Assembly: GCA_963714015.1 (NCBI GenBank)
Contig: OY970223.1
Coordinates: 1,408,001-1,472,000, forward strand
Source: Vulcanimicrobiota bacterium
GTDB taxonomy: Bacteria > Vulcanimicrobiota > Vulcanimicrobiia > Vulcanimicrobiales > Vulcanimicrobiaceae
DNA length: 64,000 nucleotides
Reading direction: 5' to 3'
Each line of letters opens with the position of its first letter. Position 1 is the first letter of the stretch. This document shows, in pieces, positions 1-64,000 of the stretch. Made by a program: the position numbers and the translations under genes. The notes beneath the pieces are model-generated. The model saw only the letters and a list, made by a program, of their open reading frames with translations. It was not told where the DNA came from and did no database searches.

Positions 1-82
1 GATCGAGTACGCGCAATGCTTCGAGCAGCAACTCCTGGCCGGTTTCGTCGCCTTCGAGCACGACGATCGTTGGGACTGGCAA
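1..82 (-). CDS. Isocitrate/isopropylmalate dehydrogenase family protein, N-terminus only (runs off the window start)
   Basis: Not in the ORF track. The minus strand reads TTG(82) MPVPTIVVLEGDETGQELLLEALRVLD, the typical 'I.V..GD..G.E' start of this family, with an AGGAG Shine-Dalgarno (SD) just upstream. Confidence 0.75.
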   Translation of the reverse strand, partial: MPVPTIVVLEGDETGQELLLEALRVLD

Positions 83-118
83 ATGAACTCCTGTACTGAT
101 GACGAAAGAAACTCATCA

Positions 119-2389
119 ATGGCACGCGTACGCCGCAAGGCGACCGCGAAGACGCGACTGAACTTCGAGATCGCCGGCATCGCTGCGATCGGTCTCGCCG
201 TCCTCCTCGGAATCGCGCTGGCTTTACCGAAGGGTGCGGGCTTCGCCGGCGCTTTTATAGCGCACGGCCTGCTGTGGCTCTTTGGAGGCGCCGCAGTGCT
301 ATTCCCGGTCCTGATTGCGCTCTTCGGCGCCATTATCTTTCTCGAAATCAACGTCCCGCGCATGATGGCGACGCTCGGCAGCGCTTCGCTCGGGTACTTC
401 CTGATTGCGGATGCCTCCTTCGGCCGCCGCGGCGGAGCGCTGGGGGCCGCGCTCTGGAACGGTTTGCAGGCGCTGATCGGCTTGGCCGGAGCCCGCATCG
501 TCCTTATCACGGGCGCGCTTCTGCTCGCGGTGTGGATTACAAATGTCTCCGTCAAGAAAGTCATCGGCTGGCTGGTGCTCGGGCTCTCCAAAGTACGGCC
601 GCCGAAACTGCGCGTCGCGCTTCCGCGCGGACATGAATCGCTGCGCGAAGCTTTTGCGCTTCCGCAAACGGCGAAAAAGAACTCTGCCGAAGCCCGAGCG
701 ACCGGAGCAATCGTGCCGGTCGAGGCATTTGTGCCCGCTCCTTCGCAGTCAGTCGTAATCGAAACTCGCGAGGAAGCGGAATCGATCGACGATGAGGAGG
801 ATGAAGACGAAGACGACTTCCGCGAAGACGAGGACGAGGCTGAGTTGGAAGAATCGTACGAGGAGTCGTACGAGGACGAAGACGACGAAGTGGAAGACGA
901 AGAGGTCGACTACGAGACCGCGGACGCGGAGCCCGTGCAGGGCCGAATCCTTTATAAGCTCCCGGACCTCGCGCTCTTCGACCCGCCGCAGGCACAGGCC
1001 GTCGACGATGCGAGCCGGTCGCACGTGCTCGAAGACACGCTGGCTTCCTTCGGCGTCGGCGCGAAGGTGGTGCATATCGAGCGCGGCCCGTCGATCACGC
1101 GTTATGAGATGAAACCCGAACGTGGCGTAAAGATCTCCAAGATCGCATCGCTCGTCGACGATATTACGCTCGCGCTGTCGGCGACGAGCGTTCGAATAGA
1201 GGCCCCGATTCCCGGCAAAGGCACGGTAGGAATCGAGGTTCCGAATAAGACGGTTTCAATCGTTGCGGTACGCGAAATTTTGGAAGCGCTTCCCGGGCGC
1301 GGACAGATTCCGCCGCTCTGGATGGCGCTGGGCAAAGACATTACCGGTAGGCCGGTATTCGGCGATCTCGGGAAAATGCCGCACTTGCTGGTCGCCGGCG
1401 CGACCGGTGCGGGCAAGTCCGTTTGTCTGAACACGATCATCGCCTCTCTTCTGGTGAGCGCGACCCCGGATCAAGTGCAGTTTCTGATGATCGATCCCAA
1501 GCGCGTCGAACTGACGATGTACAACGGTATCCCGCACTTGATTAAGGAGGTGATCACCGACGCACGTATGGCGGCCGGCGCGCTCTTTGAGATGACCAAG
1601 GAAATGGACTCGCGCTACGAGCGCTTCGCCAAGGCCGGCGTGCGCAAGATCGAGGAATACAATTCGAAGTTCCCCGAAGAAAAGCTTCCGTACGTGCTTA
1701 TCGTCATCGACGAGCTCGCAGATCTCATGCTGGTGGCGCCGGCTAAGGTCGAAACGACGATCATGCGGCTCGCGCAGCTCGCACGAGCGACCGGAATTCA
1801 TCTGGTCGTGGCGACGCAGCGGCCTTCCGTGGACGTCATCACCGGTTTGATCAAGGCCAACATTCCGTCCCGCATCGCGTTCGCGGTGAGCTCCCAAGTC
1901 GATTCCCGAACGATTTTGGACATGGCCGGCGCAGAGCGGCTGCTCGGGCGCGGCGACATGCTGTATCTACCGATAGACGCTCCCAAGCCGATTCGCGCTC
2001 AGGGCGCACTCATCACGGGCAGTGAAGTTCACCGTCTCGTCGACTTTTGGGCGAAACAAGGGCGCCCGCAGAATCTGCTCGACGTCGACGTCGTGCCGCT
2101 CAGCGACGACGACGGCGTGCGCAAAGACGTCGATCCGCTCTGCTACGACGCGGCAAAGTTCATCATCGAGAGCAACTATGCTTCCACTGCCGCACTGCAG
2201 TCGCAGTTCTCCGTCGGACACCCGCGTGCCGTGCGCGTGATGAAGCAGCTCGAAGAATTCAAAATCGTCGGTCCCCATGAAGGCACCAAGCCGCGCCGCA
2301 TTCTGATCGGTCTATCGGAACTCGAAACCATCGCCCCGCGCTTGGGCCGCGACGGCGATCAACCAGATCTTTTTGCAACGGGAAGTTGA
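119..2389 (+). CDS. ftsK: DNA translocase FtsK/SpoIIIE
   Basis: N-terminal TM helices, acidic linker, Walker A GATGAGKS, IDELADLM, ATQRPSVDV and a C-terminal gamma domain. Start placed at ATG 119 because 83 collides with the divergent gene's SD. Confidence 0.96.
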   Translation: MARVRRKATAKTRLNFEIAGIAAIGLAVLLGIALALPKGAGFAGAFIAHGLLWLFGGAAVLFPVLIALFGAIIFLEINVPRMMATLGSASLGYFLIADASFGRRGGALGAALWNGLQALIGLAGARIVLITGALLLAVWITNVSVKKVIGWLVLGLSKVRPPKLRVALPRGHESLREAFALPQTAKKNSAEARATGAIVPVEAFVPAPSQSVVIETREEAESIDDEEDEDEDDFREDEDEAELEESYEESYEDEDDEVEDEEVDYETADAEPVQGRILYKLPDLALFDPPQAQAVDDASRSHVLEDTLASFGVGAKVVHIERGPSITRYEMKPERGVKISKIASLVDDITLALSATSVRIEAPIPGKGTVGIEVPNKTVSIVAVREILEALPGRGQIPPLWMALGKDITGRPVFGDLGKMPHLLVAGATGAGKSVCLNTIIASLLVSATPDQVQFLMIDPKRVELTMYNGIPHLIKEVITDARMAAGALFEMTKEMDSRYERFAKAGVRKIEEYNSKFPEEKLPYVLIVIDELADLMLVAPAKVETTIMRLAQLARATGIHLVVATQRPSVDVITGLIKANIPSRIAFAVSSQVDSRTILDMAGAERLLGRGDMLYLPIDAPKPIRAQGALITGSEVHRLVDFWAKQGRPQNLLDVDVVPLSDDDGVRKDVDPLCYDAAKFIIESNYASTAALQSQFSVGHPRAVRVMKQLEEFKIVGPHEGTKPRRILIGLSELETIAPRLGRDGDQPDLFATGS

Positions 2390-3018
2390 TGCGGACTAGA
2401 ACGTTCTCGTGGCCGGTCATTGCCGGCCTAATTCTTTTTGCGGCGTTTTGGTGGCTGGGCACGTATGTGAGCACGCATCCGGAACCGCCGGCTCTGTGGG
2501 CATTCGCGCAGAGCGTCCACGGTAAGGCGATCGGCCTTGCATGGGTACTCACCACTTGCGGGTTCGCGAAAGTGCTGGCGCCGCTTTACGTGCTGTGCTT
2601 GATTGTCGCGTTCGTCCGCCGCGATTGGAGAGTCCGTTCCATTTATACAGTCGTCTGCGCGCTAATCTCATGGATCGTGGGCGATCGCTGCCAGCATTTC
2701 TTTCACCGCCCACGACGCGAGGACTGGATCATCCAGCACGTGCACGCCTTCTCGTATCCGAGCACTCACGCATCGATCTCGACCTCATTTTACTTTCTTT
2801 GGGGCGTCCTTTTGCTGCGCTCGAGCCTGCCGGACGGCGTACGGTACGCTGCGTTCGCGTTGCTCACCGCATTTACGCTGGCAATCATCTGGTCACGGCT
2901 TTCGCTTGGTGCGCATTACCCCACGGACGTTATCGGCGGGGCTTGCTTGGGTTTGGCGGTGGACCTCTTAGCCGCTCGAGTCCTGACGGCAGCCGGGGGG
3001 CGGCTCTCGGAACGCTGA
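2389..3018 (+). CDS. PAP2-family membrane phosphatase
   Basis: RP, YPSTH and SRLSLGAHYPTDV PAP2 motifs. Multiple TM helices. TGATG overlap with ftsK. Confidence 0.88.
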   Translation: MRTRTFSWPVIAGLILFAAFWWLGTYVSTHPEPPALWAFAQSVHGKAIGLAWVLTTCGFAKVLAPLYVLCLIVAFVRRDWRVRSIYTVVCALISWIVGDRCQHFFHRPRREDWIIQHVHAFSYPSTHASISTSFYFLWGVLLLRSSLPDGVRYAAFALLTAFTLAIIWSRLSLGAHYPTDVIGGACLGLAVDLLAARVLTAAGGRLSER

Positions 3019-3103
3019 GCCCTTAAAAGTCGTTGGCGGCCAAGGGCCGCGCGAATACAGTACGAAGCAGAACGCCCAGCGCTCTCATTCAAGGAACAGC
3101 AAA

Positions 3104-4237
3104 GTGGCATTTGCAATGGATCTCGACCTAGGACCAATCGAGCGAAAGATCGACCAAGGAATTCCGCTTTCGGAGCAAGACGGTCTGACGCTGTTTCGGA
3201 CGGCCGATATTCACGGTCTGGGGCGCATGGCCCGCACGGTCAAAGAGCGCAAGAGCGGCAAGAAAGTCTTCTACGTTCTCAACCGCTATATCAATTCTAC
3301 GAACGTCTGTTATGCGGGCTGCAAGTTCTGCTCGTTCGCAGTCGACGAATTCAAGGAACGAGATCGGGTCGTGCGCATGCCGGCCGATCGAGTCATGGCC
3401 AAGGCGCTCGAAACCGGTGAGAACTTTAACCAGATCCACATCGTCGGGGGTCACGATCCGCGTCAACTCTCCCTGGACTATTGGCTCCCGTTGATGCGCC
3501 GCTTCAAGGAACGTCTGCCGCACGTGCAGCTGTCCCTCTTTACGGCGGCTGAGCTGGAGTACATGTGTAAGCGCCATCGCATGAGCTTCCCCGAGATGGT
3601 CTCGATATTAAAGGAAGCGGGTCTGGACAACGTCAACGGCGGCGGCGCGGAGATCTTTGCCGAGGAGACGCGCAAGAAGATTTGCCCGGGCAAAGTGAAC
3701 TCCGAGAACTGGCTGGCGATTCACGAAGAACTTCACCGTCAGGGCGTTGCGTCGAACGCGACGATGCTCTACGGGCACGTCGAGTCGCTTGAAGATCGCA
3801 TCGATCATTTGATTCGCCTGCGTGAATCGCAGGAGCGCTCCCCCGGCTATAACGCGTTCATTCCGCTAGCGTTCCATCCGGACGGAAACGAGTTGAACGA
3901 TTGCGGCTGGACGACCGGTTTGGACGACGTCCGCATGTTCGCAGTGGCCCGCTTGATGCTGAATAACTTCGACCATATCAAGGCCTATTGGATGATCCAA
4001 GGCTTGAAGGTTTGCCAGGTCGCGCTTCAGTTTGGAGCGGACGACATGGACGGCACGCACGGAAGCACCGACGAGGAGCTGATCTATCACAGCGCCGGAA
4101 CGCGATCGGGACAATACGTGGATGACCGCGAGTTCCGCCGTCTCATCGAAGAAGCGGGCTACGTGCCGGTTCGCCGCAACTCGACGTACGATGAGTTCGA
4201 CGTTGACTGGGCACCGCGCGAGATGGTGACCTCGTAA
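3104..4237 (+). CDS. mqnE: Aminofutalosine synthase (radical SAM)
   Basis: CYAGCKFC, GGGAEIF, NATMLYGH and HIKAYW motifs. Clustered with mqnA and mqnC. Confidence 0.88.
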   Translation: MAFAMDLDLGPIERKIDQGIPLSEQDGLTLFRTADIHGLGRMARTVKERKSGKKVFYVLNRYINSTNVCYAGCKFCSFAVDEFKERDRVVRMPADRVMAKALETGENFNQIHIVGGHDPRQLSLDYWLPLMRRFKERLPHVQLSLFTAAELEYMCKRHRMSFPEMVSILKEAGLDNVNGGGAEIFAEETRKKICPGKVNSENWLAIHEELHRQGVASNATMLYGHVESLEDRIDHLIRLRESQERSPGYNAFIPLAFHPDGNELNDCGWTTGLDDVRMFAVARLMLNNFDHIKAYWMIQGLKVCQVALQFGADDMDGTHGSTDEELIYHSAGTRSGQYVDDREFRRLIEEAGYVPVRRNSTYDEFDVDWAPREMVTS

Positions 4238-5067
4238 TGCTCAGGTGCAGCAGGATGCGGTACGTGAACGATCTGCCGATCTACTCGGCGGTCGACGCGG
4301 GAGCCGTGCACTATCCCGGCGCGCTCGTTGCCGACGTTCCTTCGCGGCTGAACGCGATGATGCGCGAAGGCGAGCTGGACATGGGTCCGGTCAGCGCATT
4401 CGAGTACGCATTGGACGCCGAGCGTTACGTCCTGCTTCCCGATTTATGCATCGGTGCGCGCGAAGAGATCGTCTCCGTGCTGCTGATTTCGAAGACCCCG
4501 CCCGCGCTGCTCGCCGGCGCGAAGATCGCGACCACTCGAGAGTCCGCCAGCGGCCGAAACCTGCTGCGCATTCTGCTCGAACGGCGTTACGGGATAACCG
4601 CGCAGTTCGTCGGCGCGGACGATCCGCTGGACCGCGCGCGCAGGGGCGAGCCGGCCATGGTGATCGGCGACGCAGCGATCGATGCGACGTTCGAATTTCC
4701 TACCGAGCAGGTCTACGATTTGGGAGCGCTTTGGCGTGATTGGACGGGCGAACAATCCGTTACCGCGGTTTGGGTAGCGCGCCGCGAAATTTACGAACGC
4801 CGGCTGGACGATGTGCGCGCGTGCATGCACGCACTCACCGATGCGTATTCGTGGGGGCGGGCAAATCCGGATCGCGTCATTTCTCAAGCGCAGAACCAGC
4901 GGCCGCGGCCAGCGGGCTTTTACGAGATTTACTTCGGCAAGCTGAACTTCGTCTTTCATTCTGCCGCACAGCGCGGATTCGCGGCGTACTGTCGAGAGTT
5001 GCTGGCGATCGGCGCAATAGATCGCATACCGCCTTTCGTTCCGGAGGTCATCGGTGTCGCTCGTTAG
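4237..5067 (+). CDS. mqnA: Chorismate dehydratase, MqnA/MqnD family
   Basis: Y.N..P start, P..LN, SVLL and IGD.A motifs, DLGALW...TG. Lies between mqnE and mqnC. Confidence 0.85.
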   Translation: MLRCSRMRYVNDLPIYSAVDAGAVHYPGALVADVPSRLNAMMREGELDMGPVSAFEYALDAERYVLLPDLCIGAREEIVSVLLISKTPPALLAGAKIATTRESASGRNLLRILLERRYGITAQFVGADDPLDRARRGEPAMVIGDAAIDATFEFPTEQVYDLGALWRDWTGEQSVTAVWVARREIYERRLDDVRACMHALTDAYSWGRANPDRVISQAQNQRPRPAGFYEIYFGKLNFVFHSAAQRGFAAYCRELLAIGAIDRIPPFVPEVIGVAR

Positions 5068-6130
5068 TCTCCTGCAAAAATCCGCGTCGGGCGGACGCCT
5101 CTCGTTCGACGAGGGCGTGCGTCTCTACAAAGAGGCCGACATTCACGATTTGGGCGCGGCCGCTCACGCCCGGCGCATGCAGCTGTACCCCGGCAACACC
5201 GTTACGTACGTTATCGACACGACGATCAACTACACGAACGTCTGCAACGTTCACTGCACGTTCTGCGCCTTTTTCCGGCCCGAAAAACACAAAGAAGGGT
5301 ACACCATGTCGCACGATCGCGTGCTCGAGCGCGTTGGATTTGCGGCGGCGCAAGGCGCTACCCAGATCATGATTCAGGGCGGCGTCAATCCCGAACTTGG
5401 AATAACGTGGTTCGAAGATCTTTTTCGGCGAGTTGCAGCGGAGTATCCCCGAGTCGACATTCACTCGCTCTCTGTATCGGAGATCGTCGGGTTGGCGAAG
5501 GTGGAGAACCTCCCGGTGCGCGAGGTGCTCGCGCGCCTCCGGGCGGCCGGAATGAAATCGTTGCCCGGTGCCGGCGCTGAGATACTGGTCGAGCGCGTCC
5601 GCAAACGCATCAGCGCGCGAAAAGTCAAGCCGGAGGAGTGGATCGGCGTGATGCGCGAGGCGCAGCTGCTCGGCATGCCGACGACTGCCACGATGATGTT
5701 CGGCTCGATCGAAACGGACGAAGAACGAGTCGAGCATTTGGACGTTATCCGTTCGCTCCAAGACGAAACGGGCGGATTCACCGCCTTCATCCCATGGTAC
5801 TACGTTCCGTGGAAGACGCCGCTGCGAGGTAAGGAGGCGACGGGGCTTCAGTACTTGCGAGTGCTGGCGATTTCGCGGTTGTATTTGGACAACGTGCCGC
5901 ATTTGCAGGCCTCGTGGCTCACCCCGGGCCTAAAGATGGGACAGCTGGCGCTGTTCTATGGGTGCGACGACATGGGCGGCACGATCATCGAGGAGCAGGT
6001 CGTACACGACGCCGGCTCGACTAACGAGGCGACTAGGCGAGATTTGGAGCAAATCATCCGCAGGGCCGGGTTCGAACCGGCCGTTCGAGACACGTACTGG
6101 AACATGCGTCCGGACATGGCCATGGCCTGA
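5054..6130 (+). CDS. mqnC: Cyclic dehypoxanthine futalosine synthase (radical SAM)
   Basis: INYTNVCNVHCTFCAF, QGGVNP, PGAGAEIL, ATMMFG and QASW motifs. Confidence 0.9.
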   Translation: MSLVSLLQKSASGGRLSFDEGVRLYKEADIHDLGAAAHARRMQLYPGNTVTYVIDTTINYTNVCNVHCTFCAFFRPEKHKEGYTMSHDRVLERVGFAAAQGATQIMIQGGVNPELGITWFEDLFRRVAAEYPRVDIHSLSVSEIVGLAKVENLPVREVLARLRAAGMKSLPGAGAEILVERVRKRISARKVKPEEWIGVMREAQLLGMPTTATMMFGSIETDEERVEHLDVIRSLQDETGGFTAFIPWYYVPWKTPLRGKEATGLQYLRVLAISRLYLDNVPHLQASWLTPGLKMGQLALFYGCDDMGGTIIEEQVVHDAGSTNEATRRDLEQIIRRAGFEPAVRDTYWNMRPDMAMA

Positions 6131-6191
6131 CAGCGTCGCCAGCGTCCAATTAATTGTACGCTTTGTCTGAAAGGCTACAGTTGTCTCGTTT

Positions 6192-6220
6192 TTGAACTCG
6201 CACGCAAACTGCGCTATTCT
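6192..6220 (+). promoter_or_regulatory. Sigma70-type promoter
   Basis: TTGAAC(6192-6197)-N17-TATTCT(6215-6220), followed by GAGG and an in-frame TTG at 6240. Confidence 0.6.
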
Positions 6221-6239
6221 TATCGCGAGGCTTTCTTAT

Positions 6240-6818
6240 TTGGATGATCTGAACGTCGTCCAGAACACCACATCACGCGAAGTGAGCGAGTGCGAACCGC
6301 TCGTTGAAGTTCCCGCCTGGTGGAGCGGTTTTCTGTTTCACGTCTTGAATCCGCGCCAAGTCAGCATGTATCTGTATTTGATCATGCTGTGCGACGATCG
6401 CGGTGTGTGTCACCCAACGATCGAACAGATCCGTAAAGACCTTGGTTTGCTCAGCACGACGATGGTCTTCGAGTCGATCGCAGTGCTCGAGGAGTACGGG
6501 TTTTTCATGCGGTCGCGCCAGGCGCTGCCCGAATCGCGTTCCCGCCGCAACGTTTACCGCCGGGGAGCGTGCGAGTACACCGTTCTTCGGTTGCTGGAGA
6601 CGAACAAGATCGACGGCGATCTGCACCCGGCCGGCTCCGGAGATCCGGCGTCCGACGAAGCGCGACAACTGATCCATGCCGGCCTGAAGACGATCCTCGC
6701 CGCAAAGGAATTCGAAGCGTACGGCGCGGCCACGACGGACTCCAAACGAGACTTGCTGATGGAGTCACTCAACGCAAAGTTGCGCGATCGAGCCGCGGGG
6801 ATTTACGCTTACGAATAG
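6240..6818 (+). CDS. Winged helix-turn-helix protein (DnaD-N/replication-initiator-like)
   Basis: LNPRQVSMYLYLIML...HPTIEQIRKDLGL.S...FESIAVLEEYGFF fits a wHTH pattern. Has its own promoter and SD. Confidence 0.6.
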   Translation: MDDLNVVQNTTSREVSECEPLVEVPAWWSGFLFHVLNPRQVSMYLYLIMLCDDRGVCHPTIEQIRKDLGLLSTTMVFESIAVLEEYGFFMRSRQALPESRSRRNVYRRGACEYTVLRLLETNKIDGDLHPAGSGDPASDEARQLIHAGLKTILAAKEFEAYGAATTDSKRDLLMESLNAKLRDRAAGIYAYE

Positions 6819-6819
6819 C

Positions 6820-7890
6820 CTATCGCGCTTCGAGAATCGTTGCCGCGCCCAGAACTTCTTCGCCGTCGAATAGTGCGACGAGCTGGCCCGGCGAGATCGC
6901 GCGTTGCGGCTTTTCGAAGGTGAGCGTCAAGGTTGAGTCCCTTACCGTAACGCGCGCAGGTGCGGCAGTCGCACGGTAGCGGACCATCGCCTGCACGTGC
7001 GCGTCTGGTTCCGCGAAACGTTCCGGGCGAATAAGATTCACTTCGCCGGCTTCCAAACCATATGCGTCCAGCTCGTCGTCGCGGCCGATGACGATCGTAT
7101 TGGTCTCGGCGTCGATGCGGGTCACGTAGCGCGCACCGCCGTTCGCAGCCGGCAAACCGTGCCGCTGACCCACGGTGAAGTTCGCAACGCCGGAGTGCGT
7201 TCCGACGACGTCCCCGGCAAGGGTCCGCATGATGCCCTCGCGCTGTAGGTCCGGACGCACTCGCGCCAGCACGTCGCGGTAGTCACCGCCTTCGACGAAA
7301 CAGATGTCTTGGGATTCGATTTTGTCGTGCACCGGTAGCCCCAGCCGCCGGGCATGTGCACGTGTGGTACTCTTGTCGAATTCGCCCAGCGGCAAGAGGA
7401 GGTGCGAGAGCTGTTCGGGCGTCAGTTGGGCGAGGGCGTACGCCTGATCTTTCGCATGCGTTCCGCGAAAGAGGCGGGGGCCGCCGGCGCCGTGTTCGAC
7501 GCGCGCGTAGTGTCCGGTCGCAATGTATTGCGCTCCGAGCGAGTCCGCATATTTGCGCAACGTGCCCAGTTTGACGAAGTTGTTGCACGAAACGCACGGA
7601 TTGGGTGTGCGGCCGCGCGCGTAGTCGTCGACGAAGCGTTCGATGACGCTGCGGCGGAACGTCTCCTCGAAATTCAACACGTAATGCGGAATGCCGAGAG
7701 CTGCGGCGCTGCGGCGCGCATCGTCGAAATCATCGACGCCGCAGCAGCTTTTTGCATGCGGAGCTTTCGTCGGCGAATACATCTTCATCGTGACGCCGAT
7801 GACGTCGTATCCCGCTTCGACGAGCAGTCCGGCGGCTGCAGCGGAGTCTACTCCGCCGCTCATTGCCGCGATAACGCGAGGCTTTGCCAT
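6820..7890 (-). CDS. mnmA: tRNA 2-thiouridylase
   Basis: [35 protein letters not shown] and PGQ motifs. True start is ATG 7890 (MAKPRV). Confidence 0.96.
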
Positions 7891-7940
7891 GGCTTTCGAG
7901 GGACAGGATAACAGGAGAGCGGCGCAAACTCCAAGCTCCA

Positions 7941-8645
7941 ATGTCGCTTGGAGAACGCTTCCGCGCCGCTCGGGAACAGCGCGGCCTCTCGCTTTCCGAA
8001 GTGGCCGAGCACTTGCGGATACGCTCGGTCTACTTGGCGGCAATCGAAGAAGAGAACTGGAGCGCCATCGGCGCTCCCGTCTATACTAGGGGTTTCCTGC
8101 GCACGTATGCCCGCTATCTCGGGTTGGATCCCGAAGAGGCGGTCGGCGCCTTCAACTCGGCATCCGGTCAACCGCCGCCTGCGGCGATTCCATCGCGCCA
8201 AATCGACTCGAGCCCTTATCGCGAGCCGCGAAGTCTGCGCCCCGTGCTTTGGATTGCCGGGATAGTCGCCGTCGGTCTCATCGCCTTCGTCATCTACCTT
8301 TATTTGGCTCCGCCCCGCACGGCCGGCCTGACCGCGATGTCGACTGCTGCGACGGCCTCCCCCCAGTCAGCCGGCACGGCTACGCCGGTGTCGACTCCGA
8401 CCTTTCTCCCGCAGGTGAAGACCCTGGCGATCCTCCTCACCGCCCCCTGTTGGCTTAGAGTCGTCGTTGACGGCAGTGTTAGTATTGAGGGTACGTTTCC
8501 GGCGGGGACCCGCAAAACGTTCCACGGCAAAACTGCTCTGGTGCGGGTCGGTAACGCCGGCGGCGTCCAAATCACGGTTGACGGCAGGCCCGTCGGGCGG
8601 CTGGGATCATCCGGGGACGTCGTTGAGCGCAGCTTCACGTTGTAG
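7941..8645 (+). CDS. rodZ: RodZ-like protein (HTH, TM, DUF4115-like domain)
   Basis: [12 protein letters not shown]..., [16 protein letters not shown], a single TM helix and a C-terminal VGNAGGV. Confidence 0.88.
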
Positions 8646-8654
8646 AGCAAAGTT

Positions 8655-9149
8655 ATGGCAAGCGAATCATCCTTCGACGTCGTTTCGAAAGTCGATCGGC
8701 AAGAACTGGACAACGCCCTGAATCAAGCGCGTAAAGAGATCGGCGGCCGGTTCGATTTCAAAAACAGCAAAACCGAGATTGAATTCGACGGCAAATCAGT
8801 CGTCACGGTTCTTTCCGACGACGAGCTGAAAATGAAGAACGTGATGGACGTCATCCAGTCTAAGGCCGTCAAACGCGGGATAGAGATAAAGGCCTTGGAC
8901 TTCGGTAAAGTCGAGCCGGCTTCGCAGAACGCGGTTCGCCAGACGATCACCATCAAGAGCGGCATTCCCAAAGACAAGAGTAAGCCGCTGATGGAAGCCA
9001 TCAAAAACCTCAAACTCAAAGTCAGCGCGCAGTATCAGGACGAGCAGATCCGCGTTTCCGGCAAGAACCGCGACGATCTGCAAAAAGTCATCGCGCATCT
9101 CAAAGGCATGGAGTACGAGTTGCCGCTGCAGTTCGTCAATTATCGATGA
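8655..9149 (+). CDS. yajQ: YajQ nucleotide/c-di-GMP-binding protein
   Basis: SFDVVS, RFDFK, RVSGKNRDDLQ and LQFVNYR motifs. Confidence 0.95.
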   Translation: MASESSFDVVSKVDRQELDNALNQARKEIGGRFDFKNSKTEIEFDGKSVVTVLSDDELKMKNVMDVIQSKAVKRGIEIKALDFGKVEPASQNAVRQTITIKSGIPKDKSKPLMEAIKNLKLKVSAQYQDEQIRVSGKNRDDLQKVIAHLKGMEYELPLQFVNYR

Positions 9150-9171
9150 AAAGGCCGCTCCGCAGGCAATT

Positions 9172-10545
9172 ATGGCTAAAGTAGCGTTCGTGTCGCTCGG
9201 GTGCGCGAAAAACCTCGTCGACACCGAGGTGATGATTGCCAAGCTGGGCGCCGCAGGCTGGTCGCTCGCAGGCGATCCGCAAGATGCAGACACCGTCGTC
9301 GTCAATACTTGCGCCTTCATCGATCCGGCCAAAGCGGAGTCTACGGACGCGATTATGGAACAAGCGCAGCTCAAGCGCGCCGATCAGCAACTTATCGTCG
9401 CAGGGTGTCTCGCGCAACGGTACGGCGATCAGCTTCAGGCGCTGATTCCGGAGATCGACGGCGTCGTGGGTACCGGAGCGTATGCCGGGATCGTCGAGCT
9501 GCTTGAAGACGCCCGCGCCGGACACCATCCGGTTCGTCTGCAATTCGAGAGCGAACCGGAACATGATTTTTTGCCGCGCCTCGTGACGACGCCCAAGGCC
9601 ACGGCATATTTGAAGATTGCCGAGGGATGCGATCATCCGTGCACGTTCTGCATCATTCCCAAGCTGCGCGGCGCCTTCCGCAGCCGCAGCGAGGAATCGA
9701 TTCTCAAAGAAGCTCGGGCCCTTGCTCAAGCCGGTACTAAAGAATTGATCCTGATCGCTCAAGACACGTCGATGTGGGGCAGAGATCGGGGTTTCCGGCG
9801 CGGCGGCCTCGCGCATCTGCTCGAACGTCTCCACGCGATTGACGATCTGGAATGGATCCGTCTGCTGTACTTGTATCCGGCAACCGTCGACGACGAACTG
9901 GTGCAAGCGATGGCGCAGCTTCCGAAGGTCTGCAAGTATATGGATATGCCGCTGCAGCACGCGCATCCTCAAGTGCTGCGGGCAATGCTGCGGCCGGGGA
10001 ACGGCGAGCGCTACCTCGATATCTTGGCGCAGTTTCGAGGCCGCATCCCCGGCATCACGATGCGCTCGACATTCATCGTCGGATTCCCAGGAGAAACCGA
10101 GGAACACGTAGCTTATTTGGAAGAGTGGATCGAACGGGCACAACTCGACCGCGTCGGATTCTTCGAGTACAGCCGTGAAGAAGACACGCCCAGCGCCGAC
10201 CTTGGTGCGAGAGTTTCCGCCGTGGAAAAACGCCGGCGCCTCGTACGGCTCCGTGAAGCGCAGCGCAAAGCGTCCGAGCGAGCGCGGGCCCGGCGGCTTG
10301 GGCAAACGGTTCCGGTACTCGTCGAGGAACGCCGCGCGCTCCGCAAAACGGACCCGGCACGCTGCGCTTTGAACAGCCCGCAGGCCTGGTTCGGCCGTTC
10401 GGCGGGCGAAGCACCCGGCGTCGACGGCGGCGTCTACTTTACCGGTGAGGCCAGGCTCGGCGAGTTCGCTCAGGTCACGCTGACCGGAAGCGGTCCGTTC
10501 GACTTTTTCGGGGCAGCGTACATTAAGGAAGCAGCGATTGGATAG
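9172..10545 (+). CDS. rimO: Ribosomal protein S12 methylthiotransferase
   Basis: SLGCAKNLVD, NTCAFI, EGCDHPCTFCIIP, IVGFPGET and APGVDG motifs. Confidence 0.95.
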   Translation: MAKVAFVSLGCAKNLVDTEVMIAKLGAAGWSLAGDPQDADTVVVNTCAFIDPAKAESTDAIMEQAQLKRADQQLIVAGCLAQRYGDQLQALIPEIDGVVGTGAYAGIVELLEDARAGHHPVRLQFESEPEHDFLPRLVTTPKATAYLKIAEGCDHPCTFCIIPKLRGAFRSRSEESILKEARALAQAGTKELILIAQDTSMWGRDRGFRRGGLAHLLERLHAIDDLEWIRLLYLYPATVDDELVQAMAQLPKVCKYMDMPLQHAHPQVLRAMLRPGNGERYLDILAQFRGRIPGITMRSTFIVGFPGETEEHVAYLEEWIERAQLDRVGFFEYSREEDTPSADLGARVSAVEKRRRLVRLREAQRKASERARARRLGQTVPVLVEERRALRKTDPARCALNSPQAWFGRSAGEAPGVDGGVYFTGEARLGEFAQVTLTGSGPFDFFGAAYIKEAAIG

Positions 10546-11946
10546 TCAGATTCAGCCGCCGGGCGAAAACAAGCCCGGATTCCTGGCCCGGTTCGGAAAG
10601 ATCGGCGCCATCGTATTGGGCCTGATTCTCGTCGCGCTCGGCTCGACCGTTGCGGGCTTTTCCGTCGCGCAGCATAAAACGCCGTGGCTGGTTATCGCAG
10701 GTATGGCCGTGAGGCCGCTTGCCCCCCCGCCGCAAGAACTCTTCCATCGGGATCACCTCATCGTACTGGTCGAGGGGCTGGACTACGACTACAACGACAA
10801 GGACGAAGAGTATTCGGCGCAATCCCGCAGCGACGTGATAATGGCGGTCAATTTGGATTTCCGCGACGACCGCGCGTACGAATTATCGGTGCCCCGCGAC
10901 ATGGATGCCGTGCTTCCCGACGGCCGGGAAACGAAGATCAACGAAGCCCAGGCCGAAGGCGGCGTTCATGAAGCCTCGGCAGTGATCTCCAAGTGGCTGG
11001 GCATCCCCGGATTCGATCGATACGTCATACTGCGGATCAACACCACCAAGGATCTCATCAACGCCATCGGCGGCGTCAACGTGGACGTCATGAACTCGCA
11101 TGCGTTGATGCACGACGGCGAGCCGAATGGTCCCATCGACTACGACGACGCATGGGGACATCTGAGCATTCACTTCAAACCGGGCATTCAGCACATGAAC
11201 GGCGATCAGGCCGTCAGCTATGCGCGGTTCCGCCACGACTTTTGCGGGGATCCGTGCCGCATTCAGCGCCAGCAGCAAGTGATTCACGCGTTCGTCGACA
11301 AGTTGAAAAACGACAAGATCAACACGCTCCTGCACCTGAATGACTTGGTCGGCGTATTCAATCGCGACGTACAGACGAATTTCTCGCAGCAGGAAGAGAT
11401 CAAGCTTGGCGTTGGCCTTTGCGGACATGCCTCCCGGCGGAATCAAGACCGATCAAGTTCCTTACGTTGCCGACAAGATCGTCTCGGACGGCGGCGACGT
11501 GATTATTCCGGATGAAGCAAAGAAAGAGCAGACTCGTTCAAAACATGCTGATCGATCCGCCCGTCCCGACGCCGTCGCCTGCAGCGGGGGATCTTGCCGC
11601 GATTGCTCCGGCGAGCGTGCGCGTCGACGTCGAGAACGGCTCGGCAGTAAGCGGCATGGCCAAGCGCGTGGCGGACCTGCTTCGCCGGCACGGCTTCGTG
11701 ATCGGAACGGTCGGAAATGCGGACGGCTCCGTCAGTACGACGGAACTTCACGAGCACACACGGATCGAGTACGCGGGGCTGAAGGTCCGCGAAGCGCTCG
11801 GGAAAGCGGCGAGCAACTTTCCGGTCATTGCAGACGTCCAGACATCGGCCACCGCCGCGCCGAGCGCTCAAACGAGCGACGTTACGGTAATCGTCGGATC
11901 CGATCTCGCCTCGATCCTCCAGCAACAGGCTTCGACCCAGCCGTGA
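10538..11946 (+). CDS. LCP (LytR-CpsA-Psr) family protein with C-terminal LytR_C domain; two apparent +1 frameshifts
   Basis: RSDVIM, SVPRD, KINEA, YARFRH and RIQRQQ motifs. Continues in shifted frames at about 11407 and 11532 into VDVENGS...V.VIVGSD. Confidence 0.85.
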
Positions 11947-12764
11947 ATCGCCGTTTGGCCGCTGCCGCGCTGATTCTCTGCGCGGCGATCGCTTACGCCG
12001 TTTATCGCGTCGTCACGCACGAACGCAACGTTCAGCCTGCAGTCGTCACGCCGCAGATGGATGCTCAGCAAGCGATTTCGCCTTCATTGCCCGGATACGT
12101 TAAGCGGCTGATAAACGAACGCGTATCGTACGGCGATCGATCCTCGCGCCCAAAGCTCATAGCGCTCACGTTCGATGACGGACCGTATCCGATCTACACG
12201 CCGCTGCTCCTCGACGAGTTGCACGAACTCGGCGTTCCAGGCACGTTTTTCTTAATCGGGCGAGACGCCCAACAGTGGCCCGAGTTGGCGCAGCGAATCG
12301 AGCGCGACGGAGACGAAGTTGCAAATCACACCTTGACGCACCCCAATCTCGATCAGGAGCGGGCCGCACAAGTTCGAAACGAAATCACGGGCGGTGCCGG
12401 TGCGCTCTATCCACTGGTGCGCGATCCCTCGGTTCGGAACATGTTCCGGCCGCCGCACGGACGTTACACCGTTCAAACGGTGCGCGTCGCGCAGTCGCTT
12501 GGATACCGGACCATTTTGTGGACGGACGATCCCGGTGACTGGCGAAGCGTCGCGCCGCAAGTGTTGCTCAAGCACATGGAGATTCACGCGACCGCGCCGG
12601 AGATCGTGCTGCTGCATAGCGGCAAGCTCGCGACGATTCAGATCCTGCCCCAGGTCGTGGCGCGTTTTCGTTCGGCGGGCTATCGCTTCGTGACCGTCCG
12701 GGAGCTGCTCGACGCGGTTCCGGTCGCACAAATCAACCACCCCGCCAAACACGCGCTGGAGTAA
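11943..12764 (+). CDS. Polysaccharide deacetylase (CE4/NodB)
   Basis: TFDDGP, NHTLTH, FRPPHG, D..DW and LLH motifs. GTGA overlap start and N-terminal anchor. Confidence 0.92.
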   Translation: MNRRLAAAALILCAAIAYAVYRVVTHERNVQPAVVTPQMDAQQAISPSLPGYVKRLINERVSYGDRSSRPKLIALTFDDGPYPIYTPLLLDELHELGVPGTFFLIGRDAQQWPELAQRIERDGDEVANHTLTHPNLDQERAAQVRNEITGGAGALYPLVRDPSVRNMFRPPHGRYTVQTVRVAQSLGYRTILWTDDPGDWRSVAPQVLLKHMEIHATAPEIVLLHSGKLATIQILPQVVARFRSAGYRFVTVRELLDAVPVAQINHPAKHALE

Positions 12765-12768
12765 GACG

Positions 12769-13017
12769 ATGCCCAGAGAGATCATCGACACGGAGTCCAG
12801 CCGGCCGCGATACGTCAGGCGGGTGGCTCTGTCGATCGCGCTGGCGGCGATCCTCTTGGCCGTACTGATCTACTTCGCGTACGCCGTGTGGGGCCACCGG
12901 GCGGTGGGGCAGCGCGGAGGGAATGCCTTCCCGGCGCGTGTATCCTGGCAACCGAGAATTCCGTCCCGGACCGGGTCTGCGGGACCATCCAAGGAGAATC
13001 CATGTTTCGTCGCCTGA
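12769..13017 (+). CDS. Small single-pass membrane protein
   Basis: GGAG SD, ATG 4 nt after the previous stop, and one strong hydrophobic helix. Confidence 0.55.
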   Translation: MPREIIDTESSRPRYVRRVALSIALAAILLAVLIYFAYAVWGHRAVGQRGGNAFPARVSWQPRIPSRTGSAGPSKENPCFVA

Positions 13018-14106
13018 CCCTCGGAATTTTGCTGCTCGCCGGCGTCACCGCGGCGGCTTGCAGCTCCAACGTGAACACGCCCTCGACCGGCGGCGTGCCC
13101 GGGGTCGGCCCGAACTTCACGACCAATACGATCTACGTCGCAAACACTTCGGTGAATGCGGTTTACATCTACACGCCCTCACCCAGCCCCAGCGCCACGC
13201 CGCAGTACCAGATCGCGGGAACGAGCACCGGTCTCATCGGCCCGATGTACATGGCGTTCAATTCTTCGCAGCGAGCTGTACGTTACCAACTACAACGCGG
13301 CAACGAAGCAGTCGGCGATCGAAATCTACGAACAGTTCGCGACCGGCGACGTTCTGCCGTTCAACGGTTTCTCGCTGCCTTCGGGCGACGTTCCCCGCGG
13401 CATAGCGTTTATGCCGGACGGCGACTTTGCCATCGCGGTCTCCGCAGTGCCGCAGACACTCTTCGACGCCGTCTACATTTACGACGACTCCAATTTGGCA
13501 GTGACGACCATCGGCGGATCCAGCACGCGCCTCGATGCACCGGTCGGCGTAGCCGTCGATGCAAACAGCAACGTCTATGCGGCCAACAGCGGCAACGGAT
13601 CCGTCACTGTGTACGCGCTGCCTTCGGCCTCGCCCACTCCCAGCGGATCCCCGTCTTCCTCGCCGACGCCGACTCCGACTCCCACGGTAAACCCGAGCGT
13701 AAGTCCGTCGCCGACGCCGATTCCAACGCCGGTTTCCGATAATCTGGCGCCTGTGCTCCTCATCACAAGCGGATTGACTTCACCGCAGGGCATTGTGCTG
13801 GACTCGAAGGGCGACCTATACGTTGCCGACTCGGGCAGCAGTTCCGTCGCGCCGTCGATCGACATCTTCAGGGCTCCGCTCTCGAACGGCATGCCGGTCT
13901 CGGTAAAGATCACCAGCAGCGCCCTTTCCTTCCCCACGGACGTGAAGGTCGATGCGAGCGGAACGATTTACGTGATGGACGCCGGCACATCGGCGGGGAC
14001 GAGCAAGCTGCTGATTTTCCATGCCGGCACGGCCGGTAACGCGACGCCGGCAACGACGGTAAAAATGCCGCAAGGCACCTCGACGGGGATCGCCTTATCC
14101 CCCTGA
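13002..14106 (+). CDS. Lipoprotein with NHL/beta-propeller repeats and Pro/Ser/Thr linker; one apparent +1 frameshift
   Basis: AAGGAG SD, lipobox AAA-C, repeated P.G.AVD..G..YV.D/N motifs. Frame switch at about 13273. Confidence 0.8.
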
Positions 14107-14156
14107 CCAGGAGCGGTGAACGCGCCGCGCTCGATCGCTTCGCACTGCTGACGCGC

Positions 14157-16280
14157 TTGCCGGCGCTCGCATCGCTCGAAGAAAAGAGCGCTGCGCTCGC
14201 CGACGCAGCGTATGCCACGACGCCGTGTTCCCGCGCGAGCGTCGTTGTCTTTGGTGAAGACCGCCCTTACTATGCGTGCGCACCCGGCGGTGAAGGGTTT
14301 CGGCTGCGTGACGAGTCCCTCGGACTGCGGCGTTTGCTCTTTCCGGCGCTCGCCAAATTCGCAACGCCGGGTGCGTTCTACGTGCCTCTCTCCTCGCTGC
14401 GTTCGCTGGCCGGAGTCTCGAACTATCGACCCAATGCCGATTTGCTGATTCTGCCGCTCGAAACGGGCGAGTCGCCGATCGGCGCGCTGGTCTTCGACGT
14501 CGATGCCGATCCCGGCGAACAGGCGGTGCGCGATCTGCGCATTTTTGCCGACGTTGCGGCTTGGATGATCGCCCACGAACGGGCGGTCTCGGCAGCGGAG
14601 CGTGAGGCCAAGCAGAGCGCTCTGCTGGCGACGATTAACGAACGTGCCCGCCGATCGCTGGACCGCCAGACGATTCTGGAAACGGTGGCGGAAGACGTGC
14701 GCGCCGCATTCAACGCGATGCGTTGCGCGGTTTTCGCGCGCGACTCGCAACAACCCGACGTCGTGCGCGTTATCGCAAGAGCCGAATCCAAGGGCTGCAA
14801 AACTTCCATCCCGGATTCAATACGAATGGGCACATCGTGGGTCGAGCGCGCCTTCGCCGGTTCGGTCGTCGGTCGCGAGGAAGTGAGTGCGGAAAATCCG
14901 CGCGATGCGCTGCTTCGCGAGTCCGGAGCCGCATCGGCACTGCTCGTGCCGCTTGTCGTCGAAGGCAAGGTGGAACATTCACTCGGACTGCACTTCTCCG
15001 CTCCCCATGCGTTCGACGAGATCGACATCGTCATGCTGCGATCGGTCGCCTCACACATCGGCCTGGCGCTGGCGAACGTTCAGTTATACGATCTGGAACG
15101 TTTGCGACGCGCGCGCGCAGAATCGCTGGAACGCGTCGTCCGGATGCTGCGCGACACGCAGACGATGGAAGAAGTGCTTCTCGTCTTTGCGGTCACCGTT
15201 TCTCATGAGGTGAGGTTGACGTGCGCGGTGTACGAGTTGGAGGGCAAAACCGCGACGCGAAAGGCCATGCGCGCCGTCGAGTCCGCGCGAAACGGTACTC
15301 CGCCCAGCGTGGAGGCCTCGTACTTGCTGCCGCTGCTCGAGCGTGAACATGCGGTTTTGAGCAGCGCCCTAGGGGGCCGGCTGCGCCAGCACCTGTTCGC
15401 CGGCTGCGAGGGAGTGCTCGCATCACTGAGCATCGACGGCAACCTCTGGGGTTTCGCCGTTTTTTCGGCGTCGGCCGGCACCTACGATTGGAATGACTCC
15501 GAGCGGCGCGTTTATTTTCGCATGCTCGCCTCGCATCTGGAACTAGCGCTTGCGGGCGCTCTCGGTTTCGAGCGGATACAACAACTGGCGCGAGCGCTCT
15601 CCGAAAGCAACGAGTTCAAAGACGATCTGCTCGCCATGCTCGCGCACGATTTCAAAGGCCCGCTGACCGTCATCTTGGGGTACGTCGAGTTACTCCTCGA
15701 GAACGCTCCGCCGGAAGTACGCGACGATTTGGAAACGATCTACGCGCAAACCAAACGTCTCGTTCGACTTTCGGAAGACGCCGTCGCTCTGGCGCAGACT
15801 CAGGCCGGGGGATTTTCGCTGGAGCGTTCGATACTCGACTTGCGCGAGGTTGTCGCGGCCAGCGTCAAAGCGCACAACCGCGGCGAGGATCGGATTGGGT
15901 TCGAAGCGGGATCGCAGCCGGTTCCCGTTTGGCTGGACGCCCCGCGCTTCAACCACGTGCTGGACAACTTGCTCATGAACGCGCTCAAGTATTCGCACGA
16001 CGAGGTAACGGTGCGGCTCAGCCAAGCCGGCGGCAACGCCACGCTCAGCATCGAGGACCGCGGCATCGGCATTCCCCCCGCGGAACTCGGCGCGGTCTTC
16101 GCGCGTTTCGGACGGGCGAGCAACGCCCGGCGCAAAGGCATTTCGGGGTCCGGCATCGGGCTGTACGTGAGCCGCAAGCTCGTAGAAGTCCACGGCGGCT
16201 CCATCGCCGTTCAGTCGGAAGAGGGGAAAGGGAGTACCTTCACCATCACCTTGCCTCTGGCGGGCGATCATCCGTCTTAA
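14157..16280 (+). CDS. Cytoplasmic GAF-domain sensor histidine kinase
   Basis: GAF-like segments, H-box AHDFKGPL, N-box NALKY, DRGIG and GSGIGL. The start may be CTG at 14103. Confidence 0.9.
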
Positions 16281-16345
16281 TTCGAGGTTCGGTCGCAGCC
16301 AGCAAGGCCGAGCGCCGGTTTAAGAGAGAACTGTACTAAAACACC

Positions 16346-18964
<2,619 letters not shown>

Positions 18965-19035
18965 CGGGAGTTCCTTAGTCCGTTCGGGCACATCGGACGG
19001 CCTCCAGGGCCGTTCTTCGTTTAAGCAGCTCCGGC

Positions 19036-19041
19036 TATGCT
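19036..19041 (+). promoter_or_regulatory. -10 element of a likely leaderless transcript
   Basis: TATGCT lies 6 nt before ATG 19048, with no SD. Confidence 0.4.
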
Positions 19042-19047
19042 AGAACG

Positions 19048-20214
19048 ATGAGGTGGTACGCCGCCGCGCTCGCCGCCGTCGTGATCTTCGCCCTGTTCGT
19101 GCTCGGTGCGGACGTGCTGCGCTCACCACGGTACACGCCCGACGGAGCAGCATACGCGCGTTTCGCGGCGCGCGCGAGCGGGCTTTCCGAGCGCGACTCC
19201 GCCCTTGCCGTGCGCACGTACTACGAACGCACCCCGCTGATGCGCGATGCGCGTTATCGGCCCCTCATCTTGCTCGATCCATCCGTCGCGTTCGAGCGGT
19301 CGCACATCTTCGCGAACCGTCTGCTCTATCCGTCGCTCGTTGCCGCTTTGCTGCCGTTCGCGGGCTTTTCGGCGTTGTTCGCTATCTCCGCAATAGCGTA
19401 CGTACTCTTCGGCGCGGCGCTGTTTTGGCTGCTCGCCCAATTCGGGCGTCTATGGTTGGCGGCGGTTTTGACGATTGCCGCACTCGTCGTTCCGGTCGTG
19501 CGCGAGGCCGCGGCGAGCGATCTCACGGACATGCTCGCAACGATGCTTTGGACGCTGGCTTTGGCGCTGTTGCTGCGGTCGATGCGAGATCGACGCGCGG
19601 TATGGCCGGCTGCGTTCGCAATAATCTCGACGCTGTTCGTTCTCACTAGGCCGGCGCCGTACATGATCGTCGTTCCGGCATTAGCCGCAGCGCTCTGCGC
19701 CGGGGCCTGGACATCGTTCGCAGCATCTCTTGCGAGCGCCGGAGTGTTCGTCGTTGCCGCTATTGCAACCCACGCGTTCGGGATGCGCGAACAACTGGAC
19801 TGGGTGTACCGGCATGCCGTCGCCGGGCGCTCGCCGAGGTTGAGCGAGGCAACGTGGTATCGTACCGCGCTGGCAAGGTCGCTGCGGGCCGTTGCGGCTG
19901 ATGCCGTTCGCGCAGTGATTCCGGTGCCGGCCCTGGTCGCGTGGTTCTTTGCATTACGCGCGCGCCGCGCGAGGGAGACCGCAATCGTTTTGGCTGCTGC
20001 AGCGGTGACCTGTCTTGCAGGCGTGCCGCTCAACCCCGTTCCCGATTCATTCGGGCGCGTTGTTTTCTTGCCGTTGGTGCCGGTTATAGCCGCGACGTTG
20101 GCTTGCGCAGCGGCTACGATTCCGGTTCGGAAGAAAATAGGTATTGAGGCGACGGATTCTGAAGCTGCGGAAATGGAACGTTTGCAAGATCGCCGTCCGG
20201 GTCTTGCGGGTTGA
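19048..20214 (+). CDS. Polytopic membrane protein, possibly a GT-C glycosyltransferase
   Basis: About 10 hydrophobic helices, a PD motif after TM1, and R.LYP, LTD and RP motifs. Confidence 0.6.
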   Translation: MRWYAAALAAVVIFALFVLGADVLRSPRYTPDGAAYARFAARASGLSERDSALAVRTYYERTPLMRDARYRPLILLDPSVAFERSHIFANRLLYPSLVAALLPFAGFSALFAISAIAYVLFGAALFWLLAQFGRLWLAAVLTIAALVVPVVREAAASDLTDMLATMLWTLALALLLRSMRDRRAVWPAAFAIISTLFVLTRPAPYMIVVPALAAALCAGAWTSFAASLASAGVFVVAAIATHAFGMREQLDWVYRHAVAGRSPRLSEATWYRTALARSLRAVAADAVRAVIPVPALVAWFFALRARRARETAIVLAAAAVTCLAGVPLNPVPDSFGRVVFLPLVPVIAATLACAAATIPVRKKIGIEATDSEAAEMERLQDRRPGLAG

Positions 20215-20506
20215 AGCCTTCCTCGAGTCCGTTTCCGAGTGGAATGCCGCCGCGACATCCGAGTCCGTTGGAACCGGTCAGCGCGCCGAGCAATTGTTGA
20301 ACGATCGTCAGCAGCTGCTGCACGAGTCCGCCGCATGCCGACGAGAGGCAATCTCCGCTTTGCGGAACGACCCGCGTGATCTCGTCGTTGCCGGCTGAAC
20401 GCATGCCGGATCCGGACGGCGTATCGGCCGGGCTCTGCGGTGAGGAGCCTATCCCGCCAACCGTCGGGCCGAACAAAGAAGGCGTTCGTTCCTGTACGTT
20501 GTTCAT
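20114..20506 (-). CDS. Hypothetical low-complexity Gly/Ser/Pro/Gln-rich protein
   Basis: Fills the gap before prfB and has an amphipathic LVQQLLTIVQQLLGAL helix. Overlaps the tail of the upstream gene by about 100 nt. Confidence 0.45.
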   Translation of the reverse strand: MNNVQERTPSLFGPTVGGIGSSPQSPADTPSGSGMRSAGNDEITRVVPQSGDCLSSACGGLVQQLLTIVQQLLGALTGSNGLGCRGGIPLGNGLEEGFNPQDPDGDLANVPFPQLQNPSPQYLFSSEPES

Positions 20507-20576
20507 GCCCTGCACTCACGACGCGCGGCCGTCACGGAAAGGGGCAGTTGCGCACGTCCCGAATCTGAGCGCCGCT

Positions 20577-21675
20577 ATGAGCGACACCCAACTTACCAGC
20601 CTGACCCGCATCTCCGAGCGTTTGCTCGCGCTCAAGGAGCGTCTTTGACTATGCGGGCAAAACGAGGCTGATCAGCGAGCTCGACAGCCGCTCGCGCGCC
20701 GACAACTTCTGGAACGATCCCGATTCGGCGCAACGCGTCATGAAGCAGCTCGCCGAGCTGCGCGCTGACGTCGACGCCATGGACGCGATCTCGCGCGGCG
20801 TGCACGAAGCTCGCGAAATGCTCTCGCTCTTTGCCGACGATCCCGCCGCATCCGACGAAGTGGAAGCGGCGATAACGCAGGCCCAGGAGCGCGTCGAGGC
20901 GCTCGAGATGGCGGCCAATTTCGACGGTGAATTCGATGCGCACAACGCCATCGTCAGCGTCTTTGCAGGTGCCGGGGGAGTGGATGCCGCGGATTGGACG
21001 CAGATGCTTGCGCGGATGTATCTGCGCTGGGCCGACAGTAAGGGATACATCTCTCACGTCGTCGACGAGTCTCCCGCAGAAGAGGCGGGTCTGAAGTCCG
21101 TAACCTTCTTCGTTCGCGGACGCAATGCGTACGGAATGCTCCAGAGCGAGCGCGGCGTCCACCGGCTCGTGCGAATCTCTCCGTTCGATGCGGCTCACCG
21201 GCGGCATACGTCCTTTGCGGCCGTGGACGTGATTCCGGAGATCGAGGCCGGCGAGAACGTCCAAGTCGAAATCAAGCCGGAAGATCTGCGGTTCGAGACG
21301 TTCAAATCGGGCGGCGCCGGGGGCCAGTACGTCAACAAGACCGAGTCGGCGGTAAGAATCATTCACGAGCCGTCGGGCATCATCGTCGCCTCGCAGCAAG
21401 AACGCTCGCAGGCGCAAAATCGGGACGTTGCCATGAGCATCCTGCGGGCAAAACTCGTTCAGCGTGAACTGGAGATGCGTGACAAGCGATTGGCCGAACT
21501 GCGCGGAGAACGCAGCGCCAACGAGTGGGGTTCGCAGATCCGCTCGTATGTGCTCAACCCCTACCAGCTCGTCAAGGATCACCGCACGAACGTTGAAAGC
21601 GGCAATACCCCGGGCGTCCTCGACGGCGACATAGACGCCTTCATTTGGCCGTATCTTCTTCAGCGCCGCGCCTAA
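20577..21675 (+). CDS. prfB: Peptide chain release factor 2 with programmed +1 frameshift
   Basis: A 23-codon ORF ends AAGGAG-CGT-CTT-TGA-C (20634-20649). The +1 frame continues DYAGK... and carries the SPF and GGQ motifs. Confidence 0.97.
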
Positions 21676-23045
21676 GCAGGCGCGAGGCGGGCGGGCTCGC
21701 CGATCCGGTGCTCTGGATAGGCGCCGCGCTTTATGCCGTGCTTTACTTTGCCTTGGGCGCAGCGCGCTACTCGGCCCATCGCAATTTCGTCGATCTCGGA
21801 ATCTTCGCGCAAACGACGGCAAGCGCGTTCGGGTGTTTCTGCAACACTGTGGAGGGCAGTCATTGGGCGTTTCACTTTTCGCCGATCTTGTACGCCGCAG
21901 GCGCGCTGATGAACGTTTTCCCGAGCGCGCTGACGCTGATCGCGATTCAATCTGCCGCGGGCGCGCTTGCGATTCCGCCGGTGTACGCCCTGGTGCGGCG
22001 TTATGCGGATCGGCGAACTGCGCTGCTCGGGGCGCTCGTCGTGGGGCTGTACCCACCGCTCGGCGGAGCAATCTTTAACGACTTTCACGAAAACGGATTA
22101 GCCCCCGCTGCCGTCGCATGGATGCTTTGGGCTTATGACTCCGGACGAATTGCCGCGTTTGCGCTCTTTGCTGCGGCAACGCTGGCGATCAAAGAGGATC
22201 AAGCAATATTCGTTTTGGCGGCGGCAATCTTCGCGTATGCGCGGTATCGCCGAACCTGGCCGCGCGCACTCTTGGCGATGCTGGCGGCCGTTGCCGCCGG
22301 CTGCGTTCTCTACGAATTCTTTTATCGGATTCAGCCTGTAGCGGCGCATACGGCGCATTGGGCGCCGTCGCGCTTCTATGCATGGACCGGCGCGGACCTG
22401 CGAGTGTTGTTTCCGGCGGGCATCCTGCAGCGGTTGGGGTTCATTCTGCTGGTCTTCGTTCCGCTGCTGTTTTTGCCGTTCAGGACGCCTGCCGCGTGGA
22501 TAATGATGCTGCCGCTGTGCGAGGTGTTGTTTTCGCGAGACTCGACGACTTTCACAACCGGCTCGCACTACGCCGGCGCATGGGCCGGGTACGTCTTGTA
22601 TGCGTTCGCCGCTGCGTTGCGCCCGATCTTCGCGCGCGATCCGCGGCGCGTTTATCGATTGCTGCAGTGGTGCTGTGCGATCTGCGTGCTCGAATTTGCC
22701 GCCGCGGATCCGCTGCATCCGGGAGTTTTGCTTCGCGCGCCCGCAGGCGCCGGCGTCAGCCTTGACCACTTCCTGCAAACGCTTCCGCCGCATGTCTCGG
22801 TCGCGACGCAGGAGGAAGCCTACACGCACCTTGCAGCTTCGAATCCGAATGCGGGCGTGTTGCCCGAAACGTCCGCGGGCAGAATCACGGCATGTTTCAT
22901 ATTGATCGATGCCGCCTATCCGCAATCGCCCCGCTTAGTGGAATCCGCGCCGCTCGTGCATGCGCTGTTGAAACGAGAAGAGTATCGCGTCAGCCGGCGC
23001 GACGGCGCAATTACCCTCTATAAGAAGCGTGCCGCGTGTCGCTGA
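21645..23045 (+). CDS. DUF2079-like membrane protein (GT-C-like)
   Basis: DLGIFAQ, HFSPIL, DFHE, KED and HY motifs with many TM helices. Start uncertain (TTG 21645 or GTG near 21708). Confidence 0.75.
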   Translation: MAVSSSAPRLSRREAGGLADPVLWIGAALYAVLYFALGAARYSAHRNFVDLGIFAQTTASAFGCFCNTVEGSHWAFHFSPILYAAGALMNVFPSALTLIAIQSAAGALAIPPVYALVRRYADRRTALLGALVVGLYPPLGGAIFNDFHENGLAPAAVAWMLWAYDSGRIAAFALFAAATLAIKEDQAIFVLAAAIFAYARYRRTWPRALLAMLAAVAAGCVLYEFFYRIQPVAAHTAHWAPSRFYAWTGADLRVLFPAGILQRLGFILLVFVPLLFLPFRTPAAWIMMLPLCEVLFSRDSTTFTTGSHYAGAWAGYVLYAFAAALRPIFARDPRRVYRLLQWCCAICVLEFAAADPLHPGVLLRAPAGAGVSLDHFLQTLPPHVSVATQEEAYTHLAASNPNAGVLPETSAGRITACFILIDAAYPQSPRLVESAPLVHALLKREEYRVSRRDGAITLYKKRAACR

Positions 23046-23979
23046 GAAGTTCCGCCAGAGCATCTGCGGCAAAGCGCGGCCACCCGTCCTCGATCTTGAC
23101 GACCTCGTAGGGAGCAGCCCAGGGCGTCCAGCGTGCCGTCTGCAGCGTGAAGTGCGCGCGCTGAAAGCATGCTACGACCGGCGTGCCGACCATGCCGGCG
23201 ATGTGGACGGCGCCTGAGTCGGGCGCGACCACTGCGCGTGCGGCCGCGATGGCTTCTTTCCAAGGGGGAACGGATTCGAAGAATTCTATTTCCGCGTCAA
23301 GCCTATGCGCGAACTGCTGCACGTATCCGGCCTCAGCGCGCGCTGCAATCCAACGCACTTCTCCGTACGAACGCGCGTATTCCGCCAACGCCAGCACGTC
23401 CGCTAACCGTGCACCGATGCGCTCCCATTTATCCGTGAGTTGAAAGGCGATCCGCGGATCCGGCTTCGGCTGGGCGTCCAACACGAACGGGCGCAAATAT
23501 CCCGGGCTGCGCGATGGTTGCGCCGCCTGCGGCAGAATGTCGCGGGCCAGCGAGAATACGACCTCACATTCATGCGGCGCGCGCGGATCCAGGCCGGCCG
23601 TTCGAAACACCGTCTGCGTCGTCTTGCGGCGGATCCAAAGCGTCTTGAGCGGTTTTCCCCAGCCGTTTTCAAACCCGATTCGTCGCGGAATTCGTGCCAT
23701 TGCGGCGATCCGGTAGCCGGCCGGTTTTTCCGTGGTAATCAGCGCAACGTCGTACCGCCGGGCTTGAATCTCCGAGGCGAACGTGCGCAGACCGCTCGTC
23801 TCAAGGATGTGCCTGCAATCCAGTGCAGCCGTCGAGAACACCTCGGCGTTCGCCTGACGCAGAACGGCACCGAGCCGCATGCCTTCCGCTCGAAGCGCGC
23901 CGATCAGCGGCACCAGAGTCATTGCGTCGCCGATCGCGTCCAGACGGACGATGAGGACCGAAGGCGAATTGCGCGGCAT
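23011..23979 (-). CDS. Glycosyltransferase family 9 (heptosyltransferase-like)
   Basis: VRLDAIGD N-terminus, DSGAVHIA...GTPVV and W.PW motifs. Confidence 0.85.
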   Translation of the reverse strand: MPRNSPSVLIVRLDAIGDAMTLVPLIGALRAEGMRLGAVLRQANAEVFSTAALDCRHILETSGLRTFASEIQARRYDVALITTEKPAGYRIAAMARIPRRIGFENGWGKPLKTLWIRRKTTQTVFRTAGLDPRAPHECEVVFSLARDILPQAAQPSRSPGYLRPFVLDAQPKPDPRIAFQLTDKWERIGARLADVLALAEYARSYGEVRWIAARAEAGYVQQFAHRLDAEIEFFESVPPWKEAIAAARAVVAPDSGAVHIAGMVGTPVVACFQRAHFTLQTARWTPWAAPYEVVKIEDGWPRFAADALAELLSDTRHASYRG

Positions 23980-24021
23980 GCCTGCTCATTCAGCGCCTCA
24001 AGGACTTAGCCCGGCCGGAGA

Positions 24022-24366
24022 ATGATCCCGAAGGAAAACCTCGTTACGCTGGACGCGCCGGATGGTTTTCGGGTGCTCGCGTCCTATGGCCGCGTTACGG
24101 GATCGGCGTTGCGACCGCACAGTATGCTTCGCGCCACCTTCCGATCGATCGGCGCATTTATCGGGCTCGCTCCAATAGAGTACTTGACGGACGCCGAGCG
24201 AGCGCGCGAAGAGGTGCTCGAGACGCTTCGCGGCAAGGCGGAAGCCCTTGGCGCAGATGCAGTGATCAAGATCCGCTTCGAGGCAGTGGAGACCATCGAC
24301 GGCTCGACGCAAGTGCTCGCGTACGGTGAGGCAGTACGGCTCGCGCCGAAGAATTACGCGGCGTGA
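24022..24366 (+). CDS. YbjQ/UPF0145 family protein
   Basis: AREEVL..L...AEALGADAVI.IRF and VLAYGEAV motifs. Confidence 0.85.
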   Translation: MIPKENLVTLDAPDGFRVLASYGRVTGSALRPHSMLRATFRSIGAFIGLAPIEYLTDAERAREEVLETLRGKAEALGADAVIKIRFEAVETIDGSTQVLAYGEAVRLAPKNYAA

Positions 24367-25037
24367 CGTTGACCGAACGCGCGCGGCGCGAACGGCTGTT
24401 GGAGCGCGCGTACGCGGTGGCCGCAGCCTGCCGTAAATGCCAAATCGGCTACGATCGCCGGTCCAACGTCTACGGCGAAGGCGATCCGTGCGCGCGGCTC
24501 ATGGTGGTCGGCGAGGGCCCCGGGGAAACCGAAGATTTGCTCGGCCGCCCCTTCGTCGGACGGGCCGGCGAACTGCTGGATAAAATGCTGGCAGCAATAG
24601 GGTTGCCGCGCGAAGACGTCTATATCTGCAATACCGTCAAGTGCCGGCCTACGCTGCACGAAGGCGGAAAACTGCGTAACCGCGCACCGACACCTCACGA
24701 AATGGCGAATTGCCGTCCATACTTGGACGAGCAGATCGACGTCATCGCTCCTGCCGTGATACTCGCGCTCGGTGCACCTGCGGCCAAATCGTTTTTGGGC
24801 GGCGACTTTTCGATAACCAAGGGGCGAGGGCGTTGGTACGAGGGCCCGTCGGGCATCCCGCTGATGGTCACTTTTCATCCGGCGTACGTGTTGCGGCAGG
24901 GCGGCCTCGCGCTCACGGAGACCAAGCGGCAGGTGTGGTCGGACCTCAAAGAAGTGCGGACGAGACTGGATGAGCTGGATCGGGCGGCCGCCGGTTCGGA
25001 GGACGCGCCGCAGCAGGCTTCCCTGTTCGAAACTTAG
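24363..25037 (+). CDS. Uracil-DNA glycosylase family 4 (Fe-S)
   Basis: CRKC, VGEGPG, PFVGRAG, NTVKCRP and TFHPAY motifs. Confidence 0.93.
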   Translation: MTLTERARRERLLERAYAVAAACRKCQIGYDRRSNVYGEGDPCARLMVVGEGPGETEDLLGRPFVGRAGELLDKMLAAIGLPREDVYICNTVKCRPTLHEGGKLRNRAPTPHEMANCRPYLDEQIDVIAPAVILALGAPAAKSFLGGDFSITKGRGRWYEGPSGIPLMVTFHPAYVLRQGGLALTETKRQVWSDLKEVRTRLDELDRAAAGSEDAPQQASLFET

Positions 25038-25095
25038 TCCGGCCCAAAACCATTGGCCCGGCCGCGGGTTCTGTGATATCGTGCACTCTGCCGTA

Positions 25096-26190
25096 ATGAG
25101 TTCCAAAGACCCGCAATCCATCTGGTTTGGCGACAAGGTTCGGCGCGCCGGGTTTGCCGACGCGCAGGCCTTCGCTTCGCATTTTGGATTGAAGCCGTAT
25201 CGCTTCAACCAGATTTACCGTGCGGCTGCGAAGGAGTTTGCGCCGGACGTGGACGCGGTCACGACGCTGCCCAAAGAGTTGCGAACTCAACTGGCGGCGA
25301 GCGGATTTTCTTTCGACGCCGTCGAGCCCGTGGTCGTGCAGCGATCGAGCGACGGTCAGACCACAAAGGGCCTCTTCCGTCTTGCCGACGGCTCCGAAGT
25401 GGAGGCGGTGCTCATGGAGCACTACGGCGATCGTAACACCGTATGCATCAGCTCCCAAGCAGGATGTGCTTTTGCGTGTGCCTTCTGCTCTACCGGCCAG
25501 GCAGGATTCACGCGGCAGCTCGAAGCGACCGAGATCTTCGATCAGGCTCGATACTTTGCGCGCGAACTCGCCGCGAAGGGCAAGCGAATTACGAACGTCG
25601 TGTTCATGGGAATGGGCGAGCCGTTTCACAACTACGACGCCGTCATGGATGCCGTCGCGCTCTTGAATGACGGTCAAGCGTTCGGGCTCGGCCACAGGCA
25701 CATCACGATTTCCACCGTGGGTTTGGTGGATAAAATCGATCGCTTCGCTGAAGAGCACACGCAAGTCAACCTCGCGATCTCGCTGCATGCTCCAAGCGAC
25801 GAAGTGCGCAACCGAATCATGCCGGTCAACAAACGGTTCGACATGGAGGCGTTGCTCGCCGCGTGCGACCGGTACATCGCAAAGACGAACCGCAAAGTCT
25901 TCTTCGAGTACGTCATGCTGCGCGGCATCAACGATTCAGAGGCGGATGCCCGGGAACTGGCCCGGCGGATGAAGGGTCATCTTTACCACGTAAATTTGAT
26001 CCCGTACAACACGACGCCCGACGCGCCGTTCGCCGGCACCGATCAGCAAGCAATTTGGGCCTTCGCCGCAATACTCGAAGCCGCGGGTATTCCTACGACG
26101 GTCCGTCAGAACATGGGACGCGACATTGCCGCGGCTTGCGGACAATTGCGTTCACAAACGCAGCCGAAAGCTCACGCCGCGGTAAATTGA
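25096..26190 (+). CDS. rlmN: 23S rRNA/tRNA A-C2 methyltransferase
   Basis: CISSQAGCAFACAFC, MGMGEP, SLHA and DIAAACGQL motifs. Start at ATG 25096. Confidence 0.95.
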   Translation: MSSKDPQSIWFGDKVRRAGFADAQAFASHFGLKPYRFNQIYRAAAKEFAPDVDAVTTLPKELRTQLAASGFSFDAVEPVVVQRSSDGQTTKGLFRLADGSEVEAVLMEHYGDRNTVCISSQAGCAFACAFCSTGQAGFTRQLEATEIFDQARYFARELAAKGKRITNVVFMGMGEPFHNYDAVMDAVALLNDGQAFGLGHRHITISTVGLVDKIDRFAEEHTQVNLAISLHAPSDEVRNRIMPVNKRFDMEALLAACDRYIAKTNRKVFFEYVMLRGINDSEADARELARRMKGHLYHVNLIPYNTTPDAPFAGTDQQAIWAFAAILEAAGIPTTVRQNMGRDIAAACGQLRSQTQPKAHAAVN

Positions 26191-26199
26191 CCGTGACGG

Positions 26200-26874
26200 C
26201 TAGAGCGGGTAGTACTCGCCGCGAAGTTGGTAATGGCACGTCAGTCCGGAACGAGAGCTTTGGTCTGAGAGTACTCCGCTAAACCAAAAAGAGCCGTCCG
26301 GCTGACGACTGAGGGCGACGCGCCAGGGCTCTGAACCTGGACGAGCCCAACAGACCATGTAGTCGATCTTGACGATGTCGAACGCGTTCGGGGGAATCGC
26401 AAAAACAAAGGTTTCCGGAAACTCTGCGCCCGGCATCAGACCCGCAATCCTCGGGCTTCCGAACGCTTTCCACCTATCAGCGAACGCATATTGTAATGAC
26501 GGATTCCCTGGCGCGAATGCTCGGCTTATTTCTACGATTCCGTTTGCCGGCTTCTCGACGTGCTCGCCCTCCAAAGCTGTATACTTCACTCCGTACACAT
26601 TTACGATCAGTCCTGCGAGCTCCAGCGGCGCCTGACCGATATTTTTCATGCTCACGCCGACCTTTATGAATTCCTTGCCGGTTTTAAGCGGCGTGTGCTC
26701 GACCGAAACCGTCGCTTGAAGTTCCACAGGTTCGTTTGCGGGTTTTATGCGCTCCTGATAAATAAAAACGTAAAATCCCCAGCTTGCTGCAATACAAAGT
26801 GCAGCGATCTCTATGAGATGGCGCCAATGTTCGACTCGCGATGGGTGCGAGTGTACGTGCAGTTCCCGGCCCAT
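26200..26874 (-). CDS. Hypothetical single-pass membrane protein with extracytoplasmic beta-rich domain
   Basis: One TM helix near the N-terminus. Visibly more AT-rich than its neighbours. TATAAT upstream on the minus strand (26941-26946). Confidence 0.65.
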   Translation of the reverse strand: MGRELHVHSHPSRVEHWRHLIEIAALCIAASWGFYVFIYQERIKPANEPVELQATVSVEHTPLKTGKEFIKVGVSMKNIGQAPLELAGLIVNVYGVKYTALEGEHVEKPANGIVEISRAFAPGNPSLQYAFADRWKAFGSPRIAGLMPGAEFPETFVFAIPPNAFDIVKIDYMVCWARPGSEPWRVALSRQPDGSFWFSGVLSDQSSRSGLTCHYQLRGEYYPL

Positions 26875-27106
26875 GCGTTCGCCTTTCGCTGGATAGTTTT
26901 ACAGCTCCCTGTACGCGCGCTAACACGAGCCGCTTCACGAATTATAAACGCCAATTCACACGGCGCATGACGGCGCGCCGGAGGCAGAACCGCAGCGTTG
27001 CAGTGCCATCGTGCACAGGTGCCTTCGCAGACCCAGCCGAAAGGTCACTTCGGCTCGGACCGCAAGCGCTTTGCGCTGCATGAGCGAAAGATTCCGGCAT
27101 AACCGT

Positions 27107-27583
27107 ATGGCGGCCGTTCGTTTGCAAAAGTATGAACCTTCCGATTTGCCGGGATTCGTAGAACTCTTCGCCGATCCCGAAGTGATGCTTTACGTTGATC
27201 AAGGATTGCCGCTCGAGCGCGCTGCAGCTGAAGCGCTCTTCGCCAAAATCTTTGACGTTTACGAGCGCGACCCGGAGTTCTTCATATGGGCGGTATACGA
27301 GGGCGACGAGTACGCCGGCCATGCCGAGTTAAAACGGCGTCCGGGAAGGCCCGAGTACGAACTGATCTACCTGCTCGAACGCAGGCGGTGGGGCAGATCT
27401 CTGGGGAGCAGCGTCGTGGATTTGCTGCTGGCCCAGGCCCGAAAACGGTCGCTCGCATTCGTCATCGCCACAGTCGATGATAAAAACGCCGCTTCCCTCG
27501 CGATTTTACGGCGGAACGGTTTCGAGCGGGAACGAGAACTCTCTATCGAGCTGGGCTGTGGGGCGTACCGGCTGAATCTGTGA
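27107..27583 (+). CDS. GNAT acetyltransferase (RimJ/RimL-like)
   Basis: WGRSLG and N.AS..IL.RNGF motifs. Start at ATG 27107. Confidence 0.85.
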   Translation: MAAVRLQKYEPSDLPGFVELFADPEVMLYVDQGLPLERAAAEALFAKIFDVYERDPEFFIWAVYEGDEYAGHAELKRRPGRPEYELIYLLERRRWGRSLGSSVVDLLLAQARKRSLAFVIATVDDKNAASLAILRRNGFERERELSIELGCGAYRLNL

Positions 27584-27592
27584 GGGACGATC

Positions 27593-27982
27593 GTGGCAAC
27601 TTGGAATGACGTGCGCCGCTTGGCGCTCGCTCTGCCGCAAACAACGCAAGAAGCCTCGTATGGCTCGCGAGTTTGGAAATTTAAGAAAAAAGGATTCGTT
27701 TGGGAACGGCCGCTTCGCCGATCGGACCTGGAGGCATTGAGTGACAAAGCTCCCAGCGGCCCCATCTTGGGCGTGCGCACACCCGATCTCGAAATGAAAG
27801 ACTTGCTGCTTCGCAGCGATCGGAACGTATTTTTCACGACTCCACACTTCGACGGTTATCCGGCCGTTCTCGTGCGGCTGGAGAAGATCGGAGTCAAAAA
27901 GCTCGAGCAGATCATCGTCGAAGCGTGGCTTGCCAGGGCTCCCAACCGCACGGCCAAAGAGTTCCTAGAAAAGCGCAAATGA
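27593..27982 (+). CDS. MmcQ/YjbR family protein
   Basis: VRRLALALP and FFTTPHFDGYPAVLVRL, EAWLARAP motifs. Confidence 0.88.
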   Translation: MATWNDVRRLALALPQTTQEASYGSRVWKFKKKGFVWERPLRRSDLEALSDKAPSGPILGVRTPDLEMKDLLLRSDRNVFFTTPHFDGYPAVLVRLEKIGVKKLEQIIVEAWLARAPNRTAKEFLEKRK

Positions 27983-28031
27983 ACGCGGCCGCGCAGGACG
28001 AGCGCGGAGGAGACCCAAAACCCAGGCGCCT

Positions 28032-29372
28032 ATGGAAACCGGGCCTCAGCCGCAAGTCAGCATGGACGAGATCACGGCGCTGGCCAAACGGCGCGGGTTC
28101 ATCTTTCAATCGAGCGAGATCTACGGCGGAATCGGCGGCTTCTACGACTATGGACCGCTGGGCGCCGTTTTGAAGCGCAACGTGAAAGACGCATGGTGGC
28201 GCGACATGGTCGAGCTGCGCGATGACGTCGTCCCCTTCGACTCCTCGATCATCATGCACCCGCTCGTTTGGAAAGCGTCCGGTCATGTCGACGTCTTCTT
28301 CGATCGGATGGTCGACTGTAAGGTCTGTAAACACCGTTTTCGCTTCGACCACCTCAAGTCGGCGGAGCAGTGTCCGGACTGCGGCAGCAAAAATTCGTTC
28401 ACCGAGCCGCGTAACTTCAATTTGATGATGCAGACGCACGTTGGACCGATGGAGGACACCGCTTCCGCTGCATATCTGCGGCCCGAGACGGCTCAGGGCA
28501 TTTTCGTCAACTTCAAGAACATCTATCAAACCGCGCGCAAAAAGCCTCCGTTCGGCATCGCGCAGATCGGCAAATCCTTTCGCAACGAGATTACGCCGGG
28601 GAATTTCACTTTCCGCGTCCGAGAGTTCGAACAAGCGGAGCTCGAGTATTTCGTTCCCGATGACGGCGCAGATCTGGAAGCATTCAAAGAATGGGTCGAA
28701 CGCCGCAAAGGCTGGTATGCTTCGTACGGCATAACGCCCGAGCGCCTGCGCTTCTACGAGCTGACGGCCGAAGAACGTCCGCACTATGCAAAGGCCGGAA
28801 TCGACGTTGAGTATCTTTTCCCATGGGGCTGGGGCGAATTAGAATCGATCGCGCATCGCGGAACGTACGATCTCGATGCGCACATGCGGCTCTCCGGGAA
28901 GGATCTGCAGTTCTTCGACGAGGCCTCCAAGAGCAAATACACGCCGCTGCTGATCGAGAGCTCCGCCGGCATGGACCGAACCGCGCTGACGTTTTTGGTC
29001 GACGCGTACGACAAAGAACGCGTCGTCGATCAAAACGGTAAGGATACCGAGCGCGTCGTGCTCCGGTTTCATCCCAAGATCGCGCCGGTTCAGGCTGCGG
29101 TTTTCTCGCTGGCCAGAAACAAACCCGAGTTGGTCGAACGTGCGCGCGGCGTGGAGCGATCGCTGCGCGCCCATTACCGCACGCAATACGACGAAGGCAA
29201 CATCGGACAGCTGTACCGGCGGCAAGACGAGATCGGCACGCCGTTCTGTTTGACGGTCGATTACGATACGCTCGAGGACAATGCAGTGACTGTTCGCGAG
29301 CGTGATTCGATGCGTCAGGATCGCATCCGCATCGACAGCCTCGAACGCCACTTGCACGAACGCGGCTGTTGA
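28032..29372 (+). CDS. glyQS: Glycine--tRNA ligase, homodimeric alpha2 type
   Basis: KRRGFIFQSSEIYGG, LRPETAQG, GKSFRNEITP, REFEQ and DEIGTP motifs. Confidence 0.97.
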   Translation: METGPQPQVSMDEITALAKRRGFIFQSSEIYGGIGGFYDYGPLGAVLKRNVKDAWWRDMVELRDDVVPFDSSIIMHPLVWKASGHVDVFFDRMVDCKVCKHRFRFDHLKSAEQCPDCGSKNSFTEPRNFNLMMQTHVGPMEDTASAAYLRPETAQGIFVNFKNIYQTARKKPPFGIAQIGKSFRNEITPGNFTFRVREFEQAELEYFVPDDGADLEAFKEWVERRKGWYASYGITPERLRFYELTAEERPHYAKAGIDVEYLFPWGWGELESIAHRGTYDLDAHMRLSGKDLQFFDEASKSKYTPLLIESSAGMDRTALTFLVDAYDKERVVDQNGKDTERVVLRFHPKIAPVQAAVFSLARNKPELVERARGVERSLRAHYRTQYDEGNIGQLYRRQDEIGTPFCLTVDYDTLEDNAVTVRERDSMRQDRIRIDSLERHLHERGC

Positions 29373-29452
29373 GCAGAGCCTGCAGATTTCTTTAACAGTC
29401 TAAAGTAATTCCGCCTGCATATAGGTATTTCGGCCCGTTAGCGGGGGTGCGC

Positions 29453-29480
29453 TTGCGGAAAGCAGCGTAGTGGGTACAAT
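29453..29480 (+). promoter_or_regulatory. Sigma70-type promoter of ppdK
   Basis: TTGCGG-N16-TACAAT, with an AGGGGGG SD before ATG 29528. Confidence 0.5.
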
Positions 29481-29527
29481 TGAGCATTCTCTTGTCCGTA
29501 CTTACGCTTTGCTATTAGGGGGATCGA

Positions 29528-32222
29528 ATGTCCGAGACGCTCGCGCCGAACGTAGCGGCCGCCGCGGTACAGAAGCCGATTTGGTTTTTTGAAGAAGGCG
29601 CCGCCGACATGAAAAACCTCCTCGGCGGAAAGGGCGCGGGCCTGGCCGAGATGACGCGCGCGGGTCTGCCGGTCCCTCCCGGTTTCACGATCACGACCGA
29701 AGCCTGCCTTCAGTACTACGCACTCGGTCGCCGCAACCCGCCCGGCCTGGACCACGCGGTCGAGGTCGCAATGCGCGAGCTCGAACGGCGGACCGGGAAG
29801 CATTTCGGCGATCCGAGCTGCCCCCTCTTGGTCTCCGTGCGCAGCGGCGCTCGCGTTTCGATGCCCGGAATGATGGACACGATTCTGAACCTCGGACTCA
29901 ACGACGCGACGGTTCTCGGTTTGGTCCACTTGACCGGCAACGAACGTTTTGCATGGGATGCTTACCGTCGCTTCATCATGATGTTTGCCGGGGTCGTCCT
30001 CGGCGTTGCAAAAGAGTGCTTCGAAGATCGTATCGAGGAAACGAAAGAGCGGATCGGCGTCACCGGGGACCCGGAGATCGATGCCGCCGCTTGGCGCGCG
30101 CTTGTCGACGAGTTCAAAGCCATCGTTCGGGAGAAGGCGGGGCGCGAGTTCCCGCAGGACGTGCACGAGCAATTGCAGCTCGCCATCAATGCGGTGTTCG
30201 ACTCCTGGAACTCCAAAAGGGCCGTGGACTATCGGCGCTTCAATAAAATTCCCGACGACTGGGGAACGGCCGTCAGCGTCGTGTCGATGGTGTTCGGAAA
30301 CATGGGCGACGACTCGGGCACGGGCGTGGCTTTTACGCGAAATCCCAACACCGGAGAGAAGGTACTCTTTGGTGAGTATCTTTGCAACGCGCAGGGCGAA
30401 GACGTCGTCGCCGGCATCCGCACGCCTGAGAAGATTGCGGACTTGGAGCGGACGCAGCCGGGAGTGTATCACCAGTTCGTCGACATCGCCCAGAAGCTCG
30501 AACGCCACTATCGCGAGATGCAGGATCTCGAATTCACCGTCGAGCGAGGCAAGCTCTACATGCTGCAGACGCGCACCGGCAAACGCAGTGCCGAGGCGGC
30601 CGTCAAGATTGCCATGGATTTGGTATCCGAGGGCATTATCGACAGACGTCAAGCGCTCGGACGCGTGAACGCAGACTGCGCTTGACCAACTCTTCCACGC
30701 GCGCATCGATCCGGCGCAGAAGTACGAAGCCGCCTGCAAAGGTCTAAATGCTTCGCCCGGAGCGGCGAGCGGTCAGGCCGTCTTCGATGCCGACACCGCC
30801 GAGGAATGGAGCAAGCGCGGCGAGGCGGTCGTGCTCGTGCGCCTGGAGACGACGCCCGACGACGTGCACGGGATGATCGCCGCACGCGGAGTGCTCACGG
30901 CAAAGGGAGGGGCAACTTCCCACGCGGCCGTCGTCGCGCGAGGCATGGGCAAGCCGTGCGTCGTCGGCTGCGAAGCGCTTCACATCGACCGGCGCACCGG
31001 CATAGCGCGTATCGGCGATCGACAGTTCACTCAGGGCGACTGGATCACGGTCGACGGAACCACGGGCAACGTGGTCATCGGACAATTGAAGTTGATCGAT
31101 CCGCCTTCGAAGCTGCCGGAGTGGCTTGCGACGTTTCTGAGCTGGGCAGACGAAGCGCGCACGATGGAGGTGTGGGCGAACGCCGACACTCCGCAAGACG
31201 CGCAAAAGGCACGTGAACTCGGTGCCGCGGGCATCGGGCTTTGCCGCACCGAGCACATGTTCATGCAGCAAGATCGGCTGCCGATCGTTCAGCAGATGAT
31301 TTTGGCAGGGACGCCGGAGGAACGGCAGCAAGCGCTCATCAAACTGTTGCCTTTCCAGCGCGAGGATTTTCTCGGAATTCTCGAAGCGATGCGCGGACTT
31401 CCGGTGACGATTCGGCTCCTGGACCCGCCCCTGCACGAGTTCTTGCCGTCGCTGGAAGCGCTGCTCGTAGAGACTACGGAACTGCGCGTGCGCGAGGGCG
31501 AAGAATCCCAAGCATATCTTCAGAAAATGCGTCTGCTGAAGCGCGTTCAGCAGCTGCACGAGCAAAATCCGATGCTGGGCTTGCGAGTTTGCCGTTTGGG
31601 AATCGTTTATCCCGAGATCTACGCTATGCAGGTACGCGCGATCTTCGAGGCGGCATGCGATCTGAAAAAGCGCGGCGTCGACGTGCGTCCCGAAGTGATG
31701 ATTCCAGGTGTCGGGACGGAGGAAGAGATGCGTTTCACCGCGCAGGCGGCCCGCGCGATCGCCGACACGGTTATTGCAGAAACGGGCATACACGTCGACT
31801 ACCACGTCGGAACGATGATCGAACTTCCCCGGGCCTGTATCGTGGCCGGCGAGCTCGCGCAATCGGGAGCCGAGTTCTTTTCGTTCGGCACGAACGATCT
31901 GACGCAGACGACATACGGCTACAGCCGCGACGATGCAGAAGGCTCGTTCATTCCACGCTATTTGGAAGAGCGGATTCTGAAAGAGGATCCGTTTCAAGTG
32001 CTCGATCGCCGCGGAGTCGGCACGCTGATGCAGGAGGCGGTGCGCCGCGGTCGCGACGTCAAACCGGAACTCAAGATCGGCATCTGCGGCGAACACGGCG
32101 GCGAGCCGTCCAGCGTGGCCTTTTGTCACAGCCTGAACCTCAATTACGTGTCGTGCTCGCCGTACCGCGTGCCGATTGCCAGGCTCGCGGCCGCGCAAGC
32201 TGCCATCGGCGCGCTTACCTAA
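29528..32222 (+). CDS. ppdK: Pyruvate phosphate dikinase; one apparent +1 frameshift at about 30675
   Basis: LGGKGAGLAEM, SVRSGA, QGEDVV, GGATSHAAVVARG, GLCRTEHMF and GICGEHGG motifs. Removing one base at 30675 gives NAAALDQLFHARID and fuses the two ORFs. Confidence 0.95.
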
Positions 32223-32372
32223 CGTTGGTTGCCTACAGCCCTTTAGAGTGGCTCGCGCCTTAAGGAGTGATTAGAACGGGTCTCGGAGTGAAGGCGGAAG
32301 GAACCGCCGGTGATGAATCTGCCGTTTATCCGGTTGGCTTAACGTCTTCATCTTCAAAGAAGGAGCTCCGCA

Positions 32373-32675
32373 ATGACCTCTAACTGGAAAACCGCCCTTA
32401 CTTCCGCAGTTCTATCGCTTACGGTGATCGGCACCGGAGCGGCCCTGACCTCGACCGCCCAAGCTCAGATGACTCAGCCGCTGCGCGGACAATGGCACAG
32501 CAATTACAACATCCATCGCGAGCGGGTTCGTCTCGAGGGCGTCATCGACGCCCTGCAGCGCGACCGTCACGACTACGACGGGCAGCGCATCCAGGCGATT
32601 TCGTTACTTCAGCAGGCTCGTCAGCATCTGCTCGCCGCCGAACAGTACCAGCAGAGTCACCCCAGCAACTACTAG
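32373..32675 (+). CDS. Small secreted helical protein
   Basis: AAGGAG SD, signal peptide ending AQA, HDYDGQR..AI..L motif, and a downstream terminator. Confidence 0.8.
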   Translation: MTSNWKTALTSAVLSLTVIGTGAALTSTAQAQMTQPLRGQWHSNYNIHRERVRLEGVIDALQRDRHDYDGQRIQAISLLQQARQHLLAAEQYQQSHPSNY

Positions 32676-32695
32676 ACTGTAATCCGGTTAAACGC

Positions 32696-32733
32696 GAGAA
32701 GCGCGGTTTGCGAGAACCACGCTTCTCTTTTTT
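32696..32733 (+). terminator. Rho-independent terminator
   Basis: GAGAAGCG-C-GGTT loop AACC-A-CGCTTCTC followed by TTTTTT. Confidence 0.8.
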
Positions 32734-32821
32734 GGGCTCATCGTGTACGTGGCGTCCAGTTTTTTAGCATCGATGCACTACGTCTCCGACGGCGAGTTCA
32801 AACTCTCCGAGCGTCAGGGGC

Positions 32822-33110
32822 TCAGTCGCCATTATCCACATCCGGCTTGTCCCGAATACTCAATCCCAGTGAACGATGATACGCTTCATTCTCCGCAAGC
32901 GCCGATTCAATGTCATCGCGAACGCCTTCCTGGCTAACGAGTCTGTTTCAATCGTTCTCTGCTCTCGCGGAGCTCGCGTGCATAGCTTTCCAAAACTTCC
33001 CCGGGAACTTCGGGCGCATTGGGTGGACGGCTGACCCACGCCTCCATGGCATCGTGCGCCGCCTTCCCCCGGCCGCGCGCTGCGGCTAATGCATCTCGAT
33101 AGCTGCTCAT
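32822..33110 (-). CDS. Hypothetical helical protein of about 95 aa; one apparent +1 frameshift at about 32942
   Basis: Not in the ORF track. MSSYRDALAAARGRGKAAHDAMEAW...RERLKQ continues as LVSQEGVRDDIESALAENEAYHRSLG... once one base is removed. Confidence 0.5.
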
Positions 33111-33255
33111 GACTTTCCGTATTGTCTCATAAGGATATGCCGCATCTCACAATATCTCACGCTTTCTGACTCCGATTTTCACGGCACGTCGGGCAAGTCG
33201 CATCATTTATCAATCAGTAACGGGAACCCCAAAACCAGTGCGCAAATAGCAACAG

Positions 33256-33660
33256 GTGGGTCGACGCGTTAGGATTACCGACTCGAGCAGGGCGCGTTGG
33301 AAGAGTATCCTGGGATGGGGTGTTGCGGTGCTCGTAGTAGCAACCGTGGTGCACGACTCCGAGCAGACCAAATCTGAAGAAGCCCGCGAAGCCTGGGCCG
33401 GCGTGAACAACGTGTATACGCATCCAAGCAATCCAGTCAATGCTTATGCGCGCCCGGTGACCATAGCGTCGATTTCGGGCCTGTGGCTGAGCCTCGCCCT
33501 TGCTAGTCGTCCCATCGGTTCCGATCGACAGGAGTATGGGATCGTTTGGCAAGCCATTTACGTTCGGCATCACGGAGGTGGACCGGCTACTTGCGTGTGG
33601 ATTCACTATTCTTGGGGCTCCGGCTCGGAGAACAAAGACTGTTGTCGGCCCTCCGTTTAG
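33256..33660 (+). CDS. Hypothetical membrane-anchored protein
   Basis: Basic N-terminus, TM helix WKSILGWGVAVLVVATVV, Cys-containing C-terminus. Competes with a minus-strand ORF at 33214-33723. Confidence 0.4.
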   Translation: MGRRVRITDSSRARWKSILGWGVAVLVVATVVHDSEQTKSEEAREAWAGVNNVYTHPSNPVNAYARPVTIASISGLWLSLALASRPIGSDRQEYGIVWQAIYVRHHGGGPATCVWIHYSWGSGSENKDCCRPSV

Positions 33661-33733
33661 CATCGGCGACAACGGACCGGACACCATGTGTGGTGTAACC
33701 GGCCCTTCGCCTTTATGGCGCACTTTTTCCGCT

Positions 33734-36244
33734 CTACGCCCGATGTTTTGCGGTTTTACCGTAACGAGCTTGATAGGCGCGCATGTTCTGCGAATCGCGG
33801 ATGCTCAGAATCGCCGACCACGCACCCGATTGCACCGCCTGCTGCGAGTCGTTCTGCTCGGCCTGCTGCAGCGCCGGGATCGCCGCGGGATCGCCGAGTA
33901 TGCCGAGCGCGCGAGTCGCCGAGATTCGAGTCGTATTCAGCGGATCGTGGAGCACGATCTCGACCAATTCCGGTTCGGCGAGCTGCGGGTTCTTTGCATG
34001 CGCGGCAAGACGCGCAAGCGCGATGACCGCGCTGGAGCGTTCCCCCTCGGGCGTTCCATAAGCCGTTCTGCTTTTTATGAGCGGAAACGCCCGCATATCG
34101 CCGTAGGCGGCCAGTCCGCCCAATGCCGCAGCGGCAACCTCCTCGCGGAACGTGTGACGGTTTAGCGCCGCAACGAGCATGTTGTAAGCGCCGGAAGCCT
34201 TGAGTGAGGCGAGCGACTGGAGGGCCGTTCCGGCGACTGTCGGATCGGTGTCCGACACCATGGTCTTCAGGATTGCAACGACTCGCGCGTTTTTGGTCTT
34301 CAAGCTGCCGGCTGCGCCTTCGGCGGCGATGCGCACCCGTTTATCCTCGTCGCGAAGGCCGCTGTAGACGGCGGCGGCGTCGTCGAATTGCGCCGATGTG
34401 TCCAGGGCGTACGAGCGGACGCCGTAGTACGGATCCGACCGCACGACGCTCGCAACCGCGGACATGGCGGTCGCGCGATCGCTGCCTTTGGCATCGGCAA
34501 ACTTTGCCAGCTGGTCGATTGCCCACATGCGATCGCCGGCGTGTTTGGCATTCCCCGCTTGGTACGCAAGCTCGGCGAGGGATTTGTGGAACGTGAGTTC
34601 CCTGATGATGTTGTCGTTGGGATCGAAGAGCACCATCTGCGGCTTGGAAGTGACGCCGTCGATGACGATGGCCTGGTGGTTTTGTGCGATGATCGGCTGG
34701 ATACTCTTCATTTGTCCGCCGAAGTACGCTTCGATTACGACCGGCATCCGGAACGGCTTCCCATCGTGGTTCTTTTGCGAGACCTCTAACGTGAGGGTTC
34801 CGGCCTTTGCGTCGTACTTCTGCTTGACGAGGTAATTGGGGTACGCCGCGCGGTAGAACCATTCGTTCTCGAACCAGTCGAGATTCGTTCCGAGCGATTT
34901 GTCTATTGCGTCAAAGAACTGATGCGTGTCGGCGGTCTTGTATTGATATGCACTCAGATAGTCGTGCAGCGCTTTGAAGAAGCGCTGGTCGCCGAACATG
35001 TAGCGCAGCATATGCAGCACTTCGCCGGGCCGGGGGTATCCGCTGGAGTCGAACAGATCGAGCGGGTCGTTATAGACGTAATCGACGATAGGACGAAAAT
35101 AGTCTTGCGTCTCGCCAAAGTACGACTGCTGCGCGAAGTAGCGCTCCTGTTCGAATTCCGCTTCACCGAAGTGCTTTTCGCTCCAGAGCTCCTGAAAATA
35201 CGTCGCGTACCCTTCGTTGATCCACGTGTTCGACCAATCCGACATAGTGACGTCGTCGCCCCACCACTGATGGGCGAGCTCGTGAGCGACCAGGCCGTCG
35301 CAGGGCGATTCCAGGTTTTGGACGGGCAGATGGATTGCACGATCCGTCTGAATCGTGGCGGAGGCGTTTTCCATTCCGCCGTAAGTGAAGCGCTCCGCCG
35401 TGGTCTGATCGTACTTTTCCCACGGGAACTTGATGCCGATAGTGTTCTGAAAGAACGCGACGATGTCTTTGGTGTTCCCGAAGCAAAGCGCGTTGAGGTT
35501 GGCGACCGGGGGCTGAACGTACGAGTCGACGGGCATGCCGTTCAGCGAGGTATGGTGCTCCGAGAGCGGACCTGCGGCAAAGGCTATCAGGTAGGTCGAT
35601 TTGGGATGCGGTGAATTCCAATCCCAAGTCTCGCCGGTTGTACCGGACTTGTGCGATTTCAAATACCCGTTCGCAACGACGGTCCACCCGTGTGGAACCG
35701 TAACGACCAGTTCGCTTGGAGTTTTCTGGTTCGGCTGGTCCCACGTCGGGAACCAGCGGCGATTGTCGATCATTTCGCCTTGCGACCAGATCTCCGGCGT
35801 AACGTCCGGATATCCGCGGTCCGGGCGGATGAAGTAAATTCCGCGTTGCGGCTGCACGGAGTACACGAAATCCACGGCCAGGTTCTTCCCGGCCGATGCA
35901 GGCTGCGCCACGCCGACGTTGATGAACTGGTGCGCGGTATCGATCGTGTACGCGGCTGGTTTTCCATCGACCGTCACGGACGAATACTTGATTCCGAGCG
36001 TATTGAAAGGCAGCGTTCGCAGCCCGGCCCGTTTCGGTTCGACGATCGCCGTTTCGTGGCCGTACACGATCCCGCGATCGAAATCGAATCTTACTCGAAT
36101 GATCGAGTTCGCAAAGCGGTACGGCGCATAGGCGGTGGGATGGAAGTACGCGTGCCCGCGTCCGAACGGCCGGGGAAGCGGCGTGGGCGGCGGAGGCGCT
36201 TTCGGGGCGGCGGATGCGGCGATGAGCGCGAGTGCAGTAAGCAT
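33734..36244 (-). CDS. Exported M1 family aminopeptidase with HEAT repeats
   Basis: Signal peptide, GGMEN, HELAHQWWGD...NEG zinc motif and C-terminal HEAT-like repeats. Confidence 0.92.
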   Translation of the reverse strand: MLTALALIAASAAPKAPPPPTPLPRPFGRGHAYFHPTAYAPYRFANSIIRVRFDFDRGIVYGHETAIVEPKRAGLRTLPFNTLGIKYSSVTVDGKPAAYTIDTAHQFINVGVAQPASAGKNLAVDFVYSVQPQRGIYFIRPDRGYPDVTPEIWSQGEMIDNRRWFPTWDQPNQKTPSELVVTVPHGWTVVANGYLKSHKSGTTGETWDWNSPHPKSTYLIAFAAGPLSEHHTSLNGMPVDSYVQPPVANLNALCFGNTKDIVAFFQNTIGIKFPWEKYDQTTAERFTYGGMENASATIQTDRAIHLPVQNLESPCDGLVAHELAHQWWGDDVTMSDWSNTWINEGYATYFQELWSEKHFGEAEFEQERYFAQQSYFGETQDYFRPIVDYVYNDPLDLFDSSGYPRPGEVLHMLRYMFGDQRFFKALHDYLSAYQYKTADTHQFFDAIDKSLGTNLDWFENEWFYRAAYPNYLVKQKYDAKAGTLTLEVSQKNHDGKPFRMPVVIEAYFGGQMKSIQPIIAQNHQAIVIDGVTSKPQMVLFDPNDNIIRELTFHKSLAELAYQAGNAKHAGDRMWAIDQLAKFADAKGSDRATAMSAVASVVRSDPYYGVRSYALDTSAQFDDAAAVYSGLRDEDKRVRIAAEGAAGSLKTKNARVVAILKTMVSDTDPTVAGTALQSLASLKASGAYNMLVAALNRHTFREEVAAAALGGLAAYGDMRAFPLIKSRTAYGTPEGERSSAVIALARLAAHAKNPQLAEPELVEIVLHDPLNTTRISATRALGILGDPAAIPALQQAEQNDSQQAVQSGAWSAILSIRDSQNMRAYQARYGKTAKHRA

Positions 36245-36301
36245 GACGTCAAACTGCGCCGCAGGATGCGCTCTGCCCTGGCTTCACGAAAGCCGTTCGT
36301 C

Positions 36302-37426
36302 ATGCCGCTGCCCGACTTTGCGCTCGAGTCCTATTTCGGCGTCTGGGAATTCAAAGCGCGCTACCATCTGGCGGCGTCGGATGCAGAAAGCATGGCACTG
36401 GCCGATCTGCTGGACCTTGCCGCCGGCGACGAGCGCGCGCGATGGAATTCGCTGCGCCTGGGCTATATCGAATCGGAGGGCATGCCCGAACTCCGGCGGG
36501 CGATTGCGCAGACGTACGAAACGATCGCCCCGCAAGACGTCGTGTGCTTCGCGGGAGCCGAAGAAGGGTTGTATTGTGCGATGCATGCAGTGCTGCGTCG
36601 CGACGACCATGCAATCGTCATGGTCCCAAACTACCAATCGACCGAGACGGTTCCGCGATCCTTGTGCGAGGTCAGCGCGGTCGCGCTGCGGCCCGAATCC
36701 GGTTGGCGTCTCGACGTTTCCGAGATTCGAGCGCAACTGCGGCCGAATACGCGGCTGATCGCGGTGAACTTTCCGAACAATCCCACGGGTGCGATCGCCG
36801 ATAGCGGATCGTTTTTGGACCTTATCGATCTGTGCCGCGCGCGCGGCCTTTACTTATTGAGCGACGAAGTCTACCGGGGCGTGGAGCGCGATCCGGCCAA
36901 AAGACTCCCGCAGGCGGCGGATCGTTACGAACGCGCGCTCTCCCTCAACGTGATGTCGAAGGCGTACGGCTTGCCCGGCCTGCGCGTCGGCTGGATCGCT
37001 TCACGCGATCGGGATTTGCTGAGCCAAGCAATCAAAGTCAAACACTATCTCTCCATCTGCAACTCGGCTCCGGCGGAAGTCCTGGCCACGATTGCATTGA
37101 AAGCGGCCGATCGCGTATTGGACCGAAACCGCCGGATCTGTACCGAGAATCTTTCAAAACTCGACGCATTTTTCGAGCGGTGGGCGGATCGATTCCACTG
37201 GTACGACCCGGACGGCGGCTGCGTTGCGTATCCGGCCTATCTGTCAGGCGACGTGGAAGATTTTTGCACGCGGTTGGTCGAGGACGCCGGCGTGCTGCTG
37301 GTGCCGGCATCAAAATTTGCATCGCAGCTTTGTGCCGCGCCCGCGAACCGTTTTCGAATCGGTTACGGCCGCCTCGGCATCGACCAGGCGCTGGCGGCAT
37401 TCGACGCATTCCTGTCGAGATCGTGA
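36302..37426 (+). CDS. PLP-dependent aminotransferase class I/II
   Basis: NFPNNPTG, DEVY and MSKAYGLPGLRVGW motifs. True start at ATG 36302 (MPLPDFALE). Confidence 0.92.
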   Translation: MPLPDFALESYFGVWEFKARYHLAASDAESMALADLLDLAAGDERARWNSLRLGYIESEGMPELRRAIAQTYETIAPQDVVCFAGAEEGLYCAMHAVLRRDDHAIVMVPNYQSTETVPRSLCEVSAVALRPESGWRLDVSEIRAQLRPNTRLIAVNFPNNPTGAIADSGSFLDLIDLCRARGLYLLSDEVYRGVERDPAKRLPQAADRYERALSLNVMSKAYGLPGLRVGWIASRDRDLLSQAIKVKHYLSICNSAPAEVLATIALKAADRVLDRNRRICTENLSKLDAFFERWADRFHWYDPDGGCVAYPAYLSGDVEDFCTRLVEDAGVLLVPASKFASQLCAAPANRFRIGYGRLGIDQALAAFDAFLSRS

Positions 37427-37442
37427 ACGTCCGTGAGGCTGG

Positions 37443-37964
37443 TCAACGACTCCTGAACGAAGCCGAGGATCTCCGCAGAATATCGTCTATAATCGGAGTC
37501 TTCGCCTGGGCGTAGTCGTTGCGATCCGCCCAATCCAGCTCGACCAAGCGCCGCTTCTCTGCTTCGTACGTTTCGCGTTGACGGGCGTCGGCTCGCAACG
37601 CGTCTCGAAACTTGAGATGCCGCTCGAAGTCCGGACCGCCGGCCGGCCAGAGATGCACGTGAACGTCCGCAGCGGGCGTGCGGTACATGCGATGGTTCGG
37701 CTCGTCGACTCCCAGCTCGTAACCGGCGGCCGTCAACGCCTCGAATACCGCGCTGCTTTTGACGTCGCTCACCGCGATTGCGACGTCCACGATTGGTTTT
37801 GCCGCCAATCCGGGCACCGCAGTGGACCCGACGTGTTCGATTTGCACCGCCACCGCACCGAGCGCTGCCGCCAAGCGTTCGCGCTGCGCGTCAAATCGCA
37901 TTACCCATGCCGGGTCGTACTCGAAAAGAACGACTTTCACGACGCTGAAGCAACCTCGCGGCAA
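37443..37964 (-). CDS. GrpB/UPF0157 family protein
   Basis: YDPAW, IEHVGSTAVPGLAAKPIVD, FRDALR and Y...K motifs. Start probably near 37940. Confidence 0.9.
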   Translation of the reverse strand: MPRGCFSVVKVVLFEYDPAWVMRFDAQRERLAAALGAVAVQIEHVGSTAVPGLAAKPIVDVAIAVSDVKSSAVFEALTAAGYELGVDEPNHRMYRTPAADVHVHLWPAGGPDFERHLKFRDALRADARQRETYEAEKRRLVELDWADRNDYAQAKTPIIDDILRRSSASFRSR

Positions 37965-39145
37965 ATGCGCCGGGCCTCGTCGGCGTCCACCTTAGCGCGC
38001 TCGACGAACAATTTTCGCCAATACGCTTTACCGGCGATGCGTTCGATCAAATCCGATGCTTCACGGGCATCCACGATGGCACCCGACGCCGTACCGACCC
38101 AAACGGTGCGGCTGCCGGAATCGAGTTGCAAAGGAAGACGATGGATTAACTGCGATTGTTCGTCGCTCCAGACGGCATCCCCATAACGTTCCCGCAGGGC
38201 CGCCTCGCAACGCTCGTAGATGCTCAAGTCGTGCTCGGCGTTGAACTCGGCTGCGACGGCGTACAGCCGAATGCGTTCGCGTAATGCCCGAGCAGCTTCG
38301 GAAGGCGCTTCGCGCACGTCATTCAGCACGCGAAAATCATCCCAGCGCAGAAATTCTTCGACCGGGTCGAGCGCGTGCGGGTTCGGCCACAGTTCGGTTA
38401 GCACGCGCTGAAGTATTCGTTCGAACATCCTCGTGGTGTGATGGAAGTAGACCGATGCGAACATCATGTATCGGGCCAGCACGAAGGACTCGAGCGCGAC
38501 CAGGCCCCGGCGATCGATGCCCAACACCAGGCGGTCGCCGAAGTCAAAGATCCGCAGCGAGCCGACGAGCTGGTCGACGTCGTACCGCCCGCTCGAAACG
38601 CCGGTAAAATATGCATCGCGCTGTAGATAGTCCATGCGGTCTGCGTCCAGATTCGGACCGCTGACAATCTCGCTGAGCACAGGATGCTTCGCGTGCGCGT
38701 CGGCCAATATGAGGTCGAGCAGATCGCCGGGATCGACTTCGAGCGCCTCGATGTGGCGCCGCATCTCCGGCAGATTCAGGATCTCGCGCGTGCGAGCTTC
38801 GTGCCGCACACCGAGCACGGCTTCGCATGCGTGACTGAACGGACCGTGGCCCACGTCGTGTAAGATGAGGGCGGCGCGAACCAGACGGCGCTGCGCAGCG
38901 ACGTCGTCCTCGCCATGAAAAAATTCCCTGCCGTGCCGGACGAGCTCGTCGAAAACGCGCGAACCCATCGCAAGCGCGCCCAAAGAGTGGCTGAAGCGCG
39001 AATGCTCCGCCGACGGAAACGCCAGATACGCAAGTCCAAGTTGCCGAAGCCGCCGGAGACGCTGCAGTACCGTCGAATCCAACAGGGCTGCCTCTTGCGG
39101 CGTGAGCTCGATGAAGCGATGGATTGGATCGTAAATCCGTTTCAT
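37937..39145 (-). CDS. HD-domain phosphohydrolase (SAMHD1/dNTPase-like)
   Basis: DPIH, QRLRRLRQLG, HSRFSHSLG, LHDVGHGPFSH, DADRMDYL.RD and VYFH motifs. Confidence 0.92.
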   Translation of the reverse strand: MKRIYDPIHRFIELTPQEAALLDSTVLQRLRRLRQLGLAYLAFPSAEHSRFSHSLGALAMGSRVFDELVRHGREFFHGEDDVAAQRRLVRAALILHDVGHGPFSHACEAVLGVRHEARTREILNLPEMRRHIEALEVDPGDLLDLILADAHAKHPVLSEIVSGPNLDADRMDYLQRDAYFTGVSSGRYDVDQLVGSLRIFDFGDRLVLGIDRRGLVALESFVLARYMMFASVYFHHTTRMFERILQRVLTELWPNPHALDPVEEFLRWDDFRVLNDVREAPSEAARALRERIRLYAVAAEFNAEHDLSIYERCEAALRERYGDAVWSDEQSQLIHRLPLQLDSGSRTVWVGTASGAIVDAREASDLIERIAGKAYWRKLFVERAKVDADEARRICREVASAS

Positions 39146-39189
39146 CCGCGGACTCTCTTCCGACCGCGGCGAAGAGGCTACCTGCCATA

Positions 39190-40980
39190 ATGAGATTCGA
39201 CCAGGCTGCCCTTCGTGAGATTCACGCTCGCACGGACATCGCGAGCTTCATCGGTTCGTACGTGCCGCTGCGCAAACGCGGCAAGGATCTCGTCGGCCTG
39301 TGTCCGTTTCACGCCGAGAAGACGCCCTCGTTCCACGTGCACCCGGATACCGGGTTCTTCAAATGCTTCGGGTGCGGCGCCGGCGGCGACGTCATCACGT
39401 TCGTCTGTAAACTGGAGAACCTGGCGTTCCCGGAAGCGGCGAGGATGCTGGCTCAGCGGGCGGGCATCGAGCTCGAGCCCGAGAATCCCCAGGCCGCCCG
39501 CGTTCGCAGCGAACGCGAAACGATCTACGAAGCCAACGAAATCGCGGCGGCGTTTTTCGAACGCATGTTGCGGGGGACGCAAGGAGCAGCCGCACGCGCG
39601 TACTGCGATCGGCGCGGAATCGGCCAGGCGAGCATCGAGAAGTTTCATCTGGGTTATGCACCTGACGAGTGGAGCGCACTGGCCGCCGAACTGCGCGAGC
39701 ATGGAGTCGAACCGGAGGTCGCGGTCAAAGCGGGACTGCTCAAACGCGGCGAACGGGGATTCTACGATTTCTATCGCGATCGCCTCATGGTTCCGACGTA
39801 CTCGACCACCGGTGAAGTGATAGCGTTCGGCGGCCGCGCACTCGGCGACCACGAGCCCAAATACTTGAACACTTCGACGACGCCGGTCTATACGAAGGGC
39901 GAGCATCTGTACGCGCTCAACATTGCGCGCAGGGCGGCCGCGCGAGACGAGCGGCTCATCGTCGTTGAAGGCTATCTCGATTGCATTGCGCTGCATCAAG
40001 CCGGATTTGAGAACGCCGTCGCCTCGCTCGGCACCGCCTTTACCGAAAAGCAGGCGCGAGAATTGCGAAAGTACGCAACGGGTGTATTCCTGTGCTTCGA
40101 CGGGGACGCCGCCGGAAATAGCGCAGCCGACAAGGCTATCGAAATCGCCACGCACGAAATCGAAAACGCCGGCTCGGCCGTGCGGATCGTATCGCTTCCC
40201 CCGGGAAGCGATCCGGACACCTATGTTCGCGAGAAGGGCGTTCAAGCGTTCAAGGAGTTGCTTGAATCCGCGAAGCCTGCAATTGAAGTGCGTTTGGAGC
40301 GTGAGGCCGCCCGCCTGGAACGCGGTTTCGAATCGCCGGCCGCTGTGGCTCCCGCGGCGGAGGCGCTGATCCGCAGAATGACGCCGCAGGTCGAATGGGA
40401 TCGGTGGCGTGTATGGATTGCGTCACGACTGAAGGTCAACGTAAACGACCTACGGAATAGCCGCTTTCTCGCAAGCGCGGCAAACTTTGCACCGCGTTCG
40501 TCCGGCGTCGCACCTGCGACTCGGCATCTTCCTCAGAACGTCCGGCCCTCGTCTTTCGAACGCGAAGCGCTTGCCGTTATGTTGGAAGAGCCTGCTTTAG
40601 TGCTCGAATACCGCGAACGCATCCCGGTCGATCGCTTTCTCGAGGGGCCATACCGCCGGATGTATGCCGTGCTCGTCGAGAATGCGGCAAAGATTCTGCG
40701 CCCGGCGGATGTTTTTGCGCTGTTTGCGGACGATAACGAGAGCGTGGGGCTGCTCACCTCGCTCGGCCGGCCCGACCGCAGTTCAACGGTCCGTTACGAG
40801 GGCTCCGAGCAGCGCAGGGCTCACCTCGAGCGAGTGGTCGAAAGACTGCAACTCGACGAGCAAAGGCGGCGTTATCAGGAATTGTCCCTGCGCATCGACG
40901 AGATCCTCTCGTCAGGTCAGCGCGTCAGCGGCGAGCTTCGCGACGAGTTTGACGCGCTGGTTGCCAAACTCAAACGGTAA
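39190..40980 (+). CDS. dnaG: DNA primase
   Basis: CPFH...CFGC zinc finger, KYLN, VEGYLD and FDGD.AG TOPRIM motifs. Confidence 0.97.
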   Translation: MRFDQAALREIHARTDIASFIGSYVPLRKRGKDLVGLCPFHAEKTPSFHVHPDTGFFKCFGCGAGGDVITFVCKLENLAFPEAARMLAQRAGIELEPENPQAARVRSERETIYEANEIAAAFFERMLRGTQGAAARAYCDRRGIGQASIEKFHLGYAPDEWSALAAELREHGVEPEVAVKAGLLKRGERGFYDFYRDRLMVPTYSTTGEVIAFGGRALGDHEPKYLNTSTTPVYTKGEHLYALNIARRAAARDERLIVVEGYLDCIALHQAGFENAVASLGTAFTEKQARELRKYATGVFLCFDGDAAGNSAADKAIEIATHEIENAGSAVRIVSLPPGSDPDTYVREKGVQAFKELLESAKPAIEVRLEREAARLERGFESPAAVAPAAEALIRRMTPQVEWDRWRVWIASRLKVNVNDLRNSRFLASAANFAPRSSGVAPATRHLPQNVRPSSFEREALAVMLEEPALVLEYRERIPVDRFLEGPYRRMYAVLVENAAKILRPADVFALFADDNESVGLLTSLGRPDRSSTVRYEGSEQRRAHLERVVERLQLDEQRRRYQELSLRIDEILSSGQRVSGELRDEFDALVAKLKR

Positions 40981-41041
40981 TAGGGGACGATAAGGGTCCC
41001 ACGAAAAGTTCCCCGCGCAGAAAGGGGGTGAGAGAAAAAGA

Positions 41042-42235
41042 ATGGCCAGAAAGAAAACGGCGGCAAGCGCGAACGGCGCAACCACGACCGCGGAGGCGGC
41101 TCCGGCTACGGTCGAGGAGCTGAAGAAAAAGCTTTTAGAACGCGGCAAGAAAAACGGCTCGGTCACGCTCGACGACATCAATACGGAAGTCGGGCGACTA
41201 GCCGAGACGCGAGAAGAATTAAACGAGGCCGAAATCTTCGAGGACCTCATGACCGAGCTCAATGCAGCGGGTGTCGAGGTCGTCGAGGATGCCGAAGAAG
41301 ACAAAGCCGAGGCTGAAGGAGAGCCCGAGCAGTCGATTCCGGCGGGTTTGGCGCTTGACGATCCGGTCCGCATGTATCTCAAAGAGATCGGCCGCGTTCC
41401 CCTGCTGTCCATGGAAGACGAGAAAAATCTCGCGATGCGCATCGAAGCCGGCGAGAAAGAACTTACTAAGAACGGCTCTGCCAATCAGGTCATCGTCGTT
41501 GAGGGCGAGGAAGCCAAACGTCAGCTGACGGAGGCGAACCTGCGCTTGGTGGTCTCGATTGCGAAAAAGTACGTCGGCCGCGGCATGCTCTTTTTGGACT
41601 TGATTCAAGAAGGCAATCTCGGACTGATTCGCGCCGTCGAAAAATTCGACTATCGCAAGGGCTACAAATTCTCGACGTACGCCACCTGGTGGATCCGCCA
41701 AGCGATCACGCGCGCTTTGGCCGATCAAGCGCGTACGATCCGAATCCCCGTGCATATGGTCGAGACGATTAACCGTCTGATCAAGATTTCAAGGCAGTTG
41801 CTGCAAGAGCTCGGCCGCGATCCGTCGGTGGAAGAGATTGCTGCCGAAATGGGCCTCACTCCCGAGAAGGTTCGCGAGGTCATCAAGATCAGCCAGGAGC
41901 CGATCTCGCTAGAGACGCCTATCGGCGAAGAAGAAGATTCGCATTTGGGCGACTTCATCGAGGATCAGGAAGCGGTGGCTCCCGCGGAAGCGGCATCCGT
42001 CATGCTCCTCAAAGAAAAGATGCAGGACGTGCTGCAAAACCTCACCGAGCGCGAGCGCAAAGTGCTGGTGCTGCGTTTCGGCTTGGAAGACGGCCACCAG
42101 CGCACCCTCGAAGAAGTCGGCCAGGAGTTCGGCGTCACGCGCGAACGGATCCGCCAAATCGAGGCTAAAGCGCTGCGAAAGCTGCGGCATCCCTCGCGCG
42201 GCAAAGCGCTCAAAGACTACTGGTCTAACGAGTAA
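41042..42235 (+). CDS. rpoD: Primary sigma factor SigA/RpoD
   Basis: [36 protein letters not shown] and TRERIRQIE motifs. Follows dnaG. Confidence 0.98.
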
Positions 42236-42289
42236 GGTCACGCCGGGCCGAGCGAAGGCCCTCAAAACGCCGGCGGCCAAGCAGGCACC

Positions 42290-42992
42290 ATGACGAGTTT
42301 CTTATCGGCGTCCGTTTTTGCCGTGCTGATCCTGCAGTTTTCTCAAATAGTGGCAGCGCCCACGTCGGGCGGGCCCGCGAACACGATTCCGGATGGAATC
42401 ACCGTGCGCGGAAACGGGAGTGCAACCATGGCAGCGGACGAGGCCACCGTCACCCTTCGCTTGTTTGCCAAGAATAACGCACTGATTATCGATCAAGAAG
42501 CGCTGCAGCCGTTTGTCGATGCGCTCGTGGCGGCCGGAGTCACGCGCTCGGACATCACGATGCCCATGTACTTGACGGGCGCAGCCAAGACGAATAACGC
42601 CGTCATTACCGCGGTTATACACAATCCGACGGTGACCACAATCCGGAACGGCATGACGACGCTCACAACGCGATTCAATCCGGATTCGCAAATTCTGGTG
42701 AACGGCGTAGAGGTACGGTTGAGCGCGGAGGACTGCACCACCGCCCGAAAGCAAGCTCAAAGCTGCGGCGATTCGCCAGGCTCGCGGCGCCGCGCAATCG
42801 GTCGCAAGCGCGCTCGGCGTTCACGTAGGCTCCGTTCTTGCCGCCGATTTCCAAGCACCGTTTGAAAACGGTCCGGGCTGCAATTTCGCCTACAACCTCG
42901 GCCCTTACCAGAACGAACTGTTCAGCACGCCGGAACAGTATCTACAGGTCCGCGTTTCCAGCTACGTGACGATCCGCTACGCGATTAAGTAA
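42290..42992 (+). CDS. Secreted SIMPL/DUF541-like protein; one apparent +1 frameshift at about 42761
   Basis: Signal peptide and ITVRGNGSA. The shifted frame gives AAAIRQARGAAQSVASALGVHVG...VTIRYAIK*. Confidence 0.7.
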
Positions 42993-43021
42993 GCGAGGAC
43001 GAGCAGCGCGCCGGCCGAAGA

Positions 43022-43732
43022 TTACGGTGTCGTTGCGGGCCGAACGGTTGGAGTCGGCTTTGCAGACGGTTTAGGCGTGGGTGGAACGTAGCCCGGAGGA
43101 GTTGCCAGCGGCGCCGGCATGAACGCCGGATGCGGCGTGTCGGCTGTCGTAACGAGCGGCGGAGGCGTGCTGATTGCGACTGCTCCCCGCTGGATTGAAA
43201 TCGTCGCACCGGTGCGCGCACGGATGACTGTTCCGGGCTTCAATACGACGTCTGAACCTTTGCGCAGCACGTGGTAAAGCAAATGGTACGGAATGAAGAT
43301 ATCGCCGACCGTGTCGGTGACGTTTTGCGTCGATTGCATTCCGGCGCTCATGTGCGGATCCAGATGCGAGGTTGGCGTGATAAGCGGTAACGTTCTGCCG
43401 TCAGGAAGCCTCATTGGTTTGAAAAAGATGTCGACGAAACCGTCGACATTACCGGCTTGGGCGGCGGACGTGTGTGAGACTTCTATTTCGACCGGCGTAC
43501 CGGCGGCAGCTACGGTAACGCCGTGAATGACGATGGGATCGCGCAGATGGGCTCGCGCGGTCTCTCCCGCCTTTTCCTTCGAACTGATTGTGTCGTCCAG
43601 GACGAAGAAGAGGCTGGAGTCGAGCGGGACCCGCTCGACGTTCTGAACTACCGGGCGGGCCGGCGTTCGGCCCGCACTGATAGCAAAAAGGGCGCAGCCG
43701 GCGGCCAGAGCCAGCGCGGCTGCACGAGACAG
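43022..43732 (-). CDS. Exported hypothetical protein (TrbI-like beta domain, Pro-rich tail)
   Basis: Signal-like hydrophobic stretch, DTISS...PDG..LP...GSDVVLKPGT and a Pro/Thr tail. Start uncertain (CTG 43732 or TTG 43828). Confidence 0.6.
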   Translation of the reverse strand: MSRAAALALAAGCALFAISAGRTPARPVVQNVERVPLDSSLFFVLDDTISSKEKAGETARAHLRDPIVIHGVTVAAAGTPVEIEVSHTSAAQAGNVDGFVDIFFKPMRLPDGRTLPLITPTSHLDPHMSAGMQSTQNVTDTVGDIFIPYHLLYHVLRKGSDVVLKPGTVIRARTGATISIQRGAVAISTPPPLVTTADTPHPAFMPAPLATPPGYVPPTPKPSAKPTPTVRPATTP

Positions 43733-43733
43733 G

Positions 43734-44090
43734 TTAGCTGGCTTTCTTTTGGGTTTCGTCGACTTGGGCTGCGGCTGCGGCTGCGGCACGCTTGCCTTCC
43801 TCGATGAGCTGCTTAACCTTTTGGCCACCTTTTTGTCCGATCTGCTCGTAGAAGTTGGGGCCGTAGCGGTCGCGGGTTGCCTCGCCGCCTTTCTTGCCGC
43901 CTTTCTTACCGATTTGTTCGTAGAAGGCGTGACCGTGGGCGTTCTTCGTGGCTTGACCGCCTTTGCGCCCGATCTGTTCGTAGAATTCAGGGCCGTATTT
44001 TTTCTTGACGGTCTCCCCGCCTTTTTGACCGGCCTCCCGGACGGTCATGCCGCCGCCTTTTTTGGGCGAGGGCCCATTGGGTGTGTTCAT
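43734..44090 (-). CDS. KGG/GsiB/Em-like general stress protein
   Basis: MTVREAGQKGG followed by three FYEQIG.KGG repeats. AGGA SD. Confidence 0.9.
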   Translation of the reverse strand: MNTPNGPSPKKGGGMTVREAGQKGGETVKKKYGPEFYEQIGRKGGQATKNAHGHAFYEQIGKKGGKKGGEATRDRYGPNFYEQIGQKGGQKVKQLIEEGKRAAAAAAAQVDETQKKAS

Positions 44091-44192
44091 TATGTGTTCC
44101 TGTAACCTCGGTTCTTGCGCCGCCCCAGAAGGACGGCAATCTTATGCTCCATATACTAGAACGCAAGTTCGGTACGGAAAGTTGGTACAGAT

Positions 44193-45638
44193 TTGTTTAA
44201 GAGCATCGTCGGCATCCTTACAATCGCCGCTTTGACGGCCGGCCAATGCGTGCAAATCGAGCAACTCGAACGAGCGCGCTCTCTAGGTAACGGTCGCCTG
44301 GCGTCATTGTTGAGCTCGAATGACCGCCAGGTTGCCCTCCGGGCCGCGTTGGCGCTCGGCCGCACGAAGCAGCCGGGGGCTCTGCAGCCGCTCCTCAAGC
44401 GAGCGAACGACCGGGATCCGGCAATCCGGGCGATGGTCGTCTACGCCGTTGGGCTGGTCGGCGGCCCATCGGCCGTCCAGCCGGTCCTTCGCGCTTTGGC
44501 GGATCCGAGCGACATGGTGAAGACGGCGGCGCTCGACGGAGCGTACCGGCTCGAGTTTTCGCACCAAGTCGGCTCGCCGGATCAGCACAAGCTCTTCGGC
44601 CGTCTGGTTTCGTCGCTGAGCGCGCCGTCGCCGATTGTCCGCGCGCGCACCGCAACCGCACTCTCCGCATTTTCCGGTACGCCGCTTGCAGCGGCAGGCG
44701 CTTCAGCGCTGAGCGGCGCTTTTGGCCGCGAGCGCGATCCATTCGTGCGCCGGCACGAAATGTGGGCGCTCTATCGCGGATTCGCCGGTAAAGCATCCCG
44801 AAAAACCTTGATCGCGGGTTTGAACGATCGCGATGAGGTCGTGCGCATCGAAGCGGTGCGGGCTTTCGGCCGGCGCGGCAAAAAGAGCGACGTGTCCGTA
44901 ATCCGGCCGCTGACGCGCGATGGCAGTTGGCGCGTGCAAGAACAAGCGCTCGAATCGATCAAGATGTTGAACGGCCGGCCGCCGACGGATCATCTCACCG
45001 CGATTCCGGCAGGCGTACACACGCCGGCGCCCCAGTCCGACCCAATGGCGAACTTACGCGAATTGCCGCGCCCCCATGTCTCCGGCAGGCCGCGGGGGCC
45101 TACGGCGCAAGGCATTATGACGGCGTACAAACTCGATCCATCCGATGCGGCGACCTTTACCGGCCCGGCAAAAGGAGCGCATCCGCGCGTCCGAATCGTT
45201 ACGACGAAAGGCAACATTTATGTCGCGCTGTTTCCGGAGTGGGCACCGCTGACCGTCGAAAACTTTCTGAATCTGGCAAATGAAGGCTATTACGACAACA
45301 ATCCGTGGTTTCGGATCGTTCCGGATTTCGTCGTGCAGAGCGGCGATCCGTCGGCCGACGCACCCGGCCCAGGCTATACGATACCGGCCGAAGAGAATCC
45401 GATCGAGCAGGACAGTTACGTGATCTCGATGGGACTCGATTACACTAACCCGCCCAACGCGCACGCAAAACGGGACTCGGCGGCCAGCGAATTCTACATC
45501 ACGCTCTCCCCGCAACTGCACTTGAACGCAGACTTCACCGTTTTCGGACGCGTCATTTCCGGCTTTGACGTGCTCGGGCGGCTGGTGGAGTCCGACCGCA
45601 TCCGCAGAATCGAGCGAATTCCGGACGGCCTGCCGTGA
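44193..45638 (+). CDS. Exported HEAT-repeat protein with cyclophilin-type PPIase domain
   Basis: Signal peptide, HEAT repeats, then APLTVENF...FRIVPDFVVQSGDP...FTVFGRV. Confidence 0.88.
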   Translation: MFKSIVGILTIAALTAGQCVQIEQLERARSLGNGRLASLLSSNDRQVALRAALALGRTKQPGALQPLLKRANDRDPAIRAMVVYAVGLVGGPSAVQPVLRALADPSDMVKTAALDGAYRLEFSHQVGSPDQHKLFGRLVSSLSAPSPIVRARTATALSAFSGTPLAAAGASALSGAFGRERDPFVRRHEMWALYRGFAGKASRKTLIAGLNDRDEVVRIEAVRAFGRRGKKSDVSVIRPLTRDGSWRVQEQALESIKMLNGRPPTDHLTAIPAGVHTPAPQSDPMANLRELPRPHVSGRPRGPTAQGIMTAYKLDPSDAATFTGPAKGAHPRVRIVTTKGNIYVALFPEWAPLTVENFLNLANEGYYDNNPWFRIVPDFVVQSGDPSADAPGPGYTIPAEENPIEQDSYVISMGLDYTNPPNAHAKRDSAASEFYITLSPQLHLNADFTVFGRVISGFDVLGRLVESDRIRRIERIPDGLP

Positions 45639-46018
45639 GGCGGCTGCCGGCCCTTGTCGCAGCGTGCCTGCTATCGGCGTGCGGCACGCCGCAGCGTTTG
45701 CCGGTGGGGATGTCACTTTGCAGCGCAGTCGAGCGCGCGAACGCGTTCGACATCGTCGCGACGATAGAGAACAAGTCGACCGTTCCCATGGCGCATCTGG
45801 ATCTCTACGCTTCGTTCTATCAGAACTTTCGTTACGTGAGTGTCGACGCGGGAACCGCGCTGCGCCCGGCGCTCGATCCCGGACAAAGGCGCGAAATAGT
45901 CTTCGAGGTGGGAGGAGCGGCGAGCTCGCAGCCGCGCGGTCAGGCGATCCGGTGCTACGTGACGCACATCGGCTACTTGGACGGCACGGTGCAAAATGCG
46001 CCGCCGCCGTCGCAGTAA
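45635..46018 (+). CDS. Small lipoprotein
   Basis: GTGA overlap start and lipobox LSA-C. Confidence 0.7.
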   Translation: MRRLPALVAACLLSACGTPQRLPVGMSLCSAVERANAFDIVATIENKSTVPMAHLDLYASFYQNFRYVSVDAGTALRPALDPGQRREIVFEVGGAASSQPRGQAIRCYVTHIGYLDGTVQNAPPPSQ

Positions 46019-46019
46019 C

Positions 46020-46553
46020 TCAATGCTGATGCAGCTCTTGCGATAGGTAGGTCTGCGCCATGCGCAGGTGCGCTTGGAGCGTCGGCAGCGTCTGCTTTGC
46101 GAAAGCTCGCAATTGCGGATCGGAACCGCCGGCGGCTTCCTCTTTGAAAAGCGCAATGGCCTTCTGATGCGCCGCTATCTCTTCGCGAAAGTATGCAGCC
46201 GGCGACAGCGTTTTACCACCCTTGGCGGGAGCATTCGGAACGCCGTTCGGCGCGGGAGTTATCGCCGTGATCGGCGGCTGAGACTGCGCAAACGACGTAT
46301 CGATACCCTTGGCATTGCCGATTGCGATAAGCTGCTGGTTGGCTTGCTGATGATCCGTCGTCATGCGTCCCGCGAATTGCCGAACGCGGTAATCGGTCGC
46401 GTTCGCCTCGAGCGCAGCCTGGGATACCTCGTGGGTTCCGCTGATCAGCGCCTGCTTAACGAACGACGCGTCGCCGCTCGAGAGCGCCCCCATGAGCACC
46501 ATGGCGAAGAGCGATGTGATGGAGAACTTCATCATGCGCTTCTTGTTCCCCAT
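46020..46553 (-). CDS. DUF4142 ferritin-like secreted protein
   Basis: DASFVKQA, VRQFAGRM..DH, H..AIALF and LRAFAKQTLPTLQAHL motifs. Confidence 0.85.
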   Translation of the reverse strand: MGNKKRMMKFSITSLFAMVLMGALSSGDASFVKQALISGTHEVSQAALEANATDYRVRQFAGRMTTDHQQANQQLIAIGNAKGIDTSFAQSQPPITAITPAPNGVPNAPAKGGKTLSPAAYFREEIAAHQKAIALFKEEAAGGSDPQLRAFAKQTLPTLQAHLRMAQTYLSQELHQH

Positions 46554-46589
46554 TGAAAGCCGCCGCCTTAGCAAGAAGGCGCTAGAGTC

Positions 46590-47039
46590 CTAGAATGTCT
46601 TACGGCTGTCGATCAGGATCGTTACCGGCCCGTCATTGATCAGTTCAACGTCCATATGCGCCCCGAACACACCGTAGGCCACTCGCAGCCCGCGTGACTC
46701 GAGCTGCCGCCCCGTTCGCTCGTAGAGCGGCAGCGCACGATCCTCGCGCGCTGCGTCGATGAATGAAGGCCGGCGTCCCCTGCGCGCATCGCCGAACAGC
46801 GTGAACTGCGAAATCAGCAATATTTCGCCGCCGCACTCGAGCACGCTGCGATTCATCATTCCCGCTTCATCTGCAAAGATCCGCAGGTTGGCTAGTTTTT
46901 CGGCGATCTGCTCCGCATCGGTTAACGTATCGTCGACCCCCACCCCGAGCAAAACGGCGAGTCCTTTGCCGATCTTCCCCGAAACGTTCCCGCCGGCGCT
47001 CACCTGCGCCCTCGACACACGCTGCACGACCGCTCTCAT
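46590..47039 (-). CDS. dtd: D-aminoacyl-tRNA deacylase
   Basis: MRAVVQRV, SQFTL and NDGPVT motifs. Confidence 0.97.
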   Translation of the reverse strand: MRAVVQRVSRAQVSAGGNVSGKIGKGLAVLLGVGVDDTLTDAEQIAEKLANLRIFADEAGMMNRSVLECGGEILLISQFTLFGDARRGRRPSFIDAAREDRALPLYERTGRQLESRGLRVAYGVFGAHMDVELINDGPVTILIDSRKTF

Positions 47040-47117
47040 GCTCGTTCCACGTCAAAATCGCAGTCGGGCTGAGAGCATGTCGTTCCGGATGAGGCGCCGG
47101 GCACCGCGGCCCCCTGC

Positions 47118-48014
47118 TTATCGGGAGAATATGCTGGAAAGAGCAAACAACGCATTCTCCTTGCGTTCTGCGATCCGTCGGTAGAAATAGCCCGCCCAGT
47201 GCGTTCCGAAGGGAACGTAGATGCGCAGCCGATATCCTTCGCGCACGAGTTCGCGTTGAACTTCGGGGCGCACGCCGTAGAGCATTTGAAACTCGAAGCG
47301 ATCGGCCTGGAGCCCGTTCGCGCGAGCGAACGCTTTTACGGCGCCGATGAGACGGCGATCGTGCGTAGCGATACCGGGATAGTTGCCTTGCGCGAGCAGC
47401 TGCTCTGCGGACTGAAGGTATTGGCGCCGAATATCGGCCATCGCTTTGTATGCGATGTCTGCAGGTTCGTTATACGCACCTTTGCACAGACGCACGCGCG
47501 CGCCGAGGTCGATCGCGCGCTGAACGTCCGCGGGCGTGCGCTTGAGGTAGGCTTGCAGGACCGGGCCGACGTTTTTGCGTTCCGCGAACGCGCGCTCGAA
47601 GACGCGGAGCGTTGCGCCGGCGACCGGCGTTCCTTCCATGTCGATGCGCACGAACGGATCCGGATTACGATCCTGCGCTCGCTGAAGGATCGCCGCAAGG
47701 TTTTCGAGTGCGAAATCTTCGCTCAGCAGAAGGCCCATTGCCGTCAGCTTCACGGAAACGTTGCTTTGAACGCCGGACGCCGCGATGGCGTCGAGCATGC
47801 CGAAGTACGCATCCCTCGTCTTGAGCGCGGCGTCGCGTTCGAGGACGTCCTCGCCCAGAAAGTCCAGGGTCGCGGTCATTCCCGCGGAATTAAGTGCGCG
47901 CACCGCTTCGATGGCGGATTCGATCGTTTCACCGGCGATGAACCGCCTGGCCAAAAAAAAGAAACGCCGCGAGAAAAACGAGTCCGGCGCTAACAGTCGA
48001 TCGATGAGGGCCAT
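47118..48014 (-). CDS. Monofunctional proline dehydrogenase
   Basis: RFIAGE, SVKLT, RIDME, RLCKGAY, ATHD, FQMLYG and YFYRRIAER motifs. Confidence 0.94.
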   Translation of the reverse strand: MALIDRLLAPDSFFSRRFFFLARRFIAGETIESAIEAVRALNSAGMTATLDFLGEDVLERDAALKTRDAYFGMLDAIAASGVQSNVSVKLTAMGLLLSEDFALENLAAILQRAQDRNPDPFVRIDMEGTPVAGATLRVFERAFAERKNVGPVLQAYLKRTPADVQRAIDLGARVRLCKGAYNEPADIAYKAMADIRRQYLQSAEQLLAQGNYPGIATHDRRLIGAVKAFARANGLQADRFEFQMLYGVRPEVQRELVREGYRLRIYVPFGTHWAGYFYRRIAERKENALFALSSIFSR

Positions 48015-48023
48015 GGCGGGCTG

Positions 48024-48779
48024 CTATACGACGCGGCGGCGCAAAGCCCATTGTACGGCGATGACCAGCGCAGCGAGCACGACGAAACCGTAGCTGAGCG
48101 CGAGCGATGCGCCCACTCCCTGCGCCGAAAGCGCGATGTAAAGTTCGACCGGCAGTGACGCGGGATGATATGCCAAAATGGACGTTGCGCCGTATTCGCC
48201 GACTGCCCGCATCCACGCGAGCACGATTCCCGCCAGAATGTTCGGCGCCGCCAGGGGCAATGCGATGCGACAAAAGAGCGTCGCGGGAGCTGCGCCCAGC
48301 GTGCTCGCCGATTCTTCGTAGGCCGGATTCAGAGAACCGAACGCAGCCGCAGAGACGATTGCGATGAACGAACCGGCAACGAAGAATTCCGCCAATGCGA
48401 CGCCCCAGAACGTGTCGACGAACACGATGCCCATTCGCGCCAGCGCTCCGCCGACGAGCGTATGCCTGCCAACCGTCTGCAGCAAAATGATTCCCGAAGC
48501 TACCGGTGGGAACGCAAGCGGCAACGCCAATGCCGCAAGGCCTGCTGCTCGTGCGTTCCGCGGAGCGTGCGCAAGCGCGTAGCCTGCGGGAACGCCGAGC
48601 CCCGATGCGACTAATGCGGCAATACATGAAGCGGCCAGCGAGACGCGCAGCGCGTGCTGCGCAGCCAATTGCGAGAATGCCGCCGCAACAGCGGCGGGCG
48701 GTACCGCAGCGAGCATGGCGACGACCGGCCCCAACATGACCACCAGCAGCAGCACCGCGGCGGCCCAGAACCATCTCAT
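48024..48779 (-). CDS. ModB/CysT-type ABC permease
   Basis: LPLAFPPVASG, EAA loop (YEESASTLGA) and RAVGEYGAT motifs. Confidence 0.85.
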   Translation of the reverse strand: MRWFWAAAVLLLVVMLGPVVAMLAAVPPAAVAAAFSQLAAQHALRVSLAASCIAALVASGLGVPAGYALAHAPRNARAAGLAALALPLAFPPVASGIILLQTVGRHTLVGGALARMGIVFVDTFWGVALAEFFVAGSFIAIVSAAAFGSLNPAYEESASTLGAAPATLFCRIALPLAAPNILAGIVLAWMRAVGEYGATSILAYHPASLPVELYIALSAQGVGASLALSYGFVVLAALVIAVQWALRRRVV

Positions 48780-48847
48780 ACAGAAAACTTTACCAAATTT
48801 GCAATCACGCGCGAGGCGACCAGCGCCCCGGCGGGAAAGACCTGCGA

Positions 48848-49270
48848 ATGACCCAGCGTACTTGGCGCGTTCTCATAGCGGACGACGATCCGGCGATTTG
48901 CACGCTGATCGAAACTGTTCTGCGCAAAGGACCTTACGAAATGGTCATTCGCAATGATGCTGAAAGCGCCTTGGTCGCACTCGATCGCGAAGGTCTGTTC
49001 GACATCATCATTTGCGACTTCATGCTGCCCGGAATCTCCGGAATCGACTTGATCGAACGGCTTCGCGCGGACGAACGGACCCGCAGCGTCCCGATACTCA
49101 TGATCTCGGGACACACGAACTACGCGATGGACGGCAGAGCCAAGACCGCCGGCGCGAACCTGTTTCTGAACAAGCCGTTCACGATCTCGCAGTTGCGAAC
49201 GGCCGTCAATAGTCTGCTGGCGCATCCCAAAGTCGATCCACTCGAAAACTCCGCAATCAACACCCGATAA
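48848..49270 (+). CDS. Single-domain response regulator
   Basis: ADDD, phospho-acceptor D in ICDFMLPG and KPF motifs. Confidence 0.92.
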   Translation: MTQRTWRVLIADDDPAICTLIETVLRKGPYEMVIRNDAESALVALDREGLFDIIICDFMLPGISGIDLIERLRADERTRSVPILMISGHTNYAMDGRAKTAGANLFLNKPFTISQLRTAVNSLLAHPKVDPLENSAINTR

Positions 49271-49288
49271 CCGGCGCGAGCTGGGCGC

Positions 49289-49849
49289 TTGAACCTGCTC
49301 AAGGTTTTTCTGGTCGCCGTCTCGCTGGGACTGGACGTCTTCGCCGTCGGGATCGGCGTCGGCATCCGGGGCGCATCCTGGCGGATAAAGGTACGTCTGG
49401 GGACTGCCTTTGCCAGCGCAGAGGTCGTAATGAATCTGGCCGGCGTGGGTCTGGGCAAACTGGCCGGTTCTCTCTTGGGCGACGCCGCCGGCTATCTGGG
49501 ATTCAGCGCTCTTACGCTGGTGGGCGCCTACATGATCTTCGAAGCCCTGCGTGAGGCCGAGCAGCGATCGCCGCTCGACATGTCGCAAGGCTGGGGTCTG
49601 GTGCTGGCGTCGCTTTCAATCAGTCTGGATTCGCTGGGCATCGGTTTTTCGATCTTGTACATCGGCGTGCCGCTCTTTCTGTCGCTCGGCATCATCTTTG
49701 CCGTATCGATTTGCGCGACCGCCCTCGGTTTGACGCTTGGCCGCGTGCTCGGCCGCCGCGTGGAGGAAAACGCGGAATTATTCTCCGGCGTGATCCTGAT
49801 GCTGACCGGTATCGGATTCATCCTGGCAAAAGTCTTTCACCTGGGCTGA
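49289..49849 (+). CDS. mntP: Manganese efflux pump, MntP family
   Basis: SLGLDVFAV and SISLDSLGIG motifs with six TM helices. Confidence 0.82.
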   Translation: MNLLKVFLVAVSLGLDVFAVGIGVGIRGASWRIKVRLGTAFASAEVVMNLAGVGLGKLAGSLLGDAAGYLGFSALTLVGAYMIFEALREAEQRSPLDMSQGWGLVLASLSISLDSLGIGFSILYIGVPLFLSLGIIFAVSICATALGLTLGRVLGRRVEENAELFSGVILMLTGIGFILAKVFHLG

Positions 49850-49865
49850 AGCGAAAGCGCGCATC

Positions 49866-50765
49866 ATGCGCATCGGCGATCGGCTCCTGGAATTGGCGCG
49901 CTCGAACGGACGGCGTTCGGTCTTCGTCGTCGGCACCGGGAAGAACGTCGGCAAAACGGTCGCGATGCGCGCGATCGCCGCGGCTGCCGCGGCGCGCGGG
50001 TTGCATTCCGGGCTGACGTCCACGGGCCGCGACGGCGAAGCGACAGATGCTGCGGATGCGCAAGCAAAGCCGCGCCTGCAGCTCGTTCCGGGCACCGTTG
50101 TCGCGACTGCGCGCAATCTTCTGCCGCCTTATCCGGCTGCAGAGATGCTCGATTTGACGGATCGGCACACCGCCGCCGGCGAGGTCATCTTCGCTCGCGT
50201 CCGCCGAACCGGATTTTACGAGTTGGCCGGTCCCGCTACTGCCGCGGGCATCCGCCACTGCGTTGAGCGCTTCGCACAGTTCGGATGCGATCAAATCATC
50301 GTCGACGGCGCACTGGATCGGGTCGCGGCGCTCGCGGGCGGCAAAGATGCGGTGATCGTATCCGCCGGCGCGTCGCCCGGCGCCACGTTGGAAGAAGCGG
50401 TCAGCGAGGTACGCGCGCTTGTCTGCCGGCTCACGTTGCCTGTGTTCGATCCGCACGAACCGTTTCTTCGGCTCGACGGTGCACTGACGCCGGGCGTGGC
50501 GGCAAATTTGCTTGCGGCTCGCGAATCGCGTCAGATCGTCGTGCGGGATCCGACGCAGGTCGCGATCGGCGGGAAGGCGCTGCTCGGCATCGACAAACGG
50601 CTGAAACTGCGGTGCGAACGGTCCATCGCCGTTGTTGCCGCAACCGTTGCTTCCATCGGACGCGATCGCTATTTCGAGCCGCGCGCGTTTTTGCACGCGG
50701 TGTCGGACGCGACCGGATTGCCGACGTTCGACGTTTACGCCGCAGCGTCGGCGCAGCGCGCATGA
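49866..50765 (+). CDS. kamB: KamB-like subunit of lysine 5,6-aminomutase reactivase
   Basis: GTGKNVGKT, TSTGRDGE and DGALDR motifs. Translationally coupled to a MutS-like ATPase and kce. Confidence 0.7.
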   Translation: MRIGDRLLELARSNGRRSVFVVGTGKNVGKTVAMRAIAAAAAARGLHSGLTSTGRDGEATDAADAQAKPRLQLVPGTVVATARNLLPPYPAAEMLDLTDRHTAAGEVIFARVRRTGFYELAGPATAAGIRHCVERFAQFGCDQIIVDGALDRVAALAGGKDAVIVSAGASPGATLEEAVSEVRALVCRLTLPVFDPHEPFLRLDGALTPGVAANLLAARESRQIVVRDPTQVAIGGKALLGIDKRLKLRCERSIAVVAATVASIGRDRYFEPRAFLHAVSDATGLPTFDVYAAASAQRA

Positions 50766-52387
50766 GATTCGGCGATCTCGTCGACGCTACGACGGCATCG
50801 GCGCTGCGCATTGCTTGGCTTTACGAAGCGCTCGACGCGGTGAGCGAAGCCGGACGGCGCGCCGCGGAAAGGGTGCGGCCGTACCGCCCGGGGGAAGAGC
50901 CCGCGGCGCAGGCCCGCGCGCAGCGCATCGCAGAACTTGCGCAAATTATCGGCGCAGAATACGTCGACGGAATGCGCGACGCGCTCCGTACGTCGCCGGA
51001 CCCGATCCAAGCAATCTCTCGTGCCGGCATGGGCGGCATTCTCACCGATGCGAATCTTTTGGAACTGATGCGTTTCTTGGATGCCGTTTCTCGCGTGGAC
51101 GCGCTCCTGGAGACTTCGGGTGCGCCGATGCGCTTTACGAATGAAGACGCGCGAGCCGTCGCAGGCGCGCTCGAACATGGGCGCGCGGGAAAGTTCGGCT
51201 TCTACCTCTCCGATAAATTCGACTCGGCGCTGACTCGTGCCCGGACCGCGGAGGACCGCGCGCAAGCCGAATTCGAGGCGTTGCGAGGCAGACTTGCCAG
51301 TGCAGCGGCGAAGTCGTTAGGGCGAGACGATCTTTCCGGCAGCGAGTTTATCGTCATGCGCGATCCGGGGGTTCGCCTGCCGCCCGGCGTGCGCGTCGTA
51401 CGCGAGGCTCCGACCTACTTTCTGTGCGAACTCGAACTCGACGAGCCCGCGCTCGAAGCACTGCGCAGACGCGATGCGGCAGCCGATGCGGTCGCCGCAG
51501 CGGAAGAGGCTGTGCGCGCGCGACTCTCGGACGAAGTACGCGATCGCTCGAACGCACTCGAGGAGCTGCTCTCGGCAATCGGCGACTTCGACGTACTGCT
51601 CGCCGCAATTCGCTTCGCCCAGGAGCACGCGTGCACGGTTCCCCAGATTCTGAAAACTCAGTCGCTCACGTTCGAACTTGCGCGTTTCTTGCCGCTCCAG
51701 AGCGAACTTCAGGCCGAAGGACGGCGTTACGAGCCGATCTCGATCCAACTGGACGGCGTTGCGGTTTTGACCGGACCGAACATGGGCGGAAAGAGCGTTG
51801 CCCTGCGGACATGCGGGTTCATCGCGCTGCTCGTCGCCTTCGGGATTCCCGTGCCCGCCGAATCCGTTTCCTCTGCGCTCTTCGAACGAATTGCTTGGCT
51901 GGGGATCGGTTTTGGAGATGAAGCGGACGGGCTGCTCAGTTCGTTCGCTCGCGAAGTCGTGCGTTTGAAAGAATTGCTTGCGGTCAGGGCGGCACACTCG
52001 CTCGTGCTGATCGACGAGTTCGCGCGAACGACGACGCCGGCCGAAGGTAAGGCGTTGCTCGTGGCGCTTGTGCGCGGATTGGAACGCCGCGGGAAGACGG
52101 GATTCGTCGCGACGCATCTGGCCGGTATTGCGGAGGCCGCGGCCGTGCGCCATTTCGCGGTGCGCGGTCTGCGCGAGATTCCGGTGGCCGTCCCAAACGC
52201 GGATCTGCACGCGATTCTCGGCGCCCTTTCGCACGCAATGGATTACGCGATAGTTCCCATTACCGGCACCGTAGCGGCTCAGGGCGATGCAATCGCTTTG
52301 GCGCATCTGCTGGGACTCGACGACGACGTCGTAGCGGAGGCCGGCATGGTACTGGGCACCGAAAGTGCGGCCCCATGGACCCGCTGA
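50762..52387 (+). CDS. kamC: MutS-related ATPase (KamC-like reactivase)
   Basis: TGPNMGGKS, GLLSSFARE, DEFARTT and ATH motifs, with no mismatch-binding domain. ATGA overlap start at 50762. Confidence 0.75.
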   Translation: MRFGDLVDATTASALRIAWLYEALDAVSEAGRRAAERVRPYRPGEEPAAQARAQRIAELAQIIGAEYVDGMRDALRTSPDPIQAISRAGMGGILTDANLLELMRFLDAVSRVDALLETSGAPMRFTNEDARAVAGALEHGRAGKFGFYLSDKFDSALTRARTAEDRAQAEFEALRGRLASAAAKSLGRDDLSGSEFIVMRDPGVRLPPGVRVVREAPTYFLCELELDEPALEALRRRDAAADAVAAAEEAVRARLSDEVRDRSNALEELLSAIGDFDVLLAAIRFAQEHACTVPQILKTQSLTFELARFLPLQSELQAEGRRYEPISIQLDGVAVLTGPNMGGKSVALRTCGFIALLVAFGIPVPAESVSSALFERIAWLGIGFGDEADGLLSSFAREVVRLKELLAVRAAHSLVLIDEFARTTTPAEGKALLVALVRGLERRGKTGFVATHLAGIAEAAAVRHFAVRGLREIPVAVPNADLHAILGALSHAMDYAIVPITGTVAAQGDAIALAHLLGLDDDVVAEAGMVLGTESAAPWTR

Positions 52388-53202
52388 TCGTTACCGTCGC
52401 CCCCGTCGGGGCTGAATTGCGCCCCGAGCAGACGCCGCATCTGGCCGTGACCCCGCAGCAACTCGGCGAAGTCGCTCGCAAAAGCCGCGCCGCGGGTGCA
52501 TCCATCATTCACGTGCACTGCCGTACAGACGACGGCCGAAACACGCACGACGTCGATCGGTTTCGCGCGGCGTACGAGGCGATTCGATCGCAGAGCGACC
52601 TCATCGTGCAGTTCTCTACCGGCGGCGCTATCGGTATGAGTCCCGATGAGCGCGCTTCGGTGCTGCAGTTGCGGCCGGAGATGGCGACGCTCACGTGCGG
52701 AACGGTGAACTTCGGCGACGACGTGTTCGAAAACAGCTTTCCGATCATGCGCGGCATCCTGTCCAGAATGCAAGAATTCGGCGTGCGGCCGGAGCTCGAA
52801 ATATTCGACAAGGGGCACCTGAGCAACGCGCGGCGTCTGGAACGCGAAGGGCTGCTGCAGTTTCCGCAGCACGTCGACTTCGTGCTCGGGGTTCCGGGCG
52901 GACTCGATGCAACCGTTCCAAACTTATGCGATCTGGTCGGCGCCCTGCCGCCGGGATGCTCCTGGTCCGTTGCCGGAATCGGCCGGATGCAGCTGCCGAT
53001 GGCGATGGCGGCGATCGCAATGGGCGGCCACGTGCGCGTCGGCCTGGAGGATAACATTTATTATTCAAAGGGCCGGCTGGCTACGAACGAAGAGCTGGTC
53101 GCGCGCGTGGTGCGCATTGCAGGGGAGCTTGGCCGGCCGGTCGCCGAACCGGATGAAGCGCGGACGATTCTAGGTCTGCGCAAGGAGAAGGTTCCGGCTT
53201 AG
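52375..53202 (+). CDS. kce: 3-keto-5-aminohexanoate cleavage enzyme (BKACE/DUF849)
   Basis: GASIIHVHCR, QFSTGG, PEMATL and GGHVRVGLEDN motifs. Confidence 0.9.
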   Translation: MDPLIVTVAPVGAELRPEQTPHLAVTPQQLGEVARKSRAAGASIIHVHCRTDDGRNTHDVDRFRAAYEAIRSQSDLIVQFSTGGAIGMSPDERASVLQLRPEMATLTCGTVNFGDDVFENSFPIMRGILSRMQEFGVRPELEIFDKGHLSNARRLEREGLLQFPQHVDFVLGVPGGLDATVPNLCDLVGALPPGCSWSVAGIGRMQLPMAMAAIAMGGHVRVGLEDNIYYSKGRLATNEELVARVVRIAGELGRPVAEPDEARTILGLRKEKVPA

Positions 53203-53247
53203 CCAAGCGTCCAAACCCGCGCCCGATCATCCGCAAGGAGAACGCAG

Positions 53248-54222
53248 CTGTTCAATTACGTCGTTCGGCGAACGCTCCAATCCATTCCGCTGCTGATTTT
53301 GATCTCGCTCATTCTGTTCGTGATCTTGCACAGCGCGCCGGGCGGCGGGCTCGGGCCCTATCTCCAAAACCCGCACATCACCGCGGCCGACATCGCGCGG
53401 CTCAAGCACAACCTGGGCTACGACAAGCCGATACCGGTGCAGTACGTTCTTTGGCTGGGCCGCGTCGTGCAGGGAGATTTCGGATACTCCCTGAGCAACT
53501 CCGAGCCGGTGTTCAACGCGATCGTGGAGCGTTTGCCGGCGACGCTCGAGTTGATGATGAGCTCGTTCGTCATTGCGTTTCTGTTTGGGGTCGCAGCGGG
53601 ATTGTTTGCCGCCGTTCGTCCCTATTCGGTTTGGGACTACACCATTACGACGTTCGCGTTCTTCGGACAATCGATGCCCGTGTTTTGGTTTGCGCTCATG
53701 ATGCAACTCGCGTTCGCGGTGCACGGAATTCCTCTGCCGGGCGGTTATCAGATCACGCTGCCCTCGGCGGGAATTTCGAGTTCCGACACGTTCGACTTGG
53801 GCGATAGGGTCGTTCATCTGATTCTGCCGGCGATCGTTCTGGCGTTGTTGCAAGTGGCACTCTACAGCCGCTTCATGCGCAGCTCGATGCTCGAGGTGAT
53901 CCGCACGGATTACATGCGCACCGCCTGGGCTAAAGGGCTCAATTTTCGCACCGTGCTGTTCAAACACGGCTTGAAGAACGCGCTCATTCCGCTGGTCACC
54001 GTGACTGCGCTTTCACTGCCCGGAATCTTCGGCGGCGCCATCGTTACCGAAACGATCTTCGCGTGGCCCGGCGAAGGCCGCCTCTTCTTCAATGCGCTCG
54101 GTCAGCAAGACATCGCACTGATGATGGGTTACCTCGTCTTCAATGCCTTTCTGGTCGTATTTTTCAACTTGTTCGCCGACGTCGCTTACGCATGGCTCGA
54201 TCCGCGCGTGAAGTACGACTAA
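53248..54222 (+). CDS. Peptide ABC transporter permease (DppB/OppB)
   Basis: Starts at CTG after an AAGGAG SD (FNYVVRRTLQSIPLL). RLPATLEL, TAWAKGL and LDPRV motifs. Confidence 0.92.
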   Translation: MFNYVVRRTLQSIPLLILISLILFVILHSAPGGGLGPYLQNPHITAADIARLKHNLGYDKPIPVQYVLWLGRVVQGDFGYSLSNSEPVFNAIVERLPATLELMMSSFVIAFLFGVAAGLFAAVRPYSVWDYTITTFAFFGQSMPVFWFALMMQLAFAVHGIPLPGGYQITLPSAGISSSDTFDLGDRVVHLILPAIVLALLQVALYSRFMRSSMLEVIRTDYMRTAWAKGLNFRTVLFKHGLKNALIPLVTVTALSLPGIFGGAIVTETIFAWPGEGRLFFNALGQQDIALMMGYLVFNAFLVVFFNLFADVAYAWLDPRVKYD

Positions 54223-54233
54223 AGGAATCGGGC

Positions 54234-55172
54234 ATGGCACTTGCGGCACCCTTGAATCAGCCGATCGCCGAAGACGACAGTTTCGTCTACAGTAAGAACA
54301 CGGTTTGGAAGCGGTTCCGCAGACACCGCTTGGCAATGGTCGGCGCGATCGTGCTGCTTCTGCTGATCGTCATCGCCGTGTCCGCACCCAAGATTGCGCC
54401 GTACGATCCCAACGCCATCGACAACGTGCACTGGCAGGGTAATCCCCTTCCGCCGTGCTTTCAAGATGCGGGGCAGTGCGGCGGCCATTCTCTTGGCACC
54501 GACGAAAACGGCCGCGACGAACTCGCCCGATTGATCTTCGGCGCCCGGATTTCGCTGACGGTCGGCGTAGCGGCGGTGGCCATGGAGCTGGTCATCGGAA
54601 CGCTGCTCGGTGCAATCGCCGGGTTCTACGGCGGGTGGATCGACTACGTCGTCATGCGGATCACGGACGTCTTCTTGTCGATCCCCCTGCTGCCGCTGCT
54701 CCTTACGCTTACCGCGATCGTGGCGGCAAGCAGCAGTAAGGCCTCTCTCGGCTTCGGGGTCATCGTCGTCATCATCGGAGCACTCTCTTGGCCGGGGGTC
54801 GCGCGACTGGTCCGCGCCTCTTATCTCTCGCTTCGGGAGCGCGAATATACTGAAGCAGCCAGGGCGGTCGGCAATGGCGATGCACGCATCATGTTGCGCC
54901 ACTTGCTGCCGAACGCCATCGCACCCATCATCGTTCAGGCAACATTGGACGTCGCGGCCGTCATTGTGGTCGAGTCGACACTCTCGTTTCTCGGCTTCGG
55001 CATTCAGCCGCCGACCGCGTCCTGGGGCAACATGCTTGCCAACGCAGAGAGCAACCTGGAAGTGGCCTGGTGGGCCGCGGTCTTCCCGGGCCTTTGCATC
55101 TTGATTACGGTACTGGCAATCAACTACATCGGCGACGGCCTTCGCGACGCGCTCGACCCGAATATGCGCTAA
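54234..55172 (+). CDS. Peptide ABC transporter permease (DppC/OppC)
   Basis: LGTDENGRD, GARISL, EAARAVG, HLLPN and GDGLRDALDP motifs. Confidence 0.93.
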   Translation: MALAAPLNQPIAEDDSFVYSKNTVWKRFRRHRLAMVGAIVLLLLIVIAVSAPKIAPYDPNAIDNVHWQGNPLPPCFQDAGQCGGHSLGTDENGRDELARLIFGARISLTVGVAAVAMELVIGTLLGAIAGFYGGWIDYVVMRITDVFLSIPLLPLLLTLTAIVAASSSKASLGFGVIVVIIGALSWPGVARLVRASYLSLREREYTEAARAVGNGDARIMLRHLLPNAIAPIIVQATLDVAAVIVVESTLSFLGFGIQPPTASWGNMLANAESNLEVAWWAAVFPGLCILITVLAINYIGDGLRDALDPNMR

Positions 55173-55178
55173 TCGTGC

Positions 55179-55207
55179 TTGACCACCCGAGCCCGAACCG
55201 ATAGACT
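55179..55207 (+). promoter_or_regulatory. Sigma70 promoter of tRNA-Leu
   Basis: TTGACC-N17-TAGACT. Confidence 0.75.
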
Positions 55208-55254
55208 CTTTCAGTTAGTCGGCGCCGTCGTAGCAGCCGATGAGCAGCACTTAT

Positions 55255-55338
55255 GCGCGAGTGGCGGAATTGGTAGACGCACTAGCTTGAGGTGCTAGCG
55301 GGAGCAATCCCGTGCTGGTTCGAGTCCAGTCTTGCGCA
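55255..55338 (+). tRNA. tRNA-Leu(GAG)
   Basis: Acceptor stem GCGCGAG/CTTGCGC, D-arm GGCGGAATTGGTAGACGC, anticodon arm CTAGC-TTGAGGT-GCTAG, long variable arm, GGTTCGAGTCC. CCA is not encoded. Confidence 0.97.
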
Positions 55339-55373
55339 TAAAAAAAAGCTTGTCTCGCTGTTTTTTCATGCGC
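55334..55373. terminator. Probable bidirectional terminator hairpin after the tRNA
   Basis: GCGCAT-A-run-GC loop GCT-G-TTTTTT-C-ATGCGC imperfect inverted repeat. Confidence 0.5.
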
Positions 55374-55648
55374 CGGAACGAACTCGAACGCTTTAACAGG
55401 CGCTCGGCATAGATGCCTAAGCGCCCCTACCGGCACAGCCGGCAGGGCACCCCGCCGGGCTTAGGACTCCGGGCCGCCCGAGTTACAAAATAGCCGTCTC
55501 GGGTGCTTCCCTATGGGCGTCACGCCGATATAGGTTAGGCGTTCCAATCTGCGGCGTTGCTAAGACGCCGACCAAAAGTAAGTTCTGAAACCTGTGGGCG
55601 GTCCGCATCGTAAAGTAAAGCATACGGCGCCGTCGAGGAGTCTTTATC

Positions 55649-58600
55649 GTGTGGTTGACCCGTTTTGCAATTACCCGTCCAATCATCACCGCCATGGTGT
55701 TCATCGCACTGGCGATCTTTGGGTTGATTTCGTTTTTGCAACTCGGCCGCAGTTCGAACCCCCCGGGGACGACGTATCCGGTCGTTGTCGTGTCGGCCTC
55801 GTATCCGGGCGCTTCGCCGCAAGATATGGAGCGCATGGTCGTCAAGCCGATCGAAGATCAGATGACCGGCGTAGACAATCTCGACCACATTACGGCGACG
55901 ATTCAAGAAGGAACCGCCAGTGTCGCGGTGTTCTTCCTGATCGGTAAGGGGAACTACGATCTGGAGGCGGTCGACGTGCAGCGCCGGGTCGATACCGCGC
56001 GAATTTACATGCCGACCGATCTGAATCCGCCCGTCGTGATCAAAGCGGGCGGTCAGGAACCGCCGATTATCGATCTTGCGGTGAGTTCCAAATCGCTTAA
56101 CCAGACGCAGATCGCCGATCTCATCAACAATCAGGTCGAACCGCAGATAGCGCAGATCCCCAACGTGCAGTCGGTCGATGTCTACGGCGCGGCCGACCGT
56201 GAGTTCCACGTGGAGCCCTCGCCCGTGCGGCTGCTCGGGACAAACGCCACGCTTTCGGACGTTTTTAATGCCGTCGCGAACAACAATTTGAACGTTCCCG
56301 GCGGGCTCATGACCCAGCCCACGCGCGAAGCGACCGTTGCCATTCACTCGTACGTGAACACTGCAAACGATCTGCTGGGCATTCCGCTACCCGTACCGGG
56401 TGCCGCCAACAAGAACCTGCGCATCGGCGACGTCGCGAGCGCCTCCGACAGTCACATCGAAATGCGTTCGATCTCGCATTACAACGGCCAGCCGCGCGTC
56501 TACGTCTCGCTGAACCCGACGATTGACGCAGACCAAATCAAGGCAACCCAGGTCGCACGGCAGCAGCTGAAGATTATCGAAGCGCGCTTTCCGCAGCTGC
56601 AGTTCGTAGAAGAAGACGCCCAAGCAGACGTCACGGCCAAAGAACTTTGGGGCGTCGGTCAATCGCTGATAGAAGGCATCGTCCTGACGGCTATCGTGAT
56701 GATGCTTTTCCTGCACGCCTGGCGCAACGCCGTGGTCGTGCTCGTGGCGATCCCGTCTTCAATTCTATCGACGTTCATCCTGATGCGGCTCTTCGGTTTC
56801 CACATCGACGATCTCTCGATGATGGGGCTCTCGCTCATCATCGGAATCTTGGTCGACGACTCGATTGTCGTCTTGGAAAATATCACCCGGCATAGGGACA
56901 TGGGGCAAGACCCCATCAACGCGGCGATAAACGGCCGCAACGAAATCGGAAGCGCCGCCATCGCGATCACGATGGTCGACGTCGTCGTCTTCCTTCCTAT
57001 CGCGCTGCTGCCGGGGATCACGGGCGAATATTTGAAAGAATATGGAGCGGTCGTCGTAACCGCGACGCTTTTCTCGCTTTTCGTGTCCTTCACGCTCACG
57101 CCGCTGCTTGCCGCAAGATGGAGCATGCGCAGCCGCTCGGAGGCGCAGCCGAAGTGGCTTTCCGCGCTGGACGATCGCAGGCTCGACGCGCTCCTCGTGA
57201 TCGTTGCCGTCGCGCTGTGGTTCGGAGGCAGCGCGACGGGCTGGTTCCTCATGAACGTCCTCGGCGTCTTCATCGTTGCGCTGCTGATTCTGAACTTCAT
57301 CGTACACCGCTACGACGTCATGACGCGAGTCTACAGAGACCATCTTTTGCCGTTCGCGCTTGCACACGGAGCATTCGTAGTCTTCGTATGCGCCGTGCTT
57401 CTCCTGAATGCGCTCGCGCTGGTCGGGAACGGAAAAAACGCCCTTCCGCTCGATGCCGTGGTCCTTACCGGAACGCTGCTCTGTTACGGCATCGCCTGGG
57501 CGCTGCGCAACTTTACCGGCCGGCGCAAAGGGTTCGCGACCCTTGGAACGCACCGGCCCACCGCGATTGCGACTATTATCCTGCCTGTCGTTGCCGGTTT
57601 GATTATGTGGTCGCTCGGCGGAATCAGCTTCGACTTCTTCCCCGCGGAGCAGACGGGCGTGATCAACATGACGGTGAGCTATCCGTCCGGAACGCCGATC
57701 GCTACCACGGACGGGTTCGTAACCAAACTCGAACAGGGACTCTTGAAGGTCAAGGATATGAAGTCCGTCAGTTCGACCGTCGGTATGAAACCCTCAGGTT
57801 TCGGCTCGACTACGGGTGGAAACTTTGCGGAGCTGACGGCGCAAGTCAAAGACGGTCATTATGGGGAAACGAACGCGATCGTCAAGCAGATTCGCGGTAT
57901 GGGATATCTGGTACCCGGTGGGGACTTGCAGGTTAACCAACAATCGGGCGGAGGCGGCGGCGGCGGCTCGGCAATATTCTATTCGCTCACCGGACCCGAA
58001 GACGAGATTGGTCCTGCAGCAGAAAAAGTCGCCAAATACCTGCGCGGCATTCCGGGCTCCGTCAACGTTCAGACTTCGGCGGAGATCGCCGCACCGCGCC
58101 TGAACGTCGACATCGATCAATCCAAAGCCGAGCTGCTCGGCGTGGCCCCATCGGATGCTGCGAACGTCGCGCGTATTGCCGTAGACGGCGCGGTTGCAAC
58201 GAAGGTGCGAACGCAGAACGGTTTGGTCGACGTCCGGGTGCAATTCCCGCTCGCGCAGCGCAGCACGGTCGAGCAGCTGGAGAATGTGCGCGTTCGCGCC
58301 CAGGATGGTACGCTCGTGCCGCTGGGTGACGTCGCTACGTTTACTTGGACCAAAGCGCCGACCCGCATCGAACGGCTCAATCGCCAGCGCGTCGTCAACG
58401 TGACGAGCGATCTGCTGCCGGGTTACTCCACCGGTCAAGTGCAGGGACCGCTCGAGAAGAAAATGGCCGAGCCGGGATTCCTGCCCAGCGGCGTCTCGCC
58501 GGCGGCGCAGGGCAACTCGCAATGGGTCAACGAGACGATGATGAACATGGGCATCGCTCTGCTGACGTCGTTCATGCTCGTCTACATGCTCATGGTCATC

Positions 58601-59113
58601 CTCTACGGCTCGTTCCTCGAACCGCTGATCGTGATGTTCTCCGTGCCGCTCGCCGTTATCGGCGCATTGATCTTCCTTGCAATTATGGGACGCATACAGC
58701 CGCAGCAGGGACAGTCGCTCAACATCATCTCGATCCTCGGCATCATCATGCTCTTCGGTCTCGTTGCCAAGAATGGTATTCTGTTGGTCGACTACTCGAA
58801 TACGCTCATCAAACGCGGGATGCGCGTGCGCGACGCAGTGCTCCAGGCGGCGGCGACGCGTTTCCGGCCGATCGTCATGACGACGGCAGCAATGATCTTC
58901 GGCATGCTTCCGCTGGCTCTGGGATATGCCGAAGGCGGCGAGTGGCGGCAAGCGATGGGCACCGTCATCATCGGCGGCCTCATCAGCTCCCTCATCCTCA
59001 CGCTATTTCTCGTGCCGATGATTTACAACACGTGGTTGGGCTATTACGAGCACAAGGCGGACCAACGCGCCGTAGCGGAGGAGCTCAAGGTTCAGCCCGT
59101 TCTGACCAATTAA
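55649..59113 (+). CDS. RND (AcrB-family) efflux transporter with extra membrane segments
   Basis: YPGASP, GILVDDSIVVLENI, VAKNGILLVD and RFRPIVMT motifs. GAGGAG SD. Confidence 0.95.
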   Translation: MWLTRFAITRPIITAMVFIALAIFGLISFLQLGRSSNPPGTTYPVVVVSASYPGASPQDMERMVVKPIEDQMTGVDNLDHITATIQEGTASVAVFFLIGKGNYDLEAVDVQRRVDTARIYMPTDLNPPVVIKAGGQEPPIIDLAVSSKSLNQTQIADLINNQVEPQIAQIPNVQSVDVYGAADREFHVEPSPVRLLGTNATLSDVFNAVANNNLNVPGGLMTQPTREATVAIHSYVNTANDLLGIPLPVPGAANKNLRIGDVASASDSHIEMRSISHYNGQPRVYVSLNPTIDADQIKATQVARQQLKIIEARFPQLQFVEEDAQADVTAKELWGVGQSLIEGIVLTAIVMMLFLHAWRNAVVVLVAIPSSILSTFILMRLFGFHIDDLSMMGLSLIIGILVDDSIVVLENITRHRDMGQDPINAAINGRNEIGSAAIAITMVDVVVFLPIALLPGITGEYLKEYGAVVVTATLFSLFVSFTLTPLLAARWSMRSRSEAQPKWLSALDDRRLDALLVIVAVALWFGGSATGWFLMNVLGVFIVALLILNFIVHRYDVMTRVYRDHLLPFALAHGAFVVFVCAVLLLNALALVGNGKNALPLDAVVLTGTLLCYGIAWALRNFTGRRKGFATLGTHRPTAIATIILPVVAGLIMWSLGGISFDFFPAEQTGVINMTVSYPSGTPIATTDGFVTKLEQGLLKVKDMKSVSSTVGMKPSGFGSTTGGNFAELTAQVKDGHYGETNAIVKQIRGMGYLVPGGDLQVNQQSGGGGGGGSAIFYSLTGPEDEIGPAAEKVAKYLRGIPGSVNVQTSAEIAAPRLNVDIDQSKAELLGVAPSDAANVARIAVDGAVATKVRTQNGLVDVRVQFPLAQRSTVEQLENVRVRAQDGTLVPLGDVATFTWTKAPTRIERLNRQRVVNVTSDLLPGYSTGQVQGPLEKKMAEPGFLPSGVSPAAQGNSQWVNETMMNMGIALLTSFMLVYMLMVILYGSFLEPLIVMFSVPLAVIGALIFLAIMGRIQPQQGQSLNIISILGIIMLFGLVAKNGILLVDYSNTLIKRGMRVRDAVLQAAATRFRPIVMTTAAMIFGMLPLALGYAEGGEWRQAMGTVIIGGLISSLILTLFLVPMIYNTWLGYYEHKADQRAVAEELKVQPVLTN

Positions 59114-59227
59114 TCGAAGCAGCCGGTTGCCGCAGGATGACACGCTTGGAAGCAAGCGTGCAGAGTTAAGCCGCAGCGCTGGGTAAGCGTTCTCTCGGAA
59201 AGCCGTTATCTCGGAGGAGAAGAGAGA

Positions 59228-60277
59228 ATGCAATCATTGAAACGCCCTGCGGGCTGGGCACTGAGCGTCATGCTTGCGCTTGCCGCGGCGACGGGACCAC
59301 TTGCGGCCGCAAACGTCACTGTCGTCGTGAATGGGCAAGTGATGTCGTTCGATCAGCCGCCCGTCATGCAAAACAGCCGCGTTTTCGTTCCTATGCGCGC
59401 GATCTTCGAGCGTCTCGGATCGACCGTGGTGTATGCAAACAACAACATCAATGCTCAGGGCAACGGACGATCGGTTCATCTGACGATCGGCTCGCCTCAA
59501 GCGATGATCAACGGGCAAAACACGACGCTGGACGTCGCTCCGTTTTCCGTTGCCGGCCGCACCGAAGTGCCGCTGCGCTTCGTTGCGGAGTCGTTGGGCG
59601 CCAAAGTGAACTGGGATGCAAATACGTCCACCGTCTACATTTCGACCTCGGGCGGGGGAACGAGCCAGAACTACGGACCGAGTTCGTCGGTCTATCTCAG
59701 CGACGTTCATCCCGGCCGCGGAGCATCGATCAACACGACGCATCCGGCGATTCGCGCGACGTTCAGCCAGTCGATACGCCGCGACTCGCTGCGAGTGAGC
59801 ATCGACGGACATGACGTCACACCGTTGGTTTATGCCAATTCAAACGGATTCAACGTCACGCCGAATTTCGAACTGACCCCGGGCACGCATCGCGTTACCG
59901 CAACCGGAACGACCGAAAGCGGCGGGAGCTTTAGTACCGGCTGGTCCTTTACGACGGGCGCCGGCGCGGCAGCGAATTCGATTATGAATCTCTCGCCGTC
60001 GCCGGGAAGCTCCGTGGGCAGCTCGTTCACGATCTCCGGGCGCACGCGTCCGGGTTCGAGCATACACATCGTGGCGACCGGAGCCGCGAGCGCGCTTGGC
60101 GGACTGCTGCAGGTGGGAACCGGAACGTTCCAAACCGACGTTCAGGCCGATGCAAACGGAAACTTCAGCGCACCGATTGCGCTCAACGCCGTTTCGGGCG
60201 GCCAGGTTCGCGTCATCATCACCTCGACCGCGCCGGACGGCGCCTCTATTGAACGAAACGTCGTCTACACCAGCTGA
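59228..60277 (+). CDS. Secreted protein with copper-amine-oxidase N-terminal (stalk) domain and Ig-like domains
   Basis: Signal peptide, RVFVPMRAIFE.LG and VPLRFVAESLGA.V.WD motifs, then beta-rich Ser/Thr/Gly domains. GGAGG SD. Confidence 0.85.
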   Translation: MQSLKRPAGWALSVMLALAAATGPLAAANVTVVVNGQVMSFDQPPVMQNSRVFVPMRAIFERLGSTVVYANNNINAQGNGRSVHLTIGSPQAMINGQNTTLDVAPFSVAGRTEVPLRFVAESLGAKVNWDANTSTVYISTSGGGTSQNYGPSSSVYLSDVHPGRGASINTTHPAIRATFSQSIRRDSLRVSIDGHDVTPLVYANSNGFNVTPNFELTPGTHRVTATGTTESGGSFSTGWSFTTGAGAAANSIMNLSPSPGSSVGSSFTISGRTRPGSSIHIVATGAASALGGLLQVGTGTFQTDVQADANGNFSAPIALNAVSGGQVRVIITSTAPDGASIERNVVYTS

Positions 60278-60334
60278 TCAGCCGGAATGCGGCGCCGGGA
60301 AACCGGCGCCGCACCCTCGAACCGGCCCCCTTCC

Positions 60335-62851
60335 ATGAGAGTGGAGGAATCGGGGCACCGGCCGTTCGCGTTGCCTGGCGCTTCGGCGCGCTACGGTCCG
60401 GACAAACTGGTCGACGTCGTCCACATCGATCTGCACCTCGTTCCCGATCTGGACAACGCCATTCTGGACGGTATATGCACCACCACCGTTCAAGCGCTGG
60501 ACGAAGCGGTTTCCTCACTGGTGCTCGACGCGGTAGACTTTGAAGTAAAATCGGTCGAGCGCGACGGCAAAGCGCTGCGGTTCACTCGACGCGCCCGTGC
60601 GTTGGAGGTTTTTTTCGATCCGGCACTGCAGCCCGAAGAGCGGACGACGTTTGCCGTAACGTACCGCGTCACCGAGCCGCGCCACGGCCTGTTCTTCATC
60701 CGGCCGAACCCTGAGTATCCCAACCGCGTAACGCACGTCTGGACCCAAAGCCAAGACGAGAATGCGCGGTATTGGTTTCCTTGCCTGGACTATCCGCACG
60801 AGAAGCAGACGACGTCGGCGACGATCGTCGTGCCCGAAGGTACCTTTGCGCTCTCGAACGGCGCGCTCGTCGAAAAGCGCACGGAAAACGGCAAGACGAG
60901 CTTCGCGTACCGTCAGGACGTGCCGCACTCTACGTATCTCACGACCATGGTCGCCGGACCGTTCGTAGAGATTCAGCAACCATCGGCCGGAAAGACGCCG
61001 GTATTCTATTACGTGCTTCCGGGAAGAGAAGCCGATGGCGCGCGCGCGTTCGGCAAGACGCCAGAAATGATCGAAATTTTCGAAGAACGGCTCCAATACC
61101 CGTATCCTTACGCGCGGTACTCACAGATCGCAGTCAGCGATTTCATCTTCGGCGGCATGGAGAATACGTCGGCGACCACCCAGACGGACAGAACGCTTCA
61201 CGACGAGCGCGCCCAGCTGGATTTCTCGAGCGACCCGCTGGTCTCACACGAGCTGGCGCATCAGTGGTTCGGCGATCTGCTGACGACGCGCGATTGGGCT
61301 CATGCTTGGCTCAACGAAGGCTTTGCAACGTTCTTCGAGATGGTTTTTCGCGAAGCGGCTCTCGGCCAAGACGAATATCTCTATGACGTATTCGGATGTC
61401 TCGAGCGCTATTTGGAAGAAGACGCCGGCCGCTATCGCCGGCCGATCGTCTGCAACCAGTTCCGCGATCCGATCGAGTTGTTCGACCGGCATCTGTACGA
61501 AAAGGGCGGTGCCGTCCTCCACATGCTGAGGGGCGAACTCGGCGAGTCGCGGTTCTGGCGTTCGATTCGGCGATACGTGCGTGACAACGCCGAGCGCAGC
61601 GTCGAGACGATCGATCTGATTCGCGCAATCGAGTCGGCGACGGGGCGGAATATGCGCGCGTTCTTCGATCAATGGGTCTTTCGCGGCGGGCACCCGCAGT
61701 TGACGATAGCGGCCTCTTACGATGCGAAACTGCGGACCGCCACGGTAACGATCGATCAAAAGCAGCACGCTGAGGCCGATTGCGCGCCGTTTCAGTTCGA
61801 AGTGGACCTAGCGTTCCGGCCCGCGGGTGACGCGCAAGCCGAACGGCGAATTCGCGCGCGCATCGAGCGCACGCACGAGACCGTTACGGTGCCGCTCGAT
61901 TTCGAGCCGGCGCTGGTCCGGTTCGATCCGGGCGCATTCATTCTGGCTGACGTTACGTACGCTCTGGGCACCGAGTTTGCGGCCGCAGCACTCGGCGCTG
62001 ATCCCAGCGTCGTGGCTCGGATCCGTGCGGGACGCGAACTCGCCAAGGATGGCTCCGCGGCGGCGCGTGAGGCGATCGCCGCAGCGTTCCGCGAAGAGCA
62101 ATTTTGGGGCGTTCTGGCAGATTTGGCTTCGGCGGTCGGTAAGACGCGATCTTCGTGGGCGCGCGAGATCCTCGTTGCGGCCGTCGGGCATCGGCATCCC
62201 AAGGTTCGCCGCGCCGCAGCTGCGGCACTCGGAAACTTCAAAGACGAAAGCGCGGCACAAGCGCTCATTGCTCCGGCAAAGAGCGATGCTTCGTACTTCG
62301 TGCAGTCCGCCGCGCTGCACGCGCTGGGGAAAACGAAAGGTGCTTCGGCATTCGACGTGCTCTCTGCGGCGCTCGGCGCGCGGACTTGGAACAGCGTGGT
62401 CGAGGCCGGAGCCGCATACGGGTTAGGCGAGTTGGGAGATGTCCGCGCCACTTCGCTGCTCATCGAGGCAGCCAAGCCGGGCCACGAAGAGGCGTTGCGC
62501 CGGGCGGCCCTAGCGTCACTCGCGCGGACCGCCGAATTGCTCGAGCCGGAGCGCACGGCGGCTGTGGAGGCGATCTCCGCCCGTTTAGACGATCCGATGT
62601 TTCTCGTTCAGCGCGCGGCGATTCATGCGGCCGAACAACTTGCGGATGCGCGATTCCTTCCGCCGCTGGATCGGCTCGGAACCTCGGCCTTCGACGGGCG
62701 GATTCGACGCGATTCCACCGAAGCCGCGATTCGTATCCGTGAATCTCAAAAGGTCCCCGCGCAAGTCACCGGACTTCGGTCCGATCTCGATGCCCTACGT
62801 GAAGAGCAGCGCAAACTTCAGGACAAGATCGAGGCAATCGCGCGCACGTAG
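60335..62851 (+). CDS. Cytoplasmic M1 family aminopeptidase with HEAT repeats and C-terminal coiled coil
   Basis: GGMEN, HELAHQWFGD...NEG and YEKG motifs. Start at ATG 60335. Confidence 0.93.
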   Translation: MRVEESGHRPFALPGASARYGPDKLVDVVHIDLHLVPDLDNAILDGICTTTVQALDEAVSSLVLDAVDFEVKSVERDGKALRFTRRARALEVFFDPALQPEERTTFAVTYRVTEPRHGLFFIRPNPEYPNRVTHVWTQSQDENARYWFPCLDYPHEKQTTSATIVVPEGTFALSNGALVEKRTENGKTSFAYRQDVPHSTYLTTMVAGPFVEIQQPSAGKTPVFYYVLPGREADGARAFGKTPEMIEIFEERLQYPYPYARYSQIAVSDFIFGGMENTSATTQTDRTLHDERAQLDFSSDPLVSHELAHQWFGDLLTTRDWAHAWLNEGFATFFEMVFREAALGQDEYLYDVFGCLERYLEEDAGRYRRPIVCNQFRDPIELFDRHLYEKGGAVLHMLRGELGESRFWRSIRRYVRDNAERSVETIDLIRAIESATGRNMRAFFDQWVFRGGHPQLTIAASYDAKLRTATVTIDQKQHAEADCAPFQFEVDLAFRPAGDAQAERRIRARIERTHETVTVPLDFEPALVRFDPGAFILADVTYALGTEFAAAALGADPSVVARIRAGRELAKDGSAAAREAIAAAFREEQFWGVLADLASAVGKTRSSWAREILVAAVGHRHPKVRRAAAAALGNFKDESAAQALIAPAKSDASYFVQSAALHALGKTKGASAFDVLSAALGARTWNSVVEAGAAYGLGELGDVRATSLLIEAAKPGHEEALRRAALASLARTAELLEPERTAAVEAISARLDDPMFLVQRAAIHAAEQLADARFLPPLDRLGTSAFDGRIRRDSTEAAIRIRESQKVPAQVTGLRSDLDALREEQRKLQDKIEAIART

Positions 62852-64000
62852 GCGGCGACGCGTTGCTGCGGTGCTGGTGGTTCTGGCCGTAGCAATTTCC
62901 GCAGCTGCGGTTCTGCTGCGTCCACGGGCGCACGCCGACGCCTTTATCGCTCGATTGCCCCGGCCGGCCCACACCGGCGCGATCCTCGTTCGGCGAGGAC
63001 CGGCGCCGCACTGGGGACAGGCGTCGCGCACGGAACTCGACGCCGCATTGCAGTCGGCGCTCGGCCCCGCACTCTCCGGCGCGCGCGATTGGAGCCTCGC
63101 GGTTATCGCGCAAGACGGAACGCTGCTTTACTCCAATCGCTCGCAAGACGCCGTGGAACCGGCTTCATCGCAGAAGCTCATCGTAACGGACGCGTCGCTG
63201 GGAGAGCTCGGACCGCAGTATCGTTTCGACACGATGCTTGCGGCGAGTGAGCCGCCGTCCGGCGGAATCGTCAGCGGCGATCTGTGGCTTGCGGGTTCGG
63301 GCGATCCGTCGCTCCGAAGTACGGACCTGAACGCGGGCGCCGCAGTGCTGCGCAAAGCCGGTATCACTCGCATCGACGGGCGCGTCGTCGTCGACGCAAG
63401 CTCGATCGCCGGCGAAGAGATTAACCCGCTGTGGAATGCGGACGATTCGAACGAAGACTTCATGAGTCCGACCAGCGGAATCTCCATTGACGAAGACACC
63501 GTCGAGTTCGACGTTACCGGGACCACGCCCGGCGATCCCGCGCACGTGCGGGTGGTGCCGCCGAGCTCGGACGTGAAATATTACGGAAGCGTCTTGACCG
63601 CAGACGGCGACGACGTCATCGTCGCGGGAACCGAGACGCCGAACTTGTTCCGGCTGGACGGTTCCATTCCGGCCGGAGTGCAAGAGAAGTTCTGGGTTCC
63701 GGTCCACGGCATTGCGCAGTATGCCGGTTCGGTAACCGATACCATCCTTCGACGCGACGGCATTGCGTTTGGGCAGCCTGCAACGACCGGAACGGTCCCG
63801 GTGGACGCTCGCATTCTCTGGCTGCACCGCTCGCAGCCGCTTCGGGTCCTGCTGCATCACATGCTCGTCGACTCGGACAATCACTTTGCCGAACAGTTGA
63901 TGCGAACGCTGGGCGGCGACAGCGGCGGCACACCGAACGACGCAGGCGGTCTGGCGGTCGAACGCAGCATTTTGGCATCACAAAAGATTCCGACGCCGGG
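62790..64000 (+). CDS. dacB: D-alanyl-D-alanine carboxypeptidase/endopeptidase (peptidase S13), partial
   Basis: Not in the ORF track because it has no stop in the window. Basic N-region plus TM helix, PASSQK (SxxK, about 63159), GSGDPSL and SDNHFAE (SxN). Start uncertain (62790, 62799 or 62871). Confidence 0.88.
   Translation, partial: MPYVKSSANFRTRSRQSRARRRRRVAAVLVVLAVAISAAAVLLRPRAHADAFIARLPRPAHTGAILVRRGPAPHWGQASRTELDAALQSALGPALSGARDWSLAVIAQDGTLLYSNRSQDAVEPASSQKLIVTDASLGELGPQYRFDTMLAASEPPSGGIVSGDLWLAGSGDPSLRSTDLNAGAAVLRKAGITRIDGRVVVDASSIAGEEINPLWNADDSNEDFMSPTSGISIDEDTVEFDVTGTTPGDPAHVRVVPPSSDVKYYGSVLTADGDDVIVAGTETPNLFRLDGSIPAGVQEKFWVPVHGIAQYAGSVTDTILRRDGIAFGQPATTGTVPVDARILWLHRSQPLRVLLHHMLVDSDNHFAEQLMRTLGGDSGGTPNDAGGLAVERSILASQKIPTP

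Follow-up and report, generated by a model that had tools for sequence, protein, structure and literature searches.

The six frameshifts within our window, a stretch of 64,000 nucleotides from the genome G000, are very probably consensus errors of a long-read, single-contig assembly, most likely brought about by methylation of AGCT. Genome-wide, indels cluster at this word, essential genes are among those hit, the same signature recurs in other assemblies, and the affected genomes have a methyltransferase in common. Judging from sequence comparison, the source organism, an uncultured soil bacterium of the Eremiobacterota/Vulcanimicrobiota and of the Baltobacteraceae kind, would methylate AGCT, putatively by means of an apparently solitary beta-class PF01555 enzyme of the M.Mma5219II type. 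The modified word would then disturb base calling and yield reads with an extra or a missing base in or beside AGCT, and the wrong version would win the consensus at about 1-1.5% of AGCT sites.

Frame breaks in the window

The initial annotation had read six breaks in the window as single-base insertions, all of them at AGCT. Comparison with homologues bore out the first part, with the coordinates unchanged and a net change of +1 at all six sites (Table 1). The second part held at five sites, where the best-scoring repair lies in or adjoins AGCT, but not clearly at the sixth, in a small minus-strand ORF.

Table 1. Frame breaks located in the window, with strand and supporting evidence
Feature	Position	Strand	Change	Evidence
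Gene at window start	112..114	-	-1 deletion, coding strand gatGAG|ttt	strict filter passed
LCP gene, site 1	11401..11407	+	+1 insertion, gatCAAGCTTg	net +1; best deletion 11401-11403
LCP gene, site 2	11530..11534	+	+1 insertion, AG[A]CT	best deletion 11531-11532 (gcaGActcg)
NHL-repeat lipoprotein gene	13270..13277	+	+1 insertion in cgcAGCGAGCT	best deletions 13270, 13274, 13275
ppdK (pyruvate, phosphate dikinase)	30673..30677	+	+1 insertion, AG[A]CT	pieces 29519-30673 and 30675-32177
Small minus-strand ORF	32940..32944	-	+1 insertion within AAACAGACTC (coding strand)	homology 32841-33110
SIMPL-family gene (42290 to about 42990)	42759..42764	+	+1 insertion	surplus A in AAA directly 5' of GCT
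Small gene	44090..44102	+	net +2 junction	HSPs stop at 44090, restart at 44102 in a different frame

At the first LCP site, the word AAGCTT begins at 11403, and the reading passes from the frame of ORF 10538-11515 to the frame of 11340-12764; the T at 11407 that had been named as the surplus base belongs to the near-best set, and AGCT remains at the junction whichever base is removed. At the second, the downstream 137-aa piece (11533-11943) lies in open frames of 440-605 aa in 18 relatives and here in a frame of only 147 aa. This site stays outside the strict set described below because the middle frame happens to remain open. In the NHL-repeat lipoprotein gene, GAGCT occupies 13273-13277 and the G at 13273, the base originally chosen, is again in the near-best set, the repair being read against a weak reference of 36-48% identity. 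The clearest case is ppdK, in which the ORFs of seven relatives switch frame between 30673 and 30675/30678 with zero residues lost (tblastn), and the unique best repair removes position 30675, which is the bracketed A in AG[A]CT. In the SIMPL-family gene, the HSPs of two reference proteins (from G001 and G007) change frame at 42759-42763, and the best deletion, at 42759-42761, restores KQAQAAAIRQAR. A direct sequence check placed AGACT at 11530-11534 and 30673-30677, AGTCT at 32940-32944, and AAAGCT at 42759-42764.

The small ORF is identical to a same-genus relative (L173) at 200 of 270 positions by blastn, with one gap, GAAACAGACTCG versus GAAA-AGGCTCA. Deletion of the C gives KRLV, slightly nearer to the KRLI of the relative, while deletion of the A gives KQLV and creates AGCT. 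Two different deletions thus restore the frame, and the insertion appears compatible with AGCT but ambiguous. Of the other two breaks in Table 1, the one at 112..114 has flanks 65 and 81% identical to the relative G017 and would be compatible with the loss of a C from AGCT. Counted over the whole window, intact AGCT sites number 172, and the majority of sites therefore escape, in agreement with the initial annotation. At the 6% rate of the control windows, and with independence assumed, six of six sites would fall at AGCT by chance with a probability of about 5e-8.

Sequence context of frameshifts across the genome

The frameshift scan of G000 used G017 as the protein reference (non-overlapping ORFs, tblastn-fast) and scored indels, substitutions falling outside the method. 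Homology covered 1.97 Mb and revealed 229 frameshift junctions, 177 of them +1 and 40 of them -1. Because a frameshift in the query genome mimics a junction of opposite sign when its wrong-frame tail matches the target, we accepted a break as strictly confirmed only where neither frame of the target stayed open, a filter which kept 132 of the 177 insertions and 29 of the 40 deletions, or 161 breaks in the checkable sequence. Among the insertions that passed and could be localised, AGCT lay in or adjoined the best repair in 50 of 128 (39%) and fell within the near-best window in 82 of 128 (64%); control positions shifted within the same genes gave 28/1511 (1.9%) and 90/1504 (6.0%), respectively (Fisher p = 4e-40 and 4e-56). 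The genome-wide indel context had been set beforehand as the test that could refute an AGCT link, and it came out in favour of one, with AGCT the top-ranked of the 256 4-mers (41 observed, 2.9 expected) and enriched 14- to 20-fold over the controls.

The opposing idea, that AGCT-like words are frequent enough to fit any six loosely placed frameshifts, drew some strength from the initial annotation itself, which had allowed five positions per AGCT and placed some sites loosely, and from the 6% of control windows that match the word. The excess over these same controls and its repetition in G017 (p = 6e-21) refute it and leave chance with practically no probability.

The association is not exclusive. 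As a genome-wide rule, the proposal that insertions sit at AGCT describes about 40-64% of them, the remaining 36-61% lying elsewhere, and deletions cluster at the word too (17/29 versus 58/348, or 16.7%, of controls). In the strict set, 30 of the 50 AGCT-linked insertions fall at the exact centre, AG^CT, and 16 just outside the word. No second motif was enriched among the 46 residual insertions. Homopolymer slippage was rejected as a source, with 82 of 128 sites in no run and only 10 in runs of at least three, as was an extended motif such as CAGCTG, the -1 position showing only a mild preference for C (34/66 versus a 34% background). Strand asymmetry was likewise discarded (central A 13 versus T 9 on the + strand).

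Motif-associated errors of long reads have been described before. The accessible part of one report (PMC11610603, Genome Res 2024) presents modification-induced nanopore errors as mainly substitutions, C-to-T and G-to-A. Like ours, those errors sit on a short methylation-type motif, appear in the consensus, depend on the organism and are independent of homopolymers, and the concentration expected of modification-linked errors is found here in the first rank of AGCT among 4-mers. Unlike them, the errors detected in G000 are single-base indels with about four insertions to one deletion, which shift the frame, and the platform may not be the same.

Breaks in essential genes

The genes broken in G000 include rpoB, rpoC, gyrA, dnaA, dnaB, valS, uvrC, ruvB, typA and relA/spoT. 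We checked the first six, each of which occupies a single locus with flanks 70-89% identical to relatives, and a search of G000 for an intact second copy of any of them found none. The completeness of G000 is 89.6%, as compared with 95-97% in most relatives. Since essential single-copy genes are broken, the frameshifts are very probably consensus errors rather than scars or pseudogenes, which supports the earlier view that the affected genes of the window are intact in the organism and that scars are the less likely account.

Real mutations would arise either from blunt AG^CT cuts that were end-joined with one added base or from ordinary pseudogene formation. The frequency of insertions at the exact centre of the word speaks for the former. 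However, end joining predicts insertions only at the cut centre and only in dispensable genes, whereas we found insertions just beyond AGCT together with deletions clustered at the same word, and breaks in the six core genes listed above, whose flanks show no further decay. Moreover, an identical site was struck independently in two species. L176 and L187 are records with megabase contigs and share 75% identity; both read GAAGAGTCTGCAT, where 17 other relatives are one base shorter and 12 of these have AGCT intact. This site is the sole one used from an all-against-all scan of 80 methyltransferase loci, which is noisy owing to the same false junctions of opposite sign, and was verified by DNA alignment. 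Real mutation is thereby close to refuted, and we regard it as highly improbable.

A candidate methyltransferase and the signature in other genomes

The putative agent of the consensus errors is encoded outside the window, at G000:1044659-1045633. Its product matches the PF01555 domain (2e-35, positions 1-219 of 221), and the translation shows DPPYG and FAGGGS, which we take to be motif IV, (D/S)PPY, and the SAM motif, FxGxG. In motif IV, DPPY is commoner in N6-adenine than in N4-cytosine enzymes. The only DNA methyltransferase genes that G000 has in common with G017 are this one, with 72% identity, and a Dam-like PF02086 gene at G000:17290-18168, with 62% identity and GATC as its predicted target, which may itself be the agent; the PF01555 gene is also present in G007, G008 and G013. 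A Pfam search of the neighbouring genes in G000 and G017 found no restriction enzyme family, a weak negative because restriction enzymes often escape Pfam.

The initial annotation had proposed an AluI-type enzyme encoded outside the window. The location is plausible, given a candidate that G017 also carries; the AluI type did not stand. M.AluI, a C5 enzyme producing m5C, has the same target word, and G000 carries two PF00145 (C5) genes, but no PF00145 gene was found in G017 or G007, both of which have AGCT errors, and neither G000 protein matched G017 by tblastn. This rules out a C5 enzyme as the common agent. The likely enzyme, to judge by its domain and relatives, is a beta-class N4/N6 methyltransferase that resembles the AGCT m4C family and is apparently solitary.

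Over its full length the candidate is 56-58% identical to proteins of Methanohalophilus profundi, M. euhalobius and Methanohalophilus sp. RSK. Enzymes with about 57-60% identity to it occur in methanogenic archaea, Anaerolineae and Sumerlaeota. The Methanohalophilus protein is the sole PF01555 match above the cut-off in two of these three genomes, and of 11 Methanohalophilus species 6 have it, with 92-100% conservation. Within this genus, M.Mma5219II of Methanohalophilus mahii is entered as an AGCT m4C enzyme alongside several other archaeal ones in the accessible parts of PMC11033074 and PMC6329791 (Tables 3 and 4), which also give M.MhuIV, M.Nca01I and M.NspBD3I. As far as these sources describe them, the candidate is like the AGCT m4C enzymes in being a PF01555 type II enzyme, the similarity running through other Methanohalophilus proteins and not through M.Mma5219II itself, and the presence of a Dam-like enzyme in the same genome recalls the thaumarchaeal pairs of AGCT and GATC enzymes reported there. 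It differs from M.Mma5219II and its kin in that its motif IV reads DPPY, its specificity is a prediction and its host is an Eremiobacterota bacterium, not an archaeon.

The errors appear to follow the enzyme across the few genomes compared. In G017, which belongs to a different genus, AGCT lay at 27 of 67 insertions by best repair and at 38 of 67 by near-best window, as compared with 2.4% and 7.5% of controls, and the single localised insertion in the ppdK locus L006 of G007 is also at the word, as AG[T]CT. Genomes with the enzyme gave 50/128 (G000), 27/67 (G017) and 1/1 (G007). Among the few genomes without it, the single-contig assembly G011, in which searches for PF01555, PF02086 and PF00145 gave zero matches, had AGCT at 0 of 5 strict and 0 of 7 unfiltered insertions in 400 kb scanned, 3 of the 7 breaks being in short homopolymer runs. 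G006, with zero PF01555 matches, had no confirmed break in the 107 kb covered out of 200 kb scanned.

These comparisons bear on whether a platform or polisher inserts a base at AGCT-like words regardless of modification, the methyltransferase being coincidental. G000, G017, L176 and L187 are all megabase-contig assemblies that could share one pipeline, and the predominance of substitutions in the accessible part of PMC11610603 fits such an artefact better than modification. Against it, the two genomes that lack the PF01555 gene also lack the AGCT insertions (G011 versus G000, near-best, Fisher p = 0.007), although these negative controls are small (5-7 insertions in G011, none in G006) and may differ in sequencing or polishing. 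In addition, a literature search, as far as the accessible text of the sources goes, found no description of AGCT-specific or generic AGCT insertion errors. We consider a platform artefact unlikely. It seems rather that AGCT is modified, that the candidate enzyme may be responsible, and that modification, not a motif-specific quirk of the base caller, would be the cause.

A wider reading is conceivable, and we offer it tentatively, at somewhat short of even confidence. A subclade of Baltobacteraceae may carry a solitary, horizontally shared AGCT methyltransferase, every AGCT may bear an N4-methylcytosine mark as a lineage-wide epigenetic signal, and under current long-read base callers the mark may cause an undescribed, insertion-type error at about 1% of AGCT sites, those in rpoB and rpoC included, in public complete metagenome-assembled genomes. 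No new kind of biology is involved, as long-read errors tied to a motif and m4C enzymes directed at AGCT have both been described. In practice, the 'complete' genome G000 and at least one related genome contain well over a hundred frameshifts that are very probably false, and because core genes are among them, the gene calls, pseudogene counts and completeness scores of these uncultured soil bacteria would be distorted, in a way that is predictable, motif-specific and correctable. For a phylum almost without cultured members, the error pattern at the same time reveals, without extra effort, what is probably a system for AGCT methylation, and it names the enzyme to test.

The breaks in the window

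The initial annotation had read six single-base insertions at AGCT as a modification footprint, and the letters of the window match its description at all six. Because the nearest genomes compared are only ~78% identical (ppdK DNA), comparisons were made at the protein or codon level. The source genome, G000 (3,562,638 bases, single contig, ~61% G+C; window at G000:C1:1408001-1472000), has a marker-gene completeness of 89.6% versus 95-97% in most relatives; where relatives of one of its genes carry a name, they are MAGs assigned to Eremiobacterota/Vulcanimicrobiota, with Baltobacteraceae frequent among them.

In ppdK, the ORFs of seven relatives match one frame to 30673 and the next frame from 30675 or 30678 with consecutive query residues; therefore one base is extra and none is lost. 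When every single-base deletion was scored against the protein of the relative G017, the extra base proposed earlier was the sole best repair. The LCP gene holds two +1 junctions, and both bases named earlier lie inside the best or near-best repair sets. The frame holding the 137-aa piece 3' of the second LCP break is open for 440-605 aa in 18 relatives versus 147 aa here, so this break is real in this sequence, even though it stays outside our strict set (both frames closed by stops) since the middle frame happens to stay open. The frame of this middle piece, 11340-12764 (+), is open over 474 codons, far past the LCP homology; such long open wrong frames are common in the G+C-rich G000 and may mislead ORF-based reading.

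For the NHL gene, the named base of [G]AGCT falls within the near-best set against a weak reference protein, while two reference proteins show the +1 in the SIMPL gene, where the top-scoring repair drops one A from AAA directly 5' of GCT. The small minus-strand ORF aligns to a same-genus relative with 200/270 identical bases and a single gap, GAAACAGACTCG versus GAAA-AGGCTCA. One extra base compatible with AGCT thus stands there, but its placement is ambiguous, as deleting the C matches the relative slightly better than deleting the A of AG[A]CT.

Frameshift junctions of the window and methyltransferase genes of G000 (window positions unless prefixed)
Feature	Position	Strand	Remark
LCP break 1	best repair 11401-11403	+	gatCAAgctt
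LCP break 2	best repair 11531-11532	+	gcaGActcg
NHL gene break	13270-13275	+	+1, weak reference protein
ppdK break	30675	+	A of AG[A]CT, unique best deletion
Further -1 deletion	112-114	-	gatGAG followed by ttt, compatible with lost C of AGCT
Further net +2 junction	44090-44102	+	small gene
PF01555 candidate	G000:1044659-1045633		G017 counterpart (72%)
Third PF01555 gene, SPPY motif	G000:C1:429628-430426 (L127, L128)		split by frameshift
Dam-like PF02086 gene	G000:C1:17290-18168	-	counterparts G017:C1:346080-346874, 337635-338372 (62%)

Genome-wide clustering of frameshifts at AGCT

The whole of G017, a single-contig relative of another genus (2,276,742 bases), served as protein reference: its non-overlapping ORFs of ≥80 aa (2,198 in all) were searched against G000 with tblastn, and a junction was recorded wherever neighbouring HSPs from a single query lay in different frames, duplicates being removed. 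This gave 229 junctions (177 net +1, 40 net -1, 8 net +2, 4 net -2). Because frameshifts of the query genome can themselves give rise to false junctions in the target, we kept only junctions with both target frames closed by stops, which left 132 insertions and 29 deletions. Such false junctions carry the opposite sign and are a trap for any MAG-versus-MAG frameshift detection.

Among the 128 insertions localised to at most 6 candidate positions, the best repair lay in or adjoining AGCT in 50 (39%), 34 of them inside the word, and in 82 (64%) this held for at least one near-best repair, meaning one that scores no more than 4 units below the top. The same windows moved 15-30 bases inside the same genes gave 28/1511 (1.9%) and 90/1504 (6.0%), respectively (Fisher p = 4e-40 and 4e-56). 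AGCT also ranked first of all 256 4-mers (41 observed versus 2.9 expected, unfiltered set); GATC showed no error enrichment in these tables, no second motif was found among the 46 insertions without an AGCT explanation, and runs of at least three identical bases hold only 10/128 insertions. The 50 AGCT-linked insertions fall at the centre (30), just outside the word (16) or between A/G or C/T (4), and the central bases on the coding strand are A 14, T 8, G 4 and C 4. With ~5,387 intact AGCT sites in the 1.97 Mb covered, ~1-1.5% of sites are affected by simple arithmetic. The AGCT clustering thus holds genome-wide. It is not, however, a matter of insertions at AGCT alone, as the window had suggested: deletions also fall there (17/29 versus 16.7% in controls), and at least a third of the insertions are ordinary errors away from AGCT.

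Probable consensus errors and their recurrence in relatives

We named the G017 homologues of 25 broken G000 genes with NCBIfam; the broken genes include rpoB, rpoC, gyrA, dnaA, dnaB, valS, uvrC and ruvB, as well as typA, relA/spoT, glyA, lpdA, purH and uppP. For the first six, without which a cell is not viable, the only strong matches in G000 are to the gene halves, which lie in different frames at 70-89% identity to G017; an intact second copy was not found in G000, and the flanks show no further decay. Therefore, the extra bases are most likely consensus errors or minority variants, the affected genes probably being intact as first proposed, and a reading as end-joining scars or pseudogenes is all but excluded.

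The reciprocal search of G000 ORFs against G017 gave 135 junctions, 86 of them +1 (L009-L122). In its strict set, 27/67 insertions (40%) lie in or adjoin AGCT versus 2.4% of controls, and 10/18 deletions versus 14.6%; the reference relative is thus itself error-laden with the same signature. In a further relative, G007, ppdK breaks at cgagTCtg, that is, AG[T]CT. In the gene upstream of the PF01555 candidate methyltransferase, two megabase-contig records (L176:2391-2475 and L187:2301-2420) both read GAAGAGTCTGCAT, with an extra T in AG^CT. These records are 75% identical to each other there, and the extra base is missing from 17 other relatives (12 AG-CT, 4 AGT-T, 1 CA-ACT), so the same AGCT was hit twice independently.

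One rival is left, a base-caller quirk at AGCT that does not depend on modification; the enzyme-free control genomes speak against it. The single-contig G011 (400 kb scanned, 255 kb covered) yielded 7 insertions (5 in the strict set), not one of which is at AGCT and several of which lie in short homopolymer runs (AAAA, TTT, CCCAAA), and G006 (200 kb scanned, 107 kb covered) has no confirmed break. The contrast in AGCT share between G011 and G000 (p = 0.16 for best, p = 0.007 for near-best repairs) is suggestive rather than decisive.

A candidate enzyme

G000 encodes two PF00145 C5, three PF01555 N4/N6 (one frameshifted) and one Dam-like PF02086 methyltransferases. Only the PF01555 candidate and the Dam-like gene have G017 counterparts; the split SPPY gene has none there, and PF00145 has no match in G017 or G007. 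Besides G000, the Dam-like gene occurs in G007 and, in two copies, in G017; G011 gave no PF02086 match. Orthologues of the PF01555 candidate occur in G001, G002, G003, G007, G008, G009, G013 and G017, with no match to this query in the other 22 relatives searched; G011 and G006 have no PF01555 match at all. The genes flanking the candidate are not the same in G000 and G017, and no restriction-enzyme family was found among them.

Outside the phylum, its closest full-length homologues (55-61% identity) belong to Methanohalophilus, Methanoregula, Methanoculleus, Anaerolineae and Sumerlaeota. The same identity range spans Eremiobacterota, Methanomicrobiales, Methanohalophilus, Anaerolineae, Sumerlaeota and Bacteroidota (L204-L253), which points to extensive horizontal transfer of a single type of enzyme. 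The Methanohalophilus homologue is 92-100% conserved in 6/11 species of the genus and is the only PF01555 match over the cut-off in two of three Methanohalophilus genomes. For the candidate's DPPY motif, an adenine enzyme would presumably be no worse a fit.

In the table of a review, M.Mma5219II from Methanohalophilus mahii DSM 5219 appears as an AGCT m4C enzyme of type II, and the same motif is given for M.Msp273III, M.Nca01I, M.NspBD3I and M.TarMY3I; the review's text names M.MhuIV (PMC11033074). Hiraoka et al. found 96% of AGCT sites to carry m4C in a thaumarchaeal MAG; the enzyme of this MAG is 45.9% identical to M.Mma5219II (PMC6329791, Tables 3 and 4). That the PF01555 candidate is the AGCT enzyme is a well-founded lead rather than a result, the likeness being measured to proteins of other Methanohalophilus members.

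Base modifications are described as causing motif-specific nanopore errors that survive in assemblies, mainly C-to-T and G-to-A substitutions (PMC11610603), whereas those here are indels, mostly insertions; since our method scores frameshifts and not substitutions, the latter may equal or outnumber indels at AGCT. A non-exhaustive literature search found no description of insertion-dominated indel errors at a 4mC-type motif. The reading as an AGCT modification footprint is supported in altered form, with deletions included and at least a third of insertions set apart. Instead of the AluI-type methyltransferase first proposed, the enzyme is likely of the N4/N6 type, PF00145 having no match in G017 and G007 with their AGCT errors. 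To this reading the present analysis adds the strict genome-wide count, a second genome, a recurrent site, a list of essential genes, the presence/absence pattern of the enzyme and the candidate's resemblance to AGCT m4C methyltransferases.
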